From the sequence record OR352948.1: 64,000 bases of DNA. One strand, written 5' to 3'. The translations under genes and the position numbers were made by a program. Shown one piece after another: positions 1 to 64,000 of this stretch. Source of the stretch: Escherichia phage AV118. Within the stretch, counting starts at the first letter, position 1; every line of letters starts with the position of its first letter. The notes under the pieces are model-generated. The model worked only from the letters and a program-made list of their open reading frames with translations, made no database searches and had not been told where the DNA came from.

Positions 1-223
1 ATTCCTGGAACTGGGATAATGAGTTCTCAACCATAAATTTTGAGTAGTCGACCTGAGCAATTGACATAGATTTCTTTTCATTAATAGCATTAATGATTTT
101 AAAGAATTCGTTCTCAGGTTTTTCTTTAAACATGTCAGCACATTTTTGAATCGCATCAGCGTCATTAGACTTCCATGCAATTTGGTGCTCGTTAAGTTGG
201 ACGTCATCATCAAATAAGTTCAT
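1..223 (-). CDS. 62: Clamp loader small subunit gp62, N-terminal part only (gene runs off the window start)
   Basis: Reverse-strand translation from ATG at 221-223 reads [17 protein letters not shown]..., matching the recalled T4 gp62 N-terminus; sits directly upstream of gene 44 as in T4. Confidence 0.75.
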
Positions 224-224
224 A

Positions 225-1187
225 TTATTTCCAAGTCAGTTCGCAGGTCAGTTGAAGAAGCATATACATAACATGTAATTCAATATTACTTGCTAATCCA
301 TGAAACTTATTATTTTCGCCTGCAATTTCATAAAGCGAAATAATACTTTTACCTGGTGCAACTTGGTCATAACATTCTGAAACTAATTTATCGATGAACC
401 ATGAATAATCTGCAGCATATTTTGGAGCTAATGCACGAAGTTGTTTGATATCTTTGTTCTTCATTGCTTCTATGACATCATCTACCGTGCCACGGTCATT
501 AGTTACGATAGACAAAATACCCGCATCAAGAACACCTTTAGACGAGTACTGGTCTAATTGACCAATTGTACGACGAAAGTCCGGGAAGTTCTTTTTAACC
601 AGAGCTGCAACAACTTTCATATCAGCGATTTCGATATTTTCGTTCTTACAGATTTCAACCATACGATGAATCATTTTCTTCATCATCGAGATTTTATCTT
701 CTTCGGTTGGACGTCCGAATTCGATAACTCGACAACGACTACGTAACGGTTCGATAATTCCATCGATGTTGTTAGCAGTAATAATAATAGAACAGTTACT
801 AGAGAATTCTTCCATAAACGTACGAAGGTGACGTTGTGATTCGGCGAGGCCACTACGGTCAAATTCATCGATAACGATAACTTTCGGCTTGCCTTCCATT
901 GAGACTGAACGAGCGAATGCAGTTAATGGACCACGCACAAAATCAATCTTACAATCAGAACCGTTGACGAACATCATTTCGGCATTAATATCATTACATA
1001 ATGCTTTTGCTACGGTTGTTTTACCTGTACCAGGAGAAGGAGAGTGTAAAATAATATGAGGAAGTTTTCCTTTAGATACTAAAGACTTGAATGTTTCATG
1101 GTCATACGCAGGCAGAATACATTCGTCAATGGAAGAAGGACGATATTTCTGTTCTAGAATGTGTTCTTTGGAATTGATAGTAATCAT
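225..1187 (-). CDS. 44: Clamp loader ATPase subunit gp44 (RFC-like AAA+)
   Basis: 320 aa; Walker A GTGKTT and Walker B VIVIDEFD; near-identical along its length to recalled T4 gp44 ([17 protein letters not shown]...). Confidence 0.95.
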
Positions 1188-1262
1188 GTAATTTTCCTCA
1201 TTATCATTAAACTGGAGGATTTCTCCTCCATAATCGTATCACAATAAACGTAAAGCTTTGAC

Positions 1263-1949
1263 TTAGAAGTCGTGAGTAGAATCGGCTTCCATCGCAATAA
1301 CATAACTTACTTGAGAGCTTTCAAACTTGGCTGCAACTTTATCACCAGCTCCCCACAACATTACTTTATAGTTACCTGGCTGGATTTTCATATTAGCCAT
1401 ATTGATTACGAAGTTAAAGTTGTTAGAACCATCATAATCGGTAAGAGTCAAAGAATACTTAGGACGAGTTAGTCCTGAATCTTCAACTTTATTATAGCCA
1501 TTGATAACAATTTTACCATCTTTATTTGTAATAGCAATTGTATCAATCTGAAGACCACGTGAAACTCGAAGCAATTGTTGAAGGTCTTCAGCTTTAATTT
1601 CAGTAATCACAGAAGCTACTGGGAATTGAATTGGCTTATTAGGAAAAACAATTGTGCTCTTGTCAGCGGCAGGCCAATAAACTGTGGAACGTGTATCTGC
1701 AATTTTAATATTGCCATCAGTGTGCATTGAAATTTCAGCATCATCAGACACTAGACTCAAAATGCTTAAGAAGCTATTCAAATCATAAAGTGCTACGTCA
1801 AAATCAATTTCATCAGAGATATTTGCTTCCGCATAAGTGGTGCCATTAACTGCACGAGTCATAATAAATTTACCTTGACTCAGCAGAATGCCAGAGTTAA
1901 TAGAAGCGAAGTTTTTCAGAATATTTACGGTTTCACGGCTAAGTTTCAT
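1263..1949 (-). CDS. 45: Sliding clamp gp45
   Basis: 228 aa, same length as T4 gp45 and high identity to it (MKLS...ALEADSTHDF). Confidence 0.95.
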   Translation of the reverse strand: MKLSRETVNILKNFASINSGILLSQGKFIMTRAVNGTTYAEANISDEIDFDVALYDLNSFLSILSLVSDDAEISMHTDGNIKIADTRSTVYWPAADKSTIVFPNKPIQFPVASVITEIKAEDLQQLLRVSRGLQIDTIAITNKDGKIVINGYNKVEDSGLTRPKYSLTLTDYDGSNNFNFVINMANMKIQPGNYKVMLWGAGDKVAAKFESSQVSYVIAMEADSTHDF

Positions 1950-2836
1950 TTAGGTTTCCTATTAGCATAATAATTTGTCCAAGACCGGATAGCACCTTGG
2001 TATGATTCATCATTAAAACCATGCTGAATTGCATGTTTTCTAAATGTAATATAACTTGGTTTTCCTAAAGCAATCCACAATTCCTTTAATTTTTGTTCAT
2101 GAAATATCCATGTACCTCTAGCTTTAGATTTTCTGAATTTATCCTTAAATTCTTTGGTTGCATTTCTTTTCGAAGCTGCGATAGAGGCCTTTGCTCTATT
2201 TTCAGGTTTAGACCAATACAATGTTTTAGATATTTTTATTTTATCTTTAACATTAGGAGAATTCATTATATCTTTAAATTTTAAAGCAAAATCTCTATCG
2301 CTAAACATTTTTTTAGAAAGAATAGAAACTTTCTCTCTTCGTTCTTTGGTCCAATATGTTTTTTGAAATTCTCTAATTGCGTTTAAATGATTCTCCGACA
2401 ATTTGCAATTTTTTCTAACACCGACGTAATCTTCGTTTATTTCGTTTTTAGAAAGTTTTACTATTTTGCCTGTTTTTAAATTTTTATACGGTGCATATCC
2501 TTTAGCTGATATTCTAGACTTCTCGTTAGCATAAGCCTTATTAAAATATTTTTCATTTGAAACGGCTTTAACATTGAGTTGGAATAGTCTTTCTATTCTT
2601 CTAGGGTCTAATGTGGTTTCGCCTAAAATTTTTACAGAATATTCGCCTTGGTCTATTAATCTGGTATATAAAGGAGAATACGAGGAATTAACACTACCGG
2701 TATATATTTTACCGGTAGAATCTTCAATAATATCCTTTCCATTAAAATGACACGAAACTTTAGAACCTATATAATAACACGGGTATTCATTTTTAATCTC
2801 ACGATTATAAAAGGTTATAAGATATATTAAATTCAT
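1946..2836 (-). mobile_element. Free-standing homing-endonuclease-like gene (Seg-like, degenerate GIY-YIG N-terminus, basic C-terminal repeats)
   Basis: N-terminus MNLIYLITF...YYIGSK resembles a GIY...YIG module; lysine/arginine-rich C-terminal half; paralog of the ORF at 13650-14471; inserted between 45 and rpbA; ATG sits 5 nt after the rpbA stop with no own SD. Confidence 0.45.
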
Positions 2837-2841
2837 AATTA

Positions 2842-3258
2842 TCAAGCAGCAACCATCTGCTTTTTAATAGTTTCAGGCAGTGATTCAATATATTCTGGAA
2901 TTTTAGAAGCAACAATTTCGCCAGCTGCAATTAGTTGTTCGTCGGCATCAACACAGTAGGAATCTTCCAGACGCTCAGAACCGTCTTTATCAAGAACGAT
3001 TTTTGCGCCAGCTTCAATAGAATCGTTATAGTGCTTACGCATCAGATGAATCCACATATCAGATACATCGTTATCAATAAAACCATAAATCATAAAACGA
3101 GTTTCTTGTGGCAAAGATTGGAGTTTTTTAGCACTTGCGTCATCACAATGCAGGACCCATGCTTTACGAACACGATTATGGTTATGTGGGTTAGCGTCAG
3201 TACGGATAGAAGTAACTTTCAGATCAGCAGCAGTGAAACCTTTAGCAGTAGTAAACAT
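2842..3258 (-). CDS. rpbA: RNA polymerase-binding protein RpbA-like
   Basis: 138 aa ORF at the syntenic position between 45 and 46; assignment is by position and size only. Confidence 0.5.
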   Translation of the reverse strand: MFTTAKGFTAADLKVTSIRTDANPHNHNRVRKAWVLHCDDASAKKLQSLPQETRFMIYGFIDNDVSDMWIHLMRKHYNDSIEAGAKIVLDKDGSERLEDSYCVDADEQLIAAGEIVASKIPEYIESLPETIKKQMVAA

Positions 3259-3270
3259 ATTATTTCTCTC

Positions 3271-3471
3271 TTATTCGTAGAAGTCGGTAACTGTCCATGC
3301 AGAATTGCGATTAGACATTATTTTATTATACTCGTCTTTAAAAGCAGATTTGAGCATTTGTTCAGTAACAATATGTTCTTCACCTGAAAACGTATTGGTC
3401 AGAACATATTTTTTAATTTCAGGGACAACAAGAAGATGTTGTCCGGTTGAATACTCCATGTTGTTCTCCAT
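3271..3471 (-). CDS. Hypothetical protein (45.2-like position)
   Basis: 66 aa ORF tightly packed between rpbA and 46. Confidence 0.45.
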   Translation of the reverse strand: MENNMEYSTGQHLLVVPEIKKYVLTNTFSGEEHIVTEQMLKSAFKDEYNKIMSNRNSAWTVTDFYE

Positions 3472-3513
3472 TTAATTTGATGTGGTCATTATAACCACAT
3501 CGTGTTAAAGCGT

Positions 3514-5202
3514 TTATGAAACAGTCATTACCGTAAATCGTCCAACTTTGCTCATTTGAAGATGTTGTCCATAAGCTTGTGGGTCATGGTCTCTGTGACT
3601 AATTATAAACACGTTTGCATCGGTTAGAGAGTTAAGAATTGTTGAAATAGCTTTAATACCTTCAGAATCAGTCGCGGAATCCATGACTTCGTCCATAATT
3701 AATGTATTGATTCTAACACCAGAGACCTTTTCAGCAATATCTCGCCATGTAAACAACAACGCGATATCGATACGTGCTTTTTCACCTTGACTAAATGAAG
3801 CATAACTGAACTCTTCACGACCACGTGATTTTATAGATTCATTGAATTCTTCGTCAATAGAAAACACGTAATCAGCTTCCATGATTTTAAGATAATGGTT
3901 AATCTGCTTGTTGAACAGAGGCACATATTTTTTAATGATAGCACCTTTAATACCAGAATCTTTTAACATATCTGTGATAATACCACGATGGTATTTTTCA
4001 AGAACGATATCCGATTTTGTTTTAATGATTTTATCAAGTTCTTTTTGAAGCAAAGCTATCTCATCGGCATGGTCGATAAATTCCGCTGAGGCTTGTTCTA
4101 TTGCAGCTTTAACTTTCTTAGCTTTATCAATAGTGGCAATCATTGCTTGTTTCTTGGTACGAATATCAGATGCAAGGTCCTGTTTAGTCTTAACATTAGC
4201 TCTATATTCGTCCACTAGGACACTCAGATTATCTCTGTGGCAGGTAAGTTGCTCGAATGAGTGATTACATTCATGAAGCTTATCGGTAATCTTAGAGACA
4301 ATAGGATCACCCTGGTGCAACTGTGATGCGCAAGTAGGACATGTACCGCCATCATGATACATCTTAATAACTTTGTTGTATGAGTCAATTTTAGATTTAA
4401 TCAAGAATGCTTCTTGTCCTATCTTGTTGAATGCCTCAGTAGGGTCTTCATCAAGAACGATATTAAGTAGTCGCTCATTAGCTTCTTCGATTTCTGCTTT
4501 TAATGAACGAGCTTCTTTAGCTAGGTCGTCATACATATTCTGTAGACGCGCTACATTATCACCAGATAATTTCTTTTGACGTTCGATATTCTCGTTATAA
4601 ATCTTAATTTGTTGGATAACACCATCTTTCTTGGCATCGAGAACTTGTCCCTGGGAATTAAGTTCTCGAACTTGAGACTTATTGATTTTATCCATTTCAG
4701 CGAGTGTGCCGACTTCTAAAAGGTCTTCGACAAGTTTTCTACGAGCAGGGGTGCTAAGAGCCATGAAAGGGGTATACCCTGCCGTCCCAAGCACAACGAT
4801 CTGTTTAAAAGACGCGTATGACATTCCGATGCTACGTTCAAATTCTTCTTGGAAGTCACGACTGCTGGCAGATTCATCAAGACGAACACCGTCAACGGAG
4901 ATTTCGAAAATATTGGGCTTTTGGCCACGTTTAATGAAGTATTTTTTATCATCGAATTCCATCCAAAGCTCAACTAAGAGCTCTTTCTTGTTCGTGCTAT
5001 TAATGATTTGTCCTTTCTTAACATCACGAAATGGTTTACCGAAAAGTCCGAAAGTAATGGCTTCTAACATCGTAGATTTACCACCGCCATTTTTACCAGT
5101 GATTAATGTCTTTTGAACTTTATCTAATTGGATATCAATAGGATTCCCACCTACCGACATGATGTTTTGATAACGAACACGATTTAATTTAAATGATTTC
5201 AT
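3514..5202 (-). CDS. 46: Recombination endonuclease subunit gp46 (Rad50/SbcC-like ATPase)
   Basis: 562 aa; Walker A GKNGGGKST, central coiled coil with CPTC zinc hook, C-terminal LIMDEV Walker B/D-loop; T4 gp46 size and order. Confidence 0.9.
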   Translation of the reverse strand: MKSFKLNRVRYQNIMSVGGNPIDIQLDKVQKTLITGKNGGGKSTMLEAITFGLFGKPFRDVKKGQIINSTNKKELLVELWMEFDDKKYFIKRGQKPNIFEISVDGVRLDESASSRDFQEEFERSIGMSYASFKQIVVLGTAGYTPFMALSTPARRKLVEDLLEVGTLAEMDKINKSQVRELNSQGQVLDAKKDGVIQQIKIYNENIERQKKLSGDNVARLQNMYDDLAKEARSLKAEIEEANERLLNIVLDEDPTEAFNKIGQEAFLIKSKIDSYNKVIKMYHDGGTCPTCASQLHQGDPIVSKITDKLHECNHSFEQLTCHRDNLSVLVDEYRANVKTKQDLASDIRTKKQAMIATIDKAKKVKAAIEQASAEFIDHADEIALLQKELDKIIKTKSDIVLEKYHRGIITDMLKDSGIKGAIIKKYVPLFNKQINHYLKIMEADYVFSIDEEFNESIKSRGREEFSYASFSQGEKARIDIALLFTWRDIAEKVSGVRINTLIMDEVMDSATDSEGIKAISTILNSLTDANVFIISHRDHDPQAYGQHLQMSKVGRFTVMTVS

Positions 5203-5453
5203 ATGTATTCTCTTCGAATGAAGTCCTCTACATATTTTAACATGTCATCCCTATCAGCAAAATATTCATCTAGTTCTGCATACATAACAACACCTGGTGC
5301 ATACTCACAGGTAACATACATTGTTCCAAAGAAACGAGGAGTTGATTCCTCGTAATTCTCAGTCCATTCAACGATACCAATATAACCGTCACCAATACTA
5401 AATTCATGACGATGGATTTCATAATCAGTCTTCGTCATTATACGCATCCTCAA
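5199..5453 (-). CDS. Hypothetical protein (46.1-like)
   Basis: 84 aa ORF overlapping the 46 start by 4 nt (coupled arrangement). Confidence 0.45.
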   Translation of the reverse strand: MRMRIMTKTDYEIHRHEFSIGDGYIGIVEWTENYEESTPRFFGTMYVTCEYAPGVVMYAELDEYFADRDDMLKYVEDFIRREYI

Positions 5454-5682
5454 TACACGCTTCAGCCATTTTAAGAATAGAGCCAGGAGTATCGTTGTCC
5501 ATTATATTAAAGCTAAATTCAATAGCCCAGTCAGTGCAGACATGAACTGCTTTAACTTCATTGCCTTCAACGCGTAATGGCTCAATCCAATACTTGATAG
5601 TGTTCTCGAATCCATCGTCATCTTTAACGTCCATTTCAACTTCAAGCCTGAGTCCAGCATTGTTAAATTCATCTAAAGTCAT
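5425..5682 (-). CDS. Hypothetical protein (46.2-like)
   Basis: 85 aa acidic ORF between 47 and 46. Confidence 0.45.
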   Translation of the reverse strand: MTLDEFNNAGLRLEVEMDVKDDDGFENTIKYWIEPLRVEGNEVKAVHVCTDWAIEFSFNIMDNDTPGSILKMAEACIEDAYNDED

Positions 5683-6701
5683 TGTGTTGCCTCAATATAA
5701 AGTTCGTTGGAATATTTGACCAGCGCTTCTCTGTCTTCATCTGAGATATCTGGAATCGCGTCAATATATTCTTTAATGATATCTTGAAGTGATTTAATCT
5801 CGATTTCCTGGTCGTCATCAGATTCAACACTGTTATCAACTTTAGAAACCATACGAAGAGAGTGAACTACTTTTTCAAGTTCAGATTCAAACTTAGTCAA
5901 CTCTGAATCAATTTCTGATACTATAACACGTACGGCTAGATTAGTATAATCAGAATAATTGATTTTGCCTTTAAATGGATAAGTGATTCGTCGATGCCAT
6001 GTTGTTTCATTAGGAATAAATTCCATACGTTCAACATCAGTGTCAAATACCCAGAATCCGCGAGGGTCGTTCTCATCACCTGCAGTAAGGGTCCATGGTG
6101 TCCCAATATATTTGACGTTAGCAGCTTCAGAGATTGTGTGGAAGTGGCCAGACCAGACTTGTTTATAGGTCTTTAAGAAATCAGGTTCAAGCCCATGAGA
6201 CTTCATTCCTTTATAGAAATAGAAGCCATTTAATTCCCAGTGCCCAACACAATACGCTGCAGAAGAAGTCTTGATGTGCTCTAAGATTTCACCTGTATTT
6301 TCTTCACACATCCATGGAATCAAATCAATCAAGCACCCATCAAAATCTACTGTAGTTGGCTTATCATAAATTATTACGTTTTTACGATGGCTCAATAATT
6401 CTTGAACAGTGTTAGGATATAAGGTTGTTTTATAAAAGAGATCATGATTCCCAAGTATTGTATGGACTGTTATACCAGCGGCTTCCACCAAATCAAACAT
6501 TTCACGCGTGAATTCCATACAACGTTGTGTGGTGTGGGCTCTGACATCAAATGTATCACCATATTGAATCCATGTTGTTATTCCATTTGCGACGGAATAG
6601 TCGATCATTTGTCTGAAACCGTCACGTTGTATAGCTTGAATCCAATCGTCGTCTTTTTTGACGCCTAGATGCAAATCGCCTATATTAAGTATTTTCATCA
6701 C
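5679..6701 (-). CDS. 47: Recombination nuclease subunit gp47 (Mre11/SbcD-like phosphoesterase)
   Basis: 340 aa; calcineurin-like motifs DLHLG, GDTFD, GNHD, GHWE; T4 gp47 size and order. Confidence 0.9.
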   Translation of the reverse strand: MMKILNIGDLHLGVKKDDDWIQAIQRDGFRQMIDYSVANGITTWIQYGDTFDVRAHTTQRCMEFTREMFDLVEAAGITVHTILGNHDLFYKTTLYPNTVQELLSHRKNVIIYDKPTTVDFDGCLIDLIPWMCEENTGEILEHIKTSSAAYCVGHWELNGFYFYKGMKSHGLEPDFLKTYKQVWSGHFHTISEAANVKYIGTPWTLTAGDENDPRGFWVFDTDVERMEFIPNETTWHRRITYPFKGKINYSDYTNLAVRVIVSEIDSELTKFESELEKVVHSLRMVSKVDNSVESDDDQEIEIKSLQDIIKEYIDAIPDISDEDREALVKYSNELYIEATQ

Positions 6702-7501
6702 ATACCTTTAAATTTGGAGTAAATTATATTGTGGTACGATATATCAGGAAACCCTTTATCGACCGCAATTTTTCTAAACTTATTAGGACTTATTTTACCA
6801 CACTCCATCCATAATGCAAACAACTCGTCAAAATGCTCATATGCTGGACCTCGACGAGCTTTTGACACAGCAGCACTTATGCGAGCCTTTTTCTCAGAAT
6901 CAAGGTTTTTAAGAGAATTACTTATTTTATTTTTTTGCTCTTCTGAATTGAAGGTGCCTTTTTCCCAGCCTAAAGGTTGGCTTCCTTCATGGAACATTTT
7001 TCTTGAAGTTCCATTGGTATACCATATTTTACCTTTATTGTGCCCTGATGCTTTATATTTTGGTGAGCGTCCTTTTATAAATCCTTCAGGTATAGTAGGA
7101 GCAAATGTTTGTTCAAGGGTTTCTGGGTTATACGAATGTATGTTATTTTTGGCGTTATGAGACCCATATAATGGGTGATTTTTACCAGAAACATCACGCC
7201 CAAAGAAACCAGTTGGTGATGCCAAAGACATATTCATATACAAAGGATTTTTATGAGCTTGAACTCTAATTTGATAGTCCTTTTCCACCTTTAAAGCTTC
7301 TTCTCGTGTTGGATGTTCGCTCAAAATACAAGAATCAAACAACGTAGGATTTTCTAAAAGTTCTTTGTTATAAATTTTACGATAGGCTTTAGATAGAATA
7401 GTACCATGATACCCGTTTAAATGTTTTTCTAAGCTAGTCGAACCTATGTAAAAAGGTGGTAGCTTATCTCCAGAATAAATTGTCAAATAGACTATAAACA
7501 T
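6698..7501 (-). mobile_element. Free-standing GIY-YIG-type homing-endonuclease-like gene (Seg-like) with its own terminator, promoter and SD
   Basis: From the internal ATG the product starts MFIVYLTIYSGDKLPPFYIGSTS (GIY...YIG-like) with downstream GKNHPLYG and SGHNKGKIWYTNG DNA-binding-like repeats; strong SD aaggag; lies where T4 carries a-gt. Confidence 0.5.
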
Positions 7502-7525
7502 ATATTTCTCCTTTGATTTAAGGAG

Positions 7526-7555
7526 ATTATAACACGCCTTTAATGAAGCGTAAAC
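7526..7555 (-). promoter_or_regulatory. Sigma70-type promoter for the homing-endonuclease gene
   Basis: Minus strand reads GTTTAC, ~17-18 nt spacer, TGtTATAAT, about 25 nt upstream of the SD. Confidence 0.45.
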
Positions 7556-7583
7556 AAAAAAAGGAAGCACTAGGCTTCCTTTT
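7554..7583 (-). terminator. Rho-independent terminator (palindromic, possibly bidirectional)
   Basis: A-run, ggaagc-actag-gcttcc hairpin, T-run; on the minus strand the hairpin is followed by a U-run. Confidence 0.5.
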
Positions 7584-7646
7584 GATATCGCCTAAGGCTT
7601 ATAGGTCCTTAGAAATCTGGATGTTCATCTTCAACAAAGCTAGTAT

Positions 7647-7847
7647 TCATCGCTGCCACCATTTTTTAAGTTGATGTGAATCTACCCATACCTTCGCTAC
7701 AGGCTCAATATTAAAAATACCATCGGACGTACGTCCAATCATTTTGTATTCGGTTTCAGATTGCTTGATACAAATATCACCATAAGAGCGAAGTCTAAAA
7801 GCGGCTCCTACTAGAAGCCGTTTAAACTTTGTTTGAACTAGCGCCAT
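7647..7847 (-). CDS. Hypothetical protein
   Basis: Small ORF between the homing-endonuclease cassette and 55; internal start chosen to avoid overlap. Confidence 0.3.
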   Translation of the reverse strand: MALVQTKFKRLLVGAAFRLRSYGDICIKQSETEYKMIGRTSDGIFNIEPVAKVWVDSHQLKKWWQR

Positions 7848-8145
7848 TAATGATGTCCTCAATAGCCTGACGAGTAGTAACCCACTGGATTTTAATTAAC
7901 TTGTCATTATATGGTTGTCTTAGAATATCCCGAGATTTCTTAATAGCATATTCGTAAGCTTCGAAGTTGTTTTGAATTGCTGCTTCTTGAGCATGAGCAT
8001 AAAGACGGTTTAGTTCAAAACGATTCTTTTTAAGAATCTTTTCGGATTTTTTACGTGCTTCAGCTTCATTTTTCTTTTGGATTTCTTGTAGCATTTTAGC
8101 TACTGCATCTTCTGCTTCTTTATTTTCAATAATCTCGGTAGTCAT
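7822..8145 (-). CDS. Hypothetical protein
   Basis: 107 aa charged ORF in the T4 a-gt/47.1 interval. Confidence 0.4.
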   Translation of the reverse strand: MTTEIIENKEAEDAVAKMLQEIQKKNEAEARKKSEKILKKNRFELNRLYAHAQEAAIQNNFEAYEYAIKKSRDILRQPYNDKLIKIQWVTTRQAIEDIINGASSNKV

Positions 8146-8146
8146 A

Positions 8147-8356
8147 TTATCTCATTAAATTAAAATAAAAACGTCCGTCCTCTTCAATACAGAACTCATA
8201 CTCAACCGGAGTCCCATTTATCGAAAATAACACGTCATGTGGGTTCAAAGGGTCGATGTCAAAATTAATTTTAAATTCACGACCCAACAGTTTTACCAAA
8301 TAAGGGATTGCTTCGTCAAAAGGTTCTTCTAAGTAGTTAGAGATGTCAATTGTCAT
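8147..8356 (-). CDS. Hypothetical protein (47.1-like position)
   Basis: ORF immediately downstream of 55; start set at the internal MTIDIS Met to clear the 55 coding region. Confidence 0.35.
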
Positions 8357-8903
8357 CCTCATATAAAAAATCCAAACTAGGCGAATCGCTAACAACTTCC
8401 TTCTTTTCAGCCCCAGGAGCTTTATAAGCGGATTCTTCATAATGCGTCATTTTATCGTAGATGTCTTGAATAAACGTTTCATCTACCAACGCTACCATAT
8501 CATCGTCATGACTGTCGTAGACATTATGAACGAAGTAACTATATTTCTTTGCAACTTCCTTACGTTCTTTTTTGATACGTTGGACAAAAGCATTAAAACA
8601 AGCTCGAGTTATGTATGCATGTGGGTTATTGTACTTAGTTTCGTCGAAATTATGAAGTCCCTTAATAGAGGCTTCAATCCCATCTGCAATCATCTCCTGC
8701 TTCCAAGACTGGGTATATCCTGAAAAGTTGAAACGTTTGGACAGGCCTTCGGCGATAAGCATAATTGCTAAACCGATGGTATCATTCTGACGAATAATTT
8801 TGTTTGGGTCTTTATTATTTAAGAGCTCCTTTTTCCACTCGATTATAGCGGCGAGAAGCTCTTTATTATTCACATAGTTATTTTTAGGTTTTTGTTCAGT
8901 CAT
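8346..8903 (-). CDS. 55: Late-transcription sigma factor gp55
   Basis: From the MTEQKPK start it is 185 aa and near-identical to recalled T4 gp55 (NYVNNKELL...DFLYE); SD gagg upstream. Confidence 0.9.
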
Positions 8904-8924
8904 AAGTACCTCTTGGCTCAATTC

Positions 8925-8960
8925 ATAGGTCTATTATATCATAATATTTAGAGACCTATC
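8925..8960 (-). promoter_or_regulatory. Promoter/stem-loop cassette upstream of gene 55
   Basis: Inverted repeat ataggtct / agacctat bracketing a TGaTATAAT extended -10 on the minus strand. Confidence 0.4.
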
Positions 8961-9058
8961 TTAAAGCACGAGATACTATCAAAGATACGTAACTTTCATA
9001 AAGTTGTCGACTTAAAATTCACCAAACTTTTCTTCGGTTATAGCGATTCAAGATAGTT

Positions 9059-9286
9059 TCATTCTATTTCCTTTGCTGCAAATAAGGCAGCATCCAACGA
9101 ATCAAATTGGTCAACAAAATCAATATTTAACGCATCGTCAACCGTAGCATATAACCACCATTGTTTGAATTCATATTCAAGAATAAATCCAGGCCCTTCA
9201 ATCTGAGGAAGACCTAGGCTATTTGTACCAACTTCGTAACCAGCTAGACGGAGGTCATTAATCAAAGTTTCTGTTAATACGCTCAT
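9059..9286 (-). CDS. Hypothetical protein (55.x block)
   Basis: 75 aa acidic ORF. Confidence 0.45.
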   Translation of the reverse strand: MSVLTETLINDLRLAGYEVGTNSLGLPQIEGPGFILEYEFKQWWLYATVDDALNIDFVDQFDSLDAALFAAKEIE

Positions 9287-9615
9287 TTTACCGCCTTAAC
9301 AATTTTCAAGTCAACGAATTTTTTCTTACGTTGATTTTTCATACGACGGATAGTCTTTTCAGAGATTTCATGTTTCTGATAAGCTTTAGATTCAACACCA
9401 AATGCAGCAACGTCAAATTCAGAAAGAATATATTGTACTAGAATTTCACGAATAGAATTACGTCCAATTTTCTGGTCGTGTTTTTGCATGATTTCATAAA
9501 GACGGAATTCCCACGCGTCAAGAACTTGAGGAGTAACAATATTGCCGGATTCCAGAAGAGCAACAACTTTATCGAAAGCGAAAGAATTAACTACGTTTTT
9601 GATTTTAGTAGACAT
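9283..9615 (-). CDS. Hypothetical protein (55.x block)
   Basis: ORF with SD gaggaaa before the MSTKIKN start; directly downstream of the 48-bp promoter repeat. Confidence 0.5.
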   Translation of the reverse strand: MSTKIKNVVNSFAFDKVVALLESGNIVTPQVLDAWEFRLYEIMQKHDQKIGRNSIREILVQYILSEFDVAAFGVESKAYQKHEISEKTIRRMKNQRKKKFVDLKIVKAVK

Positions 9616-9634
9616 ATTATTTTCCTCGGTTATT

Positions 9635-9682
9635 TTATTATCCAATGAGAGCATTATACTCTGCTCTCAAGAGTTTGTAAAT
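9635..9682 (-). promoter_or_regulatory. Strong early-type promoter, copy 1 of a 48-bp perfect repeat
   Basis: Minus strand: TTTACA, 17 nt, TATAAT; the -10 sits in the loop of a gagagc/gctctc inverted repeat; identical 48-mer at 38307-38354. Confidence 0.6.
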
Positions 9683-9684
9683 CG

Positions 9685-9885
9685 TTATCCGAACTTTTTA
9701 GCGCCTTTCCAGCCTTCGTACATAACTGCACAAGTCAGTAGTACAGCATGCTGGCATTCTTTGTATTTGTAAATCCAGAACCAGCGTAAGAAGTCTTCAT
9801 CCTCAACGCCGTTGAGTTTCATATTGGCAAAGAATTCGGCACGTTCTTCACGAAGCTTTTGCGATAACATAGATTCAGGATTCAT
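9685..9885 (-). CDS. Hypothetical protein
   Basis: 66 aa ORF. Confidence 0.4.
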   Translation of the reverse strand: MNPESMLSQKLREERAEFFANMKLNGVEDEDFLRWFWIYKYKECQHAVLLTCAVMYEGWKGAKKFG

Positions 9886-10016
9886 TTTGTGTTCCAGGCC
9901 CCATTTTCATCGATGAACTTAATCCAGTCATTTACAGACCATTTAGTTGTATCGCCCTTTGGATTAACATTTAAAGTATATAATCCCTGCTTAAAAAGCA
10001 TTCGTTTGATATTCAT
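9882..10016 (-). CDS. Hypothetical small protein
   Basis: Internal start MNIKRML preceded by SD gaggaaa. Confidence 0.3.
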   Translation of the reverse strand: MNIKRMLFKQGLYTLNVNPKGDTTKWSVNDWIKFIDENGAWNTK

Positions 10017-10023
10017 AATTTCC

Positions 10024-10317
10024 TCAACTGTAACGATAACATTCGTTAGCTTTACGTTTGGCTTCAGTATGAGAAGTATTATAATCATAATCTTCTTTAC
10101 TGTAAACATCTTTTTTCAACTTACGAACTTCTTTGCGGAGTTGTCGATTCATTTCATTCTTGACTTCAGAATCAACGCCTTTCATACGTTTCCATTTATC
10201 TGAGCGGAAGATGTTTTCAACCATGTCTTTGTGGCTAACACCGTCAGGAGCTTTACGCTTACCAAAATAGTCGTAATCGCGAACTTTCAAATCTTTACGA
10301 CGATATGTTTTACCCAT
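10024..10317 (-). CDS. Hypothetical basic protein
   Basis: Lysine/arginine-rich ORF; SD gagg before the MGKTYRR start. Confidence 0.4.
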   Translation of the reverse strand: MGKTYRRKDLKVRDYDYFGKRKAPDGVSHKDMVENIFRSDKWKRMKGVDSEVKNEMNRQLRKEVRKLKKDVYSKEDYDYNTSHTEAKRKANECYRYS

Positions 10318-10324
10318 AAGTACC

Positions 10325-10612
10325 TCAGAGGTTGATTGATACAATGCGTTTGATAAAATTCACTTCACTTACTGAAAGGTCTTTAAGACCGATTGATTCT
10401 AAACGCTGAGTAAGCGTCAACATCGTGATATAGTCCCATTGTGTTTTAGACGTTTGATAAGTACGGACGCCATTAGCAATTTCAACATGCAAATCGGAAA
10501 TGGTAACGAATACCGGTCGCTCGTCATTAACTTTAAGGGTTAGAACAACTTTCTTTGAATCTAAACTAATCATTTTATTTTCCTCTGTGGTAGATGGTGT
10601 TAATCTTAACAT
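10325..10612 (-). CDS. Hypothetical protein
   Basis: 95 aa ORF. Confidence 0.45.
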   Translation of the reverse strand: MLRLTPSTTEENKMISLDSKKVVLTLKVNDERPVFVTISDLHVEIANGVRTYQTSKTQWDYITMLTLTQRLESIGLKDLSVSEVNFIKRIVSINL

Positions 10613-10740
10613 ATCTATCGAGGATGTAAACTGTTTTATGAAAATATTTTTTGATTTGAGAGGGGCACAAGGAGATAGTGAAGTGAAGATTCCAATGGAT
10701 TATATTAGAAATGAGATAAAGAAGACCAGGCGGCACCTGG

Positions 10741-11049
10741 TCAATCTTCTATGATATCAGAGTCATATCCTAATGAAATCAAGGACTTTTTAAACTCTGC
10801 AATATTCTTTTGTTTCTTATCATTTAAAAATATGACAGGATAACGAATATTAAGTGAAGTGAATCCTGCACGTTTAGCAAGAGATACGATTAAAGGACGG
10901 TCATATTCAATCTTACCATTATTAGTGAGGACTTTATAAAATGTATAAGGAGCATTGAGCTCCTTTAAAAGTTTTGTAACAGTATAACATCCTGGACAAC
11001 GTCCAACTTCTTCAGGGATGCCATAAATTTCAATCTTGTTGTGTTCCAC
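10741..11049 (-). CDS. nrdH: Glutaredoxin-like protein NrdH
   Basis: 102 aa with CPGC redox motif; adjacent to nrdG/nrdD as in T4. Confidence 0.7.
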   Translation of the reverse strand: MEHNKIEIYGIPEEVGRCPGCYTVTKLLKELNAPYTFYKVLTNNGKIEYDRPLIVSLAKRAGFTSLNIRYPVIFLNDKKQKNIAEFKKSLISLGYDSDIIED

Positions 11050-11051
11050 AA

Positions 11052-11264
11052 TTATTCCTTGCCAAGAACAGAATTCAGTTTATTAGTAATTTTGTCCAAA
11101 CGTTCATTGAATTCGCTGGAGGATAAACCCTTTTCCGGAGAAATTAAACTAATCACGAAAAATACAACAGTAAAAGGAATAAGAAAAATAGCTCCAACTG
11201 CCATAAATGAAAAGAACGTTACAGTTGTAAGAAAATCAGCTAAACCTTTACGAAATTTATACAT
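11052..11264 (-). CDS. Small membrane protein
   Basis: 70 aa with one hydrophobic helix (LTTVTFFSFMAVGAIFLIPFTVVFFVISL). Confidence 0.45.
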   Translation of the reverse strand: MYKFRKGLADFLTTVTFFSFMAVGAIFLIPFTVVFFVISLISPEKGLSSSEFNERLDKITNKLNSVLGKE

Positions 11265-11374
11265 ATTTGCCCTTAATTAACTAAGCATTGATAAGCACTA
11301 AACTATATTGCGAATAAAATTCTGGACCAAAACGAAAAATCATATCATTTATAGTATCCATAATGTAATTCAAT

Positions 11375-11845
11375 TTAATCATGTTTCCACACCCCATCGG
11401 TATTTGACCAAAGTCGCTGATTATCTGATCCTCGCCACAGCTTTTTAGTCGGAAGATTTTTCTCATACTTCCCATCAATAATAACATCAACATATTTAAG
11501 CATTTCTAGTTGTTTAATATCTTCAAAATTATATCCTGTCCACAACCAAATGCTTTTATTGGGATAAAGATTTTTAATAGTTTGAACCACAGAGTGAATC
11601 ACATCTCTGTTATCAGGATAGAGAGGGTCACCTCCGGTTATAGTCAATCCTTCTATATAATCATTATTCAAACATTCAATTAATTGTTCTAGTGTTTCAC
11701 CAGTGAATGGAATACCATTTCTAGCATTCCATGTTGATTTATTATAACACCCTTCGCATTTATGCAAACAACCCGTAACGAAAAGAACGACCCTGCAACC
11801 AGGGCCATTCACAAAATCGCAAGGATAAAATCTATCATAATTCAT
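11375..11845 (-). CDS. nrdG: Anaerobic ribonucleotide reductase activating protein NrdG (radical SAM)
   Basis: 156 aa with CxxxCxxC cluster (CLHKCEGC); same size as T4 NrdG. Confidence 0.9.
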   Translation of the reverse strand: MNYDRFYPCDFVNGPGCRVVLFVTGCLHKCEGCYNKSTWNARNGIPFTGETLEQLIECLNNDYIEGLTITGGDPLYPDNRDVIHSVVQTIKNLYPNKSIWLWTGYNFEDIKQLEMLKYVDVIIDGKYEKNLPTKKLWRGSDNQRLWSNTDGVWKHD

Positions 11846-13659
11846 TGGTGTTTAACCCTATGCATGATTTCTTTATTTTTACCGAGATTAAATCCGCGTT
11901 CGTTCGGATTTCCCAAATAACCGCATGTTCTTCTTATGGTGTTCATCTTTTTAGGATCAGTTTCTCCACAGATAGAACAAACAAATCCGTTTTCAGTAGG
12001 AGTCATTTCATGGGTACTTCCACATGTAAAACATTTATCTACTGGCATATTAACACCAAAATAATCTAAATGTTGTGCAGCATAATCCCACACGGCCTCA
12101 AGTCCTTTTAAGTTATTTTTCATATCAGGAAGTTCAACATAAGAAATGTGACCACCTGTCGCAATGAAATGATATGGCGCTTCACGAGAAATCTTTTCAA
12201 ACGGAGTAATATTTTCTTCTACTGAAACGTGGAAACTGTTAGTGTACCAGCCTTTATCGGTAACATCTTTTACACTTCCATATTTTTCTGTATCGAGTTT
12301 ACAGAAGCGATAACAAAGGTTTTCAGCAGGAGTCGAATATAAACTAAAAGCAAATCCAGTTCTTTCGGTCCACTGCTTAAGATGAGCATTCATTTTAGTT
12401 AAAATTTCTTGCCCAATATCACGACCGACAAGAATATTCAATTCGTGAATACCAATGTATCCTAAAGACACTGAACTTCTACCGTTTTTAAATAACTCAA
12501 TTATGTCGTCATCAGGTTTAAGACGAACCCCGAATGCACCTTCTTGGTAAAGAATAGGAGCTACAGTTGCTTTAACACCCTTTAAAGAACTAATTCTACA
12601 CATCAAGGCTTCAAAACACAGATCCATTCGTTCATTGAATAATTCAACAAATTTCTGTTCATTGAACTGTGTTCCAATATAAGAATCTAATGCGATACGA
12701 GGAAGATTCAGTGTTACAACGCCGAGATTATTACGACCGTCAAGAATTTCATTTCCAGTTGAATCTTTCCATACGCTCAAGAAACTACGGCAACCCATCG
12801 GAGAAACTGGAACTGAAGAACCGGTAATAGCTTTATTATTCTTAACTGAAATAATGTCAGGATACATTCTTTTGCTTGCACATTCTAACGCAAGTTGTTT
12901 AATATCATAGTTTGGATCATCTTTATAAAGATTAACACCTTCTTCAAAAAACATAACAAGCTTAGGGAAAATAGGAGTTATTCCATCACGTCCAAGGCCT
13001 TTAATGCGGTTTTTAAGAATTGCCTTCTGAATCATTCGTTCAGTCCAGTCAGTTCCTGTACCAAATGTAATTGTTACAAAAGGTGTTTGTCCGTTTGAAC
13101 TAAAGAGAGTATTTACTTCATATTCATAAGCTTGGAATGCATCGTATACATCTTTTTCTGTTTTAGATTGAGCATAATTCAACGCATCAGCGATTTGCCA
13201 TTTTTCTGCATCCTCAATATGTTTTGCATAGGTGCGTTTAACATAAGGAGAAAGTACTTTATCTACATTAGCAAAAGTCGTTCCGCCGTATTGATGGGAA
13301 GCAACCTGTGCAGTAATTTGTGCCATAATTGCAGTAGCAACACCGATTGATTTAGGAGTTTCAATCTGTGCATTACCAAGCTTAAATCCATTCTCAAGCA
13401 TTCCTTTTAAATCTACTAAACAGCAATTAGTAAAAGGCAATGATATACTGTAATCTAAATCGTGAAAATGAATTAATCCGACATTATGAGCATTTACAAT
13501 ATGGCTCGGAAGAATACTACAAGCGATATGTTTAGAAACAATACCGGCCATTAAATCTCTTTTTGTTGGAAAGACACGAGAATCTTTGTTGGCATTTTCG
13601 GTATTTAATTCTTTATCTTTATTTGAAATAAAATTTAAAACATCTTTCTCTAAAGACAT
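11842..13659 (-). CDS. nrdD: Anaerobic ribonucleoside-triphosphate reductase NrdD
   Basis: 605 aa, C-terminal zinc ribbon (CFTCGS...CSICG) and glycyl-radical tail (RTCGYLG); uninterrupted, no intron. Confidence 0.95.
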   Translation of the reverse strand: MSLEKDVLNFISNKDKELNTENANKDSRVFPTKRDLMAGIVSKHIACSILPSHIVNAHNVGLIHFHDLDYSISLPFTNCCLVDLKGMLENGFKLGNAQIETPKSIGVATAIMAQITAQVASHQYGGTTFANVDKVLSPYVKRTYAKHIEDAEKWQIADALNYAQSKTEKDVYDAFQAYEYEVNTLFSSNGQTPFVTITFGTGTDWTERMIQKAILKNRIKGLGRDGITPIFPKLVMFFEEGVNLYKDDPNYDIKQLALECASKRMYPDIISVKNNKAITGSSVPVSPMGCRSFLSVWKDSTGNEILDGRNNLGVVTLNLPRIALDSYIGTQFNEQKFVELFNERMDLCFEALMCRISSLKGVKATVAPILYQEGAFGVRLKPDDDIIELFKNGRSSVSLGYIGIHELNILVGRDIGQEILTKMNAHLKQWTERTGFAFSLYSTPAENLCYRFCKLDTEKYGSVKDVTDKGWYTNSFHVSVEENITPFEKISREAPYHFIATGGHISYVELPDMKNNLKGLEAVWDYAAQHLDYFGVNMPVDKCFTCGSTHEMTPTENGFVCSICGETDPKKMNTIRRTCGYLGNPNERGFNLGKNKEIMHRVKHQ

Positions 13660-14471
13660 AATTCTAATTTATCCTTTTGAAATTCTTCGTCTAAATATGG
13701 GTTCCAACCCATTTTAAACCTTTTGATGAAATTATCAATTCTAAATTTCGGTAAATTTAACTCCGCAAAAATAGATGATTTACTTTTAAAATCTGGACCT
13801 AAATAATCATATAAAATTTCTGCGTATTTTAACCATAATATATAAGTACCAGATTTAATTGCTCTAGGAGTTTTCCAAGGTTTTACGCCGTACATCGGAT
13901 TTCCACTTCCTTTATGCCTGATAGAAGATGAAATTCCAATTTTAATTTTAGCTTCCTTTGTGTGCGAAAATCCATGATGTGGATTTTCTTTCCAGTATTT
14001 TTTAGAAGCTTCTGATATTTTCTTTCTGGCTAAATTAGTATGATGCTTTCCATAAAATCCATGATTTTTACCTTTATTACGATTTCTTTTAATCATGGTT
14101 ATTGATTGCTTTTCTCTAGTTTCTTTAGAAGGAGAAACACCGTACGTTGTAAATTGACCATTAGCATATGCTAAATTAAAATACTCTTTATTCCATATAT
14201 CTTTTTCTATATTCTTTTGAAATTCAGCTTCAATGCTAGTTATTTGTTCATCTCCGACTAATTGAAAATATAATATTTCAACTTTCGGTGTTTCTTTCAA
14301 CAGAGCTTTTTGAAATTCGGAAGATGACGAAGACGAATAATAAAATTTACCATTTTTATCAATAATATTCGTTCCGTCAAAAGTGCAATTGGTTTTACTT
14401 CCAATATAATAATATGGCGGGGTTTTAGCATTAATTCTACTAATAAATGATAGTTTATATACTACATTCAT
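13650..14471 (-). mobile_element. Free-standing homing-endonuclease-like gene (Seg-like), paralog of 1946-2836
   Basis: N-terminus VYKLSFI...YYYIGSK, shared EYFNLAYAN segment, C-terminal repeats GKHHTNLARKKIS and HGFSHTKEAKIKIG; ATG abuts the gene 49 stop (TGAATG); inserted between 49 and nrdD. Confidence 0.45.
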
Positions 14472-14941
14472 TTTAAACTCTTTCTAAGCTGCTTCTTAAA
14501 TGAAGCTATTAATTGTGTTTTGGTGTCAGATTCATTATATTCAAATCCTCTTTGAAGCATCTCGGCCATCATTTCCTCTTTTCCTAAACGAGAAAATTCC
14601 TTTGATTTATCTCCAACGAAGTTAGGGTGAATATTATTTTGGGTGTAATCGGATTTTAAATAAGTAAGTAAATTTTCTAACCATTCAAGATAATCAACGC
14701 CTTGTCCCTTTAAACCAGAGCGATTAAATTTATGTTTCATTTGACCTTCTGCAGCATTGCAGAGATTACAAAGCAATCCACGTACCTTTCCTGCTTTTGG
14801 TCCATTTAATTCATGGTCATGATCGAGGTGATTAGCTTGAACATCAGGATTTAGTTCTCGTTGGCAAATTAAGCATTTACCGTTTTGTGCATCATAAAAT
14901 TTCTGTTTTTCTTCTTTATATAATTTGCCAGTCAATAACAT
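14468..14941 (-). CDS. 49: Endonuclease VII (Holliday junction resolvase) gp49
   Basis: 157 aa, same length as T4 endo VII; Cys/His zinc site (CLICQ...HLDHDHE...CNLCN). Confidence 0.9.
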   Translation of the reverse strand: MLLTGKLYKEEKQKFYDAQNGKCLICQRELNPDVQANHLDHDHELNGPKAGKVRGLLCNLCNAAEGQMKHKFNRSGLKGQGVDYLEWLENLLTYLKSDYTQNNIHPNFVGDKSKEFSRLGKEEMMAEMLQRGFEYNESDTKTQLIASFKKQLRKSLK

Positions 14942-14983
14942 AATAAAACCCTTACCTTAAATAGATAAGGGTATTTATTATTT

Positions 14984-15469
14984 TCAAGTATTGTAAAACA
15001 TTTGATGCAATCGCTTATATTGCCGAATCATTTGGTCAGAAAAAGAAATTTGAGTTTCAAGCCATTCAATGTATTCTGCGGCAGCTTGCATCAGGTTACC
15101 TTCATAGCCATCGTTATTTTCTTGTGCAGCTAATTTAGCTAATGCGTATGAAATACGTTCACCTTGAAAATCGGCTTTAGGCTTCTGAACAACTTGATTA
15201 GTTCGCTCTACAACTTCTTCAATTTCGCCATTTTCGACTGATTCAGTATTCCACAAACACCAATACGTAATTGGCTTATCGTAGATGTTAATAATCTTTC
15301 CATCAGAAAGTTCAATTTCAATAATTCCAGTATCAGGTTCTATATCATCTTCACATTCTTTTGCAAGTTCACGAACTTTAAAGACAGTACCTGCACTAAG
15401 TTCCGGCCAGTAATTACACAGCCCTGTATCAGCACGATTAATTCTAAACCACTTATCTACTGTAATCAT
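14984..15469 (-). CDS. Hypothetical protein (pin/49.1 position)
   Basis: ORF with SD ggag before the MITVDKW start. Confidence 0.45.
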   Translation of the reverse strand: MITVDKWFRINRADTGLCNYWPELSAGTVFKVRELAKECEDDIEPDTGIIEIELSDGKIINIYDKPITYWCLWNTESVENGEIEEVVERTNQVVQKPKADFQGERISYALAKLAAQENNDGYEGNLMQAAAEYIEWLETQISFSDQMIRQYKRLHQMFYNT

Positions 15470-15592
15470 GTCCCATCTCCATATCAATTAAGTCATTTAT
15501 CGTTGGTTCATTATACACCGTTTCTTCATCAGTGTAAACCGGTTCTTCCGGCTCTGGCTCTACAGTTTCCCATCTAGCCGCCCACCAAGGTT

Positions 15593-15913
15593 TTATAGCG
15601 TAATCCATTCTCTTACTGTCTGAGTTACTACACGTTCTCGAAGCTCAACCAGTTCAACGGTAGGAACTGCATAATACCAATCAGAATGGTAAGAACCTGA
15701 GCGAGATTCATTTACAGCCACATGTACATTATGTTTTGGACTAAAATAAACACACTGACGATATTGGCATTTACCATCTTGCACCCAGTCTTCTATTTCG
15801 ACAGGTTTAAGATAATCGGAAAAATCGAAATCATAGTTTTCTGAAAATGCATCATGGTCTTCAATGATTTCACTCAGAACTGCATCAACATCTAATTTAT
15901 TTTCAATAGTCAT
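15593..15913 (-). CDS. Hypothetical protein
   Basis: 106 aa acidic ORF. Confidence 0.45.
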   Translation of the reverse strand: MTIENKLDVDAVLSEIIEDHDAFSENYDFDFSDYLKPVEIEDWVQDGKCQYRQCVYFSPKHNVHVAVNESRSGSYHSDWYYAVPTVELVELRERVVTQTVREWITL

Positions 15914-15923
15914 TTTTCACCAA

Positions 15924-16133
15924 TTAATTTCGCAATTTATTAAGTTCTTCATAATCAATCCAGGATTCTAATCCTGATGGCAAATCAGATTCAATTTCCC
16001 AAAGAAGTTCTTCAATTTTATGAAGACGATCTAGTTCTTCAGCAGGAATAGTAACCATTGACGGAGCTTTTGCTACATTAATATCGTAAATCATATTTAC
16101 CCCAGTTTGACCATACAATCGCCGTATTTCCAC
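15924..16133 (-). CDS. Hypothetical protein
   Basis: 69 aa ORF. Confidence 0.4.
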   Translation of the reverse strand: MEIRRLYGQTGVNMIYDINVAKAPSMVTIPAEELDRLHKIEELLWEIESDLPSGLESWIDYEELNKLRN

Positions 16134-16312
16134 TTAGAAATAGACTTTTCACCGTTAGAATAATAAACTTCAAGTTTAGCACGATTATTTTTAATTTGAA
16201 TAACCTTTGCTGTCATCAAAGTTCCATACCCATAATAAACTGCAACTTCATCACCTACATATACCGCGCTTCCGCGGTAATCGTGAATATAGTCAGTTCC
16301 TTCGAGCATCAT
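16097..16312 (-). CDS. Hypothetical protein
   Basis: 71 aa ORF. Confidence 0.4.
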   Translation of the reverse strand: MMLEGTDYIHDYRGSAVYVGDEVAVYYGYGTLMTAKVIQIKNNRAKLEVYYSNGEKSISKWKYGDCMVKLG

Positions 16313-16572
16313 TTAAAATATTCTCGCAGTTGGTCAAATCCACCAATATGACTTCCATCAGGAGCAAATACTTGTGGCATTGTCAAACCAATTTGAGTAT
16401 CACGACCTAGTTTAGCCAGAAGCTCAGCGATTTTCTCATCATCAAAAACACCTTTTTCCGGCATAATGTTGATAAATTCAAACGGCTGTTTCTTCACGGT
16501 CAAAAGACGTTTTGCATTATCGCAATACACACATTTATGAATGTTGCTATCATAACCATATACTTTAAACAT
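16309..16572 (-). CDS. nrdC: Thioredoxin/glutaredoxin NrdC
   Basis: 87 aa with CVYC active site; essentially identical to recalled T4 NrdC. Confidence 0.9.
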   Translation of the reverse strand: MFKVYGYDSNIHKCVYCDNAKRLLTVKKQPFEFINIMPEKGVFDDEKIAELLAKLGRDTQIGLTMPQVFAPDGSHIGGFDQLREYFK

Positions 16573-16594
16573 ATTATTCCTTAATTCCTAGTAC

Positions 16595-16816
16595 TCATTT
16601 AAAAGTCTCGTCGTAATCAAGACTTTGGCCCGTTTGTTCTTTATGTTTGTATATAATATCACTTACTTCTGATAGCATATTTTTATATGAACGAGTTAAA
16701 GCAGATTTAAGCACGCTGTATCTATCAGGAAATTTACCATGTTCATTATAATACGCTATTGCTAATTCACGGACTGCCTTTTCAGCAGTCTCCGTATATT
16801 CTTTACGCTTTGTCAT
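16595..16816 (-). CDS. Hypothetical protein (nrdC.1-like)
   Basis: 73 aa ORF. Confidence 0.45.
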
Positions 16817-16818
16817 TT

Positions 16819-17208
16819 TTAATCCAAAATATTATTAGGCATTGGTTGAACACTCACAAGTTCTTTAAAGAACTCAGTAGAATCAGGCAATTTAACCATT
16901 TCCGGAGCATGCTTACTGAATTTATGTTTACATTGACGGCATTTATATTCAAGCTCTGGTTTACGCCAGTTAATCAATTGAACTTGTTCAGTACCGCATT
17001 CAGGGCAATTAGGAACGTTTTTAGAAGCTCTTTCACGTCGTTCAACCATAGCCATAATAGCATCCCATGCTGGAGGTTTAAAATCTAAATCGTCGCAGCC
17101 GTGAATCTTTCCACGCATTTCCATATCATCTTCCTCACCAGCCATAATAATTTTAATTAAACTGGAATTACTTGAAGCTGCAATGTCTTCTAATAAACGC
17201 TTTTTCAT
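16819..17208 (-). CDS. Zinc-ribbon protein (nrdC.2-like)
   Basis: 129 aa with CPECG...CRQCKH. Confidence 0.5.
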
Positions 17209-18155
17209 TTCAATACCTCAATAGCATTACGTAAACCATTTGCTTTTGCATTAAGAGCTTTTAACAATTTGGTGTGTTCTGCAATTTGGGCTTCAACTCC
17301 AATCAAACGGGCATTGAGATATTCACGTTCTTCACTCAGATTATCAACCTTTTCTACTTTAGGCTCTTTTACAACTGTCTTATATGTATTAGGGTTCTTC
17401 AGTTTAATTAGAATGCGTGAACTGTACAGCATTGAATCATTATCTTCGGATTCGTCGAACGTTTCAACAACATCCATAGTCTCTAACAATGTAATAAGTT
17501 TATAAGACAACGAACGAATAGTTTTGTTGTGCTTATTAATTTCTTCGGCTTTCATGGTACCGAGATTACGTGAGTAATAATAAGGAACCTGGATATCAAT
17601 TGATAATGATGCGTTACCATTACCGGTTGGTTTGAATACTGCAGTAACCCAATCTTTAACATGAACTTTATTTGTACGACCATCACCGCCTGTGAATAAT
17701 TTACGAGAATGTTTAAAAAGCATATTCACTTGTTTATTGAATTCACAAGCAAATTTATCAGCGAATTTAGTTTCAGGAATGGTAGATAACCAATCAGCCA
17801 AATGAGTCTTTTTAACATCATTAACAATAGTGAATTCAACCAAATCGGTTTTAGATGTCACAGATTTAATAAAGCTCGGCTTCATAAAGTTTTTAATGTT
17901 ATCGCGAGCTACAGTAGAAGATAATAAACGAGAACGTTTGAACCATTGAAGCAGTGTCCCTAATGAATGAGAATACGCATTCTGAGTATCTTTACAGATA
18001 TGATTTTCTTGGCCTGTATATGTACCAAAATCTCGAAGAATACCACTTACTACATCTCGGTGTGGAACATCAAATCCTAGTGCACCAGAAGCGCGCTGAG
18101 CATGAACGTTAGCGATAAGACCGGCAAAGTATTCAATGTAATGTGAACGTGTCAT
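17205..18155 (-). CDS. Hypothetical protein with C-terminal coiled coil (nrdC.3-like)
   Basis: 316 aa ORF; assignment by size and order only. Confidence 0.5.
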   Translation of the reverse strand: MTRSHYIEYFAGLIANVHAQRASGALGFDVPHRDVVSGILRDFGTYTGQENHICKDTQNAYSHSLGTLLQWFKRSRLLSSTVARDNIKNFMKPSFIKSVTSKTDLVEFTIVNDVKKTHLADWLSTIPETKFADKFACEFNKQVNMLFKHSRKLFTGGDGRTNKVHVKDWVTAVFKPTGNGNASLSIDIQVPYYYSRNLGTMKAEEINKHNKTIRSLSYKLITLLETMDVVETFDESEDNDSMLYSSRILIKLKNPNTYKTVVKEPKVEKVDNLSEEREYLNARLIGVEAQIAEHTKLLKALNAKANGLRNAIEVLK

Positions 18156-18212
18156 AATATTTTCCTCTCGTTAAGATAGAAAGATTATACTCCAACCATC
18201 CTTGGTTGTACA

Positions 18213-19208
18213 TCATTCCTTAAGAAGTTTTACTACCTGAATAAGATTAGCTCGTTCTGTTTTATTTTTACCGTTTAAGCCTGCTAATCGTGAGATTTCA
18301 TCGTCGGTCTGTTGAATAGTTACATTAAGTTCGTTAATCAAAGCTTCAAAGTATTTGATTTGCTCAGCATGTTTTGATTCAAATTTCTGAACCGGAATAA
18401 CGTCTTGGTTTAGTTCATCAATAAGGTCTTTAAGAGCATCTTCTTGGTTGATATCATATTCAACTTCTTTTATTTCTTCAACAAGCTCGTCTTTATATCT
18501 AACGTCTTTTAGTCCTGGGATCGGGCCTAAAATCTCTTCTTTAAGAGTACAAACATATCCAATACGGTATCCAATGCCGTCTCGCTTGATATCAACTTCG
18601 TCGATAAATCCACAATGTTTAAAACCAGAGCCGATTAGGTCAAAATATCCTTGACGTCGTCCTTCAAACGTTACACGAACTACTAAGATGGTTTTGCCAC
18701 CAACCTTTTGAAGCTCACATTTATAAAAGTCTGTTGAACCTGAATAACGTGGATGAGTTTTAAAGTTCATCTGACGATCTAGGCCCATTTGTAAACGTGC
18801 TGTTACGGCCAGAAAACGTGTTTGGTTCTCGTTAAGATGAGCAACAATCCATTTCAAAGGCATTTTACCATGTTCACGACCGAACAAATCAGTACGTCCT
18901 AAATTACGCAGGATATTGTTAGAGTTAATCATCGACAGAACGTTAAGTTTATTCAGCGCGCTGAAGATTCCATCGGCCATTGATTTTCCGTAACCTTTAC
19001 ATGCTTTAATAAGCGCTCGCGGTAGATTAGTATAGATTTCAGACGGCATATGAAAATCAAATTTACTAGTCAGTAATTGATGAACTTGGATAGCAATTTG
19101 TTCATAATTAAGTGCTCTGCGATCGTTATGGTCTTTAAACCACACTTTAATCTGTGAAGCACATAAACCGTTAATTTCATGTTTTACCGCATCAGATGTA
19201 ATGCTCAT
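18213..19208 (-). CDS. Hypothetical protein with C-terminal coiled coil (nrdC.4-like)
   Basis: 331 aa ORF. Confidence 0.5.
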   Translation of the reverse strand: MSITSDAVKHEINGLCASQIKVWFKDHNDRRALNYEQIAIQVHQLLTSKFDFHMPSEIYTNLPRALIKACKGYGKSMADGIFSALNKLNVLSMINSNNILRNLGRTDLFGREHGKMPLKWIVAHLNENQTRFLAVTARLQMGLDRQMNFKTHPRYSGSTDFYKCELQKVGGKTILVVRVTFEGRRQGYFDLIGSGFKHCGFIDEVDIKRDGIGYRIGYVCTLKEEILGPIPGLKDVRYKDELVEEIKEVEYDINQEDALKDLIDELNQDVIPVQKFESKHAEQIKYFEALINELNVTIQQTDDEISRLAGLNGKNKTERANLIQVVKLLKE

Positions 19209-19270
19209 AACTATTTCCTCAGATTGAATTGGAATTCAAAACCATTATAACCCGTCCTTGGGTAAAGCGT

Positions 19271-19798
19271 TTATGCGTGAACCGTCTTTAAACGTTCTTC
19301 AAATTTCCGAAGAGTACTAATACGTTCTGCTTTCTGTTTTGTATAGTTTGCAATACGTTCTGAAGTGAGAGCGTATCGTTCGTTTACTGATTCTTTCATG
19401 AAGTCAGGGATTTCACGAGAAGCTTTAATTTCATCAAACTTATCGAGTACTGCCTGGTCTTCAGCGATTAAATTTTCGTACATCTCGATATCTTTCTTGA
19501 TAAACTCGATATCTTCCTGGGTTACTTTGGATAAACGAGATGCTTTATCCTTTTTGTACTGCTCGTTAGTTTCACGAGACCAGAATAATGTACGTTTTTT
19601 GTTAGTGTTTTTGTAGACTTCCACAATTCCAACTGAATCGATGATAACAATCCAATTCCAGCGAGATTTGAAAATCTGACCTCCGTCCACGGTAATCTCG
19701 TTACCATAAGCAATGTCATTAAAGAACTTACTTTGTGCTTCAGATTTAAATTTACCGTCGTTATAATTTACCAGGTTGAAAATATCTTTAGCGTTCAT
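19271..19798 (-). CDS. Hypothetical protein (nrdC.5-like)
   Basis: 175 aa ORF; SD ggagg; promoter cassette upstream. Confidence 0.5.
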   Translation of the reverse strand: MNAKDIFNLVNYNDGKFKSEAQSKFFNDIAYGNEITVDGGQIFKSRWNWIVIIDSVGIVEVYKNTNKKRTLFWSRETNEQYKKDKASRLSKVTQEDIEFIKKDIEMYENLIAEDQAVLDKFDEIKASREIPDFMKESVNERYALTSERIANYTKQKAERISTLRKFEERLKTVHA

Positions 19799-19814
19799 GT
19801 TTTACCTCCAGTAG

Positions 19815-19854
19815 TTGATAGGTCTATAATAACATAACCATAGACCTTGTAAAC
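19815..19854 (-). promoter_or_regulatory. Promoter/stem-loop cassette
   Basis: Plus strand ttgataggtctataataacat...gtaaac; minus strand gives GTTTAC -35 and a TA-rich -10 inside a ggtctat/atagacc inverted repeat. Confidence 0.4.
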
Positions 19855-19856
19855 AA

Positions 19857-20144
19857 CTAAAAGAAACTTTTTTCGGTATTTTTTCCACTGAACCAAACAG
19901 ACTTCGGGATTTTTTGTAATTTTTCAGATTTAAGTTTCTCTTCCTGTTCTTTCTTATATACACCCTTGTCGTACTGGAGCATCTCTATGGCATTCTTTTG
20001 CAAACGATCTAAGGTAATTAAGGCTTTAGTTTTTCCTTTCAAGGAAGAGTCTTGGCGAACCTCCTCGCTATATTGCATCGTAGAACTAACCATACGATGA
20101 GCATACAGTTCTACTGCGGCTTTAATTTTTTGCATAAAATCCAT
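19857..20144 (-). CDS. Hypothetical protein
   Basis: 95 aa ORF. Confidence 0.4.
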   Translation of the reverse strand: MDFMQKIKAAVELYAHRMVSSTMQYSEEVRQDSSLKGKTKALITLDRLQKNAIEMLQYDKGVYKKEQEEKLKSEKLQKIPKSVWFSGKNTEKSFF

Positions 20145-20283
20145 AACATATCCTCTTTGATTTGTACATCATTATTTTTAAATATTTCTATGCCCTCAGT
20201 AGGTTCCTGGTGTCCTTCTTTGAGGTAAGCCATATGATTATTCATCTTTATGGCTTTTGTTACCTCAGAACTTCCTATAAAGC

Positions 20284-21264
20284 TTATTTCAGTAAAGTAA
20301 CTTCCGAGATTTCTTCCCAACCATCTTTATCAGTTGAAATAAAATCTGCTACATAAAGAGCCGTACGTAATGATACATTGCGAAGACGAGATACGTTAGC
20401 CTTCATCCAGGACAATGCTTTGTACGTTTCTGCATCCGTCAGGCCACGTTTCTGCATCATGTCAGTAGATAATATTACATCTTCAACTCGAACCATAATC
20501 TCTTCATTAGAGTGTACTCCAAGGTCGAGATACACTGAACGAGATACTAAAGCTTGAAGGTGTGGAGCAAGTTTCGAACCCCGTTCTAACTCTTTATCGA
20601 TATCAACGTTTGTAATGAAAACGATAGTACCTTCAAACTCAAATTCTTTATCAATACCCTTATCCTCGAGATAAGATGACGCAGTGCTCCAACAAACTTT
20701 GCGTTTATCGCCGGTATCTAATGCTGCTTTAAGAAGGTTCAAGATGTCCATATCTGAGAATACGTCAACGTCGTCGATTAAGAGAACGCTGTCTGCATCA
20801 CGGTTGAGCCAAAGTTGTTCGTAAAGGCCAATACCAGAGATTTTACCATTAATGCTTTTGTATTTGATGAAACCATTATCATTAGCGTTATTAAGTGCTT
20901 TATCCAGAGAATACGTCTTACCAATACCGGCTGCACCTGAAATAATGAGTGAACGAATTTTGCCATCGATAATGCCATTCGTCATCATGTTCATTACTTT
21001 AAAGCGTTTGTTGATACGAGTTTTCATATCTTCAGTGCTTTCAATAACTGCAACTGGTGACGTCCCAACTCCTTCCATTACGATGTCTGATTTGAAGACC
21101 CATACTCCACGTTCAGAACCATCAATCATAACGAAAATTTTACCATCACCTAAGTGGGAACATTCAGGATTAAGCTTTGCCGGGAACCATGTCTTTGTGG
21201 CAACATAAGAACCAGAGATTTCGTTATTACGATAGATACCTTTTTTGATTTGAACGTTGAACAT
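20284..21264 (-). CDS. P-loop NTPase
   Basis: Walker A GAAGIGKT and Walker B LLIDDVD; SD ggag before the MFNVQ start. Confidence 0.6.
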   Translation of the reverse strand: MFNVQIKKGIYRNNEISGSYVATKTWFPAKLNPECSHLGDGKIFVMIDGSERGVWVFKSDIVMEGVGTSPVAVIESTEDMKTRINKRFKVMNMMTNGIIDGKIRSLIISGAAGIGKTYSLDKALNNANDNGFIKYKSINGKISGIGLYEQLWLNRDADSVLLIDDVDVFSDMDILNLLKAALDTGDKRKVCWSTASSYLEDKGIDKEFEFEGTIVFITNVDIDKELERGSKLAPHLQALVSRSVYLDLGVHSNEEIMVRVEDVILSTDMMQKRGLTDAETYKALSWMKANVSRLRNVSLRTALYVADFISTDKDGWEEISEVTLLK

Positions 21265-21290
21265 TTTATTCTCCAATTTACTCATTTCGT

Positions 21291-21331
21291 TTCGATAGGT
21301 CTATAATAACATGTTTAAAGCAAAAGTAAAC
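21291..21331 (-). promoter_or_regulatory. Promoter/stem-loop cassette
   Basis: gataggtctataataacat...gtaaac family. Confidence 0.4.
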
Positions 21332-21333
21332 AA

Positions 21334-21552
21334 TTATTTGCGACGAGATTTTTTGGTAAGAGGTTGAAAGAACACTGCTTTACCGGCTGGGGTTAAGGTG
21401 ACCCGTAATGCATTACCGATTCCTAAGGATGCTTTAACTAGACCTTTAGCTTTCAGTTCACCGAATGCTTGACATTGGTCTGCATCACGAGTGTTAACCA
21501 TAAGACCTTTATCACCGGCTTCACGAATCATTTCTAACATTTTGGTTTTCAT
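21334..21552 (-). CDS. Hypothetical small protein
   Basis: Start MKTKMLEM with SD gaggag. Confidence 0.4.
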   Translation of the reverse strand: MKTKMLEMIREAGDKGLMVNTRDADQCQAFGELKAKGLVKASLGIGNALRVTLTPAGKAVFFQPLTKKSRRK

Positions 21553-21565
21553 TTTGTTCTCCTCT

Positions 21566-21608
21566 TGTTTTGATAGGTCTATAATAACATATCCTAAAAG
21601 CATGTACA
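21566..21608 (-). promoter_or_regulatory. Promoter/stem-loop cassette
   Basis: ttgttttgataggtctataataacat family. Confidence 0.4.
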
Positions 21609-21657
21609 CTACTTTTTAAAAATATTTTAACCCCCTAAAGGGACCCGAAGGCCCTTA

Positions 21658-22647
21658 TCATTTATAGTATGAATTGTGGTTTTCTAAGTAGACTTGTTCA
21701 AGGAAATCATCCCAGAAACTCATATCTACTTTTTGTTGCATACCGTTCTTAGCGGCTTGTTCCGATGCTTGTTCAACTTGGTCAACGATATCTTCTAGGA
21801 ATTCTTGTACAGTTTTAAACGTATGTTTACCAAGCTTAACATCGAGAATAAATGGAGCATCCTGAAGTGGGTAAACCAGGTCGCCGGTTTTGTAAATTTC
21901 CAATAATTGAAGTCCACCACGACATGCATGACTCAATGCTTTCCAGTCAATACCTTCGTTGGCTTCAGCCTTACGAGCACGTTCACCATAGTTCTCTTCC
22001 AGTTTAACCAGGATGGCATTGAACTCTTTGTTAGTTAACGTATCTTGGAATTTACGGTCCAACAGACTATAAAATGTTTGCTTACCTGTTTTCTCGTTTT
22101 CGGTTTCAACCCATGAAGCAAATTCACCTACAGGCAGAACATTCTTCATATGTGATAAACGAATTACTGCACCATTATCAAAGTATTGTCCCCATTCATT
22201 AGAACGTTTAAGGGCTTGACGAAGAACAGCCAGTCGAGAACCCTTGACACCGTATTTAGAAGCTTGCTTACGGACATACCCTAAATAAGATTTCATGTTA
22301 GTAGTATAGAAACGAGACCTGTTATCTTGAATATACTTCCATACATCAGGCAAATCAGATTTAACTACTAGACTTTGTGGAGTGTGAAGCATATCTAATG
22401 CGACGGTTTCACCATCCGCAGCTAGTTTAAAGAAATATTTGAGACTGTACAACTCATGGTCCACGTCGTCTTTTGTGTTCTTAGAAGATGTGTTATTCGT
22501 GTTCTTGCTCATGTGTTCTTTAACGTTACCGGTCAAAATATCACGAGCATGAGGGACATAAATTTCTTTAAAATCGATGTCAGATTCAGGAGTAGACGTT
22601 CCATAAAGGTGGCTGCCAAAGTAGCCTTTCATAATTGTTTTCATCAT
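21658..22647 (-). CDS. Putative Pol-beta-type nucleotidyltransferase-fold protein
   Basis: N-terminal GSHLYGTSTPESDIDF fits the G[GS]x9-13 DxD signature; 329 aa. Confidence 0.45.
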   Translation of the reverse strand: MMKTIMKGYFGSHLYGTSTPESDIDFKEIYVPHARDILTGNVKEHMSKNTNNTSSKNTKDDVDHELYSLKYFFKLAADGETVALDMLHTPQSLVVKSDLPDVWKYIQDNRSRFYTTNMKSYLGYVRKQASKYGVKGSRLAVLRQALKRSNEWGQYFDNGAVIRLSHMKNVLPVGEFASWVETENEKTGKQTFYSLLDRKFQDTLTNKEFNAILVKLEENYGERARKAEANEGIDWKALSHACRGGLQLLEIYKTGDLVYPLQDAPFILDVKLGKHTFKTVQEFLEDIVDQVEQASEQAAKNGMQQKVDMSFWDDFLEQVYLENHNSYYK

Positions 22648-23117
22648 TTAGCCTTATATTCAAGAGTAGGACAGACTTTTTCTTTACGAGCTTTAAGGTA
22701 TTCGCCTATTAATGATTTCTTACGTTCAATAGGCTCAAGTCCATTTTTAATTCGTTCTTGGTTTTGTGCAATGAGCTCAATTTCTTTATAATATTTTCTG
22801 TCGTTATATTTGTCTAACAACCAAGACGGACCAATTACCAACCCGGTAGCAATAAAAGCCATGACTGCTACCATTAAAATGCCTACACCAATTGAAGCTG
22901 GAACTAATGTCCATAGACTGCTAAAAACAAAGAATTTAGTTAAAATTTCCTGGCCAATGATTGTGACTGCTGCTAAAATAGCAAATCCAATAATTGAAAC
23001 GGCCAATACCGGGATTAACGTTTTCCAAAAATAAGCACACAACGTTTTCGGCCGATTCCATGTACTATTGAACGCGGCATAAATTTTAAAATGCCAAGAG
23101 TTTTCATTGATAATCAT
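22644..23117 (-). CDS. Integral membrane protein
   Basis: 157 aa with several hydrophobic helices. Confidence 0.5.
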   Translation of the reverse strand: MIINENSWHFKIYAAFNSTWNRPKTLCAYFWKTLIPVLAVSIIGFAILAAVTIIGQEILTKFFVFSSLWTLVPASIGVGILMVAVMAFIATGLVIGPSWLLDKYNDRKYYKEIELIAQNQERIKNGLEPIERKKSLIGEYLKARKEKVCPTLEYKAK

Positions 23118-23126
23118 AATAATTCC

Positions 23127-23656
23127 TTATTTCAAAGTCGGGATAATGGAATCAAGATAAGCTTTAAGAGCAACTGCTTCATCTTTGTCTAATGTAATGA
23201 TATGTTGACGAAGGTCATCAATTTGACGAATAACTACGACATCACCGTCTTCATAAGAAGGATTAACGCCTAGGACTGTTGTATAGTCAGGGCGGTCCTG
23301 ATTTGTAATAAAAGCATTACGGCATTTAGCCCATTGAAGTTTGGCCTTTTTGGCTGTTTCAGATTCAATGAATTCTTTCACCTTAGCGACAAATGTTTTC
23401 CAATTATTAATATAAAAACATTCATCTTCGGTTTCGATATTAACCCCACTATAAAGTCCGTGATAAAAACGAACTTGAAGGTCTTCATCAATGTTAATTA
23501 CAGATGCATGACCAGGTGGATTGAGTTTCAAAATCTTGTCTAGTTCCATAGGAAGAATAGTAACAACATCATCTTCTTGCGTCAGAACATACGCATAACC
23601 ACGTTTTTCGATACATAAATCGCCAAACAACTCGGTTGTTTCAATTACAGTTTTCA
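23127..23656 (-). CDS. Hypothetical protein
   Basis: ORF taken from the MKTVIETT ATG. Confidence 0.45.
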
Positions 23657-23657
23657 T

Positions 23658-23838
23658 ATTATTCACCAATTAAAGTTTCAACAAAATTCACCAAAGCATC
23701 CTGGCAAGCATCAACCTGATTTTCATAAAAGTCTCCGTTATCATTTACCGCGTGATAAGCTACAACATTCAAATCTGAATCGGCTTCACGTAGGTCACGG
23801 ATAAGGTCCATCAATTTATTAGCTTGTTCACGGGTCAT
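23658..23838 (-). CDS. Hypothetical small protein
   Basis: 59-codon ORF (MTREQANKLMDL...) found by manual translation, just under the track threshold. Confidence 0.25.
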
Positions 23839-23958
23839 TTTACCATACTCGTTTCAATAAGATTCACTATGCCGTTTACCATGTTATAAGTAAACATCGG
23901 ATAATTGTATTGTATCACAACGTATACGATAAGCAAAAGTTTCATTTTGTTCTCCATT

Positions 23959-24003
23959 TGTTTTGATAGGACTACTATAACATAGTCCTATCAAGATGTA
24001 AAC
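23959..24003 (-). promoter_or_regulatory. Promoter/stem-loop cassette
   Basis: gataggact-actataacat-agtcctatc, a 9-bp inverted repeat with TGtTATAGT in the loop on the minus strand; GTTTAC 17 nt upstream. Confidence 0.45.
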
Positions 24004-24236
24004 TACCGATTATGTTTTAAATGTTGATAAAGTTCTTCAACTTGTTTAGGGTCCAAAACAATTAGGTCATTTTCTTGGCGAAGATAAATCCATCCCTTAT
24101 CTCCAGGACCATTTTTACAAAACATCACCGCCATATCATCATCTTCAGCGCTTTCAGGTAAAAGTTCAAGTACACCGTCTTCAGATTTTCCAGTATAATC
24201 GTAAAGCATAATATCCTCACATAATCTCGTTAACAT
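24003..24236 (-). CDS. Hypothetical protein
   Basis: 77 aa ORF. Confidence 0.4.
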   Translation of the reverse strand: MLTRLCEDIMLYDYTGKSEDGVLELLPESAEDDDMAVMFCKNGPGDKGWIYLRQENDLIVLDPKQVEELYQHLKHNR

Positions 24237-24396
24237 ACATTTGCAATTCGGTGTGGGCGTCAGCCATCTTTTTCATAGCTCTGTTAATGTCGATGTCTCC
24301 ATCTTCGCAACCATGAGCATTTTCCCAATCAGATACCGCATTAGCGTACTCTTCAATCAAAAACATTAACTTAGAAATTTTTTCTTTACGTGACAT
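24217..24396 (-). CDS. Hypothetical small protein
   Basis: Start MSRKEKISK with SD gaggag. Confidence 0.35.
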   Translation of the reverse strand: MSRKEKISKLMFLIEEYANAVSDWENAHGCEDGDIDINRAMKKMADAHTELQMYVNEIM

Positions 24397-24402
24397 AACG
24401 TT

Positions 24403-24452
24403 CTCCTCTAGTAAGTAAGGTTTACTATAACACAACCTGAGGAGAAGTAAAC
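24403..24452 (-). promoter_or_regulatory. Promoter/stem-loop cassette
   Basis: ctcctc...tttactataacac...gaggag...gtaaac. Confidence 0.4.
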
Positions 24453-24463
24453 TGATAGATGCC

Positions 24464-24491
24464 AAAAAGCCCCGACCTTTCGGAAGGGGCT
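24464..24491 (-). terminator. Rho-independent terminator downstream of rI
   Basis: Minus-strand RNA agcccc-ttccgaaaggtc-ggggcu followed by UUUUU; same sequence recurs at 39588-39615. Confidence 0.6.
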
Positions 24492-24497
24492 AGTAAA

Positions 24498-24800
24498 TTA
24501 GATAGATGTAGGCTCTAATTTTATTTTCATGAACTCGGCAAATTGTCTGGCAGTTTTTATGCCTTGTTCATGACATTCAAATGCATCATCACAGGGACTA
24601 TTTTTGTAATGCTTTGCCATATACTTATAGAATTTTTCAGAATTCTCGACATTTTGAATTTCAAACAAAGTATATACGTTTTTAATCCCTGATTCCATAA
24701 AGTTATCAAAATATGGGTCGATATATGCAGTACCAACGATAGGAGTTGTTGCTGCAAAAAACCCCAGCATCGCCATGACAGCTATCGCTCTTAAGGCCAT
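24498..24800 (-). CDS. rI: Lysis-inhibition regulator RI (signal-anchor periplasmic protein)
   Basis: 100 aa with N-terminal hydrophobic anchor; DPYFDNFMESGI and PCDDAFEC match recalled T4 RI; upstream of tk as in T4. Confidence 0.65.
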   Translation of the reverse strand: MALRAIAVMAMLGFFAATTPIVGTAYIDPYFDNFMESGIKNVYTLFEIQNVENSEKFYKYMAKHYKNSPCDDAFECHEQGIKTARQFAEFMKIKLEPTSI

Positions 24801-24812
24801 ATAGGCCTCCTG

Positions 24813-25025
24813 TTAATTTTGGCCAGTATTTATTTTTCGCCTTTGGACGGCCTTAACATCTGTGAGGTATTTTTCCAGCTTGCGCTTGCGTGTATAATCA
24901 GCTTTAGAACCAGTTTGACGGATATCCTCGTTTAAATGAGAAATAGAATGTCCTAATTCTCTTCGGATTTCATCCAATTGGGTTACAGTAAGATTACGAA
25001 GTTGTCTTTCGTTTAATTGCTGCAT
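24813..25025 (-). CDS. Hypothetical protein (rI.1-like)
   Basis: 70 aa basic ORF. Confidence 0.4.
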
Positions 25026-25052
25026 ATATACCTCTTGGTTAGATATTAGTAT

Positions 25053-25634
25053 TTATAACAACCCTGTCAAATCGTTCCAATGCTTCCGGCATAATGACAC
25101 ATATCTATCGGTATCACCAATTTCAATTTGACTGCCATCTGTAATTGGAAGTCCGTCTTCCGTGACTCTAGCTACCATTGTGGCCTTTTTACCACAATGA
25201 CAAACACCTTTAAGTTCAACAAGTTTATCGGCAATAGCCATTAATGCTTGAGAACCTTCAAATAGATTACCTTTAAAATCTGTTCGTAGTCCATATGCCA
25301 TTACCGGCACATTGTACACGTCAACAATACGACTAAGTTGATACACCTTTTCAGTAGTTAAGAACTGAGCTTCGTCAACAAATACACAATGAATATCCTT
25401 TTGTGCTGCAGCCCATTTATAAAATTCAAAGATATCCATGTCTTTTGTAATTATATTGGCATCCTGACGAATACCAATACGAGAGACTATTTCACCTTTT
25501 GAATCACGAGTATCAATAGCCGGTTTAAGAACTAATACACCCATGCCACGTTCTTTATAGTTATGTGCGGCAGTAAGTAATGAAGCAGACTTACCAGCGT
25601 TCATAGCGGCATAGGTAAAAATTAAACTAGCCAT
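25053..25634 (-). CDS. tk: Thymidine kinase
   Basis: 193 aa with P-loop GKSASLL and C-terminal zinc ribbon (CHCGKK...CRKH). Confidence 0.9.
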   Translation of the reverse strand: MASLIFTYAAMNAGKSASLLTAAHNYKERGMGVLVLKPAIDTRDSKGEIVSRIGIRQDANIITKDMDIFEFYKWAAAQKDIHCVFVDEAQFLTTEKVYQLSRIVDVYNVPVMAYGLRTDFKGNLFEGSQALMAIADKLVELKGVCHCGKKATMVARVTEDGLPITDGSQIEIGDTDRYVSLCRKHWNDLTGLL

Positions 25635-25643
25635 AAGAGTCCC

Positions 25644-25826
25644 TTATAGTGAATTCACGTAGTCAATGAGTTCTTGTTCTTTCCTGTCAAATGATTCCAA
25701 CAATGCTTGATATTCTTCGTCCGTCAAAGGAGCATATTCATCATACGCATTGGTGGCTGCTTGCTCATCCAATAGGTCATGGATAAGTTCAAACAGTTTA
25801 GTTTTCTCTTCTTTAGTCAATTTCAT
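25644..25826 (-). CDS. Hypothetical protein (tk.1-like)
   Basis: 60 aa acidic ORF. Confidence 0.4.
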   Translation of the reverse strand: MKLTKEEKTKLFELIHDLLDEQAATNAYDEYAPLTDEEYQALLESFDRKEQELIDYVNSL

Positions 25827-26039
25827 TTAGGTTCACCTTCTTTAACGAAATCTGGGTAAGGGTAAAATCCTGAGTAAAACCCTTCACCTTTATGATTGCT
25901 ACAACCTTTGTTCGAACAGTAACACCAATAATCAAAATCACAAGCCATTTCGTCATTGCATAAAGCAAAAACTACAGGCCATTCGCATTTTTCGCATTTA
26001 GCACCTGTAAGAATTTTTGTTTGACTCATAGCCATGTCA
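25823..26039 (-). CDS. Cysteine-rich small protein
   Basis: CEKCEW...CNDEMACDFDYWCYCSNKGCSNHKG. Confidence 0.4.
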
Positions 26040-26238
26040 CCTTTAAGCAATATTCTTCTACATGTTGTTTACGGCCTTTCTTATCAATAAAGGTATATTC
26101 AACGAATGTTCCGATGTAGTCTTTATCTACATCATGTGGACTATTAATTGGACATTTAGTACGACAAATGCGTTCCCATTGACGAATAATTACTGCCTTA
26201 TTCTTTGGATCATATGGATGTGGATAATGTATATTCAT
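26026..26238 (-). CDS. Hypothetical protein
   Basis: ORF whose ATG overlaps the stop of the macro-domain gene. Confidence 0.4.
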   Translation of the reverse strand: MNIHYPHPYDPKNKAVIIRQWERICRTKCPINSPHDVDKDYIGTFVEYTFIDKKGRKQHVEEYCLKVTWL

Positions 26239-26732
26239 AATAACGGTTCCCAATCAACAATCACAATTTCTAGTTTAGTGGAATACGTATCTAAAATCTC
26301 TTCGATGACATCCCAGTTTCCACCACCAATACCTGCACCAATTCTTGGCATATAAATTACAGGCTTTGTTATCTTATTCTTTCCGAATTCATTTAATTCT
26401 ATTATACAATTCATTAAAGCAGAGTACTCAAAATTAGGTCCCGGCTCAAACTGTGTATAAAGATTAAAGCAATAAGCTTTATGGGTCTTAAAATATTTTT
26501 CATAAACCGAATAAGTCCCGAGTTTAGACTTGTCTCCGAATTCGGTTTGAAGTTTATCGGCTTCTAAAATTTTTGGATAAGCCTTTGCTAATTGGCCTGC
26601 TACACCGGCGCCCATTGTATGAAAACAATTACACCCATGAGCAATATTATTACCTTTAGAAAACAGGGCGACAATATCGCCCTTGATATAGTTTTTAATC
26701 ACTTGCTGCAAGTCCTCTATTATAAGAGTCAA
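26235..26732 (-). CDS. Macro-domain protein (ADP-ribose-binding/processing fold)
   Basis: IAHGCNCFHTMGAGVAGQLAKAYP and MPRIGAGIGGGNW match macro-domain glycine-rich motifs; T4 tk.4 position by order. Confidence 0.55.
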   Translation of the reverse strand: MTLIIEDLQQVIKNYIKGDIVALFSKGNNIAHGCNCFHTMGAGVAGQLAKAYPKILEADKLQTEFGDKSKLGTYSVYEKYFKTHKAYCFNLYTQFEPGPNFEYSALMNCIIELNEFGKNKITKPVIYMPRIGAGIGGGNWDVIEEILDTYSTKLEIVIVDWEPLL

Positions 26733-27033
26733 CTAGACGGTCCACCATAGAATTGCATGCTGCCTTATCTTTAGGTTCCGCCACCGAGCATTCTAATATT
26801 TGCCATTTTTTATAGTATCTTTTAATTAAGGTAGACGCCTTGAACCTACTAGACGCCCCATCTTTTTCTCCGTCTTTATACGCGTATAACAATTTTTGTG
26901 AAAAATCTACTTTACACTCTTGACTTTTACCACAATAATCAGACGCCGTTCTGTTTGTATACTCCGTTACATCAGTATATGTAGTATTAGCAAGAGCGTT
27001 AAATGAAACCAAGCTAACTATTAAAGCCAACAT
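26695..27033 (-). CDS. Secreted small protein (vs position)
   Basis: N-terminal signal peptide (MLALIVSLVSFNALA) and four Cys; positional equivalent of T4 vs, not verified by sequence. Confidence 0.4.
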   Translation of the reverse strand: MLALIVSLVSFNALANTTYTDVTEYTNRTASDYCGKSQECKVDFSQKLLYAYKDGEKDGASSRFKASTLIKRYYKKWQILECSVAEPKDKAACNSMVDRLVDSYNRGLAASD

Positions 27034-27038
27034 TTTGG

Positions 27039-27581
27039 TCATTCTTTTATTTCCAGTAGTTTATTTGATTTAAGGTAATTAGCCTTTTCTAGGACTTCAG
27101 AAGCATATTTACTTCCAGCACTTGTCTTCCATCCTGCATTATATGAGGATATAGCTTTTCTTATATCCCCATTATGTATATTTAACCAATAAGAAAATTC
27201 GATATAAGCCCATCTGGCTGAATTAGACCGCTTAGATAGCATTTTCTTAATTTGGGCATCAGACATATTATAACCAAGCTGGTTAATTCTTGCCCTCATT
27301 GTTGGTAGATAATTTTGGAACATTCCATACGCATGGTGACCTTTCTTATCTTTAAGATTAATACCGGCAGATGATTCCTGCCATAGTATTGCGGCCATTA
27401 TGTATCCAAGTCCTTTCTTATGCATATTTTCATGCGTTTTAAATTTTCCGTCCTTAGAAAACTGTTCCCCAAACTGATAAGCATAATTCAAGTTATCGAG
27501 TTGGACATTACTAAAAGTATGCTCGGAGCTATGTGCTGATAACGAAAGAGCAAATAGACCAGCGAGTAGTGCTTTTCTCAT
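27039..27581 (-). CDS. Secreted protein, possibly lytic-transglycosylase-like (vs.1 position)
   Basis: Signal peptide MRKALLAGLFALSLSAHS; 180 aa. Confidence 0.45.
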   Translation of the reverse strand: MRKALLAGLFALSLSAHSSEHTFSNVQLDNLNYAYQFGEQFSKDGKFKTHENMHKKGLGYIMAAILWQESSAGINLKDKKGHHAYGMFQNYLPTMRARINQLGYNMSDAQIKKMLSKRSNSARWAYIEFSYWLNIHNGDIRKAISSYNAGWKTSAGSKYASEVLEKANYLKSNKLLEIKE

Positions 27582-27589
27582 GTTTACCT

Positions 27590-28048
27590 CTAGATTTTAA
27601 TCACTGCTTTAGAAGCTTTTCCTGGTAGTCGTTTACTGTTAATAATAGCCATTCTACATTGAAGAGTCTTCATTTTGAATGCCGGATTTTCGCGACAAAC
27701 TGTAAGTCCTAACCAAAGATTTCCGTCAGTTATTTCTAAACGGCCTGGGCGATATTCGACACCTTCGACAAAATCTTCATCAACATCCGGACGTGCCGGC
27801 ATTGATAAAAATTCTGCAACTTCTTTAACGTGATTTTTTACTTTATGAAATAATTCAAAAACGTAATTCTCATCTATTTCTCTCTGGATGGCACGATCTA
27901 AGAGATGTTGAGAATACTTGATATGAAAGCCTGGTAGTCCAAGAGACTTTGCAGCATCTTTTATACCGGCATTTATTTTGCGGAACTCCGTTTCAAAGAT
28001 TCGACGGAGTTTATTACGGCGGATAAAAACATCCGAATTGATAGTCAT
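27590..28048 (-). CDS. regB: Sequence-specific endoribonuclease RegB
   Basis: 152 aa, near-identical to recalled T4 RegB (MTINxxVFIRRNKLRR...PGKASKAVIK). Confidence 0.85.
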   Translation of the reverse strand: MTINSDVFIRRNKLRRIFETEFRKINAGIKDAAKSLGLPGFHIKYSQHLLDRAIQREIDENYVFELFHKVKNHVKEVAEFLSMPARPDVDEDFVEGVEYRPGRLEITDGNLWLGLTVCRENPAFKMKTLQCRMAIINSKRLPGKASKAVIKI

Positions 28049-28056
28049 TTTGATTT

Positions 28057-28105
28057 CTCCTCTAGTTGACAGGTCTATAGTAACACAACTAGAGGAGAAG
28101 TAAAC
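28057..28105 (-). promoter_or_regulatory. Promoter/stem-loop cassette upstream of regB
   Basis: Perfect 12-bp inverted repeat ctcctctagttg/caactagaggag around tctatagtaaca, with gtaaac at the end; the regB SD is part of one arm. Confidence 0.5.
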
Positions 28106-28109
28106 TACT

Positions 28110-28325
28110 TTATTGATAAAATGGAGTTAAAGCCCAGGATTCTTTAGATACTATATTGGCGAAATGCCTCATCTCTTCGATTTGGCGACGACGCTGGTCA
28201 GCATAGTCTTCTTCGCCTTCTTCCTTACAGTCTTCAAGGTCTTCTTCAAGATACTTTAAGTATTCACTACAAATTTTGTTGACCTTTTCTTGGAAGTCCA
28301 ATAACCCAGTAATAGTAGAAGCCAT
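28110..28325 (-). CDS. Hypothetical acidic protein (vs.3 position)
   Basis: 71 aa ORF. Confidence 0.4.
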   Translation of the reverse strand: MASTITGLLDFQEKVNKICSEYLKYLEEDLEDCKEEGEEDYADQRRRQIEEMRHFANIVSKESWALTPFYQ

Positions 28326-28591
28326 TAGTATTTTTCCTCAGGTCGAAATACCGCACGACATGCCCACATACTGGCTTCTTTTAGATGTTGCTTAGCGTAC
28401 TTAAGAGCCTGCACTGCATCCATATCTTCTTTGGTTTGTTGCTCTGTTTCATTTTCTTTCAAGATATATGCTTCTTCAATCAGAGCATCAAACAACAATC
28501 CAAGACGGACTTCAGCATCTTTAATAGCGTTCACTTTACCAATTTTATCATCGGTATGCGGCTTGTAACCTTTAATATCTTCAATCGACAT
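28325..28591 (-). CDS. Hypothetical helical protein at the T4 vs.4 (Acb2) position
   Basis: 88 aa from the internal MSIEDIK start; second ORF after regB, where T4 carries vs.4; no sequence verification possible. Confidence 0.35.
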   Translation of the reverse strand: MSIEDIKGYKPHTDDKIGKVNAIKDAEVRLGLLFDALIEEAYILKENETEQQTKEDMDAVQALKYAKQHLKEASMWACRAVFRPEEKY

Positions 28592-28805
28592 AAGGAATTT
28601 CCTCATCTGTGGCAAGGTCATATTCGACCAATTGGATAGGCTCATTAATACCATATCCACGTACAGTGATATCAGTTGTCGGATAGTTTCCAGTAATATC
28701 ACCCGTTCTAAATGCTTCAATGAATGATTGCTCGCCTGAGCAACTAAACCAGGCGGCAAAACATTTTAAAACATCTTCAGACCCTTCTATAATCAATTTA
28801 GCCAT
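28581..28805 (-). CDS. Hypothetical protein (vs.5 position)
   Basis: 74 aa ORF. Confidence 0.4.
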   Translation of the reverse strand: MAKLIIEGSEDVLKCFAAWFSCSGEQSFIEAFRTGDITGNYPTTDITVRGYGINEPIQLVEYDLATDEEIPYVD

Positions 28806-29167
28806 TATAGACTCTCAGTAAAGGTACGAGCGATAACGTCGCGTTGCTGTTCCGGAGTCAGAGAGTTAAAGCGAACTGCATATCCGGATACACGGATGGT
28901 CAGCTGCGGATATTTTTCTGGATGCTTAACTGCATCTTCCAAAGTTTCACGACGCAGAACGTTAACGTTCAGATGTTGACCACCTTCAATTTTAACTTTA
29001 GGTTGATGTTCAATTTCAATTTCACGGGCATTCAAACCGTAGAAAATTTCCGGGTCTACAATAGCGTCTTCTTTAAAAGTCTTAGAGACAATAATCCGGG
29101 CTTGAGTACCGTCTTCAAAATAAATAGTGCCTTTATGTGCACCTTCAAGAATTTGATATGCTTTCAT
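28805..29167 (-). CDS. Autonomous glycyl-radical cofactor (GrcA/YfiD-like; T4 Y06I homolog)
   Basis: C-terminal ~60 aa ([60 protein letters not shown]) carries the RVSGY glycyl-radical motif and matches recalled E. coli GrcA. Confidence 0.85.
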
Positions 29168-29173
29168 ATAACC

Positions 29174-29482
29174 TCAGTTAGAAAATAAATTTATCCAAGT
29201 TTTTTCTTTAATCAAAAATGGGTCGGAATTAAACGCCATTAAACTTTGAGTGATTAATCCCTTAAATGGCCCATCAATAAATTCCATTTTGAAATGCGGA
29301 ATACTAGTCATCAACCGTGCATTAGGAGCAGTACAAAGAACCTGCTGCCCTGCGAACGGTCCTTTAGTCAAACGGTATCGTTTAGGTTTAAAATGGTAAA
29401 TCTCGTAATTTTCTACAAGAGCCATTTTATTGCATACTGGGCTGTTATAACAATATTCAAAAACTTCAATAGTGGTCATCAT
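29174..29482 (-). CDS. Hypothetical protein
   Basis: 102 aa ORF. Confidence 0.4.
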   Translation of the reverse strand: MMTTIEVFEYCYNSPVCNKMALVENYEIYHFKPKRYRLTKGPFAGQQVLCTAPNARLMTSIPHFKMEFIDGPFKGLITQSLMAFNSDPFLIKEKTWINLFSN

Positions 29483-30018
29483 TGCATTCCAATCACAAAA
29501 AATTGAGGACGAGCATTACCGCCGATGCAATATTTGCTTTTGCAACAGTGTTGGACTGTTTTAATATGTACATTGTAAATCTTATCCATATCAGGAGCTT
29601 TAATAGGCTCGTCAATTATGTACAGAATACGAGAAAGCGTTAATCCACGGAATTTAGAACCTTCATTGCCAATAAAACTACGAACAGAATCAGTAAATAA
29701 ACGGAATCGAATATCGTCGCTAGAATAACGAGAAAATTCTTTTTTAATGTTGCCGGCAGAAATTTTAGCATAAGCTGAAGTATTAGAAAGAACAATAACT
29801 GTTCCACCATCATACAGCCAATTAACAGCAAAATTAGTTACTGCGGTCGATTTACCTGATTGTCTGCCGCCGTCTAAACGAAGTGTACAGTACTGCTTGA
29901 GTACGTCTTCAAATGGTGGGACATAACCGTTCTTACAAATTTCTTCTACTCTAGCATCAGAATGGTGTGTAAAAGCATTCATCAGGGATAGATAAGGACC
30001 AGTTAAAAATGTTCTCAT
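29479..30018 (-). CDS. P-loop protein
   Basis: Walker A GGRQSGKST. Confidence 0.5.
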   Translation of the reverse strand: MRTFLTGPYLSLMNAFTHHSDARVEEICKNGYVPPFEDVLKQYCTLRLDGGRQSGKSTAVTNFAVNWLYDGGTVIVLSNTSAYAKISAGNIKKEFSRYSSDDIRFRLFTDSVRSFIGNEGSKFRGLTLSRILYIIDEPIKAPDMDKIYNVHIKTVQHCCKSKYCIGGNARPQFFVIGMQ

Positions 30019-30080
30019 TTAGTTTCTCTTTTAGGTTGGGCCATTCCGTGGCGCATGAATTGTCCATTTCTGTATTTACC

Positions 30081-30129
30081 CCTCCAAGTAATTATGAATA
30101 TACTATCACAATTCTAGGAGAAAGTAAAC
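30081..30129 (-). promoter_or_regulatory. Promoter/stem-loop cassette (variant)
   Basis: cctccaag...tatactatcac...ctaggag...gtaaac. Confidence 0.35.
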
Positions 30130-30131
30130 TG

Positions 30132-30434
30132 TTATTTACCTTTAATTACTTTAGCTGCTTCGATAGCCGCTTGCTGAAGGTCATCCATAGACATACCAAA
30201 TTTAGAAGCAAAGTTATCAATTTTCTTTTCGACAGCATTCAAAGGCTTGGCCTGTTTACCTTCATTAGCGCCAGGAAGAGCGAGAATACGCTCTTTGTCA
30301 ATATAAAGGCTTACAAGTTTCTTACGGTCTTTATCGGACAAATCATGAAATGAATGGGCCTTTTTATTTATAGCGGCTTCTAATTTACCTGCACTCACTC
30401 GCGCTTCAGTAATAAATTCTTGATATGTTTTCAT
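30132..30434 (-). CDS. Internal-protein-like head protein with capsid-targeting N-terminus
   Basis: Starts MKTYQEFITE|A, matching the T4 IP capsid-targeting sequence with an (L/I)xE protease site. Confidence 0.6.
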   Translation of the reverse strand: MKTYQEFITEARVSAGKLEAAINKKAHSFHDLSDKDRKKLVSLYIDKERILALPGANEGKQAKPLNAVEKKIDNFASKFGMSMDDLQQAAIEAAKVIKGK

Positions 30435-30497
30435 TTTTGTTTCCTTGTTTGTTTTGATAGAGTAATTATACCATATTAATACTTAAGCGTAAACAAT

Positions 30498-30758
30498 TTA
30501 AGCTTTACCGCCAGAAATAATTCCGAAGTTGTTAAAATCGTATCCAATATCGTCAACATCTACTTTAGGACTTACTACAACATAAGCAATTTCACTACGT
30601 TTTGCATAGGTGTTGATTTCTTTACCATCGCCACCTAAGAAAGAATACCCATTACGTTTTAATGAGCCAAAGTCTTCGGCATCACCAATGAAAGCTTTAA
30701 CTTTAAATTTAGGACCTTTGGCATCTGCTTCAGCGATAAATTCTTGATACATTTTCAT
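30498..30758 (-). CDS. Internal-protein-like head protein with capsid-targeting N-terminus
   Basis: Starts MKMYQEFIAE|A. Confidence 0.6.
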   Translation of the reverse strand: MKMYQEFIAEADAKGPKFKVKAFIGDAEDFGSLKRNGYSFLGGDGKEINTYAKRSEIAYVVVSPKVDVDDIGYDFNNFGIISGGKA

Positions 30759-30764
30759 TTTTCC

Positions 30765-31178
30765 TTAGTAAATTGATTTACCATAGTATTTGTACCAAGT
30801 CGGACGTTGAGCAATTTTTTCATCTAAGCGTGCTTGACTTATCGCAATGGACGCTTCAGACGGGACGTAATTATTACGAAATTCTATAGGAATGTCGGAA
30901 ATATCCTGGACAGTCGTGTCCTTGATTTTGAAACCACGTTTCAAGCATTCAGCGATTAGTTCGATTTGACGTAAACGTAAAAATTCGAGTTTGTCGTAAA
31001 AGAATGTTACGTGACCTGTGCCTAAGATAAATGTTGGAGAGATTTTAAAATCCTTTACACGTTTACCGTTTTGAACATGTTTACGGACTGCACCAAATAC
31101 GCGTGGTAATTCACGATACTCAGCCATAAGATGTTGGTCGGTCAGTTCAGAAACAAGTGTTAAATTGATACGGGTCAT
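30765..31178 (-). CDS. denV: Endonuclease V (pyrimidine-dimer DNA glycosylase)
   Basis: From [12 protein letters not shown] it is 138 aa and near-identical to recalled T4 DenV. Confidence 0.9.
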
Positions 31179-31183
31179 AATTT

Positions 31184-31235
31184 CCTCCAAGTAGTTGATG
31201 AATGTATAGTATCAAAGTCCTTGGAGGAAGTAAAC
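31184..31235 (-). promoter_or_regulatory. Promoter/stem-loop cassette upstream of denV
   Basis: 8-bp inverted repeat cctccaag/cttggagg around gtatagtatc, with gtaaac at the end; the denV SD ggagg lies in one arm. Confidence 0.5.
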
Positions 31236-31236
31236 A

Positions 31237-31518
31237 CTATTTTTCTGAAGCGCCTGAAATATATTTTTCAAGACGTTGTTTCATTAGCGAGCCGTTCTTA
31301 GCGATTTCTTCCGGTTTATCGCACATACGTAACAAGGCTTCAAGCTTAGCGATATCGCTGGTACGTTCAAATTTGCGAGTATCTATCTTACTAGCAAGTT
31401 CAGAAATACGTGCTAATAGACTTTCAGCTTCAACCAAAGCTGCACCTAGCTTAGTTGCAAATGTGTCAGTAGCTTCATTAAGAATAGATTCTGATAAAAA
31501 TTCATTGTATGTTTTCAT
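31237..31518 (-). CDS. Internal-protein-like head protein (ipII/ipIII position)
   Basis: From the internal start [10 protein letters not shown]|S; lies between e and denV as ipII/ipIII do in T4. Confidence 0.55.
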
Positions 31519-32003
31519 ATATACGCTTTCCAAGTTCCTGTTTTAAATGTTGAGATTACGCGTTTCGCGCGATTAGGTGTCTGACGATACCATTTAGATT
31601 GGGCTAGATTTACTGCCGCTTCGTCCCAACGTTTCTGTTGAAGCATACGAAGAGAATTAGTAAAACCGGCGACGCCTGCTACACCCATTTGGAAGACCAT
31701 ATTGACCAATGCACATCGACGAACCGCATCTAAAGAATCATATACCGGTTTAAGTTTAGCATTACCCAAGATTCCGCGAACGGCTTTATCAACGTCTTCA
31801 TTAAATAGCTTTTCAGCCTCATCGAGGGTAATTGTACCGTTGCATTTACGTCCGATCATTCTGTCAAGTTCAGCTTTAGCTACGGCTAAAGACGGGTTCT
31901 TTGTTACTAAATGGCCTATGCCAATCGTCCAAAAGCCTTCAGTGTCTTTGTATAAAGTTAGTCTAAGACCTTCGTCATTACGAAGCATTTCAAATATATT
32001 CAT
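31515..32003 (-). CDS. e: Lysozyme (endolysin)
   Basis: From MNIFEML it is 162 aa with high identity to recalled T4 lysozyme (catalytic region EGLRLxxYKDTEGxxTIGIGH). Confidence 0.9.
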
Positions 32004-32030
32004 AATACCTCCCACGTTTATAGGAGGTAT
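32004..32030 (-). promoter_or_regulatory. SD-sequestering hairpin with embedded late-promoter-like box upstream of e
   Basis: Minus strand acctcc-TATAAACGTG-ggaggt, then att-ATG; the 3' arm is the SD; loop TATAAACG is one mismatch from TATAAATA. Confidence 0.45.
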
Positions 32031-32037
32031 TTATTAC

Positions 32038-32496
32038 TTATAGGAGGGTAGTGAGCACCTTATATAATGATTTGCCCATTACATATTCCCATTGAGAAGG
32101 TTTAATTAAAGCGAATGCATCAAATTCAGGAATCTGACGTCCGTCTGGGAATGTATGATAGGAATTACAAACACTGTTTCTGAATTGCTCGTGCTCTACA
32201 GGGATGGTATATAGGAACAGATGAATATTCTTATTATCTGAGTAATGATGTTCACCTAGGTCTTTCAGGAAGGCAGGGTCATATTGTGTAAACCCAGTTT
32301 CTTCTTCGCATTCACGAATAGCGGCTTCAATAGGAGATTCGCCAGGTTCGACATGGCCTTTAGGAATATCCCACCGATGAGCTAAAGAACCTTTAGGACG
32401 AGAACCAGTTACACGCCCCATGAATAATTCTTTATCTTCGGTAAGGAAAATAATACCGGCTGATAGTTCTTTCACTTTATTTTTCTTACTCATCAT
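32038..32496 (-). CDS. nudE: Nudix hydrolase NudE
   Basis: Nudix box GHVEPGESPIEAAIRECEEETG; position after e as in T4. Confidence 0.8.
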   Translation of the reverse strand: MMSKKNKVKELSAGIIFLTEDKELFMGRVTGSRPKGSLAHRWDIPKGHVEPGESPIEAAIRECEEETGFTQYDPAFLKDLGEHHYSDNKNIHLFLYTIPVEHEQFRNSVCNSYHTFPDGRQIPEFDAFALIKPSQWEYVMGKSLYKVLTTLL

Positions 32497-32737
32497 CTCG
32501 GTCCCATGATTTGGCCATTAATTCGGACATAAATTCTTCAATGCGCGTTTCTTTAGATGGACTTTCACTATTAGAGACCGCAAGTTTGTAATCTGCAATA
32601 GGACAGAACATATCAAGGTCCATATTAAGGTCGTCTTTGATTTTTTCTTCTGACACATCTTTATCGTATGTGTACAGATAACTATCACATGATTCTGATT
32701 TAATGTAAATTGCTATACTCATCTCAAATTCCTGCAT
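32486..32737 (-). CDS. Hypothetical acidic protein
   Basis: 83 aa ORF. Confidence 0.4.
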   Translation of the reverse strand: MQEFEMSIAIYIKSESCDSYLYTYDKDVSEEKIKDDLNMDLDMFCPIADYKLAVSNSESPSKETRIEEFMSELMAKSWDRDDE

Positions 32738-33198
32738 TCGGTAATAAAACGTTCAACTTCATTATTCTTGGCTTTTATCTTGTCTTTATGTTCTTGTAAA
32801 CTACTTTTAATAAGATTAATAATGATAGCGACAGTGCCGCCGCCAATGATGCCACCAATAATACTTACGATAGTAGATGCTAATAAGATAGCAATAATAT
32901 CAACAAAACCGAAAGAACTCACCTTAGTACTAAAAAACCATATAGACGGTACAAATATAATCCATCCTGTTATCCATTGGCACTTATTGAAAAACTTTTC
33001 AAGCTCAGCTTGAGTTGTTCGTATTACTTCATCGATAGGTTGATATCCGTTAATGTATCTGTTCACGATAATACCTGCTGACTGGTCGATTTTAAATTCT
33101 TGGCAAATATGTTTCACTAAGTATGATGGACATCCTGTCCAATCTACTGAATAGTATGAAATACCTTCATTGCCGTCGTCTATATTATTGTTAATCAT
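32719..33198 (-). CDS. Membrane protein
   Basis: Two long hydrophobic segments including a GGIIGGG-rich helix. Confidence 0.45.
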   Translation of the reverse strand: MINNNIDDGNEGISYYSVDWTGCPSYLVKHICQEFKIDQSAGIIVNRYINGYQPIDEVIRTTQAELEKFFNKCQWITGWIIFVPSIWFFSTKVSSFGFVDIIAILLASTIVSIIGGIIGGGTVAIIINLIKSSLQEHKDKIKAKNNEVERFITECRNLR

Positions 33199-33884
33199 TA
33201 CCAGCCTTCCATAGGGAATTCCAGATAAACTTGAGCATTGACACGAATTTCATTGGTAATCTTTTTAACTCGGTCTGTATTACGAGATACACGTCCGAAC
33301 CAACGCCATCCGTTACTAATTGCACGAGAACCAGTGTGCCATGTTTGCCAATCAAATTGAAGAAGAGTACGGTCTGGAGCTTCCCATTTCTCTAGTTCGC
33401 CTTTTTCGATTTTTTCGAGGACTTCTTTGTGCCACTGGCGATAGATAAGTTTGCCATCAGGAATCTGACTGAACTCTGCAGTTCCTGTTGCAAAATGAGT
33501 AGGACACACATCAGCGTTAACAAGACCAAGAATATGTTCAGACAAATAGCGAGGATTGTCATAGTCAGGTTGTCCTGCAGTAATAAAGTGTTGACCAACT
33601 GGAATATCAGGGCGTGGAACATCGTCATGGTGATATCCAGGAATAGCAGGGTACCAGCCAGGCATCAGCATGTGGACTCGTGAATCAAATACAACATCCG
33701 AGTCTTTCCAATCGTCAGGGAGATTTTGGATAAAGCTACGAGTAATTGGACCGCCATTATCAAAAGCAAAATTCAAATCGCAATTAAAGAACATAGGCTC
33801 GTTTTTAATCTGGCCATTTTTAATCGCATGAGCAAAACCACCTACTGCACGAGCTTGACTATTAAACACTTTAGAACTATTCAT
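33198..33884 (-). CDS. Hypothetical protein
   Basis: 228 aa, His/Asp/Trp-rich; no family assignable by eye. Confidence 0.45.
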   Translation of the reverse strand: MNSSKVFNSQARAVGGFAHAIKNGQIKNEPMFFNCDLNFAFDNGGPITRSFIQNLPDDWKDSDVVFDSRVHMLMPGWYPAIPGYHHDDVPRPDIPVGQHFITAGQPDYDNPRYLSEHILGLVNADVCPTHFATGTAEFSQIPDGKLIYRQWHKEVLEKIEKGELEKWEAPDRTLLQFDWQTWHTGSRAISNGWRWFGRVSRNTDRVKKITNEIRVNAQVYLEFPMEGW

Positions 33885-33885
33885 A

Positions 33886-34191
33886 TTATTTTCCTCGGCA
33901 TTCTTTAATGAAATTTTCTAGATTGGTAGATTCAATAGCTTTTTTACGAGCTTCTGCATGTTCTTCTTCGGACAATTTACATTTATAATTGACCCAGACA
34001 TTATGGTCGAAACTAGTCGTGGCATATAATAACAATGCTCCAACGAATAGCAAAAACGGTGATAAGAATACAAAACCAGGAACACCATCCATACTGTAAG
34101 CCTTTTGTAATACTGCAACAGAAAGAGCTGCGTAAAAAGGTGATGCAAATATTGTTAAAAGACCAATTCGGTTGGTTTCGCCTAATTTCAT
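33886..34191 (-). CDS. Membrane protein
   Basis: 101 aa with two hydrophobic helices; SD gaggag. Confidence 0.45.
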   Translation of the reverse strand: MKLGETNRIGLLTIFASPFYAALSVAVLQKAYSMDGVPGFVFLSPFLLFVGALLLYATTSFDHNVWVNYKCKLSEEEHAEARKKAIESTNLENFIKECRGK

Positions 34192-34204
34192 AATATTCTC
34201 CTCA

Positions 34205-34249
34205 TGTTTTAATAGGACTACTATAACATAATCCTATAATTATGTAAAC
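34205..34249 (-). promoter_or_regulatory. Promoter/stem-loop cassette
   Basis: aataggactactataacataatcctat...gtaaac. Confidence 0.4.
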
Positions 34250-34261
34250 AGTTTTGCGAAA

Positions 34262-35218
34262 TTATTTGAAAGGTTTTACCATATGAAAATTTTCTTTAAA
34301 CCGTTTGATGTAATCATTTTTGCCGAGCTTATGATACATAGCCACTACTTCATAATAGTTCTCGTATGCGTACTCACGGAACCAACCGGAGGTGATGCTT
34401 GTGCAGACTTTTTCTAATGCCATCATGAAACTGGCTTCAGGGTTAATTTTAAAGTCATTAGGAATTTGAGAACGTTCTAATGCTAGTACACATGATTCTT
34501 CATATACACCAGCCAGTTTAATCATTTCGGGTAACGATTCGAACTTCTCGCGTGAGGTCATGACTTCAGAACCGTCTTTCATATAAAATGTATACGCTGG
34601 ACGGTCTGTTAGTGCAATGGCTTCATGAATAGTATCATGGTCATATGTATAGATGTCATCTTTAAAGAACGCACTTTTAGAAGTGTCAAGAACTGGGTGA
34701 GCATAGTTCAAGGTTTCTTTCTGGCGTTTCAGCATAATTTCAGTAAGTTCATCGTTCAGTGTAACACCTTTACCACGAAGATACTGAATATGGTTCATAG
34801 TCTTTAAAAAGAATGGATTATTTTTCTTGAAACGATGAGACATCTTAATTGCAAGACCTATCTCAGGAGTTGCCCAGTAAAACCCGTTCAAACGGTCTTT
34901 AGTCAAATTTTTCTTGGCGTATTTTAAAAGGTCATAAGAAGACGTGAAATCTTCAGGAGTGAGTTCACCGACTAATTCACGGACATTAGTGATTGCCGGA
35001 ACAATATATGCTTCAAAATGAGTTTCGCGTCCATTATGGAAGCATTTGAAAACTTGGACATCAGGGTTATCTTGGTGAACATATACACCCATCATTTGAT
35101 TTTTGAATGCATTCCAAGAACCTTGGTCCGCAATAAAGTCCCAATCACTATTTTTGATAGCGCTAGAATCAATAAGACCGTGATAGTGAAGTGCACGAGA
35201 ACCAATAACTAACATCAT
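34262..35218 (-). CDS. Hypothetical protein, possible nucleotidyltransferase-like N-terminus
   Basis: GSRALHYHG...SDWDF loosely fits a GS...DxD signature; weak. Confidence 0.4.
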   Translation of the reverse strand: MMLVIGSRALHYHGLIDSSAIKNSDWDFIADQGSWNAFKNQMMGVYVHQDNPDVQVFKCFHNGRETHFEAYIVPAITNVRELVGELTPEDFTSSYDLLKYAKKNLTKDRLNGFYWATPEIGLAIKMSHRFKKNNPFFLKTMNHIQYLRGKGVTLNDELTEIMLKRQKETLNYAHPVLDTSKSAFFKDDIYTYDHDTIHEAIALTDRPAYTFYMKDGSEVMTSREKFESLPEMIKLAGVYEESCVLALERSQIPNDFKINPEASFMMALEKVCTSITSGWFREYAYENYYEVVAMYHKLGKNDYIKRFKENFHMVKPFK

Positions 35219-35243
35219 AATAATTTCCTCGAATTTAGATTAC

Positions 35244-35483
35244 TTAAATTTCGCGACATGCGATATCATATTCATCCCAGAGGTCATCATGTGAAGCCTC
35301 TACCAATGGAACGATTGTACCGTTTATGTCTTCATTATAAGGGCAAATTGTACAGTGCGCATCTTCGAATCGGATGCCTTTGTGTTCAGATTTTTTATAA
35401 CGCATATCGAATATCTTTGCAAACTTTTCACGAGTAATGGTTTTAGCAACCACTTTGGTTCCAATACTTTCATAATAAATCAT
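35244..35483 (-). CDS. Hypothetical protein
   Basis: Start MIYYESIG with SD ggag. Confidence 0.4.
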   Translation of the reverse strand: MIYYESIGTKVVAKTITREKFAKIFDMRYKKSEHKGIRFEDAHCTICPYNEDINGTIVPLVEASHDDLWDEYDIACREI

Positions 35484-35494
35484 CGTGGACTCCA

Positions 35495-35541
35495 TTTAAT
35501 TTGATAGGACTACTATAACATAGCCCTATCTTGTTGTAAAC
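35495..35541 (-). promoter_or_regulatory. Promoter/stem-loop cassette
   Basis: ttgataggactactataacatagccctatc...gtaaac. Confidence 0.4.
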
Positions 35542-35545
35542 TGTT

Positions 35546-35743
35546 TTAGCAAGAATAACTAGATGATACCCAGCCTTGAACAGTGATACTATTGTGGGAT
35601 AATGAGATCGCGTCCTGGAGATTCAGACCTGCGTTATCTTCAATCCATAATGTAACTTCTTCGCGTTCTTCTGTTGCAATTTGGAACAGGTTTTCCAGGG
35701 CAGCTACTGCCGTACGTACAGCACAATCTAATTCACGAGACAT
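35546..35743 (-). CDS. Small protein, paralog 1 of 3 (C-terminal GWVSSSxxC family)
   Basis: 65 aa ending ...TVQGWVSSSYSC. Confidence 0.5.
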   Translation of the reverse strand: MSRELDCAVRTAVAALENLFQIATEEREEVTLWIEDNAGLNLQDAISLSHNSITVQGWVSSSYSC

Positions 35744-35752
35744 ATCGTTTCC

Positions 35753-36025
35753 TTAGCAAGTGTGAGAAGATGCGACCCAACCACCAGTTTCGAGGCTCAG
35801 GTTGTAGTCGTATTGGTAAACGTCAGCCCATTCAGCATAGCCGTTTTTTGTACAACGTTCAAGATCGGCTTTAAGATGTCCGGGTGAATGATAGGTTCCA
35901 CCCATACCATAAGCTGGGTACAAGTCGAATGTTGTGTTTTGTTTATCAGCAATTTCTTTGGCAGCCTCAATAGCTGCATAGATTTTTGCTACAGCTTCAG
36001 CCAGTTCGGTTTGTTCTTTAGACAT
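35753..36025 (-). CDS. Small protein, paralog 2 of 3 (C-terminal GWVSSSxxC family)
   Basis: 90 aa ending ...LETGGWVASSHTC; junction to the next gene is tgcTAAGGAAnnnnnATG. Confidence 0.5.
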   Translation of the reverse strand: MSKEQTELAEAVAKIYAAIEAAKEIADKQNTTFDLYPAYGMGGTYHSPGHLKADLERCTKNGYAEWADVYQYDYNLSLETGGWVASSHTC

Positions 36026-36034
36026 AATGATTCC

Positions 36035-36340
36035 TTAGCACAACGCAGAAGACGAAACCCAAGCACCTTCAGTAATAACGTAACCATTACCTTCACGCTT
36101 AACATCGCCACCGTTATTTTCAATTTCATTTTTCATCCACTGGGATACGATTTCACCCTTAGGATAATAAGTACGACCGCTACCATAATCACCTACAGAA
36201 AATGATACGGCATATTGGTCTGCGATCTTTGTTGCTTCTTCTTCGATACGTTCAGATTGATTCAGAAGTTTATAAATTGCATCTGAAGCAGATTTGGCAT
36301 CATTAAACTCTGGTACTTTAATTTCAATAATCTTACTCAT
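36035..36340 (-). CDS. Small protein, paralog 3 of 3 (C-terminal GWVSSSxxC family)
   Basis: 101 aa ending ...ITEGAWVSSSALC. Confidence 0.5.
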   Translation of the reverse strand: MSKIIEIKVPEFNDAKSASDAIYKLLNQSERIEEEATKIADQYAVSFSVGDYGSGRTYYPKGEIVSQWMKNEIENNGGDVKREGNGYVITEGAWVSSSALC

Positions 36341-36696
36341 TTTCTACATTCCTTAATAAAGTTTTCGATTGTTTCATTTTCACGTCTAGCTAGGAGTTCA
36401 TTATAACTAATCATTTGAGAAGCGTAAATCTTTTTATTTTTCTTGTTATGGTAAATAAAGTCATAGTAAAAATAGACTACAGTACAAAATGATGCGATGG
36501 ATGCAAAGGCTTGGGTATACCGTAAGTCCTGCCATTGGTCTGTGAATCCGCCAGTGTTCCCTATAAATCCTAACACAACGCCGTCAATAAGAAATCCAAC
36601 TAATCCAAAGGCAAATCCCATGCCAATACTCATAATAAAAATTAGAATGTTCTCACCAAGAGAAGGCCATACGGTTAAGAGTTGAGGCTTTTGCAT
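36337..36696 (-). CDS. Membrane protein
   Basis: 119 aa with hydrophobic helices; SD aaggaaa. Confidence 0.45.
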   Translation of the reverse strand: MQKPQLLTVWPSLGENILIFIMSIGMGFAFGLVGFLIDGVVLGFIGNTGGFTDQWQDLRYTQAFASIASFCTVVYFYYDFIYHNKKNKKIYASQMISYNELLARRENETIENFIKECRK

Positions 36697-37037
36697 CTTA
36701 TTTCCTTAACGAATTCCATAGCTTCTTCATATTCATACTTTTTAACAACTTCATCATACTGAGCTTGGGCTTTTGCGCACTGAACTTTCCATTCACGAAC
36801 TCGAGCTCTGTGATGACGGCCTTGGTACCAATATCCCACTCAGTTAATAGGCATTAATAAAAATGGCACAATAAACGACCCGGCTATAATAAGTAAAAAC
36901 ACTGCATCAGACGATATAACTTTATTGGAATCTAAAATAGCTCCTATAATCATAAAGATTAAAAATGCTAAAGCTAAAATAGGGCCAAATAATACTTCGT
37001 TTGGGATTAATTTACGTTTGTATTCGTATGCCCAGGC

Positions 37038-37639
37038 TTAATTGGCATGTACAGGGTTGGCTTTGACATATTCTCTACATTCCATAATAAATTGCTCAAG
37101 GATTAAATTGTTAGTGAAATTAGGACTAACAACCATAGTTTCATAAAGCGCATCAATAGCACTTAAAGCATCAACTCTTTTAAGCAAAGGCTTGCCTTCA
37201 TACATAGTTTCAGAATCGACGATTAAAGTGAAGTAGTATTTTTTATTATCGACTAGAACTTCTGTATCGATATAAAACATATTAGACCTCAGAAGCTTAT
37301 CTCTAAAACCATAATAATCTTTAGAGCGTTCGCTGATATATTCCCATTCAGTGTTTAAACAACAAACAGACCATGTAGGAGCAACGAAATCGGTGAATCT
37401 AATATCATGGTCTGCAACTAGTTTAGCAATAGCTCCGATATCATGAATCATAATACCTGGGGCTAATAAAGATTTTCTGCTATGGCTAGCCGTTTTCTCA
37501 GTAGTCTCATAAGAAGACGACCAGTACCATTTACGTCCAGTTGCAACATATCGTAATGAATCAACTAAAGACGTAGGTGGATTTACCTTATCTCGGAACT
37601 CTTCGAACATTGAGTCAATATCATTATTTTGGTTTCGCA
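37038..37639 (-). CDS. Hypothetical protein
   Basis: About 200 aa from MRNQNN with SD aaggag; no recognisable motif. Confidence 0.45.
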
Positions 37640-37661
37640 TGTTAACTCCTTTATTATCCAA

Positions 37662-37688
37662 AAGGAGGACCGGAGTCCTCCGTATTAT
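37662..37688 (-). terminator. Rho-independent terminator
   Basis: Minus-strand hairpin ggaggac-uccg-guccucc followed by UUUU, directly after the stop at 37690. Confidence 0.45.
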
Positions 37689-37689
37689 T

Positions 37690-38283
37690 TTATTTCAAAG
37701 AGTTAATATATTCTTGTACATCAGCAGAAGTGGTTTCGACACCAGCTGGAGTGCCATTGAACGTTTCAACACGAGTCAGAGTGTCTTCGATATCAACCTT
37801 AGTCAGTGCAGCGATTTCAATTACATCATCGGCCGTAGAGATACCAAGGGCATTAGCTGCTCGAGTTTCACGAATGTATTCGAGTTTGATTGCCAGATTC
37901 TGACGAGCATCATCAAGTTCAACCACCTTACGAGCAATTTCAATTCGCATAGCGGCATACCCGTCAGCTTTTGTATTAAGTTGTTCGGCAGTTCGACGAT
38001 ACAGAAGACCAAGCTTAGCATGCATGGTAACATCTTGTCCTTCAGCCAAGAGCTTACGAATTTCACGTTCCTTAGAAGCGGCTTGCTTGTTCTTTTCATT
38101 AACAAGTTCGCGAATACGTTTTTCTTCATTAATAGATTTAACAGAAGCCGTTTTTAGTTCTTTGATTTGGGTAATCAACTTATCTGCAGCTGCGTTATAC
38201 TGTTCTTCGACAGTCAGATTTTTAGCCATAGCAGTACCCAGTTTAGTGCGGATGAATTCAACAAGTTTTTTCAGTGTGTTCAT
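37690..38283 (-). CDS. Coiled-coil protein of unknown function
   Basis: About 197 aa from MNTLKKL; heptad-rich central region; driven by the second copy of the 48-bp promoter repeat. Confidence 0.5.
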
Positions 38284-38306
38284 ATTATTACCTTTCAATT
38301 GGTGGT

Positions 38307-38354
38307 TTATTATCCAATGAGAGCATTATACTCTGCTCTCAAGAGTTTGTAAAT
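38307..38354 (-). promoter_or_regulatory. Strong early-type promoter, copy 2 of the 48-bp perfect repeat
   Basis: Identical 48-mer to 9635-9682 (TTTACA, 17 nt, TATAAT on the minus strand). Confidence 0.6.
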
Positions 38355-38581
38355 TATTTTTTAATCAAATTGACATAAAACTCGGCGTCTTCCGGGTGCA
38401 TGCCTTCACAGTATTCTTCAACCATGAACTTCTTAACGGCTTCATAAGGACCACTCAGATTAAGCTCAGTTGTCCAGAACTTGGAATCTTGGACTGAATC
38501 GATACGAACTTCAGGGTGACGGTTGCGAATAACTTCTTCAGTGTATTCATAATCAACGACATCAATACTAACTGTAGCCAT
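38354..38581 (-). CDS. Hypothetical acidic protein
   Basis: 75 aa ORF; SD gaggag. Confidence 0.45.
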   Translation of the reverse strand: MATVSIDVVDYEYTEEVIRNRHPEVRIDSVQDSKFWTTELNLSGPYEAVKKFMVEEYCEGMHPEDAEFYVNLIKK

Positions 38582-38588
38582 TTTGTTT

Positions 38589-38640
38589 CTCCTCTGTAGT
38601 TGATAAGTCTATAGTATCATAGACCATAGTTGTTGTACAT
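38589..38640 (-). promoter_or_regulatory. Promoter/stem-loop cassette (variant)
   Basis: ctcctctgtagttgataagtctatagtatcatagac...tgtaca. Confidence 0.35.
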
Positions 38641-38648
38641 CATTATTT

Positions 38649-38954
38649 TTAATTTTTCCAACTTAACAACTTGTAGTGTCCTTCATTAATACGTGGTTTA
38701 TCCCAAGAAATACTAATATATGATTCACTGTCAATAGAAGTCGTTTGGTTTTTCTCTACCGTAAGACCTTCACTTTCCAGCCATTCAATAGTATTTGCGC
38801 ATAAATCAGAAGAACACCTCATTGGAAACCGGCAAGATTTTTCACCTTTAGCTGCAGTGTTATACATCTTTTCTAAAATACGCTTTTGCACGTTTTTAAA
38901 AATAGTTTCAGCAGATTCTTCAGATTTTTTATTCAGTTCAGTGTAAAGACTCAT
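38649..38954 (-). CDS. Hypothetical protein
   Basis: 101 aa ORF; SD gaggaaa. Confidence 0.45.
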   Translation of the reverse strand: MSLYTELNKKSEESAETIFKNVQKRILEKMYNTAAKGEKSCRFPMRCSSDLCANTIEWLESEGLTVEKNQTTSIDSESYISISWDKPRINEGHYKLLSWKN

Positions 38955-38962
38955 AACATTTT

Positions 38963-39011
38963 CCTCTATGGTTGATAAGTCTATAGTATCATGTCCTTAG
39001 AAGAAGTAAAC
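38963..39011 (-). promoter_or_regulatory. Promoter/stem-loop cassette (variant)
   Basis: cctctatggttgataagtctatagtatcat...gtaaac. Confidence 0.4.
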
Positions 39012-39044
39012 ATCTTTATGAAATATTTTTATGCCCTAGATACC

Positions 39045-39071
39045 AAAAGGCCCCAACCATAAGGAAGGGGC
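39045..39071 (-). terminator. Rho-independent terminator
   Basis: Minus-strand gcccc-loop-ggggcc followed by UUUU, downstream of the ORF ending at 39078. Confidence 0.45.
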
Positions 39072-39077
39072 ATTCTA

Positions 39078-39542
39078 TTATTTAATTTGTTTAGCAGACC
39101 AGATACGGTCTTTAATAAGTTTTTGGATATCTTCAACATACTCAAGGCTATGAGCGTGAGGATTATCTTTGAAGCTATGTGCTCGTGCCAGTTTCTGTCC
39201 TTCTGTTTTGATTACTAAAAGCTCTTTAAGAATTGCTTCATACTTAGAAATAATTCCTTTGGCGATATTTTTTTCTTGAGCTGCTTTAGGGTCCACTTTT
39301 GGCGCAGGTGCTTTACCTGTAGCTTTCTGGAACAATTCACCTGATGCAGCTAGGCTTTTAAAAACTCGGCTAACAGTATTAGCATTAGTAAAACCTTCGG
39401 CTTTAAAATCTCTAATAAAACGGAAACGTTCTTCATCAGAGGCGTCTTTGTAAGAATATTTACCTGCTTGAATTGCTGCAATCGCAGCGGCTTTTACATC
39501 TGAACTAGATTGTTCAGTCAAAAATTCAGCGTATGATTTCAT
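39078..39542 (-). CDS. Internal-protein-like head protein (divergent capsid-targeting N-terminus)
   Basis: Starts MKSYAEFLTE|Q, the same pattern as the other IP-like genes; Ala/Lys-rich, 154 aa. Confidence 0.45.
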   Translation of the reverse strand: MKSYAEFLTEQSSSDVKAAAIAAIQAGKYSYKDASDEERFRFIRDFKAEGFTNANTVSRVFKSLAASGELFQKATGKAPAPKVDPKAAQEKNIAKGIISKYEAILKELLVIKTEGQKLARAHSFKDNPHAHSLEYVEDIQKLIKDRIWSAKQIK

Positions 39543-39587
39543 GTTGCTTTTCCTAAGTTAATTAACTTATCTATTTATTATTATGCC

Positions 39588-39615
39588 AAAAAGCCCCGAC
39601 CTTTCGGAAGGGGCT
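39588..39615 (-). terminator. Rho-independent terminator (repeat of 24464-24491)
   Basis: Same agcccc...ggggcu hairpin plus U-run on the minus strand. Confidence 0.55.
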
Positions 39616-39926
39616 AAGCCTTGCGGCAACCTTGTCGGGGTTCCACCTGCTAAGGCAAGTGTTTGTACGAAACGCCGGGATTCGAACCCGGTTATTAAGC
39701 AGTTGACGCTACTCAATATTTTTAAAAGGCCATATCTCGACCATATCCGAACGTTCCGTCAAAAACGCTACTCGGCTTACGGCAAAGATATTTCCTCGAA
39801 TCGATAATTCGGTGCGCCGTTTCTGCTGTGATATAAGGGGGCATTAACAAAACATAAAGATTTATTAATGCCAGTCCTTACTCAGGGAACATCAGTCCGA
39901 CGACTTACCGGTAGCGACCCGGCTTC

Positions 39927-40271
39927 TTATTTTGACATATCATCAATTTGCTCTCGACGCCGACGCCATAGATTAATCGCTTCATAAACACATTCTGCGT
40001 TTGGTATATGACGGCAATAATATAATGATTCGCGTTTCTGGAATCGATGTTGCAATTGGATTTCGTTTAAAAGGTCTTTACGGTCAAAGTATTCAAAACT
40101 AGTTAACCTGGAACGGTTTTTAATGAACTTCCAATGACCAAATTCATTTTGAACATAGATGTAATCTGCATGTTGGTATAACAAATTAATCAATCGGTCT
40201 GAAATAACTGTATCATGTTCGTTAAAATAAAACGTTAAATCATGAACTACTAAGTAAACATTACCTTTCAT
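39927..40271 (-). CDS. Hypothetical protein
   Basis: Start MKGNVYLVV with SD gaggaaa immediately downstream of tRNA-Arg. Confidence 0.4.
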   Translation of the reverse strand: MKGNVYLVVHDLTFYFNEHDTVISDRLINLLYQHADYIYVQNEFGHWKFIKNRSRLTSFEYFDRKDLLNEIQLQHRFQKRESLYYCRHIPNAECVYEAINLWRRRREQIDDMSK

Positions 40272-40289
40272 ATTTTCCTCACTTAAAAT

Positions 40290-40366
<77 letters not shown>

Positions 40367-40466
40367 ATGATGCGGCTTTGGGTGTTTCAGTGTTACTCGT
40401 TTGTAGGTTCTACTTTTAACCCTTATTCGAACAACTTACCTACCTAAGAGCGTACTCACCGCGAAT

Positions 40467-40541
40467 TGGTGGCCCTGGCTGGTTTCGATCCAGCTACCTA
40501 TCAGTTATGAGCTGACAGCTCTCCCATTGAGCTACAGGGCC
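40467..40541 (-). tRNA. tRNA with CAT anticodon (Ile-lysidine or Met)
   Basis: Hand-folded cloverleaf: acceptor ggccctg/cagggcc, D-arm gctc-aatggga-gagc, anticodon stem gtcag/ctgat with loop ctCATaa, T-arm gctgg-atcgaaa-ccagc, encoded CCA. Confidence 0.7.
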
Positions 40542-40637
40542 TAAATAACTTTCTATTATGAAAGGCACTTGAGGGAGCACCTTTGGTAATAGAGGGTAGA
40601 TTAATAATAACACATAATTCTTAAAGCAAATTACGTT

Positions 40638-40928
40638 TTACCGTACCATATTAATGTAGTTATATTCAATGCAACGTAATTTCAAAGGGTTCTTGAAAAT
40701 ATCATATTCAAGAGGGCCTTTTTCTGTTTCAATAAAGAAATCAAAGTTAACTGTGTTAAATTTAACGTCTTCACAGAGTAATTTAACTTGTGAAGATGAA
40801 CGGTCGATATAAACCTTTTCAACCTCAAAGATAGTCAGAATACCGTAGTCATTAACCAGTGCTTTAGCTGCACGTTGGTCGCTTTCATATCCGTTCTCAA
40901 TGGACGATACTTTAGCATAAAGAATCAT
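40638..40928 (-). CDS. Hypothetical protein
   Basis: 96 aa ORF. Confidence 0.45.
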   Translation of the reverse strand: MILYAKVSSIENGYESDQRAAKALVNDYGILTIFEVEKVYIDRSSSQVKLLCEDVKFNTVNFDFFIETEKGPLEYDIFKNPLKLRCIEYNYINMVR

Positions 40929-41287
40929 GAATGTTCCACCATTTCAAAGGTATGAGCATCAACAATATGATACCAGTCAAAATTTTCTTCCGCGTTTTTA
41001 TAAATTTCGCGAAGAGCTTCAACAGTTTTTCCTGTAGCAACAAGATCGTCAATACCACCAAGAGGATAACAGTAATAACCAGCAAACAGAAGGAAATTAA
41101 TAGTTTCTGTAGGTTCTGGATGCAGAACACCGTTATCATCTACCACTTCAAAGAAAGTGTAAGAAGGAGTACAAGTTTTAATCCAAGCCCATGCTTGGGC
41201 TGCTGAATCAAATGGACTGCGTATCAAACGACAATCAGGGTCTTTAGAAGGATTTGCTTCAAAATCCGCATATACGTGATATTTCAT
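40925..41287 (-). CDS. Hypothetical protein
   Basis: Start MKYHVYADF with SD aaggtga. Confidence 0.45.
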   Translation of the reverse strand: MKYHVYADFEANPSKDPDCRLIRSPFDSAAQAWAWIKTCTPSYTFFEVVDDNGVLHPEPTETINFLLFAGYYCYPLGGIDDLVATGKTVEALREIYKNAEENFDWYHIVDAHTFEMVEHS

Positions 41288-41288
41288 T

Positions 41289-41474
41289 TTACTCACCTTT
41301 TGCAATTTTATCCATAACGATAGCGATTAAGCCGATTAGAAATGCTACTACCAATGAGATAGAATTTTCTGTTGTTGTCAGTAGTCCACAAATGAATCCT
41401 ACAAACATCGAAAAACTAAAAGCCATTGAAGCAATTACTACAGCAACATTACGAATCAGTTCAGCGCGTTTCAT
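41289..41474 (-). CDS. Small membrane protein
   Basis: Single hydrophobic helix; SD ggag. Confidence 0.4.
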   Translation of the reverse strand: MKRAELIRNVAVVIASMAFSFSMFVGFICGLLTTTENSISLVVAFLIGLIAIVMDKIAKGE

Positions 41475-41495
41475 TTTATTTCTCCATTTACTCAT

Positions 41496-41541
41496 TTGTT
41501 TTGATAGGACTACTATAACATATCCCTATAGGCTTGTATAC
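41496..41541 (-). promoter_or_regulatory. Promoter/stem-loop cassette
   Basis: ttgttttgataggactactataacatatccctat... Confidence 0.4.
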
Positions 41542-41543
41542 CT

Positions 41544-41807
41544 TTATTTCAAATATATTGCGTATTTTTTATAGCCACCAGGCTCGTGTCGAAGACCTTT
41601 ATCATTCGCAAAACGTTGAATGTTATTGAACTGATTTTCATCAAGTTCGGATGTGTCAAATACGAAAAAGTTTCGTTTGTTACCAAGCGTGATATGCGGA
41701 GTTAAGTCAATGTTATACAAATTAAGAATATCAGCAATAACCTGATTGACCGCTTTGTTAATTTTCACACCAGATGATTCTGAGATGAATTCGTTGAAAG
41801 TTTTCAT
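41544..41807 (-). CDS. Internal-protein-like head protein with capsid-targeting N-terminus
   Basis: From the internal start MKTFNEFISE|S. Confidence 0.55.
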   Translation of the reverse strand: MKTFNEFISESSGVKINKAVNQVIADILNLYNIDLTPHITLGNKRNFFVFDTSELDENQFNNIQRFANDKGLRHEPGGYKKYAIYLK

Positions 41808-41823
41808 TTTAGGTTCCATTTGG

Positions 41824-41869
41824 TTGTTTTGATAGGACTACTATAACATAGTCCTATCGTGTTGTAAAT
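41824..41869 (-). promoter_or_regulatory. Promoter/stem-loop cassette
   Basis: gataggacta-ctataaca-tagtcctatc, a 10-bp inverted repeat. Confidence 0.45.
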
Positions 41870-42180
41870 TATTTTATGCCTTTAGAAGAAATGGTATTTT
41901 GGCGTTTGACCCCTGTTTGTGAAAAATCGTGGTTATCGATTTGGTCGACTCGCATAACACCAAATGCAGATTTAATTTTAGCCTTTGAACCTTTTTTAAT
42001 ACTAATTACCATATAAGTATCATTTTTCTTATATTCGAAATTTGTTACTTCAACGCCTTGATTAGAAATTGACTTAATAATAGCATTAGCGTATTCATCA
42101 TCTAACGGACCGGTGGTGTTAATAATAAAATTTTTATCGGCTTTAGTAGCTTCAGCGATAAACTCTTGATAAGTTTTCAT
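41869..42180 (-). CDS. Internal-protein-like head protein at the ipI locus
   Basis: Starts MKTYQEFIAE|A; immediately upstream of 57B, as ipI is in T4. Confidence 0.6.
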   Translation of the reverse strand: MKTYQEFIAEATKADKNFIINTTGPLDDEYANAIIKSISNQGVEVTNFEYKKNDTYMVISIKKGSKAKIKSAFGVMRVDQIDNHDFSQTGVKRQNTISSKGIK

Positions 42181-42195
42181 TTTATTTCCTTGAGG

Positions 42196-42244
42196 TTGTT
42201 TATTTGATAGGATGATAGTAACACACCATCATCCTTATGTAAAC
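42196..42244 (-). promoter_or_regulatory. Promoter/stem-loop cassette
   Basis: gataggatgat-agtaacacacc-atcatcc...gtaaac. Confidence 0.4.
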
Positions 42245-42257
42245 TGTTTTGTGAAAA

Positions 42258-42943
<686 letters not shown>

Positions 42944-42947
42944 TTTA

Positions 42948-43682
42948 TTACCTTAAGATTGTTTCAATTTTAGAATAAAGCTCTTCTAAAGAGCCGTCGT
43001 TTGTAATAACTAAATCGCCTTCTTCAATAGGCAACCCAGCTTCTGTAATATGTTTATCTGTGGATTCCGTACCAGAGCGAACCACATGAATAACTGTAGC
43101 ACCCATCGCTCTAGCGGTTTCCATTTCATGGACTTGGCGTGTATCGGTCACAACATAGTAATCGAAATCACTTCCAATATAATCCATATAGTTTAATGCA
43201 AAAAGTTTAACCCAATACATACGGTCAAATAAATTAACGACAACATCCGTACCGAGGGCTTGCATAAGACGGCGGATTGACCATGTGTCGTTGATATTAT
43301 TTATAGCTTCACGCAGGGCTTCATATGGTTTAATATCTAGATACGAATATCCACCTTCTAACGATGATAATACTTTAACATTATTAATTGGTAAATATTG
43401 ACTTTGCAAATAAATTAGCGCTTCTTCCAATAATTCAATAACATCCAACTTATTGATATTTAATGGCGTTTCACGGTCATATCCGATACCTTCAAAGTAT
43501 TCGTATTTCAACTCTGTGAATACATCAGGATTTTCAGCATGCCTACGTCCCCAGGCTATTGCTAGAGAGTCTTTAATTGGATATGCTAATTGGTATTTTA
43601 CGGATTTAAAGTTTGAATTGATGTAATCAGCAGTAGTGTCTTTACCACTACGTTTGATGCCACTTAAAAAGATTAGCTCCAT
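42948..43682 (-). CDS. 1: Deoxynucleoside monophosphate kinase gp1
   Basis: 244 aa with P-loop GIKRSGKDT; matches recalled T4 gp1 N-terminus. Confidence 0.9.
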   Translation of the reverse strand: MELIFLSGIKRSGKDTTADYINSNFKSVKYQLAYPIKDSLAIAWGRRHAENPDVFTELKYEYFEGIGYDRETPLNINKLDVIELLEEALIYLQSQYLPINNVKVLSSLEGGYSYLDIKPYEALREAINNINDTWSIRRLMQALGTDVVVNLFDRMYWVKLFALNYMDYIGSDFDYYVVTDTRQVHEMETARAMGATVIHVVRSGTESTDKHITEAGLPIEEGDLVITNDGSLEELYSKIETILR

Positions 43683-43735
43683 AGGTTTTCCTCATATAAT
43701 TTATGAGTGATTATAACATACGGAGCTAGAAGCGA

Positions 43736-44326
43736 TTAACGCAAGGAAGGGTGTCTAGAAATGGATTTAGATTCGACCGCTTGACGTGGTTGTTGAGATA
43801 CAATGACTTCACCATCCTTTTCTATCGTCATATACGCATAGTGAATAGTTGCTACGCACGTAACGGCAGGGTCAGAATCTTCAGTGTAACTAAATTCAAT
43901 TTCACTCAAATCAGAAATCCATGGTTTATAGAAATTTGCCGTCAAAACTACTTCTGTCTTATTGTTGTTTAAAATGTGCAAAGTAACAAACTCAGGACCA
44001 TCGGAGTGGGCCGTATTATGCCCAGTTATATAGTTATTAGTGCTGAGCATCCATTTATACATGTTCATCCAGGACGTCATGTCTTCATCAACTATAAATC
44101 GTACAACAAAAGGGTCATATTCAAATGTGGTGCCTGCACGCATTGCACGTCCTAACCCCATCGTGCCTGTCACAGTTTCAACAACAGGAATTCTCACACC
44201 TGGCAACGGTGCCGTTTGGGCATTGAGCACAAAACCTGAAGTTCGTGTACTATCTGGGATATCCACAACAAAGTTTGTTATATTTGTTTGGTTAAAAATC
44301 TGTCTCGTTGGACGAGTCATAAGCAC
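43736..44326 (-). CDS. 3: Tail completion/tube terminator protein gp3
   Basis: ORF between genes 1 and 2, as in T4; start may be a few codons downstream. Confidence 0.65.
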   Translation of the reverse strand: MLMTRPTRQIFNQTNITNFVVDIPDSTRTSGFVLNAQTAPLPGVRIPVVETVTGTMGLGRAMRAGTTFEYDPFVVRFIVDEDMTSWMNMYKWMLSTNNYITGHNTAHSDGPEFVTLHILNNNKTEVVLTANFYKPWISDLSEIEFSYTEDSDPAVTCVATIHYAYMTIEKDGEVIVSQQPRQAVESKSISRHPSLR

Positions 44327-44422
44327 CTCAAAAACGCTTTAATAAAAATGCAGTATAATGGTTTTAGGTCTCTTCCATTAATCTGGTTCAACAGAATATC
44401 AGAAGAACGGAAGAGAATAGAA

Positions 44423-45244
44423 TTAAGATTTCCAAACAGTATTCGCAGAGAAACGTTTTCCTTTTGACATAAACTGCTGAGTAGGTAACATGATTATGTT
44501 AGCCCAGTCTTTAGGAGCTATTTCTGTTATTGTTCCTCTAATGTGGCCTGGCAGGTATGCTTTAATCATTTTGTCAGCACCTTGAAATCCTTTCACCTTG
44601 CTCCAGTCTATCTTCAACTTTGTGTTATTAGTAATAGTAGTTGTGCTAGCATATTGCTTCAGCAATTCTTCAAGAAACTGTTGTCGTGCTTTAGGTGGGA
44701 TATAGTGCAAGTTTAACCCATACATCAAATTATGTTTACCTAATCCTAAATAAATAATCAAAGGATAACGGTCCCAGTATGGCAGAGTATCTTTATGTTT
44801 AGCATCATACACGTAAGTATAAATTTTGCCTGGCGTAGGCTTGACTACTTTATGACCTTTTACACTTTTCTTAATTGTTTCAACAAACCACTTAGATGAT
44901 TTGTTGTTTACTGCTGCGCCTTCATTTCTAATCTTTTCTCGTATTGAACTGCGAAACGAGTTTATCATCAGAAGTTGACGTTCTTGCTTATTGAGTTTAT
45001 TTTTAGGTTTAGATTCAAGCGTTTCAATTTTCTGTGCAGTCTTAATAGATGATGCATATCTAGACATTGCAGATGTAAACGACGAGTATTTTATTCCTTT
45101 TGATTCTGCAAATGCTTTTGCGGTGATTCCTTTCTCTTTAGCTTTCTTGTATTCTAATCCTATCTCAATCCATTTTCTTTCATTCATAGACTGAGCAATC
45201 TTAGGGGCTTGTGCGCCTTCAGATATAATTTGGAATATGCTCAT
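44423..45244 (-). CDS. 2: DNA end-protector protein gp2
   Basis: 273 aa, matching T4 gp2 in size and order. Confidence 0.8.
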
Positions 45245-45246
45245 AA

Positions 45247-45696
45247 TTACCCCTTGTATCCGAGTTTTCTAAGTCCGTCTTCGGTTAGAACTCGAAATTT
45301 TATATTTCTCTTTTCAGCAACAGCTGAGGCAGCTTTCCATTTGTCACAGTTCACAGACCAGGTATATATTTCATTCATATAACGTTTCTTTGCTGCGGTC
45401 GTAAGATTTGCGGGCTTAATAGGTGGCTGAGTTTCTTTCTTTGGTTTTATTTCTACAAAAAACTCTTGACCTGATGCATCTTTCATCCATATGTCCATAT
45501 AGTATCGACGTTTCTTACCTTCAGCATTACAAAAATATGGAATTACTGCTGTTTCACTACCCCATGCAATAATTTCTGGATTTTTATCCAACCATTCGAA
45601 AAAGAATTTTTCCCAGTTTGAACGATACGTTATTTTGGTATGGTCTCCACGGTATTTTTTTAAATTTTTTGGGACCCATTTACCAGAGTAGGCCAT
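45247..45696 (-). CDS. 4: Head completion protein gp4
   Basis: From [11 protein letters not shown] it is 150 aa, near-identical to recalled T4 gp4; SD aggagg. Confidence 0.85.
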
Positions 45697-45707
45697 GTTG
45701 TCCTCCT

Positions 45708-45715
45708 TATAAATA
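45708..45715 (+). promoter_or_regulatory. T4-type late promoter for gene 53
   Basis: Exact TATAAATA about 43 nt upstream of the gene 53 TTG start. Confidence 0.55.
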
Positions 45716-45722
45716 GTATTAT

Positions 45723-45730
45723 TATTTATA
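45723..45730 (-). promoter_or_regulatory. T4-type late promoter for gene 4 (divergent from the gene 53 promoter)
   Basis: Plus-strand tatttata is TATAAATA on the minus strand, about 27 nt upstream of the gene 4 ATG. Confidence 0.5.
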
Positions 45731-45757
45731 CCAATTTCATATTGGAAGGAGACTATC

Positions 45758-46333
45758 TTGTTATTTACATTCTTCGACCCAATAGGATATAGTGCTAAAA
45801 CAGTTAATAAGAATGCACCTACTATTCCTATGACAGACATATTTCGTAACTATAAAGAGTACTTTAAGCGTGTGGCTGCCAATTATAGATTACGTTCTTA
45901 TTACATTAAAGGCTCTCCACGTCCTGAAGAACTAGCGAATATCATTTATGGCAACCCGCAATTATACTGGGTTCTTTTGATGTGCAACGATAACTACGAC
46001 CCGTATTATGGTTGGATTACATCTCAGGAAGCAGCGTATCAAGCTTCTATTCAGAAATATGCTAATGCTGGTGGAGACCAAATTCTTTACCATATTAATG
46101 AGAACCGTGAGAAATTTTACAATTTAGTTTCATATCCTGATGAGCCTTTAGTGTGGTACGATAAAGGTGATGAAGCTCGTAAGTATCCGCAATATAAAGG
46201 ACCTTTAGCTGCAGTAGATACTTATGAAGCGGCAGTATTAGATAATGAAAAACTTCGTAAAATAAAAATTGTTGCAAAAGAAGATATAAACTCGTTTATC
46301 ACAGATTTGATTCGTGAGATGGAGATTGCATAA
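45758..46333 (+). CDS. 53: Baseplate wedge protein gp53
   Basis: TTG start preceded by SD ggaagga; product MLFTFFDP... near-identical to recalled T4 gp53. Confidence 0.9.
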   Translation: MLFTFFDPIGYSAKTVNKNAPTIPMTDIFRNYKEYFKRVAANYRLRSYYIKGSPRPEELANIIYGNPQLYWVLLMCNDNYDPYYGWITSQEAAYQASIQKYANAGGDQILYHINENREKFYNLVSYPDEPLVWYDKGDEARKYPQYKGPLAAVDTYEAAVLDNEKLRKIKIVAKEDINSFITDLIREMEIA

Positions 46334-48066
46334 TGGAAATGATTAGCAGTAGCCTTAATTGGTTCGTGGGTGTTGTCGAGGACAGAATGGACCCATTAAA
46401 ACAAGGGCGAGTTCGAGTTCGAGTCGTTGGTCTTCATCCGGCACAGAGAGCACAAGGTGATGTACAAGGTATTCCTACAGAAAAACTTCCATGGATGACT
46501 GTTATTCAACCTATTACGTCTGCATCAATGTCAGGTATTGGTGGTTCTGTTACAGGTCCTGTTGAAGGAACTCGAGTATATGGTCATTTCTTAGACAAAT
46601 GGAAAACAAACGGGATTGTACTTGGTACGTATGGCGGAATTGTACGTGAAAAGCCTAATAAACTTGAAGGTTTTTCAGACCCGACAGGCCAGTATCCGCG
46701 ACGTTTAGGTAATGATACGAACGTATTAAACCAAGGTGGTGAAGCTGGTTATTATTCGAACTCTAACGTAATTCAAGATAACAACTTGGATTATGGTATA
46801 AACCCAGACGATACAGATTTAGCAAATATTCCAGAAGATGATGACCCTAATTTTACAATAACAGAAATGTTACGTCGTGACGAAGGTCTTCGTGATAAAG
46901 TGTATTGGGACCATCTCGGATATCCTACCGTAGGTATTGGTCACCTTATCGTAATGGAAAAGACCCGAGATATGTCTCGAATTAATAAATTGTTATCTGA
47001 TCAAGTAGGGCGTGAAGTAACAGGAAATCCCGGAACTATTACATTAGAAGAAGCAACAGCGTTATTTGAGAAAGACCTTGCTAAGATGCAGAAAGACATT
47101 CGTTCTAATTCTAAAGTAGGTCCTGTTTATGCTAAAATGAACAGGTCTCGTCAAATGGCATTAGAAAACATGTGCTTCCAAATGGGTGTTGGTGGTGTAG
47201 CAAAATTCAATACTATGCTTAAAGCAATGGCCACAGGCGATTGGAAAACTGCATACAAATCTGGACGCGATTCATTATGGTTCCAACAGACTAAAGGACG
47301 CGCTTCACGTGTAACAACAATTATTTTAACCGGTAATATGGAATCATACGGTGTTCCTGTTAAAACACCGCCTTCACCAGGAGTTGGTGCCGATTTAGTT
47401 ACTAGAAATACCGATCCAGAAGACCCGGCCGGTCCTCCTGTTCCATTAGATTCACGTATCCTTTTTAAAGAACCAGAATCAAGTTATCGTGGTGAGTATC
47501 CATACGTTCATGCTATGGAAACAGAAAGTGGTCATATCCAAGAATTTGACGATACTCCAGGTAATGAACGTTATCGCTTAGTTCATCCAACAGGGTCATA
47601 TGAGGAAGTTTCTCCGTCTGGGCGTCGTACTCGTAAAACTGTAGAAGACCTTTTTGACATCACTAATGGTGATGGGAACTTCTTGATTTCTGGCGATAAG
47701 CTTGTTAACGTTGGTGCTAATGAAATATATTATAACATGGCAGACCGCCTCCATCAAATAGACGGCAATGACACAATCTTTATTCGTGGTAACCAATCTA
47801 AAACTGTTGAAGGCGATGGAACTCTTTACGTTAAGGGTAATATCAAAATAGTTGTTGACGGAAATGCAGATATTCTTGTTAAAGGTGATGCTAAAACTCA
47901 GGTCGAAGGGAATCATGATTACACCGTCAACGGAAACGTTAAATGGACTGTTAATGGTAATGTTGATATGACTGTTGCCGGGGATTGGGCAGAAACAATG
48001 TCTACAATGAGCTCAGTAGCTTCAGGACAATACACTGTTGACGGATCTCGTATTGATATTGGGTAA
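46333..48066 (+). CDS. 5: Baseplate hub and tail lysozyme gp5
   Basis: 577 aa; central T4-lysozyme-like domain (DEGLRDKVYWDHLGYPTVGIGH) and C-terminal VxGxxxxx beta-helix repeats. Confidence 0.95.
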   Translation: MEMISSSLNWFVGVVEDRMDPLKQGRVRVRVVGLHPAQRAQGDVQGIPTEKLPWMTVIQPITSASMSGIGGSVTGPVEGTRVYGHFLDKWKTNGIVLGTYGGIVREKPNKLEGFSDPTGQYPRRLGNDTNVLNQGGEAGYYSNSNVIQDNNLDYGINPDDTDLANIPEDDDPNFTITEMLRRDEGLRDKVYWDHLGYPTVGIGHLIVMEKTRDMSRINKLLSDQVGREVTGNPGTITLEEATALFEKDLAKMQKDIRSNSKVGPVYAKMNRSRQMALENMCFQMGVGGVAKFNTMLKAMATGDWKTAYKSGRDSLWFQQTKGRASRVTTIILTGNMESYGVPVKTPPSPGVGADLVTRNTDPEDPAGPPVPLDSRILFKEPESSYRGEYPYVHAMETESGHIQEFDDTPGNERYRLVHPTGSYEEVSPSGRRTRKTVEDLFDITNGDGNFLISGDKLVNVGANEIYYNMADRLHQIDGNDTIFIRGNQSKTVEGDGTLYVKGNIKIVVDGNADILVKGDAKTQVEGNHDYTVNGNVKWTVNGNVDMTVAGDWAETMSTMSSVASGQYTVDGSRIDIG

Positions 48067-48069
48067 TAT

Positions 48070-48585
48070 ATGGCACAAATACTTCCTTTAAATACCGACT
48101 TAGGAGAAGACATGGAAGGGGCGTCTATTGACGTCCTTTTTACTCCGCAGTTAGAAACAACCGAAACTTTAGTGTCAATAAATATAACAGATTATGAACC
48201 GACACAAGGCATTACGGTAGATGGTAATCGTTTATATGGAACATATGAAAGTGTGTTTAGCTTTTCTTCGGACGCATTGAAATACCGATTAAATGATGAT
48301 TTTGAAACCGCATCTTCATGGGATGATTTACCAAAAGATGAGTCCACACAGTTATATTTGTGGAGAGCTCCTCAGAATCTTCGTAAAGTGTTTAGTTATA
48401 CGGTTGAAATGATTTATAACTACCAAGAAGAAAGTTCATCAGGCGGTTCTAGAAGCGACTCTGGTACAGAACCTCCACCGGCTCCAGTACAAAAAACTCT
48501 TACTAAGGTTTATACAAAAACTATAGTAGGAAATTGGAGCAAATGGGCTCATCAATTACGAAACTATGTTTATGAGAGGCCGTGA
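48070..48585 (+). CDS. 5.1: Baseplate-associated protein gp5.1
   Basis: 171 aa ORF between 5 and 5.4. Confidence 0.6.
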
Positions 48586-48587
48586 AA

Positions 48588-48881
48588 ATGTCTGGCTTAA
48601 GTTACGACAAGTGCGTTACAACAGGTCATGAAGCATGGCCTCCTACTGTAATAAATGCTTCCCAATCTAAAGTGTTCACCGGCGGTATTCCTGTTCTTGT
48701 GGCAGGAGACCAAATAACACCTCATACAGAAATTAAAAAACCATACGAGACTCATGGAGGTGTTACTGAACCTCGTACATCTAAAGTATACGTCACCGGT
48801 AAAAAGGCCGTTCAAATGGCTGACCCAATTTCATGCGGGGATACTGTTTCTCAGGCCTCGTCAAAAGTCTTTATAAAATAG
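48588..48881 (+). CDS. 5.4: PAAR-repeat tail-spike tip protein gp5.4
   Basis: [19 protein letters not shown]...PISCGDTV; essentially identical to recalled T4 gp5.4. Confidence 0.85.
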
Positions 48882-48889
48882 GAATTAAA

Positions 48890-50863
48890 ATGGCAAACAC
48901 TCCTGTAAATTATCAATTAACCCGAACAGCGAATGCTATTCCCGAGATTTTTATCGGGGGCACATTTGCCGAAATCAAACAGAACATTATCGAATGGCTT
49001 AATGGGCAGAATGAATTTCTTGATTATGATTTTGAAGGTTCACGCTTAAACGTATTGTGCGACCTTTTAGCATATAACACTCTTTACATCCAACAGTTCA
49101 GTAATAGTGCAGTGTATGAAAGTTTTATGCGTACTGCAAACTTGCGTAGTTCTGTTGTACAAGCGGCTCAAGATAACGGATATCTGCCTTCATCTAAATC
49201 AGCAGCACAAACAGAAATTATGCTAACATGTACAGATGCATTAAATAGAAACTATATCACCATTCCACGTGGCACTCGTTTCTTAGCATACGCTAAAGAT
49301 ACTTCTGTTAACCCGTATAACTTTGTTTCTACTGAAGATGTCATTGTAGTTAAAGACAAAAATAACCAATATTTTCCACGTCTTCGATTAGCTCAAGGAC
49401 GTATTGTTCGCACTGAATTAACATTTGATAGATTAAAACCTATCATTATTCGTGATAAGAATATTGACCGTAATTTGGTTAAGTTGTATGTTGACGGAGC
49501 AGAATGGATTAACTGGACTCGTAAGTCGATGGTTCACGCTGGTTCTACGTCAACAATCTATTATATGCGTGAAACAGTTGATGGGAACACCGAATTTTAT
49601 TTTGGTGAAGGCGAAATCTCTATTAACACGTCAGAAGGTGCGTTAACATCTAACTATATTGGTGGCCTTAAACCTGTTCAGGGTTCTAAAATCGTAATTG
49701 AGTATATTTCTACTAATGGCGCAGATGCTAACGGTGCTGTAGGATTTTCTTATGCTGATACATTAGCTAATATCACGGTAATCGATATTAATGAGAACCC
49801 TAGCAATAACCCAGACTTTGTTGGGGCCGACGGCGGTGGTGACCCTGAAGATATTGAACGTATCCGCGAATTAGGCACAATTAAACGCGAAACTCAACAA
49901 CGTTGTGTAACCGCTTCCGACTATGACACATTCGTTTCTGAGCGGTTTGGTTCTATTATTCAAGCGGTTCAAACATTCACAGATTCATCTAAACCAGGGT
50001 ACGCCTATATTGCTGCTAAGCCTAAATCTGGATTGTATTTGACTTCTGTCCAACGTGATGATATCAAAAACTATTTGAATGATTATAACTTAGGGACTAT
50101 TACACCTGTTGTTATTTCGCCTGATTATTTGTTTATCAAAATGAATATCAAAGTTACATATGCGTTGAATAAACTCCAAGAATCAGAACAATATCTTGAA
50201 GGGCAAATTATTAATAAAATTGACCGATATTATATTGAAGATGTAGAAATTTTTAACTCATCGTTTGCAAAATCTAAAATGCTAACTTATGTCGATGATG
50301 CAGATATTTCTATTATTGGTTCTTCAGCTACTATTCAAATGGTTCGCGAAGTACAAAACTTCTATAAAACGCCTGAGGCCGGTATTAAATACAATAATCA
50401 GATTAAAGATAGATCGATGGAATCTAATATATTCTCGTTTGATTCGCACAGACCTAATCCGGAAAATGCAAACGAAACTATTAAATACGGTGTTCGCATA
50501 GTATCTTCTGACCGTAATGACCGTGGCATAGGTCAAGTTATTATTGGTCCATTTGCAGATGGTGATGTTGTTGAAAACGAAAATATACAACCTTATACAG
50601 GTAATGATTTTAATAAACTTACTGTTACTGACGGACGAAACAAATACTATTCAATTGGTGAAGTGAATTATCCTGCCGATTCGATTTATTGGAACATTGC
50701 TAAAATTGACCTCACTTCAGACCGTTTTGAAGTTCAAACAATTGAACTTTATTCCGACCCTGCAGATGATATTATTTTTACAAAGGATGGTTCTTTAATC
50801 GTATTCGAAAATGACTTACGTCCTCAGTACTTAACTATAGATTTGGAGCCTATTTCACAATGA
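48890..50863 (+). CDS. 6: Baseplate wedge protein gp6
   Basis: Starts MANTPVNYQLTRTANAIPEIF, matching recalled T4 gp6. Confidence 0.9.
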   Translation: MANTPVNYQLTRTANAIPEIFIGGTFAEIKQNIIEWLNGQNEFLDYDFEGSRLNVLCDLLAYNTLYIQQFSNSAVYESFMRTANLRSSVVQAAQDNGYLPSSKSAAQTEIMLTCTDALNRNYITIPRGTRFLAYAKDTSVNPYNFVSTEDVIVVKDKNNQYFPRLRLAQGRIVRTELTFDRLKPIIIRDKNIDRNLVKLYVDGAEWINWTRKSMVHAGSTSTIYYMRETVDGNTEFYFGEGEISINTSEGALTSNYIGGLKPVQGSKIVIEYISTNGADANGAVGFSYADTLANITVIDINENPSNNPDFVGADGGGDPEDIERIRELGTIKRETQQRCVTASDYDTFVSERFGSIIQAVQTFTDSSKPGYAYIAAKPKSGLYLTSVQRDDIKNYLNDYNLGTITPVVISPDYLFIKMNIKVTYALNKLQESEQYLEGQIINKIDRYYIEDVEIFNSSFAKSKMLTYVDDADISIIGSSATIQMVREVQNFYKTPEAGIKYNNQIKDRSMESNIFSFDSHRPNPENANETIKYGVRIVSSDRNDRGIGQVIIGPFADGDVVENENIQPYTGNDFNKLTVTDGRNKYYSIGEVNYPADSIYWNIAKIDLTSDRFEVQTIELYSDPADDIIFTKDGSLIVFENDLRPQYLTIDLEPISQ

Positions 50864-53800
50864 CAGTAAAAGCGCCAGCAGTCACAAGTCTCAGAATATC
50901 CAAGTTGTCCGCTAACCAAGTTCAAATACGCTGGGATGACGTTGGTGCTAATTTCTACTATTTCGTAGAAATCGCTGAGACTAAAACGGCAGACGGGGGA
51001 ATAATTCCCACTGCCAGCTACAGATGGATAAATTTAGGATATACTCCTAATAGCAACTGGTTCGAAAGTAGCTTAGACCCATTAACTTCTTATATTATTC
51101 GTGTATCAACTGCCGCCGAAGGCTTCGAGAGATCTGATTGGGTATATACCGAAATATTTGAATCATTTCAGACTAACGCGTATACATTTCAACATATGAT
51201 TGAAATGCAATTGGCTAACACTTTTATTAGAGAAAAATTTACAAATAACAACATGTCTTATGTCGATTTTAATAACGACACTATAATGGCAGCTCTAATG
51301 AATGAATCGTTCCAATTTAGCCCTGCTTATGCGGATATTTCATCTATTAAAAATTTCATTATTGGCGAAAATGAGTATCATGAAATTCAAGGTTCGATTC
51401 AACAGGTGTGTCATGATATAAACCGTGTTTATTTGATGGAATCCGAAGGAATTCTTTATTTGTTTGAACGGTATCAGCCTGTGGTTAAAGTCTCTAATGA
51501 TAAGGGACAAACCTGGAAATCGGTTAAATTGTTTAATGACCGTGTAGGATACCCTGTATCAAGAACAGTGTATTACCAGACAGATTACACCACGTATGTT
51601 CTTGGGTATGATAAATTATTTTACGGCCGTAAATCAACAGATGTTCGTTGGTCTGCTAATGATGTGAGATTTAGTTCTCAAGATATAACATTTGCTAAAA
51701 TTGGTGACCAGTTAAATTTAGGATTTGATGTAGAAATATTTGGTAACTACGCATCATTACCTGCTAACGTATCACGTATTGCAGAAGCTATCGTTTGCAA
51801 TGACGATTATGTATACGTTGCTGCTCGAGATAAAGTTCGTTTTATTAAAACTAGTAATGCCCCTATTGATTCAGACCCGTTATCTCCGACATATTCCGAA
51901 CGTTTGTTTGAACAAGAAACATTTAACATCACAGGTAACCCTAAGGCAGTTTGCTATAAAATGGATTCTGTCGGCGGTAAAATATTTGCACTGATTATTG
52001 GTGAAGTTGTTAATCTTAATGACGACCCGAGGACCACTCCTATTGTTGATTCTGTTGATAAGGGTGTTTACGTTCTAGACCATGATGCTGGCACATTTAA
52101 ACGTGTGTTTGGTAATACTGAAGAAGAACGCCGTCGTATTGAACCAGGGTACACCAGTATGTCTACTGATGGTGTTGAGTTATCTATTTCATCTAGTAAT
52201 TTTAAATTTCTAGAATCGGATATTGTTGGTGACCCGAAAACACAAGTCAAGTATGGTTTAATCGGTGCTGTTAAATATGAGTATCCTCGTGAATGGCTGG
52301 CTGATAAACATTATCATATGATGGCATTTATTTCAACTGAAGACTCTCAATGGGAATCGTTCACTCCCCAACCAATGGAATACTATGCTGAGCCATTCTT
52401 TAGTTATTCTAGAAAGTCTGGTACTCGTTGTTGGATTAATAACTCAGACAAGGCCGTTGTAATTTATTCTGATTTACTTTACACTAAAGTTATTGAGAAT
52501 CGTCCGCTTAGTTCTTCAGATCGAGAAGTTCATGAATATTGGAAGGATGGCGACTGTACAATAGTGATGCCTAACGTAGATTTCACCGGATTTAAAAAAT
52601 ATGCATCCGGCATGATTTTCTATAAAGCATCAGGTGAGATTATTTCTTATTATGATTTTAGTTATCGTGTTAGAGATAATGTTTCTATAATTTGGAAGCC
52701 TACTAATATATTCTTAACAGCATCGTTACAAAACCAAGAAAAAGATACCACATGGACTCCTGTAGAAGAGAACGGCATTGCAGACCCAGATTTACGACCA
52801 TTGCTCACTACAATGATGCCGGAGTCTTATCTTTTAGATAATACAAACTTCGAAGCATTCTGCGAGGCTTATATTCAGTATCTTTCTGACGGTTATGGGA
52901 CCCATTATAACAACCTTTTGAATCTTATTAAAAATCAATATCCGCGCGAAGAACATGCGTGGGAATACTTATGGTCTGAGATTTATAAACGAAACATTTA
53001 CTTAAACGCCGAAAAACGCGATTTAGTGTCTCGTTTCTTTGAATCAAGAAGTTATGACTTCTATTCAACTAAAGGAACTGAAGCATCATATAAATTCTTG
53101 TTTAAAGTGCTTTATAACGAAGATGTTGAAATTGAAATTGAATCTAGTTCCGGGACCGAATATGATATCATCATTGAATCTGATTCGTTGACAGAAGATT
53201 TGGTCGGACAAACCATATACACCGCGACAGGGCGTTGTAATGTGACGTATATCGAGAGAAGTTACTCTAAAGGTAAATTACAATGGACAGTAACAATTCA
53301 CAACCTCTTAGGTCGTTTAATCCAAGGACAGGAAGTTAAAGCTGAAAGACTCCCTGGTTTTGAAGGTGAAATTGTTCGTGGTATTAAAGGTAAAGAGCTT
53401 TCTCAGAACAACATTGATTACATAAATCGTGGTAGAGCATACTACGTAATGAAGATTAAATCTAAACTTCCATCATCTCGTTGGAAATCAGACGTATTAC
53501 GTTTTGTTCATCCGGTTGGATTTGGATTTATCGCAATTACACTTCTCACAATGTTTATTAACACTGGATTAACACTTAAACATGTTGAAACCATTATTAA
53601 TAAATACAAAAACTATAAGTGGGATTCTGGATTACCGACTAAATATGCAGACCGAGTGGCTAAATTAGACCCACAAGGAAATGTTGAGTTTGACCCTATT
53701 ACAGGTAAAGCGATATATGAAATAGGCCCTATGGCTGGTCAAGATTATCCATTGCCTGAAGATTATAACGCTGAAAACAATAACTCCATATTTCAAGGTC

Positions 53801-53958
53801 AACTTCCATCGGAACGACGTAAACTGATGAGCCCGTTATTTGATGCTTCCGGAACAACATTCTCTAGATTTAGAGATTTGGTTGAACAACGGTTAATCGA
53901 TAATGTGGGAAATCCAAGAGACCCCGTGAATCCACCACAGGTTAAATTAGATGAATGA
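50860..53958 (+). CDS. 7: Baseplate wedge protein gp7
   Basis: 1032 aa, same length and position as T4 gp7. Confidence 0.9.
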   Translation: MTVKAPAVTSLRISKLSANQVQIRWDDVGANFYYFVEIAETKTADGGIIPTASYRWINLGYTPNSNWFESSLDPLTSYIIRVSTAAEGFERSDWVYTEIFESFQTNAYTFQHMIEMQLANTFIREKFTNNNMSYVDFNNDTIMAALMNESFQFSPAYADISSIKNFIIGENEYHEIQGSIQQVCHDINRVYLMESEGILYLFERYQPVVKVSNDKGQTWKSVKLFNDRVGYPVSRTVYYQTDYTTYVLGYDKLFYGRKSTDVRWSANDVRFSSQDITFAKIGDQLNLGFDVEIFGNYASLPANVSRIAEAIVCNDDYVYVAARDKVRFIKTSNAPIDSDPLSPTYSERLFEQETFNITGNPKAVCYKMDSVGGKIFALIIGEVVNLNDDPRTTPIVDSVDKGVYVLDHDAGTFKRVFGNTEEERRRIEPGYTSMSTDGVELSISSSNFKFLESDIVGDPKTQVKYGLIGAVKYEYPREWLADKHYHMMAFISTEDSQWESFTPQPMEYYAEPFFSYSRKSGTRCWINNSDKAVVIYSDLLYTKVIENRPLSSSDREVHEYWKDGDCTIVMPNVDFTGFKKYASGMIFYKASGEIISYYDFSYRVRDNVSIIWKPTNIFLTASLQNQEKDTTWTPVEENGIADPDLRPLLTTMMPESYLLDNTNFEAFCEAYIQYLSDGYGTHYNNLLNLIKNQYPREEHAWEYLWSEIYKRNIYLNAEKRDLVSRFFESRSYDFYSTKGTEASYKFLFKVLYNEDVEIEIESSSGTEYDIIIESDSLTEDLVGQTIYTATGRCNVTYIERSYSKGKLQWTVTIHNLLGRLIQGQEVKAERLPGFEGEIVRGIKGKELSQNNIDYINRGRAYYVMKIKSKLPSSRWKSDVLRFVHPVGFGFIAITLLTMFINTGLTLKHVETIINKYKNYKWDSGLPTKYADRVAKLDPQGNVEFDPITGKAIYEIGPMAGQDYPLPEDYNAENNNSIFQGQLPSERRKLMSPLFDASGTTFSRFRDLVEQRLIDNVGNPRDPVNPPQVKLDE

Positions 53959-54955
53959 TTCAAGTGTTATCTATCGTGCAATAGTTACATCAAAATTTAG
54001 AACAGAGAAAATGCTGAATTTTTATAATTCAGTTGGGGATGGAGATGATAAGAACTCCATTTATATTACGTTTGGACGTTCAGAGCCTTGGGCGTCAAAT
54101 GAAAATGAGGTGGGCTTCGCCCCACCTTATCCTACAGATTCTGTTCTTGGTGTTACTGATATGTGGACCCATATGATGGGTACCGTTAAAGTTTTACCTT
54201 CAATGTTAGATTCTGTTATTCCTAGACGTGATTGGGGAGATGTGCGATATCCAGACCCTTACACGTTTAGAATTAACGATATAGTCGCATGTAATACTGC
54301 TCCGTACAACGCGACAGAAGTTGGAGCTGGTTGGTTAATTTACCGTTGTTTAGATGTCCCTGACGTAGGGCTCTGTTCAATAGAATCTTTAGATAATAAA
54401 GATGAATGTCTTAAATTGGGTGGTAAATGGACTCCGTCTGTTCGTTCTATGTCTCCTCCTGAAGGCAGAGGCGATGCTAATGGGGTTATCGAAACCGGTG
54501 ATGGATATATTTGGGAATATCTTTATGAGATTCCTGCCGATGTGTCAATTAACCGTTGCACTAATGAATATCTTGTAGTTCCATGGCCGGAAGAAATTAA
54601 AGAAGACCCCACCCGTTGGGGATATGAAAATAACTTAACTTGGCAACAAGATGACTACGGCTTGATTTACCGTGTTAAAGCCAATACGATGCGGTTTAAA
54701 GCATATTTTGATTCTGTTTATTTCCCTGAGGCAGCTTTGCCTGGTAACAAGGGTTTTAGACAGATATCAATTATCGCAAACCCGTTAGAAGCTAAGAAAA
54801 ATCCAAATGACCCTAATGTTAAAGCAGAAAAGGATTATTACGACCCTAGAGACCTGCAACGTCATTCTGGTGAAATGATTTATATGGAAAATCGACCACC
54901 TGTTATTATGGCAATGGACCAAACAGAAGAAATTAACATTTTGTTTATGTTTTAA
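53951..54955 (+). CDS. 8: Baseplate wedge protein gp8
   Basis: 334 aa, same length and position as T4 gp8. Confidence 0.9.
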   Translation: MNDSSVIYRAIVTSKFRTEKMLNFYNSVGDGDDKNSIYITFGRSEPWASNENEVGFAPPYPTDSVLGVTDMWTHMMGTVKVLPSMLDSVIPRRDWGDVRYPDPYTFRINDIVACNTAPYNATEVGAGWLIYRCLDVPDVGLCSIESLDNKDECLKLGGKWTPSVRSMSPPEGRGDANGVIETGDGYIWEYLYEIPADVSINRCTNEYLVVPWPEEIKEDPTRWGYENNLTWQQDDYGLIYRVKANTMRFKAYFDSVYFPEAALPGNKGFRQISIIANPLEAKKNPNDPNVKAEKDYYDPRDLQRHSGEMIYMENRPPVIMAMDQTEEINILFMF

Positions 54956-54958
54956 TTA

Positions 54959-54983
54959 GGGAGCCTTCGGGCTCCCATTTTTG
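54959..54983 (+). terminator. Rho-independent terminator after gene 8
   Basis: gggagcc-ttcg-ggctccc hairpin followed by a T-run. Confidence 0.6.
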
Positions 54984-54987
54984 TATC

Positions 54988-54995
54988 TATAAATA
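54988..54995 (+). promoter_or_regulatory. T4-type late promoter for gene 9
   Basis: Exact TATAAATA 33 nt upstream of the gene 9 ATG. Confidence 0.55.
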
Positions 54996-55027
54996 GAATA
55001 TAATATCGGACAACAAAAGGCAGAATT

Positions 55028-55900
55028 ATGGCATTTTTTAAGCAAACTCCTAAACAATTAATCGATACCGGCGAAATTGGTAATGCCTCAACAGGTGATA
55101 TCTTATTCGACGGTGGTAATAAAATAAATGACGATATCAACGCTATTTACAATGCATTTGGCGATCAACGTAAAATGGCCGTAGCAGATGGAACCGGACC
55201 TACAGGTCAAACTATTCATGCCACAGGCTATTATCAAAAAGGAAAGGCGGTCGATTATCAAACTCCTATTAAACCAGGCACTATGCATGATATTGATGCT
55301 TCTGATGGTGGTGTGATTGTTATTATTGACCGTCCTGAATTAGGTGACTCGGTAGAATTCATAAACTCTAATGGGTCTATTTCTGTTAACAATCCTTTAA
55401 GTATCCAAGTAACTGATGGTTCAATTAAAGGTGTTCTTAATAATCTTGTTATTTCCACCCCTTATACCCATGTTGTTCTTCGTTGTGTTGAACTTAATGG
55501 GCCAACTTCAGTATGGAATTATTCTACTGATAGCATGTTTGGGCAGAAAGAATCTCCCGTCGATGGGACTTGGAGTCTTACAGGAAACTCAGTTTCTATT
55601 CCTCTGTTTTATCGCACAGATTATAACATGGCTAAATTGCTTGTTACATGCCAATCCGCAGACGGTAGAAAAATAAAAACATGTGAAATAAATATTCTAA
55701 TAGATACAATTAACTCAGAAGTTCTTTCTACCGAATTTGCAGTAATGCGAGTTGGTAATGTAGATGAAACCGACGAGATTGCTAATATTAGCTTTAGTAT
55801 TATTAACAACTTTGCTACTATGACGATTACATCCGATATTATTGGATTACGTTCAGCAGTTAAAATTATCTCAACTCAGAAAATTGGGGTCGCTCAATAA
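55028..55900 (+). CDS. 9: Baseplate protein gp9 (long-tail-fiber socket)
   Basis: 290 aa; size and order as T4 gp9. Confidence 0.9.
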   Translation: MAFFKQTPKQLIDTGEIGNASTGDILFDGGNKINDDINAIYNAFGDQRKMAVADGTGPTGQTIHATGYYQKGKAVDYQTPIKPGTMHDIDASDGGVIVIIDRPELGDSVEFINSNGSISVNNPLSIQVTDGSIKGVLNNLVISTPYTHVVLRCVELNGPTSVWNYSTDSMFGQKESPVDGTWSLTGNSVSIPLFYRTDYNMAKLLVTCQSADGRKIKTCEINILIDTINSEVLSTEFAVMRVGNVDETDEIANISFSIINNFATMTITSDIIGLRSAVKIISTQKIGVAQ

Positions 55901-57705
55901 TGAAACAAAATATTAAAATTGGTAACGTCGTTGATGACGGACAAGGCGATTACCTTCGTCGAGGTGGTGAAAAAATAAATGAGAACTTTGACGAAATCTA
56001 TTATGAATTAGGTGATGGTGAAGTTCCTTATGCAGCTGGTGCATGGAAGACTTATGATGCGGCTGATGGTCTTAATCTTAAGGCTGCTTGGGGTAAATCT
56101 TATGCAATTAATACTACTTCTGGGCGAGTTTCGGTAAATCTTCCTAAAGGGACAATTGCAGACTATAATAAAGTTATTCGTGCTCGTGACGTATTTGCAA
56201 CTTGGAACATTAACCCTGTTACTTTAATTCCGGCAAACGGAGATACGATTAAAGGTTCTTCATCTCCGGTAGAAATTAACGTTCAGTTCTCTGATTTAGA
56301 ATTAGTTTATTGTGCTCCTGGACGTTGGGAATACATCAAGAACAAACAAATTGATAAAATAGTTAGCTCTGACATTAGTAATGTTGCTCGTAGAGAATAT
56401 CTGGTTGAAACCCAAGGTCAGACCGATTTCATGGATGTTTTTAACGGTACCTCTTATAACGTTAACAACATTCGCGTAAAACATCGTGGCAACGAATTGT
56501 ATTATGGTGATGTATTCAGTGATAATAGTGATTTTGGTTCTCCAGGCGCTAATCCTGGTGAACTGGTTGCACTCGATGGATTTAATATTAGATTACGCCA
56601 ACCATGTAATGTTGGGGACACTGTACAAATTGAGACATTCCTAGACGGTGTTTCTCAGTGGCGTAGTTCATATACTCGTCGCCAAGTTCGCATTTTAGAT
56701 AGTAAATTGACTGCTAAAAAGTCTATTGACGGAAGTATTTACGTCACTGATTTGAGTACATTCAGGTCTATTCCATTTACAGCATTTGGTATTAATCCTA
56801 CAGAACCACCTAACCCGAATTCATTAGAAGTTCGCTTCAATGGTATTCTCCAAGAATTAGCGGGTACTGTTGGAACTCCTATTTTCCGTTGTGAAGGTGT
56901 GGATGCTGATTCTGAAGAGTCATGCGCTAATCTCGGTGGGACATGGACTCAATCGTATACAGATTATGCGATTGAATATACTGATAATATCCCTAGCGCA
57001 ATTCTGTTTGACCGTCAATTTGAAGACCAAGACATTATTACCATCACATGGTTTAATAACGATTTAGGAACTCTTCTTGAAATGGAAGAAATCCTTGATG
57101 TCGCTGATGAGAAATATGTTTCTCAAGGGTCTAACATTGAAATTACTGGTGACGTTGCATTAACCGATTTCGATAAAATTGGATGGCCTAATGTAGAACC
57201 TGTTCCTAAGTATGAACGTGAATTCTCGACTATCTCAGCAATATTTGACACAATTTATCCTGTTGGGACTATTTACGAAAATGCTGTTAACCCTAATAAT
57301 CCGGCCACTTATTTAGGTTTTGGTTCATGGAAAATTTGGGGACAAGGCAAAGTATTAGCAGGTTGGAATGACGACGCGTCGGATCCTAATTTTGCATTAA
57401 ATAATAATGACCTTGACGTCAATGGTAACCCTACTCATACCGCAGGTGGTACCGTTGGCGTAACATCCATCACATTAGAAAATGCTGATTTACCAGCTAC
57501 ACAAACCGATGAAAAGGTTCTTATTTCTGATGATAATGGTACAGTAATTATAGGCGGTTGCCAATATGACCCGGATGCAGAAGGTCCTATTTACACTAAA
57601 TATCGTGAAGACCATGCAAAGACTAATGGATCTCATGTTCCAGCGCGTTCTATAACTAATATTCAGCCATCTATAACAGTATACCGTTGGGTAAGGATTG
57701 CATAA
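55900..57705 (+). CDS. 10: Baseplate wedge protein gp10
   Basis: 601 aa; size and order as T4 gp10. Confidence 0.9.
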
Positions 57706-58364
57706 TGACTGTACTTAATACAAAGGCGGGAGTTATTTCCCGTCATGCCGATTTTTTGAATTACAGAAAAAATCCAGATCAAATTGATGTTTTAAACAAC
57801 CAAGCTGTAGGTTCCGTGACTATTTCTCAGTTAGCTCGCGGTTTTTATGATGCTAACGTAGAATCTGCAATAAATGATGTCCATAATATGGCACGAGCTG
57901 ATATTGGTACTGTTGTCACAAACACTTCAGGCGTATCGCCTGAAGGTACAGCACAAGTTGATTATTGGACTTTTTCTGGTGATGTTCTCGACGATACTTT
58001 GGCCCCTGGAACGCCGGTCGTTATTAACGTATTTGGACTTGCTGTTAAAGCAACAATCGGTATGACTGATAACGAATTAACGGCACAAGTTCGTATAGCT
58101 TTACAAGAAGCCATTGCTAATCAAATCGCTATTTCTTCTTATAAAGACCATCCGTCTGAAGGTAATAAACTTCAGGTGACATATTTAGATAACCAACGTC
58201 ATGTGTTGCCAACATATGCTTCGTTTGGTGTAACAATTTCGCAAGAAATTTTGTCTGAAGCAAAATCCGGATACGGAACATGGAATTTATTGGGTGCCCA
58301 AACGGTTACTCTTGATAACCATGATACTCCTACCGTTTTCTACCACTTTGTGAGAGCCTCATGA
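57705..58364 (+). CDS. 11: Baseplate wedge protein gp11 (short-tail-fiber attachment)
   Basis: From [13 protein letters not shown] it is 219 aa, matching recalled T4 gp11; ATG overlaps the gp10 stop. Confidence 0.9.
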
Positions 58365-59944
58365 GTAATAACAATACATACCAACACGTTTCAAATGAAT
58401 CTATTTACGTTGAATTCGACCCTACGGGGTCGAATTTTCCAGATACAGTCACTAATGTCCAAGCCGCATTAGCTGCCATTTCTCCTTCAGGTGTTAATGG
58501 CGTATCGGAAGCAGCAACTACTACACCTGGAATTATTCAAATAGCTACTCCACAAGAAGTTATTGATGGATTAGATAATAGTAAAGCTGTTACTCCGGCA
58601 ACACTGAATGCTCGTCTACAATATCCTAATGCAACCGAAACTCAATATGGCTTAACTCGTTATGCTACTGAAGATGAAGCAGTAACCGGAACTATTGACG
58701 ATGCATCAATTACTCCGCTTAAATTGAATCAAAAAATAGACAATGTATTTCAGACAAAAGTGTCAACAGAAGCAACAAATGGTGTAATTAAAATTTCAAC
58801 TTCTGCTGCGGCATTAGCTGGTTCTGACGATACAACGGCAATGACGCCGTTAAAAACACAACAATTAGCAATTAAACTTATTTCACAAATTGCTCCAAAT
58901 AATAGTGACGCCACCGAATCTATTACCGGTGTTGTTCGTTTGGCTACAGTTGCTCAAGCACAACAAGGCACCCTGCGTGAAGGCTATGCAATTTCACCTT
59001 ATACCTTTATGAATTCAGTAGCATCAGAAACTAATAAAGGTGTCGTTAAACTAGGGACACAGACTGAAGTAAATAGTAACAACTCTTCAGTTGTAGTGAC
59101 CGGCGCAACATTAAACGGGCGCGGTGCTACAACTTCTTTACGTGGAGTTGTTCGTTTAACTACACAAGCGGGTAACCAATCAGGTGGTGATGGTTCTTCT
59201 GCCCTTGCTTGGAATGCTGATGTTATCCACCAACGAGGCGGACAAACTATTAATGGCACGCTTCGCGTTAATAATACGTTGACGGTTGGTTCTGGCGGCG
59301 CTAATATAACGGGTAATGTCAATATGACCGGTGGTTATATTCAAGGCAATCGTATTGTGACTCAAAATGAATTAGACCGAATTCTTCCAGTTGGCGCTAT
59401 TACAATGTGGGCTGCAGATAGTTTACCGAGTTCTGATTGGCGCTTCTGCCACGGTGGGACCGTTTCTGCTTCAGAATGTCCGGTATATGCTTCCAGAATT
59501 GGGACACGATATGGTGGTAGCTCTTCTAACCCCGGCTTGCCTGATATGCGTGGATTATTTGTTCGCGGCTCAGGTCGTGGCAACCATTTAACTAACCCTA
59601 ATGTTAATGGTAATGACCAATTCGGTAAGCCTCGTCTGGCGGTAGGTTGTACCGGTGGATATGTTGGTGAAGTGCAAAAACAACAGATGTCATATCATAA
59701 GCATGCTGGCGGTTTTGGCGAACATGACGATTCCGGTGCATTTGGTAATACTCGTCGTTCAAACTTTGTTGGTACTCGTAAAGGACTTGACTGGGATAAC
59801 CGTTCATACTTCACCAATGATGGATATGAAATTGACCCAGCATCACAACGAAATTCCAGATATACATTAAATCGTCCTGAATTAATTGGAAATGAAACAC
59901 GTCCATGGAACATTTCTTTAAACTATATCATTAAGGTAAAATAA
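58361..59944 (+). CDS. 12: Short tail fiber protein gp12
   Basis: 527 aa, same length as T4 gp12. Confidence 0.9.
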
Positions 59945-61392
59945 TGGCTGATATAACTCTGGTAGATTTACCATATGTTGACGGCCCGCCAGACGCGGGC
60001 CAGAGTCGTATTGAATGGATTAAAAACGATGAAGAAATAACAGGTGCTGACACAAAATACGGTTCTGAAGGTGTAATGAACCGTCCTATTGTTGAAGTTC
60101 AACGTAACGTAGAAGCGTTAGATGTTAATATTAAAACTATAGCATCTTCTTTGAATACAGCCAATGAAGATATTAAAGTTATTCAAGGTATTTTAGATGT
60201 TTCTGGGGATGTTGATGCTCTTGCACAGATAGGCCAGAACACCCAAGATATCGATGTCATTAAAGTCACAGTTCAAACCCATGCTAGTGAATTGAATGAT
60301 TTGAATGAACATATTGATGCTAATACTGATGATATTGGTGTTTATAATCAGGAAACAGATTCAGTTTATAGAACGGTTCGTAACGACCTGCTTTGGATTA
60401 AAAATGAATTAGGACAATATACTGGTCAAGATATTAACGGGGTTCCTACTCCAGGAAATGATAGCACTGGTATGAAACGTCGTATTATGACTAATAGCTC
60501 CGTAATTGTTGACCACGGTGTTCGATTAACTGATCTAGAAACTAAATTTGCTGATTCTGACGTCGGCTCTTTAACTATTGAAGTTGAACACTTGCGTGAA
60601 GAAATGGGGCCTCGTACTTCTTTCACTACTCCAGTGTTTAGTCGTCTTTCCGGTATTGATTTAACTTTGTCGCGTCAAAATGCTGACTTGGATGGCATTA
60701 AACAGTCTATTGGGTATCCTAATACGACTTCTATTATTACTACAACTAATGCGAATAGTTCAGCAATAAACGACATTAATCTTGAGCTCAATCAATCCGG
60801 TGGTATTAAACCTCGTTTGACTACGGTAGAAACTGCCATTGGCGCTGATGATTTGCCTACTACAATCCAAGGACGTATTAAACTCAATACCGATGCTATC
60901 GGAGCATTGAACACTGTTGTCGGCTCTGATTCTTCGTCAGGATTGCGTTTTAATGTGTCATGGTTAAATAACGTAGTCGGTGTTGACGCTTCAGGTGGGA
61001 AACCGGAACCAGACGGCTCTTTGCTTTATCGTACTCGAGAGCTTGAAGGAACTATTAGTTGGATGAGTAATGACATTCAGAACATTCAAACTGATGTTGG
61101 GACTAATTCCACAGGAATTAAGGGTTCTGTAAACACATTAAATACTCTTATAAATGGCACCAACCCAAATGGTTCGACTGTTGAAGAACGCGGTATATTG
61201 CCTACAGTTAAAAGTCATGATATGACAATTAATGGTTTAACTTCTAGAATTGCTACTCTTGAAACTGATTTGGCCGCTGCAGAAGCTGAAATCCAAACTC
61301 TTAAGGACGCTGGATATATTGAAGATGCTCCTTCAGACGGTAAATTCTATGTTCGCAAAGATGGTGCATGGGTTGAACTTCCTACAGCTTAA
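59944..61392 (+). CDS. wac: Fibritin (whisker/neck protein)
   Basis: 482 aa coiled-coil protein with C-terminal foldon GYIEDAPSDGKFYVRKDGAWVEL. Confidence 0.9.
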   Translation: MADITLVDLPYVDGPPDAGQSRIEWIKNDEEITGADTKYGSEGVMNRPIVEVQRNVEALDVNIKTIASSLNTANEDIKVIQGILDVSGDVDALAQIGQNTQDIDVIKVTVQTHASELNDLNEHIDANTDDIGVYNQETDSVYRTVRNDLLWIKNELGQYTGQDINGVPTPGNDSTGMKRRIMTNSSVIVDHGVRLTDLETKFADSDVGSLTIEVEHLREEMGPRTSFTTPVFSRLSGIDLTLSRQNADLDGIKQSIGYPNTTSIITTTNANSSAINDINLELNQSGGIKPRLTTVETAIGADDLPTTIQGRIKLNTDAIGALNTVVGSDSSSGLRFNVSWLNNVVGVDASGGKPEPDGSLLYRTRELEGTISWMSNDIQNIQTDVGTNSTGIKGSVNTLNTLINGTNPNGSTVEERGILPTVKSHDMTINGLTSRIATLETDLAAAEAEIQTLKDAGYIEDAPSDGKFYVRKDGAWVELPTA

Positions 61393-61396
61393 TGAA

Positions 61397-61414
61397 AAGG
61401 GCCTTCGGGCCCTA
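61397..61414 (+). other. Stem-loop after wac (weak terminator or RNA-stability element)
   Basis: agggcc-ttcg-ggccct hairpin without a clean T-run. Confidence 0.3.
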
Positions 61415-61424
61415 AAGGATTTAT

Positions 61425-62351
61425 ATGTCAGGTTATAATGCACAAAACCCTAAAGAATTAAAGGACGTAATATTACGTCGTTTAGGCGCTCCTATTGTAA
61501 ATGTTGAATTAACTACAGACCAAATTTATGATTGTATTTCACGAGCGTTAGAACTTTATGGCGAATACCATTTTGACGGGTTGAATAAAGGTTTCCATGT
61601 ATTTTTTGTTGATGACGAAGAAAAATACCGTCACGGCGTATTTGATATGCGTGGTTCTAACGTATTTGCTGTAACAAGAATTATAAGAACAAATGTTGGC
61701 TCTATTACTTCAATGGATGGTAATGCAACTTATCCATGGTTCACTGATTTCCTTTTAGGAATGGCTGGTGTTTCAGGTGGTATGGGTAGTAATTGTGGTA
61801 AATTCTACGGACCGAACGCTTTTGGCGCTGACCTCGGGTATTATTCTCAATTAGTATCTTATATGGGTATGCTTCAAGATATGATTGCTCCTCTTCCAGA
61901 TTTTTGGTTTAACTCTGCAAACGAGCAATTAAAAGTAATGGGTAACTTTAGACAGAAAGATGTCATTATCGTTGAATCGTATGTTCGCTCTTATATCGAG
62001 ACCCATAAGATGGTAGGAAATACAGTAGGGTACGGTCAGGTTGGTCCTCGTGATTCATGGTCTATTTCTGAACGTTATGATAATCCAGACCATAATTTGG
62101 TCGGGCGTCGAGTTGGTGAAGATCCTGCAACTAAACAAGGCGCATATAACAACCGCTGGGTTAAAGATTATGCAACTGCATTAGCTAAAGAGCTTAATGG
62201 ACAAATTCTTGCTAAACATCAAGGTATGATGTTACCGGGTGGCGTCACTGTTGATGGTGTTCGATTAATTGAAGAAGCTCGTTTAGAGAAAGAAGCTTTA
62301 CGAGAAGAGTTATATTTACTGGACCCTCCTGCAGGTATTTTGGTAGGTTAA
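61425..62351 (+). CDS. 13: Neck protein gp13
   Basis: 308 aa; size and order as T4 gp13. Confidence 0.85.
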
Positions 62352-62352
62352 T

Positions 62353-63117
62353 ATGGCAACTTATGATAAAAATCTTTTCGCCAAGCTAGAAAATCGTGGT
62401 GGGTATTCTCAGACAAATGAGACCGAAATCCTCAATCCATTTATCAATTTTAATAATTATGAGAATAGTCAGACATTAGCCGATGTTCTAGTGGCAGAAA
62501 GCATACAGATGCGCGGTATTGAATGTTTTTATGTTCCACGTGAATATGTTGCCGTGGACCTTATCTTTGGTGAGGACCTTAAAAATAAATTTACTAAAGC
62601 ATGGAAATTTGCTGCATATCTGAACTCTTTTGAAGGTTATGAAGGAGCGAAATCGTTCTTCAGCAACTTCGGAATGCAAGTTCAAGACGAAGTTACATTA
62701 TCTATTAACCCGGGTCTTTTCAAACACCAGGTCAACAATCAGGAGCCCAAGGAAGGTGATTTAATATACTTCCCAATGGACAACAGTTTGTTTGAGATTA
62801 ACTGGGTTGAACCATATGACCCATTCTATCAAGTAGGTAAAAATGCGATTCGTAAAATTACTGCAGGCAAGTTTATTTACTCTGGCGAAGAAATCAATCC
62901 GGTGCTTCAGAAAAATGAAGGTATCAATATACCTGAATTTAGTGACTTGGAACTTAACCCTGTTAGAAATCTTGACGGTATCCATGACATTAATATCGAT
63001 GAATATTCTGAAGTTGAGCAAATCAATTCAGAGGCAAGTGAATACGTTGAGCCGTATGTAGTAGTTAACAACCGTGGTAGACAAAATTCACCGTTTGACG
63101 ACGGATTTATGAATTAA
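62353..63117 (+). CDS. 14: Neck protein gp14
   Basis: 254 aa; size and order as T4 gp14. Confidence 0.85.
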
Positions 63118-63169
63118 TAAATAGATAAGATAAAGCAAACACCGGTCGAAAGGCCGGTTAGGAGAAATG

Positions 63170-63991
63170 ATGTTTGGCTATTTTTACAACTCGTCGTTCA
63201 GGCGATATATCACAATGATGGGCGATTTGTTTTCAAATATCCAAGTTAACCGTCAATTGTCTACAGGCAATAAATTAATTAGGGTTCCTATTACGTATGC
63301 ATCTAAAGAGCACTTTATGATGAAACTTAATAAATGGACCTCTATAAACTCACAAGAAGATGTGGCTAAAGTCGAAACTATTCTACCACGTATAAATCTC
63401 CAAATGGTAGATTTCGTTTATAACCCAACGTTTAAAACGAATATATTGAATAACTCTCTTTTGAGTAAATCGACTAAGGATATTGTAGACCAATACAACC
63501 CATCACCAATTAAAATGATTTTTGAACTGAGCATCTTTACTCGTTATGAAGATGATATGTTCCAAATCGTTGAGCAAATTATTCCATATTTTCAGCCGCA
63601 TTTTAATACGACTATGATTGAGCAATATGGGCAGGATATTCCATTTGAAAGGGATATTAAAGTCGTATGGATGTCAGCAGCAATGGATGAACAAATAGAC
63701 GGTGATAATTTATCCCGTCGACGTTTAGAGTGGTCATTAACATTTGAAGTAAATGGATGGATGTATCCTCCGGTAGGCGCAGCCGAAGGCCTTATTAAAA
63801 CGACTTATCTTGATTTTCATGCTAATGAACGAGACCTTCAAACAGCCGCCAGTGTTTTTGAATCAGTTGATACAGAAATTAAACCGAGAGACGTTGAAGC
63901 ACAAGATTGGAATGGTGAAGTTGAACAAACTTATACTCATGATATTCCAATCCCGACTCCACCAACCCCTCCTGGTCCTAGAAAACAATAA
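63170..63991 (+). CDS. 15: Tail sheath stabiliser/terminator gp15
   Basis: MFGYFYNSSFRRY... matches recalled T4 gp15; ends at PPGPRKQ. Confidence 0.85.
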   Translation: MFGYFYNSSFRRYITMMGDLFSNIQVNRQLSTGNKLIRVPITYASKEHFMMKLNKWTSINSQEDVAKVETILPRINLQMVDFVYNPTFKTNILNNSLLSKSTKDIVDQYNPSPIKMIFELSIFTRYEDDMFQIVEQIIPYFQPHFNTTMIEQYGQDIPFERDIKVVWMSAAMDEQIDGDNLSRRRLEWSLTFEVNGWMYPPVGAAEGLIKTTYLDFHANERDLQTAASVFESVDTEIKPRDVEAQDWNGEVEQTYTHDIPIPTPPTPPGPRKQ

Positions 63992-64000
63992 GAGGTAAAT

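Follow-up and report, generated by a model that had tools for sequence, protein, structure and literature searches.

Three intact GIY-YIG-type genes upstream of genes 45, 47 and nrdD in Escherichia phage AV118 are probably Seg-group homing endonuclease genes spread by intronless homing

The free-standing homing endonucleases of bacteriophage T4 are encoded between conserved genes, in many cases by a gene that lacks a promoter and relies on translational coupling. They cut hundreds of base pairs away from the gene that encodes them and bring about co-conversion (PMC2988022). The GIY-YIG enzyme SegG (gene 32.1), which is encoded between genes 59 and 32 and targets gene 32, is the closest relative of the three proteins described here. 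I-TevI, the endonuclease of the T4 td intron and the structural prototype of the GIY-YIG homing endonucleases, is a two-part protein that cuts within ~25 bp of its insertion site. Some relatives of T4 reportedly carry, in place of mobC between nrdG and nrdD, the gene for SegH, a free-standing GIY-YIG endonuclease that is the subject of a SegH/Hef paper. The T-even free-standing endonucleases preferentially target ribonucleotide reductase genes, with nrdD and nrdG targeted by seg and mob enzymes (PMC2988022).

The window analysed here, 64,000 nucleotides of Escherichia phage AV118 (OR352948.1), a T4-like coliphage of the genus Mosigvirus, contains within positions 1,263-14,471 three intact GIY-YIG-type ORFs, all on the minus strand and each directly upstream of a gene essential for replication, recombination or nucleotide synthesis. 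A first-pass annotation had described these as homing-endonuclease-like genes inserted between conserved core genes, and both its coordinates and its gene order agree with the ORF positions and with comparison to HX01 and T4:

1263-1949: gene 45, downstream neighbour of ORF1
1946-2836, minus strand: ORF1, SegG-like GIY-YIG homing endonuclease gene, 296 aa, intact, between rpbA and gene 45
2842-3258, minus-strand context of ORF1: rpbA
5679-6698: gene 47, downstream neighbour of ORF2
6698-7501, minus strand: ORF2, GIY-YIG homing endonuclease gene, 267 aa, intact, directly upstream of gene 47; the C-terminal domain is helix-turn-helix-like
11842-13659, minus strand: nrdD, 605 aa, an uninterrupted single ORF
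13650-14471, minus strand: ORF3, SegG-like GIY-YIG and NUMOD3 homing endonuclease gene, 273 aa, intact, between gene 49 and nrdD
14468-14941: gene 49, upstream neighbour of ORF3

In addition to this position immediately upstream of an essential gene, the three ORFs share with SegG a homologous N-terminal nuclease domain (ORF1, 36% identity over 138 aa, E 4e-14; ORF2, 31% over 120 aa, E 1e-6; ORF3, 40% over 128 aa, E 6e-26) and the unusual motif pattern MNxVY...R...PPYYYIGSK...Y.SS...E...YFN.A. ORF1 also matches PHROG 7504, 'homing endonuclease' (E 2e-16), and contains all of the family-conserved residues (Y5, R12, YYIGSK, E83 and YFN); in fact, every family-conserved catalytic position is retained in the three ORFs, and both protein families do conserve the GIY...YIG-like N-terminal motifs. 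The presence of catalytic residues in a profile alignment, set beforehand as a test, was found with hhalign for both families. The ORF2-family N-terminus matches an alignment of I-TevI and SegA-E (probability 96%, E 1.5e-9), with YIG on YVG, E73 on E75 and N90 on N90 of I-TevI, the ORF1/ORF3 family matches the same alignment over its Glu/Asn half (92%), and the two families match each other (99%). Equivalents of I-TevI Glu75 and Asn90 are conserved, unlike Arg27, which falls in an alignment gap and has no counterpart in the ORFs. The similarity to the I-TevI catalytic domain is too low for detection by Pfam or PDB sequence searches with the ORFs, the Pfam GIY-YIG match being below threshold in ORF2 and not found in ORF1 or ORF3.

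PHROG 10820, which ORF2 matches at E 2.5e-75, is named 'HNH endonuclease', and the GenBank annotation of the LF82-4 and Lutter relatives agrees. That these proteins are HNH enzymes is nonetheless scarcely credible, since neither ORF2 nor any of 34 aligned relatives has an HNH Pfam match, 10 of the 34 match Pfam GIY-YIG and one matches SegE_GIY-YIG, T4 MobB and MobC give no significant match, and the ORF2 fold matches the I-TevI GIY-YIG domain, as in the hhalign result above. The HNH label looks wrong.

The C-terminal regions, in which the first-pass annotation saw basic DNA-binding repeats, appear to differ among the three proteins and are unrelated to that of SegG. The description holds for ORF3, in which NUMOD3 scores 33.1 bits (cut-off 20.4), resembling the NUMOD3-type element of I-TevI, and whose family profile matches the I-TevI DNA-binding domain; the match is sub-threshold in ORF2 (15.8 bits), and ORF1 has no Pfam match there. 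ORF2 has helix-turn-helix-like matches, and the last ~50 aa of ORF1 resemble the C-termini of ORF2 and SegA (to SegA, E 1e-4 for ORF1 and 3e-5 for ORF2), so that ORF3 would use NUMOD3 helices, and ORF2 and probably ORF1 a helix-turn-helix-like element. Likewise, the suggestion that ORF1 and ORF3 are clear paralogs stands for the N-terminal 110-130 aa (28% identity, E 7e-13), both being SegG-like, and fails for the C-terminal halves, which are unrelated; paralogy thus appears confined to the nuclease domain. The ORFs evolve under purifying selection, with dN/dS of 0.12-0.27 over whole proteins, nuclease and DNA-binding parts included (0.25 for ORF1 against its Tequatrovirus homologue), and they contain no internal stops. 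GC content is lower in ORF1 and ORF3 (for ORF1, 27-28% versus 35-38% in its flanks).

Like SegF, SegA, SegE and MobE, the three ORFs lie between conserved genes in their neighbours' orientation, with starts that overlap the upstream gene or are coupled to it. Unlike for these enzymes and SegG, the insertion sites are rpbA/45, a-gt.2/47 and 49/nrdD and the presumed targets 45, 47 and nrdD, and the ORFs are known from sequence; unlike I-TevI, they are free-standing. ORF3 resembles SegH, compared by description only, in being a free-standing GIY-YIG gene associated with anaerobic ribonucleotide reductase genes and, at nrdD, accords with the T-even target preference. SegH, however, is placed at the other end of nrdD, and the nrdG/nrdD junction of AV118 is empty, nrdG overlapping the nrdD stop. 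As first noted, ORF1 and ORF3 lack a Shine-Dalgarno sequence (SD) and begin at the upstream stop, the ORF1 ATG 5 nt after the rpbA TGA and the ORF3 ATG overlapping the gene 49 TGA as ATGA. The ORF3 ATG occupies the place of the nrdD start codon in insert-free phages, the 3' end of gene 49 being identical as far as AAAATGA whether or not a phage carries the insert, and the new nrdD ATG (13659) sits 10 nt inside the ORF3 3' end. The ORF2 stop overlaps the gene 47 ATG (TGATG). The nrdD gene is, as claimed, intron-free: one 605-aa ORF aligns with both T4 exons flanking the I-TevII intron site, and no Rfam family was found in 1-16000, and hence no group I intron there. ORF2 had been called a cassette with its own terminator, promoter and SD, and a hairpin with T-run, a promoter-like site and a GGAG SD were indeed located. 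The junction features are:

1946-1975, minus strand: gene 45 SD (AGGAAA) inside the ORF1 3' end, with the ORF1 TGA overlapping the gene 45 ATG (ATGA)
7507-7526, minus strand: RNA hairpin UCUCCUU/AAGGAGA over the ORF2 SD, 7 bp, -8.6 kcal/mol, z -3.2
7526-7554, minus strand: promoter-like site TTTACG-17-TGtTATAAT, 10/12 matches, TG before the -10 hexamer
7559-7583, minus strand: intrinsic terminator that precedes the ORF2 promoter, a stem of 10 bp with a T-run, -12.1 kcal/mol
7599-7628, minus strand: remnant of an a-gt.2-like (DUF5486) gene, a 9-codon ORF, from alignment with HX01 and LF82-4
14468-14471, minus strand: ATGA overlap of ORF3 start and gene 49 stop, from sequence and alignment

The arrangement at the start of gene 45 is found likewise in VR26 and SHBML-50-1. 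Upstream of ORF2, the terminator (7583-7559) shows, by alignment, no sequence relationship to the one that HX01 and LF82-4 have in the corresponding position, and only the first ~20 nt of the a-gt.2-like gene are still recognisable, the remainder being replaced by the cassette. In appearance the ORF2 promoter resembles sigma-70 or MotA promoters rather than late ones, and it would be of the early or middle class; CGCTTCA, which precedes the -10 hexamer by 12 nt, differs from the MotA box consensus by one mismatch. The 7-bp hairpin (7526-7507), which the first-pass annotation did not mention, is predicted to sequester the GGAG SD, like the RBS-sequestering hairpins described for segB and Aeh1 mobE. 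None of the endonuclease-specific promoters of T4 is of the early type, according to a review (PMC2988022).

Each insert is linked to a divergent 5' end of the downstream gene:

1925-1949, minus strand: start of gene 45 (~25 nt), recoded where ORF1 is present, from comparison with HX01, T4 and Lutter
6320-6697, minus strand: start of gene 47 (~360-380 nt), foreign and ORF2-linked, from identity to HX01
7647-7815, minus strand: divergent a-gt.3-like gene body, upstream edge of the ORF2-carrying foreign segment, from BLAST and protein comparison
13424-13659, minus strand: first ~236 nt of nrdD, ORF3-linked haplotype, from shared-site comparison

Gene 45 is 57-67% identical to HX01 in its first 30-45 nt versus 98-100% over the remainder, and gene 47 60-73% in its 5' tract (dS ~1.9, amino acid identity 61%) versus 98-100% from ~nt 420 onward, with the same boundary in LF82-4, a carrier of an ORF2 homologue. 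In the nrdD tract, AV118 shares its allele with fPS-2 (ORF3-carrying) and HX01 with T4 (both without ORF3), each pair spanning two genera. The tracts in genes 45, 47 and nrdD are candidate target positions or regions in insert-free genomes, that of gene 47 being a candidate co-conversion tract.

That the divergent 5' ends reflect ordinary homologous recombination among distant T4-like phages, with the endonuclease genes as passengers, not the cause, is very unlikely. T-even genomes are mosaic, and the nrdD-49 locus is so even between AV118 and the near-identical AV115 (identical over 1000-12000, strongly different over 12500-14983, ~19% in gene 49), so that ordinary recombination could account for some flank divergence; the 49-pin region of AV118 is closer to T4 (97.9%) than to HX01 (92%), and the foreign segment around ORF2 also takes in the a-gt.3-like gene, BLAST alignment to HX01 and LF82-4 resuming only at 7815. 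Against this, all three tracts adjoin an endonuclease gene and end sharply within 25-380 nt, the other ~12 kb being 98-100% identical to HX01. The gene 45 tract alters exactly the sequence ATGAAACTGTCTAAAGATAC, which is common to insert-free HX01, T4 and Lutter and from which all three insert-carrying alleles (AV118, SHBML-50-1, VR26) depart. The nrdD allele tracks ORF3 presence, not genus, at 74/74 informative sites, compared with 0 such sites in the rest of the nrdD 5' exon region and at most one per 60-nt bin in gene 49 and upstream; its haplotype is at least 95% conserved in 49 records, and only with ORF3, versus 60-80% in the other 985.

The ORFs are not fixed at the same positions in all relatives. 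HX01, of the same genus, and T4 lack all three; ORF3 is present in 51 phages (~7% of sites) and its junction empty in 632 records, the rpbA/45 junction is occupied by an ORF1-type gene in 37 records (9 + 28) and empty in ~240, and exact ORF2 occurs in only 4 database records. Lutter, LF82-4 and two metagenomic contigs have ORF2-related genes upstream of gene 47; the 207-aa gene of Lutter adjoins a gene 47 5' end that is nevertheless 92-100% identical to insert-free T4, and a divergent flank is therefore not obligatory for the ORF2 family. Signs of mobility, judged from sequence comparison, are present in the cross-genus identity of ORF3 (97%) and the sharply bounded foreign tracts linked to the inserts, ORF3 and the nrdD tract being 96-97% identical between Mosigvirus and Tequatrovirus. 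Together with the catalytic residues, this patchiness supports the free-standing homing endonuclease interpretation.

It is improbable that the genes are intact but immobile, as relics or domesticated seg-like genes kept for their start overlaps with 45, 47 and nrdD or for another role, such as the competitor phage exclusion or local amplification recently reported as a non-homing role of SegB (PMC13096335). The ORF 3' ends do overlap the SD or start codon of essential downstream genes, so that deletion should be disfavoured; the Arg27 counterpart was not found in the alignment; and the ORF1 lineage may be decaying, the AV115 copy being frameshifted and the annotation split in JM17, FL18 and G2285 (apparent frameshifts). 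ORF1-type genes are also old across two genera (59% amino acid identity, dS ~1.5), which suggests long residence, not recent spread. However, the low dN/dS across whole proteins is unexpected for a mere spacer, the catalytic positions are all retained, SegG, which shares the motif pattern, is listed as active (PMC2988022, Table 1), and the 96-100% identity of ORF3 in two genera at so few occupied sites fits a still-spreading element.

The likeliest route of spread would be intronless homing, as described for SegF and SegG. In mixed infection with a gene-free relative, the enzyme would cleave the allele that has no insert, at a site within or close to the 5' end of 45, 47 or nrdD; the break would be resected and then repaired from the endonuclease-carrying genome, with the gene and the stretch up to the break copied in together, which would account for the foreign or recoded start of the gene downstream of each insert. 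The enzyme presumably cuts its own carrier allele poorly. ORF1 and ORF3 lack promoters of their own, and their translation is probably weak and coupled to that of rpbA and gene 49; ORF2 would be transcribed from its own promoter, the hairpin masking its SD in read-through transcripts. With the cleavage activity, target positions, expression timing and present-day mobility that we infer for them, the three ORFs are probably free-standing Seg-group GIY-YIG homing endonuclease genes, active or recently active, that spread by intronless homing and co-conversion. The inserts represent no new phenomenon; they are a clean case of a known one.

The first 16,000 nt of the window (1-16000) find their best matches in AV115, AV114 and AV109, at 98-99% identity over 94% of the query, and show an affinity with the Mosigvirus (RB69-like T-even) coliphages; with lower coverage, matches extend to about 1000 Straboviridae records. 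The minus strand holds every gene in this region, and the three endonuclease-like genes lie exactly where the first-pass annotation had placed them:

1946-2836, minus strand: ORF1, 296 aa, between rpbA and gene 45
6698-7501, minus strand: ORF2, 267 aa, upstream of gene 47
13650-14471, minus strand: ORF3, 273 aa, between gene 49 and nrdD
1-16000, minus strand, gene order: 44, 45, ORF1, rpbA, 45.2, 46, 46.1, 46.2, 47, ORF2, a-gt.3/4/5-like, 55
1-16000, minus strand, gene order continued: ... nrdH, nrdG, nrdD, ORF3, 49, pin

The three sites (rpbA/45, a-gt.2/47 and 49/nrdD) fall between conserved genes and outside any intron or intein. As had been claimed, nrdD is itself intron-free: the gene is uninterrupted, and an Rfam scan of 1-16000 returned no intron and no other RNA family. 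The GC content of ORF1 and ORF3 is 27-30% versus 35-38% for the flanks, that of ORF2 not being lowered. Among all ORFs of at least 70 aa in the 64-kb window, searches with hmmsearch and phmmer, using the profiles of the ORF1/ORF3 and ORF2 families together with the T4 Seg, MobB, MobC and I-Tev proteins, found no endonuclease genes other than ORF1-3.

The GIY-YIG-like N-termini first noticed in these proteins are present in all three (LIY...YYIGS in ORF1, IVY...FYIGS in ORF2 and VVY...YYIGS in ORF3), with a GIY-to-YIG spacing of about 10-12 residues and with Tyr and Gly positions that are invariant or nearly so in both family alignments. In structure models, the two motifs fall on strands 1 and 2 of a GIY-YIG alpha/beta fold. 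The ORF1/ORF3 family further conserves Y5, R12, YYIGSK, Y44, S47, E81 and YFN99, with E81 and N99 invariant, and the ORF2 family conserves Y5, Y18-I-G-S, GYxGS, E73 and N90, with E73 and N90 invariant. The catalytic Glu (E83 in ORF1, E73 in ORF2, E81 in ORF3) and the structural Asn are also in place, as the conserved Glu and Asn of both families land on E75 and N90 of I-TevI in hhalign profile alignments. These alignments worked only against a combined I-TevI and SegA-E alignment (probability 96% for the ORF2 family and 92% for the ORF1/ORF3 family), a single I-TevI sequence giving no match (probability 2%); aligned with each other, the two families give a probability of 99%. No Arg is conserved at the place of I-TevI R27 in either family alignment, and the R27 region corresponds to a 9-residue gap in the ORF2-family alignment. 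At other positions, basic residues are conserved: the ORF1/ORF3 family has R12 and K26, the ORF2 family K38 and R66. T4 SegG shows this pattern too.

The Pfam GIY-YIG model (PF01541) scores ORF2 at 17.8 bits, under its cut-off of 22.6, and gives no match for ORF1 or ORF3; at E<=0.01 it recovers 10 of 34 ORF2 relatives and 0 of 21 ORF1/ORF3 relatives. Such sub-threshold scores measure the reach of the model and do not exclude GIY-YIG membership. The DNA-binding repeats proposed for the C-termini fared unevenly, in that the NUMOD3 model PF07460 detects them in ORF3 (33.1 bits versus a cut-off of 20.4, in two stretches), falls below cut-off in ORF2 (15.8 bits) and has no match in ORF1. At its C-terminus, ORF2 is similar to DNA-binding domains of the helix-turn-helix and winged-helix types. 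In a search of PDB sequences, the ORF1/ORF3 family profile matched the DNA-binding domain of I-TevI and did not find its catalytic domain, and ORF2 alone gave no meaningful match.

Compared with the T4 endonucleases (sequences from NC_000866), the N-terminal ~130 aa of ORF3 and ORF1 are SegG-like (40% identity, E 6e-26, and 36% identity, E 4e-14, respectively), and ORF2 shows a more distant likeness to SegG, SegE and SegA. The PHROG assignment of ORF1 and ORF3 is 7504 ('homing endonuclease'), and that of ORF2 is 10820. The latter carries the label 'HNH endonuclease', as do GenBank XUQ12143.1 and YP_010071805.1, from the carrier phages LF82-4 (segment positions 2479-3294) and Lutter (segment positions 6995-7618). 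An HNH identity for ORF2 is not supported: no HNH Pfam match is found in ORF2 or its 34 relatives, predicted fold and profiles are those of GIY-YIG, and ORF2 has no significant similarity to T4 MobB or MobC. By these comparisons, the HNH label on the ORF2 relatives is probably a propagated annotation error. The dN/dS ratios of the endonuclease genes (0.12-0.27) indicate purifying selection.

In agreement with the first-pass annotation, in its interpretation as well as its observations, the sequence evidence supports placing ORF1-3, as new members, in the SegG-like Seg group of GIY-YIG homing endonucleases, which are encoded by free-standing genes. They occupy three insertion sites left empty by T4, and their pattern matches the intronless homing pattern of the T4 seg genes. 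In the literature searched, no endonuclease at rpbA/45, upstream of 47 or at 49/nrdD was found to have been named or assayed.

The inserts are not fixed among relatives, all three being absent from HX01, a phage of the same genus, and from T4; AV109 and AV114, by contrast, have all three. At the empty sites of HX01, 42 bp separate rpbA and 45, an a-gt.2-like gene precedes 47, and 49 overlaps nrdD directly. ORF1 is found at >=99% identity in 9 records, and a 66%-identical version occupies the same rpbA/45 site in 28 others (the two checked are a Tequatrovirus and a Gaprivervirus); about 240 records have an intact, empty junction. ORF2 is found in 4 records, LF82-4 having a counterpart of 66% identity in the same position, and its nuclease half alone is common to about 90 other records. 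In the only one of these examined, Lutter, the ORF2-type protein has 207 aa and is encoded directly before gene 47; two relatives from metagenomes (55% and 63% aa identity) are likewise fused to the gene 47 start. ORF3 is present at 96-100% identity in 51 records from both Mosigvirus and Tequatrovirus, including the Tequatrovirus phages fPS-2 and Lutter, versus 632 records with an empty 49/nrdD junction, and in fPS-2 it stands alongside the I-TevII intron. Presence at each locus is sporadic, and the cross-genus identity of ORF3 points to transfer between lineages.

Several copies of ORF1 are disrupted. In the near-identical relative AV115 (3446-4340, corresponding to window 1946-2836), four extra nucleotides (TTTT, at window position 2307) split the gene, which is annotated as two hypothetical proteins; the copies in JM17, FL18, G2285 and AV111 have 1-nt length differences, and those in JM17, FL18 and G2285 are annotated as split. 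The disrupted copies suggest pseudogenisation or homopolymer sequencing errors, the split copies being signs of decay. Between the window and AV115, most 250-nt bins of 1000-12000 have 0 mismatches, with 6 in 2250-2499 (within ORF1) and few elsewhere. Around ORF3 (12500-14983), mismatches per 250 nt rise: parts of nrdD have 11-21, ORF3 has 8-10 and gene 49 has 41-52 (about 19%). Among near-identical phages, two ORF3 alleles that differ in their flanks are therefore in circulation. Further endonuclease genes occur nearby in other phages: between 46 and 46.1 in Lutter (segment positions 4700-5554), and downstream of nrdD in fPS-2, where I-TevII is accompanied by another such gene (segment positions 1-61 and 1451-2227). 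Across T-even phages, endonuclease genes are densely clustered in the region from nrdD to 46.

Outside the inserts, the window and HX01 are 95-100% identical in most 60-nt bins of the stretches profiled (genes 44-47, nrdG-nrdD and gene 49), and three low-identity tracts stand out, each adjoining an insert on its downstream side and comprising the 5' end of the next gene. In gene 45, the first ~25 nt (ATGAAACTGTCTAAAGATAC) are exactly common to HX01, T4 and Lutter, and all three carrier alleles differ. In gene 47, the first ~360 nt are 60-73% identical to HX01, and LF82-4 has the same boundary. In nrdD, 74 sites within the first ~236 nt follow the presence of ORF3 in a 2 x 2 comparison that crosses presence or absence of ORF3 with genus (Mosigvirus or Tequatrovirus); elsewhere, the 5' part of nrdD has 0 such linked sites, and no 60-nt bin of gene 49 or farther upstream has more than 1. 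Identity to this nrdD 5' haplotype is >=95% in 49 records, whereas 985 records show 60-80%. Since the tracts have a dS of about 2 and an aa identity of 61-65%, they are truly foreign rather than merely recoded. Indirectly and by comparison, the sharply bounded flank haplotypes point to probable co-conversion with the endonuclease genes. The flank of the Lutter ORF2-type gene, in gene 47, is not divergent versus T4.

Upstream of ORF2, the foreign segment extends to 7815 and holds divergent a-gt.3-like and truncated a-gt.2-like genes. The a-gt.2-like (DUF5486) remnant at 7599-7628 aligns with HX01 and LF82-4 over its first ~20 nt only and leaves a 9-codon ORF; the ORF2 cassette has taken the place of the body of this gene and of its terminator. 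Against a single mobile block, or 'HEG island', spanning the 12.5 kb from ORF1 to ORF3 stands the 98-100% HX01-like DNA that separates the inserts, and this idea was therefore rejected.

At the nrdD-49 locus, mosaicism shows even when the window is compared with AV115. Identity to T4 is 94.5% in the 3' part of nrdD (11825-13121) and 97.9% over 49-pin-49.1 (14468-15920), versus about 73% for the neighbouring core genes 44, 45, 46 and 47; HX01, although of the same genus, is less similar to the window in the 49-pin region (92%) than T4 is. This similarity points to a possible cross-genus exchange hot spot. A further local mosaic patch is 14948-15250 (the 49/pin intergenic stretch and first part of pin), 63-83% identical in HX01 and matched by T4 and fPS-2; no endonuclease gene adjoins it in the window.

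The cleavage sites of T4 seg enzymes are hundreds of bp away from the enzymes' own genes, and the intervening DNA is always co-converted (PMC2988022). On this precedent, the predicted targets of ORF1-3 fall inside, or a short way past, the divergent tracts of insert-free alleles, and carrier alleles would resist cleavage.

The claim that ORF1 lacks an SD and starts right after rpbA holds, its ATG (2836) lying 5 nt past the rpbA TGA; at its other end, the ORF1 stop codon (TGA) and the gene 45 ATG overlap, and the last ORF1 codons contain the gene 45 SD. At 2820-2848 (minus strand), TGCTTGA, one mismatch from the MotA box consensus, was read by eye at the rpbA stop, followed 12 nt on by TAATAT within the first ORF1 codons; if this were a gene 45 middle promoter, transcripts would begin after the ORF1 ATG. 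Within the 5' part of ORF1 (2694-2718, minus strand), a perfect 9-bp inverted repeat, CTACCGGTA...TACCGGTAG, was flagged as terminator-like; mobE and segF have internal terminators near their 5' ends (PMC2988022). ORF3 likewise starts at the gene 49 stop, which its ATG overlaps as ATGA, and the nrdD ATG lies 10 nt inside its 3' end. A dedicated promoter for ORF1 or ORF3 was rejected because sigma-70 scans around both gave no more sites than chance; no exact match to the T4 late promoter (TATAAATA) occurs within 1-16000. Both genes have the look of cassettes that have no promoter of their own and rely on translational coupling, a listed class (PMC2988022).

ORF2 does carry the terminator (7583-7559), promoter-like site (7554-7526; TTTACG-17-TGtTATAAT) and GGAG SD ascribed to it, and its stop overlaps the gene 47 ATG. 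The putative promoter appears sigma-70-like, with a near-MotA box. The SD is base-paired within a hairpin of 7 bp (7526-7507, -8.6 kcal/mol, z -3.2). A transcript from the ORF2 promoter would start inside the 5' arm of this hairpin, so that only transcripts from this promoter would expose the SD; we infer these expression features, as those of ORF1 and ORF3, from the signals themselves. Such exposure is much like that of the I-Tev enzymes, segB and Aeh1 mobE, which, however, use late promoters. Directly upstream of the ORF2 terminator (7601-7622, minus strand), a small inverted repeat (CTAAGG...CCTTAG) forms part of a larger structure in a 106-nt fold (-32.3 kcal/mol, z -4.65).

A wider reading, which we regard as rather unlikely, is that each element is a two-part module of gene, resistant target allele and captured translation start, hard to delete and self-immune. 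The ORF3 module would then comprise the 822-nt gene and the 236-nt nrdD tract, recently swept near-unchanged across two phage genera, and among free-standing endonuclease genes of T-even phages, ORF2 would be the first with its own early/middle promoter and SD-masking hairpin. The 2010 review gives as a rule that endonuclease-specific promoters are never of the early class (PMC2988022), and an early/middle promoter of ORF2, if true, would depart from this rule. Further on this reading, should the enzymes cut the translation-start regions of rivals' 45, 47 and nrdD, the result would be intergenus marker exclusion of core replication and recombination genes.

For a specialist, ORF1-3 hold no surprise; they are a good textbook case with testable target predictions, the sharp-ended flank haplotypes predicting the cut positions of the three enzymes. 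Free-standing homing endonucleases are a chief source of mosaicism and marker exclusion among T-even phages, and to our knowledge characterisation has so far covered the T4 set and few others. The inserts provide test cases for target specificity when one nuclease domain joins different DNA-binding domains, for the reach of co-conversion, and for the transfer of core replication gene segments between Mosigvirus and Tequatrovirus. Therapeutic cocktails mixing these two genera could swap the insert segments.

Follow-up and report, generated by a model that had tools for sequence, protein, structure and literature searches.

Intergenic cassettes that combine an early promoter with a stem-loop, known as PeSLs, have been described in RB49/phi1 (Arbiol et al. 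2010, PMC2839356) and in T4/PST and KVP40/nt-1 (Comeau et al. 2014, PMC4122927). In these papers, a PeSL comprises an A/T-rich region, an early promoter, a stem-loop, an SD and an ATG within a repeated unit of about 60-100 bp, and the units are concentrated in hyperplastic regions, adjoining small accessory genes and indel boundaries. Conserved early-promoter and stem-loop sequences have also been reported at T-even internal-protein (IP) loci (Repoila et al. 1994, as cited in PMC2839356). A related logic operates in T4 genes e, soc, 49 and I-TevI, where long RNA initiated upstream pairs its SD or AUG and is poorly translated, and a promoter inside the hairpin gives RNA that lacks the 5' arm and is translated (PMC3014915).

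Here, we analyze a window of 64,000 nucleotides from Escherichia phage AV118 (OR352948.1), a Mosigvirus, i.e., an RB69-like T4-type coliphage of a group outside the analysis in the available text of both PeSL papers. The repeats in this window are the known T4 early-promoter cassette, present in about twenty copies. They share the anatomy and genomic setting given above and are thus of the PeSL type, known since 2010 and 2014, to which the SD-sequestration logic of T4 genes e, soc and 49 is joined. The observation of repeated promoter/stem-loop/SD cassettes, made in an initial annotation of the sequence, is confirmed. All 16 of its instances were recovered at their positions, on the minus strand and 25-40 nt 5' of an SD and ATG. 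Its figure of at least 16 copies was correct but incomplete: we found 21 cassettes, all on the minus strand and counting a P55-type site at 8901..8961, with at least five overlooked before (7499-7555, 9613-9682, 10571-10631, 30432-30494 and 38281-38354).

The enrichment is strand-specific. When the whole window was scanned with a position-weight model of the GTTTAC -35, TGn and -10, the minus strand gave 18 sites with scores of at least 17 and the plus strand gave none, compared with a mean of 0.07 (maximum 1) in shuffled sequence; the 15 seed sites, each left out of the model in turn, scored 15.2-22.9. A direct-repeat search without a prior motif agreed, returning the cassettes as its top families (D1-D6). 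Across the window and 18 related loci, the gene strand carries 150/150 cassettes, and A+T is 73% in the 25 nt upstream of cassettes versus 63% overall. This strand bias and the common orientation of cassettes and genes support the reading of the repeats as promoters.

We interpret the repeats as putative T4-type sigma-70 early promoters, with an A/T-rich upstream region, a GTTTAC -35, a 17-18 nt spacer, TGn and a TAnnnT -10, each apparently joined to a short leader rich in A, to an SD that in many cases is a GGAG cleavable by RegB, and to a start codon. The early promoters of T4 (UP/-35/TGn/-10 'uber'; Hinton 2010, PMC2988021) have in common with them the GTTTAC-type -35, TGn, -10 and A/T-rich upstream region; they also have additional conserved positions, and the extra motif in AV118 is CTATCAA at about +1. 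Judged by sequence, the promoter part of the AV118 cassettes appears not to differ from that of T4, and the cassettes are predicted to be active. Their -35/-10 consensus fits the PST/T4 type TTTACW-N17-TAYWAT of the PeSL papers, and T4 regB, reported under a typical early promoter (PMC3014915), carries the same cassette as AV118.

One instance, 8925, does not bear out its assignment as an early promoter. It lacks a GTTTAC -35, lies upstream of gene 55 (8901..8961) and is orthologous to P55, a middle promoter of T4; the 8-bp stem ATAGGTCT/AGACCTAT encloses its TATAAT. In T4, a -10-like hexamer precedes 16/16 mapped middle-promoter starts by 6-8 nt. For P55, P55.8, PnrdC.7 and P1 (the last also detected by the position-weight model), the start is the 7th nucleotide after the hexamer; that of P55 (T4 position 40180) follows TATAAT and falls within the 3' arm.

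The inverted repeat around the -10, which the initial annotation had attributed to the cassettes in general, is frequent but not universal. Perfect stems of at least 8 bp occur in 8/19 cassettes, against 0.28 expected (maximum 3) from spacer shuffles, and a helix score of at least 8 is reached by 40% of 112 distinct cassettes and 2.5% of the null. In an RNA-fold test of 14 cassettes, z was at most -3.3 in seven (lowest -5.9) and -1.5 to -2.3 in four. No hairpin, and z near 0, was found in this test for cassettes 21291 (21262..21331, upstream of the nrdC.10 homologue; z +0.9), 21566 (21550..21609; z -0.15) and 30465 (30432..30494, located by the position-weight model upstream of an internal-protein-like gene). 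Given these three cassettes and several weak stems, the hairpin is not obligatory.

The hairpins fall into two classes. In class A, the larger, the stem surrounds the -10, and the SD follows outside it, 7-17 nt beyond the end of the stem. One such stem, TTGATAGGACTA/TAGTCCTATCAA (12-13 bp; 23943..24003, z -5.0), precedes an SD, GGAGAACAAAA, that fits the RegB consensus, and its orthologues carry compensatory variants. Shorter stems are found upstream of the nrdC.8 homologue (19796..19854; 8-11 bp, SD free, z -1.9), at 34189..34249 (10 bp with one G.U pair, z -2.3), at 35481..35541 (11 bp with one G.U pair, z -3.3) and upstream of an internal-protein-like gene at 41805..41869 (10-11 bp, z -5.9). 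The cassette upstream of the ipI-like gene (42178..42244; z -3.9) has arms of other sequence, AGGATGAT/ATCATCCT. Two copies form repeat family D9: 9613..9682 (ATTTAC-N18-TATAAT, -10 surrounded by the 8-bp stem TGAGAGCA/TGCTCTCA) and 38281..38354 (ATTTAC/TGAGAGCA, upstream of an e.6-like gene), the 49-nt core of the former being identical to that at 38306-38354. The stem is 6-8 bp at 38579..38640, where the -35 is a weak ATGTAC, and is degraded at 41472..41541. Class A arms covary (GATAGG/CCTATC versus GGTAGG/CCTACC) and are wholly different in T4, where they form 15 bp. The AGNA-loop-TCNT motif reported for PeSLs matches these arms, and the commonest RB49/phi1 classes likewise have a stem-loop overlapping the -10 or between -35 and -10; in a PST figure legend, the stem-loops come immediately before the promoter, unlike in AV118. 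Like the T-even IP loci, as described in PMC2839356, several AV118 cassettes precede IP-like genes (families D4/D6, with the MKTYQEFIAE capsid-targeting leader in common), but the AV118 cassettes extend beyond IP loci.

In class B, an anti-SD in the promoter spacer pairs with the SD. The regB cassette (28046..28105; z -4.9) has a 14-bp stem (28086-28099 with 28055-28068) that contains the SD GAGGAG and leaves the -10 (28077-28082) in the loop, and the 10-bp stem of denV, TTCCTCCAAG/CTTGGAGGAA (31176..31235; z -5.2), also contains the SD. These two cases, already noted in the initial annotation, stand, and the list is longer. Spacer TTCTCCTC pairs with SD GAGGAGAA at 24394..24452 (instance 24403; z -1.5), and TTCTTCTA with TAGAGGAA at 38952..39011 (38963; z -2.2). 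The class B cassette at 30065..30129 (30081; z -4.5), upstream of a 36-aa ORF, is near-identical to the denV promoter of the T4-group phage L007; the gene downstream here is not denV. In a variant at 7499..7555 (7526; GTTTAC-N18-TATAAT, position-weight score 22.3, MFE -15.2), a CTCCTT anti-SD between the -10 and the nominal +1 pairs with the SD AAGGAG, and at the weaker cassette 10571..10631 (site 10603; GTTTAC-N17-TAAGAT, score 15.5) a 5-bp TCCTC/GAGGA pairing takes in the SD, a weak case of an SD in the 3' arm.

Pairing is conserved beyond sequence. The regB hairpin is kept in 12/13 relatives across several genera, with RegB identity of 55-97% and differing arm sequences, and in the part of its stem outside the SD, six positions (offsets -8 to -4 and -2) have changed in both partners so that pairing is kept. 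The denV SD is sequestered in 6/6 distinct cassettes, and the invariant portion of the class B stem is the SD/anti-SD pair. In predicted folds, read-through RNA has its SD paired and reaches -14 to -22 kcal/mol; own-promoter transcripts are at about 0 kcal/mol, unstructured, with the SD free. The sense fold is more stable than the antisense fold in 15/17 orthologue groups (p = 3e-4). Stem mismatches comprise 12 G.U and 4 A.C, a bias that is not significant after de-duplication (p = 0.08).

We propose that the inverted repeat acts on RNA and only on transcripts reading through from upstream, since its 5' arm is located upstream of the cassette's own start. Such read-through is to be expected because a terminator precedes only two or three cassettes and early transcripts of T4 are known to be extended (PMC2988021). 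In class B, the anti-SD encoded in the promoter spacer would hide the SD on read-through RNA, leaving it untranslated and probably shielding the SD from RegB, and RNA begun at the cassette's own promoter would keep the SD free; translation of class B genes would thus be tied to brief early-promoter activity. Folding could be pre-empted by co-transcriptional translation or by RegB cleavage of nascent RNA, and sites protected by structure are noted to remain open to cleavage in vivo (PMC1702504). The promoters inside the hairpins of T4 e, soc, 49 and I-TevI are late ones, and translation is put off until late infection (PMC3014915), whereas the internal promoter in AV118 is of the early sigma-70 type, so that the predicted effect is the opposite, with translation confined to the immediate-early period. 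The covarying anti-SD/SD stem marks a subset of the AV118 cassettes, and its proposed function is not put forward in the available text of PMC2839356 and PMC4122927. Occlusion of the SD on read-through RNA, which had been suggested in the initial annotation, is supported for class B by predicted folds and by compensatory evolution across genera, but with the SD outside the class A stem it fails to explain the majority class. There, the stem would most likely serve, on RNA that reads through, as a structural insulator or barrier between cistrons. Altogether, we consider it probable that the cassettes combine early promoters, a hairpin acting on read-through RNA (an SD gate in class B, a barrier in class A) and recombination sites.

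The function assigned to the stem-loops by the PeSL authors is different, namely that of transcription terminators or attenuators insulating the cassettes from upstream transcription. Comeau et al. term PeSLs promoter-terminator motifs (PMC4122927), and one RB49/phi1 stem-loop is reported to have cut lacZ expression about as strongly as the rrnB T1 terminator (Arbiol et al., PMC2839356); in AV118 itself, two or three cassettes are immediately preceded by a distinct GC-rich terminator hairpin. However, a T-run follows 0/12 hairpins spanning the -10 (0-4 T in the next 8 nt, which are mostly A-rich), and the stems are A/U-rich, unlike the GGGG/CCCC type that was tested, so that a terminator role is unsupported by the AV118 sequence. 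Moreover, termination does not need the SD/anti-SD pair that is invariant in class B. We regard this explanation as unlikely.

For class A, a role in RNA stability is a somewhat more doubtful proposal: after RegB or RNase E had cut the A-rich leader or the GGAG a short way downstream, the hairpin would end the mRNA of the upstream cistron and block 3' exonucleases. The GGAG found 7-17 nt past class A stems often fits the RegB consensus GGAGRAYARAA, and T4 mRNA decay is affected by 3'-end status (both PMC3014915). Yet orthologous cassettes alternate between the classes, that of nrdC.8 being class A in AV118 and class B in T4, a switch that argues for a shared function and not for one requiring an exposed GGAG.

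Translational coupling, in which the SD on read-through RNA is opened only by a ribosome terminating at the upstream stop and downstream yield is proportional to upstream yield, seems to us improbable. In 13/19 cassettes, the helix does have its 5' end only 2-18 nt past the upstream stop codon, but the main helix begins 13 nt (regB) and 10 nt (denV) after the first base of that codon. A ribosome terminating there would at best just reach the helix, and the bulk of its 10-14 bp would stay closed; in class B cassettes 24403, 38963 and 7526, the upstream stop is more than 50 nt distant. It is very improbable that the palindromes act as DNA, as operators for a dimeric phage protein silencing early promoters or as cruciforms recruiting recombination enzymes: although the dyad centre is on or near the -10, the cassettes gather breakpoints and the T4 early-promoter shut-off is described as not fully understood (PMC3014915), the arms vary among cassettes and lineages with complementarity kept, leaving no conserved half-site, the dyad varies in position and length, sense-strand mismatches favour G.U and sense RNA is the more stable (as above), the class B 3' arm is the SD itself, and a repeat alone suffices for homologous recombination.

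Beside the proposed action on read-through RNA, the cassettes, as near-identical dispersed repeats of 35-60 bp, may also serve as homologous-recombination sites for gene insertion, deletion and swap. Breakpoints were defined as rearrangements of the window relative to seven relatives. Cassette junctions, 6.6% of the sequence, hold 16/40 of them, and a breakpoint occurs at 10/16 cassette junctions versus 8/52 others (odds ratio 9.2, p = 5e-4). The resemblance to PeSLs noted in the initial annotation thus extends from the anatomy published in PMC2839356 and PMC4122927 to an enrichment of breakpoints at cassette boundaries. This excess may partly reflect accessory genes moving with their own promoters and not recombination within cassettes; overlaps of 22-48 nt at several breakpoint junctions are consistent with homologous recombination as the shuffling mechanism. 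Specifically, a replacement breakpoint at 21312 (cassette 21262..21331) is found in three relatives, breakpoints 30057 and 30081 fall at 30065..30129, and others at 34189..34249 (JS09, L004) and 38579..38640 (RB69, mogra, JS09). In L004, a chimeric cassette (34189-34249 x 41472-41541) accompanies the removal of 7.26 kb; as L004 is a metagenome-derived contig, this deletion could have arisen from collapse of the repeat during assembly. The 35-nt repeat at 30432..30494 borders a 587-bp gene insertion in AV115 and mogra, where an IP gene is inserted or deleted between repeats consisting of the leader and first codons.

Repeats of another kind also lie near cassettes. A GC-rich intrinsic-terminator hairpin with a T-run (24459..24492, minus strand; family D7) stands just upstream of cassette 24394..24452 and recurs at 39583-39616 (identical) and 39040-39073 (76%), the last being a terminator-like hairpin upstream of cassette 38952..39011. 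A further terminator-like hairpin is located at 21629-21645, upstream of cassette 21550..21609.

The minus strand of the window follows a T4-like order, from gene 45 through nrdC, tk, regB, denV, e, the tRNA genes and ipI, after which late genes 53 through 15 lie on the plus strand. AV115, a phage classified as Mosigvirus, matches the window at 99.5% over 19-29 kb, and many RB69-like phages match as well. Within the minus-strand block, the initial annotation had listed 16 copies of a compact cassette combining a promoter, a stem-loop and a Shine-Dalgarno (SD) sequence, and we found all 16 sites to be present as described. A model with two blocks (the -35 hexamer, and nTGn together with the -10), trained on 15 of the 16, gave leave-one-out scores of 15.2-22.9. 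In the window, scores of at least 17 were reached by 18 minus-strand sites, none on the plus strand and a mean of 0.07 in shuffled sequence. Since the six largest families from a seed-free direct-repeat search are also made up of the cassettes, they are recovered by proper motif scans of both kinds. A generic TTGACA/TATAAT sigma-70 scan, by contrast, did not discriminate (75 sites versus 67 expected), and discrimination is achieved only by the T4-specific GTTTAC/TGn model. Also on the minus strand are cassettes that had been missed, at 30432-30494, 7499-7555 and 10571-10631, together with a pair of distinct type that has an identical 49-nt core (9613-9682 and 38281-38354).

The cassettes share one order of elements: upstream stop codon, A/T-rich stretch, -35, 17-18 nt spacer, TGn, -10, AGNCCTATCAA, A-rich leader, SD and ATG, with the AGNCCTATCAA motif conserved near +1. 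As in T4-type early promoters, a GTTTAC-like -35 precedes a TAnnnT -10 by 16-18 bp, with the one named 8925 (8901-8961) as an exception; the TG of an extended -10 occurs in 18 of the 19 cassettes analysed, and the 25 nt upstream of the -35 have the composition of an UP region (73% A+T versus 63% overall). The stop codon lies 2-18 nt before the helix in 13/19, GGAG is found within the SD at 13/19, and three of the 19 SDs match the RegB/S1 consensus GGAGRAYARAA exactly (consensus from PMC3014915, where the T4 regB promoter is also reported as early). At about +1 to +10, most cassettes carry CTATCAA(A/C) (e.g., 23963-23972), which is conserved here and in T4 and kept even in the hairpin-less cassettes 21291 (21262-21331), 21566 (21550-21609) and 30465 (30432-30494); it may belong to an extended consensus of T4 early promoters or act as a signal in the initial transcript.

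The exception, 8925, exists as a site but lacks the GTTTAC -35 assigned to it, and instead matches the T4 middle promoter P55. The element is conserved upstream of T4 gene 55, and the P55 start has been mapped at T4 position 40180 (PMC2988021, Table 1), which is the 7th nt after TATAAT and falls within the 3' arm; all 16 mapped T4 middle-promoter starts fit a rule of +6 to +8 after the -10. A MotA-box reading of 8925 was rejected, because its TGCTTTA box is 23 nt from the -10 and thus too far away, although the site still corresponds to the mapped P55. An intragenic model match at 11741-11769 (GTTTGCATAAATGCGAAGGGTGTTATAAT) is orthologous to P55.8, a T4 middle promoter with its mapped start at position 42805, so that the early-promoter model also detects some middle promoters. 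The T4 records NC_000866 and AF158101 have no annotated promoter features, and we found no genome-wide T4 start-site map in the literature searched.

Perfect stems of at least 8 bp between spacer and leader occur in 8 of 19 cassettes, whereas spacer shuffles give 0.28 on average and at most 3. Relative to dinucleotide shuffles of 14 cassettes, fold z-scores were -3.3 to -5.9 in seven and -1.5 to -2.3 in four; they were close to zero in 21291, 21566 and 30465, which lack the stem-loop of the promoter-early stem-loop (PeSL) type. The full PeSL anatomy, with early promoter, stem-loop, SD and ATG in compact order, is present in about 16 of 21 cassettes. We scanned relatives with the same model (16 IMG/VR contigs with regB homologues, at RegB identities of 40-97%, plus T4, AV115, RB69, mogra and JS09). 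In a first set, made up of the window and 18 related loci, all 150 cassettes lie on the gene strand, and a helix score of at least 8 is reached by 40% of 112 distinct cassettes versus 2.5% in the null. The spacer shuffles, this null and the fold z-scores together rule out a chance origin of the hairpins.

The hairpins fall into two classes. In class A, the stem surrounds the -10 and stops 7-17 nt short of the SD; such stems are found at 8925, 19815, 23959, 34205 (34189-34249), 35495, 38589, 41496 (41472-41541; degraded), 41824, 42196 and both cassettes of the 49-nt pair. In class B, a TTCTCCTC-like anti-SD directly after the -35 pairs with the SD, as at regB (28046-28105, 14 bp), denV (31176-31235, 10 bp), 24403 (24394-24452), 30081 (30065-30129) and 38963 (38952-39011), with weak pairing at 10603 (10571-10631). 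At 7526 (7499-7555), CTCCTT between the -10 and +1 pairs with AAGGAG. Predicted folds of class B read-through RNA have energies of -12 to -22 kcal/mol and pair the whole SD, and own-promoter transcripts fold at about 0 kcal/mol.

The exact 49-nt repeat of the distinct pair has its two copies 28.7 kb apart (9634-9682 and 38306-38354). Each has a promoter-like layout, ATTTAC-N18-TATAAT, in which an 8-bp stem (TGAGAGCA/TGCTCTCA) surrounds the -10; an SD comes next, then an ATG (at 9615 and 38283). The longest-ORF start at 9654, inside the -10 of the first copy, is probably not a real start.

An intrinsic-terminator reading of the cassette hairpins was rejected on sequence grounds, as they do not combine a GC-rich hairpin with a U-run; no T-run or U-tract was found after the hairpins that span a -10. 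Canonical terminators are separate elements (24459-24492, 39583-39616, 39040-39073 and 21629-21645), located upstream of only two or three cassettes. The first three are copies of a dispersed GC-rich repeat (GCCCCGACCTTTCGGAAGGGGC plus T-run, minus strand), of which two are identical over 34 nt and the third is 76% identical; two copies lie directly upstream of cassettes.

Conservation of the class B pairing is clearest at regB, where in 12 of 13 sequences the read-through leader has a fold energy of -14 to -22 kcal/mol and pairs each of the four SD bases, and RNA from the nominal +1 folds at 0 kcal/mol. We tabulated the regB pairs with GGAG as anchor, because a MAFFT alignment set the arms out of register; for denV, where anchoring misregisters T4 and a T4-group locus, per-sequence folds were used instead. 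Within the regB stem, the SD/anti-SD half does not vary, and double changes distinguish the other half between lineages: the window has CTAGTTG/CAACTAG, T4 has CTTGACTG/CAGTTAAG (including two G.U pairs), and elsewhere there are CTTTATG/CATAAAG, TGTAAG/CTTACA and a nested GGGCCAT/ATGGCCC. Compensatory substitutions occur at six stem positions (offsets -8 to -4 and -2). The SD is sequestered in the predicted folds of all six distinct denV cassettes. Thus, selection on the predicted pairing between promoter spacer and SD is evident from compensatory evolution across genera at both regB and denV. The new point is a modest one, namely that a putative anti-SD/SD hairpin at early promoters is kept by covariation across genera.

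Covariation is seen in class A stems too, and in 15 of 17 orthologue groups (p = 3e-4) the sense strand folds more stably than the antisense strand. After de-duplication, the mismatches within stems comprise 12 G.U and 4 A.C (p = 0.08), a bias that is suggestive only. Taken together, the evidence from relatives argues for selection on RNA structure in the transcribed strand. The hairpin could alternatively act at the DNA level, as a protein operator or a cruciform, but the covarying arms combined with the sense-strand fold bias argue against this.

How such a structure might work follows from its position. The 5' arm is always upstream of the -10 and is therefore missing from the cassette's own transcript, so that folding is possible in read-through RNA only. 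Read-through is expected, given the few upstream terminators and the extension of early transcripts, a known T4 pathway (PMC2988021). In class B, read-through RNA would hide the SD, whereas RNA from the cassette's own promoter would leave it free; since this promoter is early and not late, translation would be limited to immediate-early times. RegB is inhibited by secondary structure (PMC3014915, PMC1702504), and the sequestered GGAG would also be shielded from it. The same logic operates at e, soc, 49 and I-TevI (PMC3014915), where the SD or AUG is paired in the long RNA and the 5' arm is absent from the proximal transcript, as in class B. There, however, the internal promoter is late (gp55-dependent) and translation is delayed, whereas the cassettes have sigma-70 early-type promoters and the timing would be reversed. 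The T4 reviews consulted describe the regB early promoter and self-cleavage, and the regB hairpin is absent from them.

For class A stems, candidate roles are a translational coupling device, a 3'-end stabiliser after a RegB or RNase E cut, and an insulator or attenuator. The two classes interconvert at orthologous sites, the nrdC.8 promoter having a class A stem in the window versus a 13-15 bp class B stem in T4, which points to a possible general insulator through which every early gene would be expressed autonomously; genes flanked by cassettes would then be freely exchangeable. The reading that we tentatively put forward, giving it slightly less than an even chance, is that T4-like phages of several genera have recruited the early-promoter spacer, which is otherwise free of constraint, as an anti-SD, that a defined set of early genes including regB and denV can be translated only from their own-promoter RNA, and that class A/B interconversion reflects a general insulator of autonomous, exchangeable early genes. 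If the anti-SD reading is true, early-promoter shut-off would automatically end synthesis from these genes despite continuing read-through, and structure would be added to promoter shut-off and self-cleavage as a third level at which RegB is controlled. Confirmation would explain why some early proteins are limited to the first minutes of T4-type infection while read-through goes on. It would also affect annotation and phage engineering, since a gene moved without its cassette, or placed behind another promoter, would be silenced.

The exchange of genes at cassette boundaries, for which a comparison with related phages had been proposed, is supported by an enrichment of breakpoints at cassette junctions. 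We compared the window with seven Mosigvirus sequences, taking events of at least 100 bp, and obtained 40 distinct endpoints in 17-45.9 kb. Cassette junctions cover 6.6% of the sequence and contain sixteen of these endpoints (binomial p = 2e-9), and breakpoints occur at 10/16 cassette junctions versus 8/52 other gene junctions (odds ratio 9.2, Fisher p = 5e-4). Several breakpoint junctions show overlaps of 22-48 nt. For example, AV115 and mogra have a 587-bp internal-protein gene between 35-nt repeats at 30412-30446. A metagenome-derived contig is missing 7.26 kb via a cassette that is a chimera of 41496 and 34205, a loss that could be an assembly artefact. Indels outside cassettes exist as well, including 32371-33601 and 36067-38694. 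The cassette 30081 is of denV type and has a near-identical counterpart in a T4-group phage; here it is detached from denV and followed only by a 36-aa ORF. denV itself is 1 kb beyond it, behind a different class B cassette, and the gene order, with internal-protein genes before denV, differs from that of T4.

The cassettes thus share with PeSLs a hyperplastic location, variable small genes and indel boundaries between close relatives, and the resemblance pointed out in the initial annotation is upheld: the presence in an RB69-like phage of PeSL-type cassettes with predicted T4-type early promoters is confirmed as an observation and supported as an interpretation. This extends PeSL-type cassettes to the RB69 group. 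The accessible text of the two PeSL papers offers descriptive associations and contains no quantitative breakpoint-at-junction test such as the one made here; the stem-loop function proposed here is concrete and testable, and is a different one from the terminator idea set out in that text.

Over about 30 nt, the 5' coding sequence is conserved among six small genes and encodes MKTYQEFIAE-like leaders (30405-30434, 30729-30758, 31489-31518, 39513-39542, 41776-41807 and 42151-42180), which look like internal-protein capsid-targeting sequences. With the cassettes, these leaders would carry recombination homology into the coding region. The tRNA region holds two tRNA genes (40293-40366 and 40470-40541), versus eight in T4; the region flanking them (39688-40640) varies among all relatives compared. 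An Rfam search matched two tRNAs and nothing else. Between nrdD and gene 49 lies a 273-aa ORF (13650-14471), annotated in AV115 as a homing endonuclease and missing from this position in RB69; no block differing from RB69 is larger than the adjoining 13600-17181.

Follow-up and report, generated by a model that had tools for sequence, protein, structure and literature searches.

Two genes that lie 28.7 kb apart in the genome of Escherichia phage AV118 (OR352948.1) are preceded by the same short stretch of DNA, promoter included and letter for letter. The question is what made the two copies identical, and what they do. The window we analysed is a 64-kb stretch of this genome, which is that of a Mosigvirus, an RB69-like phage of the T4 type. 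We think it likely that the copies are paralogous early cassettes of the kind known in T4-like phages as PeSLs (promoter-early stem-loops), identical through a combination of dense constraint and homogenisation.

An exact repeat in front of two unrelated genes

The original prediction was of a perfect 48-bp repeat at two loci, and the identity is in fact one base longer. In a repeat search of the window, 49 bp proved identical without exception (9634-9682 = 38306-38354), in direct orientation and with a spacing of 28672 bp. The 48-mer has exactly two matches (9635-9682 and 38307-38354, 0 mismatches), a third copy at up to 3 mismatches is absent from the whole window, and 0 of 100 dinucleotide shuffles contained even one match. 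Read on the minus strand, the repeat is ATTTACAAACTCTTGAGAGCAGAGTATAATGCTCTCATTGGATAATAAA. It is authentic and non-random; the element is present in 160 independent phage records, at 1-4 places in each, and in 67 of the 160 a copy reaches 99% identity or more.

Mapping onto the genes of RB69 places the loci at 55.2 and e.6, and everything that follows lies on the minus strand. Copy 1 (9634..9682) occupies the intergenic region between gene 55.3 (DUF5490, 9685..9885) upstream and gene 55.2 (DUF7570, 9283..9615) downstream. Copy 2 (38306..38354) lies between frd.3 (PF05798, 38354..38581) and e.6 (37690..38283), its first base doubling as the final base of the frd.3 stop codon. The downstream genes had been called unrelated, and we agree: e.6 is without a Pfam match, and BLASTP of the 55.2 and e.6 proteins against each other gives no alignment.

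Each copy carries a sigma-70/T4-type early promoter squeezed between the stop codon of the upstream gene and the SD and ATG of the next gene on the same strand. The TTTACA, 17 nt, TATAAT reported on the minus strand was recovered at both sites by a consensus scan, at 11/12. In P55.2 the -35 is at 9676..9681 and the -10 at 9653..9658; in Pe.6 they are at 38348..38353 and 38325..38330. Upstream of the -35, where we sought a UP-like region, the flank of Pe.6 is AT-rich (GATTAAAAAATAA) and that of P55.2 is only 56% AT. The same promoter family, ACAAACTCT-N8-GAGTATAAT, stands before T4 motB, before Mosigvirus ndd and before the orthologous 55.2 of JS98-like phages, as well as in many IMG/VR and metagenome contigs. 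PMC1702504 mentions an in vivo primer-extension stop for the T4 motB promoter, a homologue of these. By homology, P55.2 and Pe.6 are probably active and would drive 55.2 and e.6, with a +1 that spacing predicts 7 nt past the -10, at 9646 in copy 1 and at 38318 in copy 2. A practical caution for annotators is that the ATG inside TATAATG should not serve as the start of 55.2.

A covarying stem around the -10

That the -10 sits within a gagagc/gctctc inverted repeat had also been noticed, and this stem turns out to be conserved and covarying as well. When folded, the inverted repeat forms a stem of 8 bp (-13.8 kcal/mol, z about -3.4) with the -10 in the hairpin loop. In copy 1 the 5' arm, TGAGAGC (9663..9669), falls in the promoter spacer, and the 3' arm, GCTCTCA (9646..9652), ends at the predicted +1. 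The arms of copy 2 are at 38335..38341 and 38318..38324. The hairpin is kept in the centroid folds of 121-125 nt read-through contexts at both loci, ending some 25-30 nt ahead of the SD, which it does not cover. A hairpin spanning the -10 is found at about half of the window's 21 early promoters.

Further evidence on the stem comes from its relatives. Across 26 distinct family members, 97.8% of stem cells are paired, against 30-48% in slid controls. The patterns used to gather these members prescribe part of the promoter, and outside the stem some of the conservation is therefore an ascertainment effect. Both sides have changed in 6 of the 7 stem pairs, there are 16 different arm combinations, half of them (8/16) fully Watson-Crick, and the covariation score was reached by 0 of 500 shuffles. 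All but one of the inner non-Watson-Crick pairs are G.U when read on the sense strand (12 G.U, 0 A.C), and pairing stands at 99.4% in the sense reading as against 92.3% in antisense. The covariation and the sense-strand G.U pairs together point to a hairpin in the RNA of read-through transcripts. They show an embedded stem selected as a single-stranded, sense-strand structure.

A scan for rho-independent terminators returned no site at either locus, and the tail of the hairpin, AUUGGAUAAU, has no U-tract. If the hairpin attenuates, then, it would not do so as a canonical intrinsic terminator, and such hairpins should not be labelled rho-independent terminators. The annotation of phage SA35RD calls the same hairpin a terminator.

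A predicted RegB/S1 site at the foot of the stem

Beyond the -10 a shared leader of about 18 nt had been proposed. The copies do share 19 bases there, of which only about 13 would be transcribed from this promoter. What follows the stem, GGAUAAUAAA(A), matches the RegB/S1 cleavage consensus GGA(G/U)RAYARAA (PMC1702504). The box of copy 1, GGATAATAAAA (9633..9643), fits it at 11/11 positions, and that of copy 2, GGATAATAAAC (38305..38315), at 10/11, with C at position 11. The strict consensus has 4 matches in the 64 kb, all of them in minus-strand early leaders and one of them in copy 1. In the centroid folds of both loci the motif is unpaired, its GGAU single-stranded.

Much is known of such sites in T4. 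RegB cleaves the GGAU of T4 orf 55.2 in vivo, and it cuts the T4 motB leader in vivo, where the minimal substrate ends GGAGUAUAAAA (PMC1702504). Sequence 5' of the GGAG is dispensable for cleavage in vitro (PMC1702504), which places the hairpin outside the recognition site. By homology, we expect that RegB cleaves the predicted sites of this phage too.

How the cassette might work

The cassette packs a strong predicted sigma-70 early promoter, a stem of 7-8 bp and an 11-nt candidate RegB/S1 site into the roughly 50 bp that separate a stop codon from the next ribosome-binding site. One arm of the stem lies in the spacer and the other just past the -10, with the predicted +1 at the last stem base. 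Host RNA polymerase would start the early 55.2 and e.6 transcripts at the end of the stem, and these transcripts would consequently lack the hairpin and carry the RegB site almost at their 5' ends. Read-through RNA from 55.3 or frd.3 would hold both arms and fold. There the hairpin may attenuate transcription, protect the 3' end left by a RegB cut 2-3 nt downstream, or both. On such a scheme nearly every position would be under constraint, from the -35 and the -10 to the paired arms, the purine at +1 and the RegB box.

A variant of this scheme, possible but put forward tentatively, is that the conserved unit is the hairpin with its RegB box and not the promoter at all. The unit would then be a module for RNA processing. 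As RegB cuts 1-4 nt past the stem, the module would set the 3' ends of the early cistrons upstream and protect them, and promoters would be threaded through the hairpin merely because intergenic space is so small. Three observations fit. The 55.3/55.2 junction has a hairpin followed by GGAUAAUAAAA in T4, where it is a terminator hairpin with no promoter, and in JS98 and Mosigvirus, where the hairpins are promoter hairpins. The G.U pairs are confined to the sense reading. And in 3 of the 3 RegB-cleaved T4 sites we examined (motB, 55.2 and motB.2) the hairpin ends 1-4 nt before the GGA.

Kinship with known elements

The repeat is no novel kind of element. Stem-loops that overlap the -10, contain G-T pairs, act as terminators or attenuators and form mini-circles were described as PeSLs by Arbiol et al. 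2010 (PMC2839356) and Comeau et al. 2014 (PMC4122927), and the cassette type was thus already known. Like ours, PeSLs pair a strong intergenic sigma-70-type early promoter with a stem-loop that often overlaps the -10 (here it encloses it). They are repeated around the genome, as are the two exact copies of the window and a third paralogue that relatives carry before ndd, and they sit at the breakpoints of indels and replacements that distinguish close relatives. Their roles as terminator or attenuator and as substrate for homologous recombination have been proposed and partly shown. There are differences. The published PeSLs come from RB49/phi1, T4/PST and KVP40/nt-1 and not from the RB69 group, and their stems are often polyG/polyC. 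Recombination was shown between neighbours, giving circles of 0.4-1.4 kb, not between copies 28.7 kb apart, and the published descriptions (PMC2839356, PMC4122927) name no RegB site in the unit.

Three T4 systems are also close. The motB leader, the model RegB/S1 substrate (Durand et al. 2006, PMC1702504), reads AGTTTACAAACTCTTG-GGACC-AGAGTATAAT-GGTCC-CGTGGAGTATAAAA where the window has TTTACAAACTCTTG-AGAGC-AGAGTATAAT-GCTCT-CATTGGATAATAAA; its mapped RegB site is the box after the stem. It differs in gene context, in two compensated stem pairs and in having GGAG for the GGAU of the window. The leader of T4 orf 55.2 precedes the orthologous gene and has the identical GGATAATAAAA box with a hairpin ahead of it, but that hairpin is an intrinsic terminator with a UUCG loop, abutting the box and without a promoter, whereas the window has a promoter with a hairpin embedded in it. 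Finally, gene e, gene 49, soc and I-TevI of T4 (reviewed in PMC3014915) have a promoter within a hairpin, so placed that transcripts starting there lack the 5' arm and read-through RNA folds. Their inner promoters are late or middle ones, and their hairpins sequester the ribosome-binding site; the stem in the window leaves the SD free.

Why the copies are identical

The original prediction offered recent duplication, gene conversion or strong selection. This is the right family of explanations, with a reservation about "recent": the promoters of 55.2 and e.6 are paralogues of long standing across Mosigvirus, identical only in some lineages. It also saw in the repeat a substrate for recombination, which is documented for T4-type cassettes (PMC2839356, PMC4122927), and relatives bear footprints at both loci. 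At 55.2 a 300-bp cassette of PA and ORF075c is present or absent, with its breakpoint at the -35. In SA35RD a 282-bp ORF (SA35RD_142) is inserted in Pe.6, flanked by a 9-bp TGTACAAAC repeat and half a promoter. Before frd.3 the promoter has been swapped among close relatives.

Could purifying selection alone, acting on two old paralogues with no free sites, account for the identity without gene conversion or recent exchange? We judge this unlikely, although several observations speak for it. Across Mosigvirus Pe.6 hardly varies, the exceptions being +1, +3 and one position of the box, and the A/G state at +1, which agrees between the two loci in 9 of 12 genomes, is discordant in the other 3. 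The 55.3-P-55.2 arrangement of the window, without ORF075c, is that of the JS98 outgroup, and the identity could therefore be retained from an older homogenisation. On the other side, relatives show five classes of P55.2 allele, and this promoter is thus demonstrably able to vary. EP02SG and APCEc01 have mosaic 55.2 alleles in which two adjacent bases have switched together to the e.6 state; such mosaic or diverged alleles make the 49-bp identity lineage-specific. The stem GAGAGC/GCTCTC is common to the Mosigvirus paralogues, three non-orthologous loci in all, whereas P55.2 of JS98, although orthologous, departs from it by two compensated pairs (GGGACC/GGTCCC), which implies that some homogenisation or copying took place.

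We accordingly return to constraint with homogenisation, in which the paralogues (55.2, e.6 and the pre-ndd copy of relatives) would have been homogenised within Mosigvirus by recombination or gene conversion at the cassettes. A crossover between the direct copies would delete, excise as a circle or duplicate 28.7 kb, an interval that on the RB69 map carries genes 49, e, nrdD/G, regB, tk and denV. With essential genes at stake, viable progeny would arise only through non-crossover exchange or through exchange with co-infecting relatives. The predicted deletion is thus a possible crossover product that would not be viable alone.

Less plausible readings

It is improbable that the hairpin acts in DNA, as a cruciform or non-template-strand hairpin affecting promoter melting, or as a recombination hotspot. 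Arbiol et al. did find that PeSL stem-loops stopped the sequencing of single-stranded DNA, and they speculated on a recombination role at the DNA level (PMC2839356), and DNA hairpins tolerate G.T wobble too. But a stem of 7-8 bp with a loop of 8-10 nt makes a poor cruciform, the one-strand G.U bias excludes a symmetric one, and the T4 junction, with a different hairpin and the same RegB box but no promoter, ties the hairpin to RNA and not to promoter DNA.

An operator, at which a dimeric phage or host DNA-binding protein switches the promoter off, is very unlikely. The arms do lie on either side of the -10, where repressors classically bind, and reviews leave the shut-off of early promoters unexplained (PMC2988021, PMC3014915), for which an operator would be a candidate. 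Against this, it is the complementarity that is conserved and not the sequence of the arms, the hairpins at other early promoters of the window are unrelated in sequence and differ in register, and G.U pairs on one strand only argue for a single-stranded fold, not duplex recognition.

Programmed rearrangement of the 28.7 kb by inversion or excision, or targeting by a dedicated recombinase, we regard as highly improbable. The perfect 49 bp is of a suitable length, homology of under 50 bp sufficing for T4 recombination (Singer 1982, cited in PMC2839356), and PeSL mini-circles were found by inverse PCR in RB49/phi1 (PMC2839356). Yet the direct orientation rules out the inversion originally suggested, core functions lie in between, and all relatives examined keep a colinear gene order over the interval, the distance from e.6 to 55.2 ranging from 26 to 31 kb via small indels. 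That the repeat arose in sequencing or assembly, for instance by collapse or copying, can be dismissed almost outright: we found nothing in its favour, and the flanks are unique at both sites and agree with independent genomes, AV115 (100% identity across the 55.3/55.2 junction) and mogra (both copies likewise identical), quite apart from the 160 records.

What the cassette means for T4-type phages

With this repeat, the RB69-like phages (Mosigvirus) join the groups in which repeated promoter/stem-loop cassettes mark the breakpoints of gene shuffling. The family also offers an unusually clean case of covariation, with 16 arm combinations within one promoter family. The link between the cassette and a characterised RNase site (RegB/S1) suggests a role for the hairpin in the processing of early mRNA. 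Were the hairpin and RegB box indeed the conserved module, PeSL stem-loops would be tied mechanistically to the RegB-driven turnover of early mRNA.

A repeated promoter cassette

The 48-bp sequence originally described as recurring perfectly at two distant loci does so: 9635-9682 and 38307-38354 agree with 0 mismatches, the window holds no further copy with three or fewer mismatches, and 100 dinucleotide-preserving shuffles yielded no match. Extended by one base, the repeat is 49 bp (9634-9682 and 38306-38354), its copies lie in direct orientation with a spacing of 28,672 bp, and on either side of both copies the flanks diverge immediately. The phage is T4-type, in the RB69 group (Mosigvirus), and the genes of the window are on the minus strand. 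By alignment to the RB69 genome and its annotation, copy 1 lies in the gap between 55.3 and 55.2, copy 2 in that between frd.3 and e.6. Pfam assigns 55.2 to DUF7570, 55.3 to DUF5490 and frd.3 to Phage_FRD3; e.6 has no Pfam family, and no Rfam family was found at the cassette site. The downstream genes, described from the outset as unrelated, encode proteins (55.2 and e.6) without similarity to each other. The observation thus stands; its interpretation was only partly right. Closest to the window is Escherichia phage AV115 (99.5%), which is 100% identical to it at the 55.3/55.2 junction. In the ORF listing, as in the annotation of mogra (mogra_206, 123 aa), 55.2 begins at an ATG that lies within the -10 and stem (TATAATG, window 9654); the ATG at 9615, preceded by a Shine-Dalgarno (SD) sequence and giving an RB69-like 110 aa, is the more plausible start.

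Read on the minus strand, the cassette is A-TTTACA-AACTCT-TGAGAGC-AGAG-TATAAT-GCTCTCA-TT-GGATAATAAA. Both sites score 11/12 for hexamers and 17-bp spacer when set against the sigma-70 consensus. The -10 sits in the loop of an 8-bp stem, with arms TGAGAGC(A) and (T)GCTCTCA, that folds at -13.8 kcal/mol (z about -3.4 against shuffles); in the centroid of 121-125 nt read-through RNAs the stem is kept and the GGAU box of the leader is unpaired. From the usual 7-nt spacing, +1 is predicted at the final base of the 3' arm (9646 and 38318). The promoter's own transcript would then lack the 5' arm, so the hairpin could be formed only by RNA coming from the upstream gene. A middle promoter (MotA box) and a late promoter (TATAAATA) were both rejected for the cassette, as the sequence fits neither.

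A stem that covaries

From pattern scans of contigs (IMG/VR and metagenomes) and from fetched phage records we assembled a family of 26-28 distinct promoters (a strict 46-nt pattern finds just three IMG/VR loci). Between the invariant blocks ACAAACTCT and GAGTATAAT lie arms that vary yet stay complementary. In the 26-sequence alignment, 97.8% of cells hold standard pairs (30-48% in slid controls), six of seven pairs have changed on both sides, and the covariation score is 0.615 versus 0.287 in shuffles, 0.615 being attained by 0 of 500. The extended set of 28 sequences has 16 arm combinations, GAGAGC/GCTCTC, GAGAGA/TCTCTC, GAGGAC/GTCCTC, GGGACC/GGTCCC, GGGAGC/GCTCCC, GGGAGT/ACTCCC, GGGGTC/GACCCC and AGGAGC/GCTCCT among them. 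Read on the sense strand, its six inner pairs have 12 G.U, 0 A.C and one C.U as their non-Watson-Crick cells, and pairing is 99.4% sense against 92.3% antisense.

Such a pattern indicates that the stem is selected as a structure. Arms that vary but remain complementary, with the bias in G.U and sense pairing, argue for a fold that belongs to the sense strand, most simply in read-through RNA. The excess of sense over antisense pairing and the placing of G.U on the sense strand argue against a symmetric cruciform. A sequence-specific duplex operator is argued against by arms that change while their complementarity is kept, and by pairing data that point to the sense strand.

In family alignment A3, columns 8-11 face columns 21-24 (ACUC/GAGU), which sets the start of the spacer against its end and the first T of the -10. 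Combined with the main stem, this second pairing (ACUCU/AGAGU) could make an H-type pseudoknot; there is only one compensatory example, T-A to C-G in metagenome member L073, the other columns being invariant or partly fixed by the search patterns. In the GenBank annotation of phage SA35RD (1515-1548 of fetched locus L007 and 323-356 of L156), the promoter-embedded hairpin is labelled 'rho-independent terminator', yet no U-tract follows it.

A predicted RegB site in the shared leader

What had been called a shared leader is a predicted RegB site. The RegB/S1 target is GGA(G/U)RAYARAA, and the model substrate is the T4 motB leader, of which the shortest cleavable RNA ends GGAGUAUAAAA (Durand et al., PMC1702504). 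The two leaders are GGAUAAUAAAA and GGAUAAUAAAC; copy 1 matches the target at 11/11 positions (GGATAATAAAA) and copy 2 at 10/11 (GGATAATAAAC). The strict consensus has only four matches in the 64-kb window, copy 1 included, each in a minus-strand early leader.

In T4, cleavage at intergenic GGAU is confined to two sites, one of them at orf 55.2, and one GGAU site was found in RB69 (PMC1702504). Upstream of T4 55.2 stands GGATAATAAAA, identical to copy 1, and the entire cassette has a clear homologue in the T4 motB promoter, where GGAGTATAAAA follows the stem. The early promoter of T4 motB.2 (2640-2780 of fetched T4 locus L006) has around its -10 a 10-bp stem, TAGTTGTGGT/ACCATAGCTA, with two G.U pairs, ending 4 nt before GGATAATAAAA, the other GGAU reported as RegB-cleaved (PMC1702504). 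At the T4 55.3/55.2 junction, hairpin and RegB box persist without any promoter. The two together may be the conserved functional module.

Recombination at the cassettes

The repeat had also been proposed as a substrate for inverting the intervening 28.7 kb. That part fails: the repeats are direct, so a crossover between them would excise or duplicate the interval. On the RB69 map it holds 55.3-55.8, nrdH/G/D, gene 49, pin, nrdC, tk, vs, regB, denV, e, nudE and e.2-e.6. Because T4 needs genes 49 and e for plaque formation, and a 28.7-kb duplication exceeds headful capacity, it is likely that non-crossover exchange alone survives; the colinearity of the interval in all relatives examined fits this.

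RB69 has five differences between its two promoters, those in the stem being compensatory. The 55.2 allele is identical to the e.6 promoter (Pe.6) in the window and mogra; HX01 has an e.6-type stem with an altered -35, JS09 a G.U stem variant, EP02SG and APCEc01 a mosaic (GAGAGC/TCTCTC) with the closing pair broken, and RB69, BEU50, MRostami, SA35RD and ATK47 a diverged GAGAGA/TCTCTC. Most Mosigvirus genomes compared have 300 bp more between 55.3 and the 55.2 promoter, a cassette of a second promoter and ORF075c whose homology breakpoint is at the -35; junction-specific BLAST counts join split matches and so blur the two 55.3/55.2 arrangements. The ORF075c cassette is absent from the window, mogra, JS98 and T4, and the window arrangement may be ancestral. 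At the other locus, SA35RD (L156, 72300-73300) and an IMG/VR contig (L005) have a 282-bp ORF inserted into Pe.6, flanked by the 9-bp direct repeat TGTACAAAC and leaving a -35-only half promoter after frd.3. From these insertions and the variety of alleles, recombination at the cassettes is evident at both loci.

The stem GAGAGC/GCTCTC is common to three Mosigvirus loci (55.2, e.6 and ndd), whereas in JS98 the orthologous promoter, that of 55.2, has GGGACC/GGTCCC. It follows that the paralogues were homogenised, or one copied from another, within the Mosigvirus lineage. An apparently concerted +1 A/G state at the two loci (7/7 genomes at first) was dropped when APCEc01, HX01 and JS09 were added, giving three discordant genomes and agreement in only 9/12. 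We also rejected a recent conversion of the window's 55.2 promoter coupled to ORF075c loss: HX01 combines an e.6-type stem with ORF075c, and JS98 lacks ORF075c, so stem state and loss are uncoupled. The promoter before frd.3 (window about 38590-38650) is an allele unlike that of RB69, mogra, BEU50, MRostami and EP02SG throughout, ahead of the same downstream gene, and looks like a promoter swap.

Other promoters and elements

Similar hairpins across the -10, unrelated in sequence and register, occur in about half of the window's 21 early promoters. Minus-strand examples with 8-12 bp around the -10 have it at 42220, 41845, 35517, 34225, 23979 and 19831, with another site at 3456-3518; their arms are unrelated, their registers differ and z reaches -6.4. 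In several hairpin-bearing early promoters the SD is itself a strict RegB consensus site (GGAGAACAAAA). In a separate promoter family from freshwater metagenome contigs (L053-L146), TACAAACTCTGCYGCCTATGC-TATAAT-NTAACATAGGAGAAC, the hairpin CCTATG/CATAGG surrounds the -10 and also covers GG in the GGAG SD; it has sense-strand U.G variants. The window has a second perfect direct repeat, of 34 bp (24459-24492 and 39583-39616, with a 76% copy at 39040-39073); read on the minus strand it is a GC-rich intrinsic terminator (GCCCCTTCCGAAAGGTCGGGGCTTTTT), and early promoters follow directly downstream. Another consensus TTTACA-17-TATAAT lies at 10078-10106 (minus), within an ORF's 3' end, some 60 nt before the next gene's SD/ATG, and two minus-strand tRNA genes (40293-40366 and 40470-40541; Rfam RF00005) are the counterpart of the RB69 tRNA region.

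Kinship with PeSLs

PeSLs are early promoters with stem-loops, commonest between -35 and -10 or overlapping the -10; they include G-T pairs, recur within hyperplastic regions, have terminator or attenuator activity, and are recombination substrates whose flanked ORFs are deleted, inserted or circularised (Arbiol et al. 2010, PMC2839356). They were later extended to T4/PST and KVP40/nt-1 (Comeau et al. 2014, PMC4122927). The PeSL descriptions in PMC2839356 and PMC4122927 say nothing of a RegB box within the unit. In every sequence-level respect the cassette agrees with PeSLs, and so would be a member of their kind in the RB69 group: we take the element to be an early promoter cassette of PeSL type, its hairpin embedded and covarying, with a predicted RegB site.

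Follow-up and report, generated by a model that had tools for sequence, protein, structure and literature searches.

The window analyzed here, a 64,000-nucleotide stretch of DNA from Escherichia phage AV118 (OR352948.1), carries on its minus strand the genes regB, vs.1, vs, a macrodomain gene, tk.3, two small ORFs and tk, an arrangement that equals the T4 order vs, tk.4, tk.3, tk.2, tk.1, tk. The 3.1 kb round the macrodomain gene are 99.0–99.6% identical to Mosigvirus genomes (Escherichia and Shigella phages such as AV115, JK36 and NBG1), and 12 kb of the window are likewise 99% identical to Mosigvirus records. An earlier note on this DNA had placed the macrodomain gene in the tk–vs interval, and this placement holds, with vs (valyl-tRNA synthetase modifier; 26695..27042, minus strand) on one side and tk (25053..25634) on the other. 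The ATGA overlap with the next gene, also described in that note, lies at 26235..26238 (minus strand), where the stop codon of the macrodomain gene (TGA, 26237..26235) runs into the start codon (ATG, 26238..26236) of the 70-aa tk.3 ortholog (26026..26238, minus strand).

The minus-strand ORF 26235..26732, which had been taken as the gene, does exist, and the two motifs quoted for it, HGCNCFHTMGAGVAGQLA and RIGAGIGGGNW, are present in its translation; its start, however, was set about 30 nt too far upstream. Position 26732 is the first TTG downstream of an in-frame TAG (26735..26733), that is, the beginning of the mechanical longest ORF. The start codon of T4 tk.4, an ATG, aligns with the GTG at 26702, and because an in-frame TAG lies directly 5' of the T4 ATG, the longer form cannot be conserved. 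Moreover, the near-identical phage JK36 (99%) is annotated with a 155-aa form, and a GAGGA Shine-Dalgarno sequence (26713..26717, minus strand), read from the sequence and conserved in T4 and JK36, precedes the GTG by 10 nt. Together, the T4 alignment, the JK36 annotation and the GAGGA sequence point to a 155-aa gene at 26235..26702 (minus strand), for which GTG 26702 is most likely the start, rather than TTG 26732, and which would overlap the vs stop codon by 8 nt (4 nt in T4). Judged from the T4 alignment, the 5' extension of the mechanical ORF (26703..26732, minus strand), which lies inside the 3' end of vs, is probably not translated.

The encoded protein is 85% identical to T4 Tk.4 (NP_049723) over 155/155 aa, from which it differs by 24 substitutions, for example G127 instead of the K127 of T4, and all 15 family-invariant residues are common to both proteins. 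Since the T4 gene also lies between vs and tk.3, this full-length identity together with the shared neighbors makes the gene almost certainly an ortholog of T4 Tk.4, now also called AdfM (see below). Existing GenBank labels for the gene read 'macro domain protein', 'phosphatase' or 'Macro domain, Poa1p_like family', and the T4 RefSeq record of tk.4 notes an 'A1pp phosphatase motif'. Along this string of overlapping genes (26026–27042, minus strand), identity to T4 jumps from one gene to the next, with 70/70 aa for Tk.3, 85% for Tk.4 and 67% for Vs, which suggests either mosaic exchange or very different constraints.

The protein is a macrodomain, as the earlier note had proposed. Pfam PF01661 (Macro) matches with E=1.9e-6 and 28.2 bits, above the gathering cut-off of 22, and covers model positions 2–117 of 118, while PHROG 335 matches with E=1e-66; the database homologs number 394, and the signal thus stands far above chance. 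An AlphaFold2 model, built from an alignment of 51 homologs with the T4 sequence left out, reached a mean pLDDT of 95.1 and a pTM of 0.90, and the predicted structure has the three-layer alpha/beta/alpha fold with a central mixed sheet that matches solved macrodomains. Its top Foldseek matches in the PDB were TARG1, Poa1p, BT1257, DarG and SCO6735 (TM 0.67–0.80). N25 and the glycine loops G31-A-G33 and G122-A-G124-I-G-G-G128 are all present and are invariant or nearly so. The Pfam and PHROG matches, the AlphaFold2 model and the Foldseek matches jointly identify the protein, by sequence profile and predicted structure, as a stand-alone macrodomain of the ALC1-like (TARG1/DarG/SCO6735/Poa1p) class.

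To locate the putative active site, we aligned the window protein with T4 Tk.4, BT1257, human TARG1 (checked against PDB 2LGR), two DarG macrodomains and PhiKZ gp104 (sequence as published), and conservation was scored in a set of exactly 200 relatives, of which 80 are bacterial and 120 come from phages or metagenomes. Three motifs stand out. The first, HGCNC (26625..26639, minus strand), holds the invariant H22 and N25, which by spacing and transitive alignment equal His24 and Asn27 of SCO6735, the latter being the conserved macrodomain Asn. The second, NLYTQ (26451..26465, minus strand), places Q84 at the position of TARG1 Lys84, DarG Lys80 and SCO6735 Gln85. The third, PRIGAGIGGGNW (26313..26348, minus strand), is the glycine-rich phosphate-binding loop with the invariant G122 and G124. 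Within the alignment, Q84 (LYTQ) falls on the catalytic lysines of TARG1 (K84), DarG (K80) and PhiKZ AdfM (the lysine of 'FPTK'), and a family-profile alignment to TARG1 agrees on this assignment; the second residue of the TARG1 dyad, Asp125, corresponds to Gly126. Q84 is invariant in 200/200 relatives, and so are H22, G23, N25, C26, G33, D49, G62, N80, Y82, P119, G122 and G124. Coordinates and transitivity equate H22, N25, Q84, G122 and G124 with SCO6735 His24, Asn27, Gln85, Gly126 and Gly128, the residue-level alignment to SCO6735 being direct for the C-terminal loop and transitive, via BT1257, TARG1 and DarG, for the remainder.

SCO6735 of Streptomyces coelicolor (PDB 5E3B), which shares 54% identity with BT1257, is an ALC1-like macrodomain that stands alone, and it has been characterized biochemically (PMC9411070). 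Its Gln85 sits at the lysine position and Q85A abolishes activity, which depends on Asn27, Gly128 and His24 as well; the H24Y variant loses activity wholly, for which the authors allow for a folding effect (PMC9411070). The enzyme strips DarT-made thymidine-ADP-ribose off DNA faster than DarG or TARG1 does, leaves guanosine-ADP-ribose untouched and protects E. coli against DarT (PMC9411070). We had considered the missing DarG/TARG1 lysine as an argument against a hydrolase, and dropped it because SCO6735, a very active hydrolase of thymidine-ADP-ribose on DNA, cannot work without the Gln that it has there. The earlier note had named a lack of catalytic-site residues as a refutation: the lysine of DarG and TARG1 is indeed absent, but its place is taken by a Gln that is essential in SCO6735.

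Among solved structures, the closest relative is BT1257 of Bacteroides (PDB 2FG1/2AFC), with E=1.8e-10 for the single sequence and 1e-16 for the family profile; like SCO6735, it is about 27% identical to the window protein. The subclass formed by SCO6735 and BT1257 is marked by Gln in place of Lys, an H-x-x-N motif and Gly-x-Gly in the phosphate-binding loop, all of which the window protein has (H22, N25, Q84, G122, G124), and the N-x-x-x-Q motif is common to BT1257 and the window protein. The likeness ends at the loop after the Gln. A hallmark of the SCO6735 subclass is a mobile loop five residues longer than that of DarG and TARG1, which carries Lys89 and Lys93/94 and, being rich in Lys, has been proposed to act as a DNA clamp (PMC9411070). 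This long lysine-bearing loop is absent from the Tk.4 family: the window protein reads QFEPGPNFEY where BT1257 has QHGIYKDSKGLPPIRY, and its loop FEPGPNFE is lysine-free and, by profile alignment, 6 residues shorter than that of BT1257. Similarly, SCO6735 Lys34, mutation of which nearly abolished activity, is Ala32 in the window protein, whereas D49 and Y82 are invariant in the Tk.4 family and absent from BT1257. SCO6735 also differs in being a bacterial, DNA-damage-inducible protein and not a phage counter-defense protein. The Tk.4 family profile scores against BT1257, TARG1, SCO6735, Poa1p and DarG all fall between 43 and 64 bits, and the family is, on sequence, best regarded as a branch of its own within the ALC1-like class, slightly closer to BT1257/SCO6735 than to the others. 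Isoelectric points, tried as a stand-in for DNA binding, told us nothing: PhiKZ AdfM acts on DNA and yet has a lower isoelectric point than Tk.4.

DarG2 (T. aquaticus, 5M31/5M3E; M. tuberculosis, 5M3I) has Lys80 in FPTK, a DarT-binding C-terminal domain and an adjacent darT, all of which the window protein lacks. PhiKZ gp104, a chimallivirus DarG2-like protein also named AdfM, resembles the window protein in being a single phage macrodomain of the same fold class with no DarT-binding C-terminal domain; it is only about 21% identical to it, however, retains the DarG 'FPTK' catalytic lysine and is imported into the phage nucleus. PhiKZ AdfM finds Mtb DarG with E=9e-25 and scores 133 (132.9, PADLOC) and 138 bits (NCBIfam) on DarG models, whereas the 155-aa window protein scores 32.8 bits on PADLOC DarG and 31.3 bits on NCBIfam NF048014 (cut-off 250), covering positions 4–146 of these 329–338-position models. 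Since 133–138 bits stand against 31–33, PhiKZ AdfM and T-even AdfM are different subfamilies under one name, and the shared name is no ground for assuming that the T-even protein descends from DarG. Human TARG1/OARD1 and yeast Poa1p belong to the same ALC1-like class and are the top Foldseek matches (TM up to 0.80). The TARG1 Lys84/Asp125 dyad is replaced by Gln84/Gly126 in the window protein; TARG1, too, removes DarT-made thymidine-ADP-ribose (PMC8501950). Poa1p has a large insertion and a Ser at the Q84 position; of the residues probed in its structures, His23/Ser30 correspond to H22/T29, and Phe152 corresponds to Gly126, which is Gly or Ala across the Tk.4 family.

The gene and its anti-DarTG2 role have already been described, for the T4 ortholog and in 2025, so that little of the biology is new. 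When a T4 transposon library was grown on E. coli with DarTG2, tk.4 was the single significant hit (bioRxiv 10.1101/2025.11.20.689424, a preprint of November 2025); the T4 study worked at 30 C in M9 glucose. A clean T4 tk.4 knockout was sensitized to DarTG2, and the gene was renamed adfM, for anti-DarT factor Macrodomain (10.1101/2025.11.20.689424). The authors noted the similarity to the DarG macrodomain and, as to an enzyme activity that takes ADP-ribose off DNA, went no further than 'seems likely' (10.1101/2025.11.20.689424). The name AdfM was independently given to PhiKZ gp104 (Cell Reports 2026, PMC13309987), which in vitro removes ADP-ribose from a DarT2-modified TNTC oligonucleotide and protects against DarTG2 (PMC13309987). 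By orthology, with one preprint as the base, the window copy can be expected with good confidence to protect its phage from DarTG2. Of the functions suggested in the earlier note, reversal of a defense based on DNA-targeting ADP-ribosyltransferases is thus supported by the T4 Tk.4/AdfM genetics against DarTG2 (10.1101/2025.11.20.689424), and a reading from sequence alone had correctly recovered a real phage counter-defense gene; its alternative, processing of NAD-derived signaling products, finds no support here.

What the present analysis adds is mechanistic, namely a lysine-free, glutamine-type site in T-even AdfM. In the mechanism that we propose, the protein would be made from the tightly overlapped vs-tk.4-tk.3-tk.2-tk string and would bind the ADP-ribose that host DarT2 puts on the N3 of thymidine in single-stranded phage DNA. 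It would then hydrolyze the bond between ribose and base, restoring normal thymidine and letting replication continue, and the phage would thereby escape the abortive infection brought about by DarTG2. As in SCO6735, no lysine would take part in catalysis. The substrate and a water network would be positioned by Gln84, which Asn25 would hold in place with His22 beside it, and the diphosphate would be held by the glycine loops G31–G33 and G122–G128. By analogy with SCO6735, we put the probability of such Gln-type hydrolysis of thymidine-linked ADP-ribose on single-stranded DNA at about 0.7. For the window copy, we infer the same role as that of the T4 protein, the DNA de-ADP-ribosylation activity and the catalytic details alike. 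The mutants implied by a Gln site are Q84A or N25A, and no lysine mutant.

To place this subfamily among phages and bacteria, we surveyed the occurrence of relatives and their neighbors. Relatives are present in 2,800 of 50,697 phage records, from phages of many host genera, and the carriers comprise T4-like phages and phages of other genome sizes (about 85–95 kb, about 136–160 kb and over 230 kb). Bacterial genomes contain at least 360 loci with a relative, and in the best 80 of these the gene stands alone, encodes about 150 aa and has heterogeneous same-strand neighbors, among which NADAR, NAMPT/NAPRT, AAA_21 and EEP genes are few. No DarT2 homolog was detected within 4 kb of these 80 best relatives (0/80, phmmer --max), nor was a DarT found in the 64-kb window; with no DarT near the 80 relatives, there is therefore no genomic link between the Tk.4 subfamily and DarT. 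An origin as an orphan DarG antitoxin, which we also considered, is unsupported in view of the stand-alone genes of about 150 aa, their mixed neighbors and the lack of a DarT2 homolog in the 80 loci. There are hints that cellular members reside in DNA-repair or NAD-salvage contexts.

In the Roseobacter group (Ruegeria, Roseovarius, Shimia), a gene of about 400 aa of the endonuclease/exonuclease/phosphatase family directly follows the macrodomain gene on the same strand at 9 loci, for example at 4511–5791 of L081 and at 4463–5404 of L012 in our set of bacterial loci (L003–L082). The gene adjoining the bacterial relative is NADAR in four other loci and NAMPT/NAPRT in two.

Read jointly, these features raise the tentative and rather less probable idea that the Tk.4 family is a third DNA-ADP-ribose-removing branch, recruited independently of chimallivirus AdfM from a stand-alone bacterial macrodomain, and possibly a broader eraser. 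Such a branch may combine a Gln like that of SCO6735 with a short lysine-free loop like that of DarG and TARG1 and with an invariant Asp49, Asn80 and Tyr82 of its own. Its source may have been a housekeeping or repair macrodomain, widespread and stand-alone in bacteria and outside any DarTG operon, which was taken up by T-even and many other phages. If this were true, the protein might also act on ADP-ribose linked to other bases, RNA or proteins, and would then be a general eraser against several ADP-ribosylating defenses.

That the phage protein is a broader eraser of protein or RNA ADP-ribosylation, with DarT2 reversal as one activity among several, appears improbable as an explanation on its own. 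Candidate targets would be Glu/Asp-linked marks, uracil-linked RNA marks and marks made by other host ART toxins, as well as a trimming of the modifications made by phage Alt, ModA and ModB. T4's own ARTs modify arginine, and TARG1-class macrodomains are not known to remove such marks. The spread over 2,800 of the 50,697 phage records and many DarT-less bacterial loci does seem wider than one defense system demands. Furthermore, SCO6735 and TARG1 act both on DNA and on Glu/Asp-ADP-ribosylated proteins (PMC9411070); on the other hand, T-even phages stay sensitive to the mRNA ART CmdTAC (PMC11618068).

DarT2 might also be neutralized mainly by binding and inhibition of the toxin, or by shielding of its DNA product, without any hydrolysis of ADP-ribose. 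This idea draws on the observation that the catalytically dead variants SCO6735 Q85A, DarG K80A and TARG1 K84A inhibit DarT in vitro, SCO6735 most strongly (PMC9411070), and the T4 genetics are compatible with binding as well as with hydrolysis (10.1101/2025.11.20.689424). We nevertheless regard it as having a low probability, as the DarT-binding C-terminal domain of DarG is missing and the match is limited to the first part of the DarG models (positions 4–146 of 329–338). In addition, the invariance of H22, N25, D49, N80, Y82 and Q84 across distant phages and DarT-less bacteria fits an enzyme site better than a toxin-specific surface, and hydrolysis by the Gln-type site remains our preferred reading.

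Finally, the 'phosphatase' and 'A1pp motif' labels in GenBank and the JGI names imply a Poa1p-like ADP-ribose-1''-phosphate phosphatase or an O-acetyl-ADP-ribose deacetylase acting on soluble NAD metabolites, with an indirect anti-DarTG2 phenotype, which we consider unlikely: the labels are domain-name transfers rather than tested functions, the one phenotype known for the ortholog concerns a DNA ADP-ribosyltransferase specifically, Poa1p departs from the Tk.4 family at two positions (Ser for Gln84, and Phe152 for a Gly or Ala), and the known pathways of T4 RNA repair leave no 2'-phosphate, so that no Appr1p by-product is expected.

The 5' part of the gene contains a stable hairpin, GGGCGAU-AUU-GUCGCCC, in codons 7–13, followed by a U-rich run (26665..26683, minus strand; fold z = -2.56). 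Two unrelated records, those of phages NBG1 and fPS-2, have a 'terminator' annotated here, and in the NBG1 record the macrodomain gene was cut short on that account. T4 and fPS-2 have the very same hairpin; Krischvirus retains it with an A-U pair in place of a G.U and with another loop, and in Karam-, Jiaoda- and Lazarusvirus it is disrupted. Attenuation or control of RNA stability between vs and tk.4 are conceivable roles, but the hairpin may also simply result from the conserved KGDIVAL codons. In a scan for promoters and terminators, matches were no more frequent than in shuffled sequence. The macrodomain gene has at its 3' end (26237–26266, minus strand) a sigma-70-like promoter match (TTGTGA, 18-nt spacer, TATTAT), and a 'predicted early promoter', which would drive tk.3 onward, is annotated at the same relative place in fPS-2.

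Elsewhere in the window, the vs.1 ortholog (27039–27581, minus strand; 3540–4082 of L001) is labeled 'SLT transglycosylase' in some phage records and 'endoribonuclease RegB' in JK36. The actual regB is the next gene (27590–28048), and the JK36 label looks like an annotation slip. A 120-aa ORF at 28805–29167 (minus strand) carries the glycyl-radical motif RVSGYAVRF and is labeled 'pyruvate formate-lyase' in JK36; it is probably a protein of the T4 Y06I / GrcA(YfiD) kind, an autonomous glycyl-radical 'spare part' of pyruvate formate-lyase. The tRNA genes that ARAGORN identified in the 64-kb window are just two, both on the minus strand: Arg-tct (40290–40366) and Met-cat (40467–40541).
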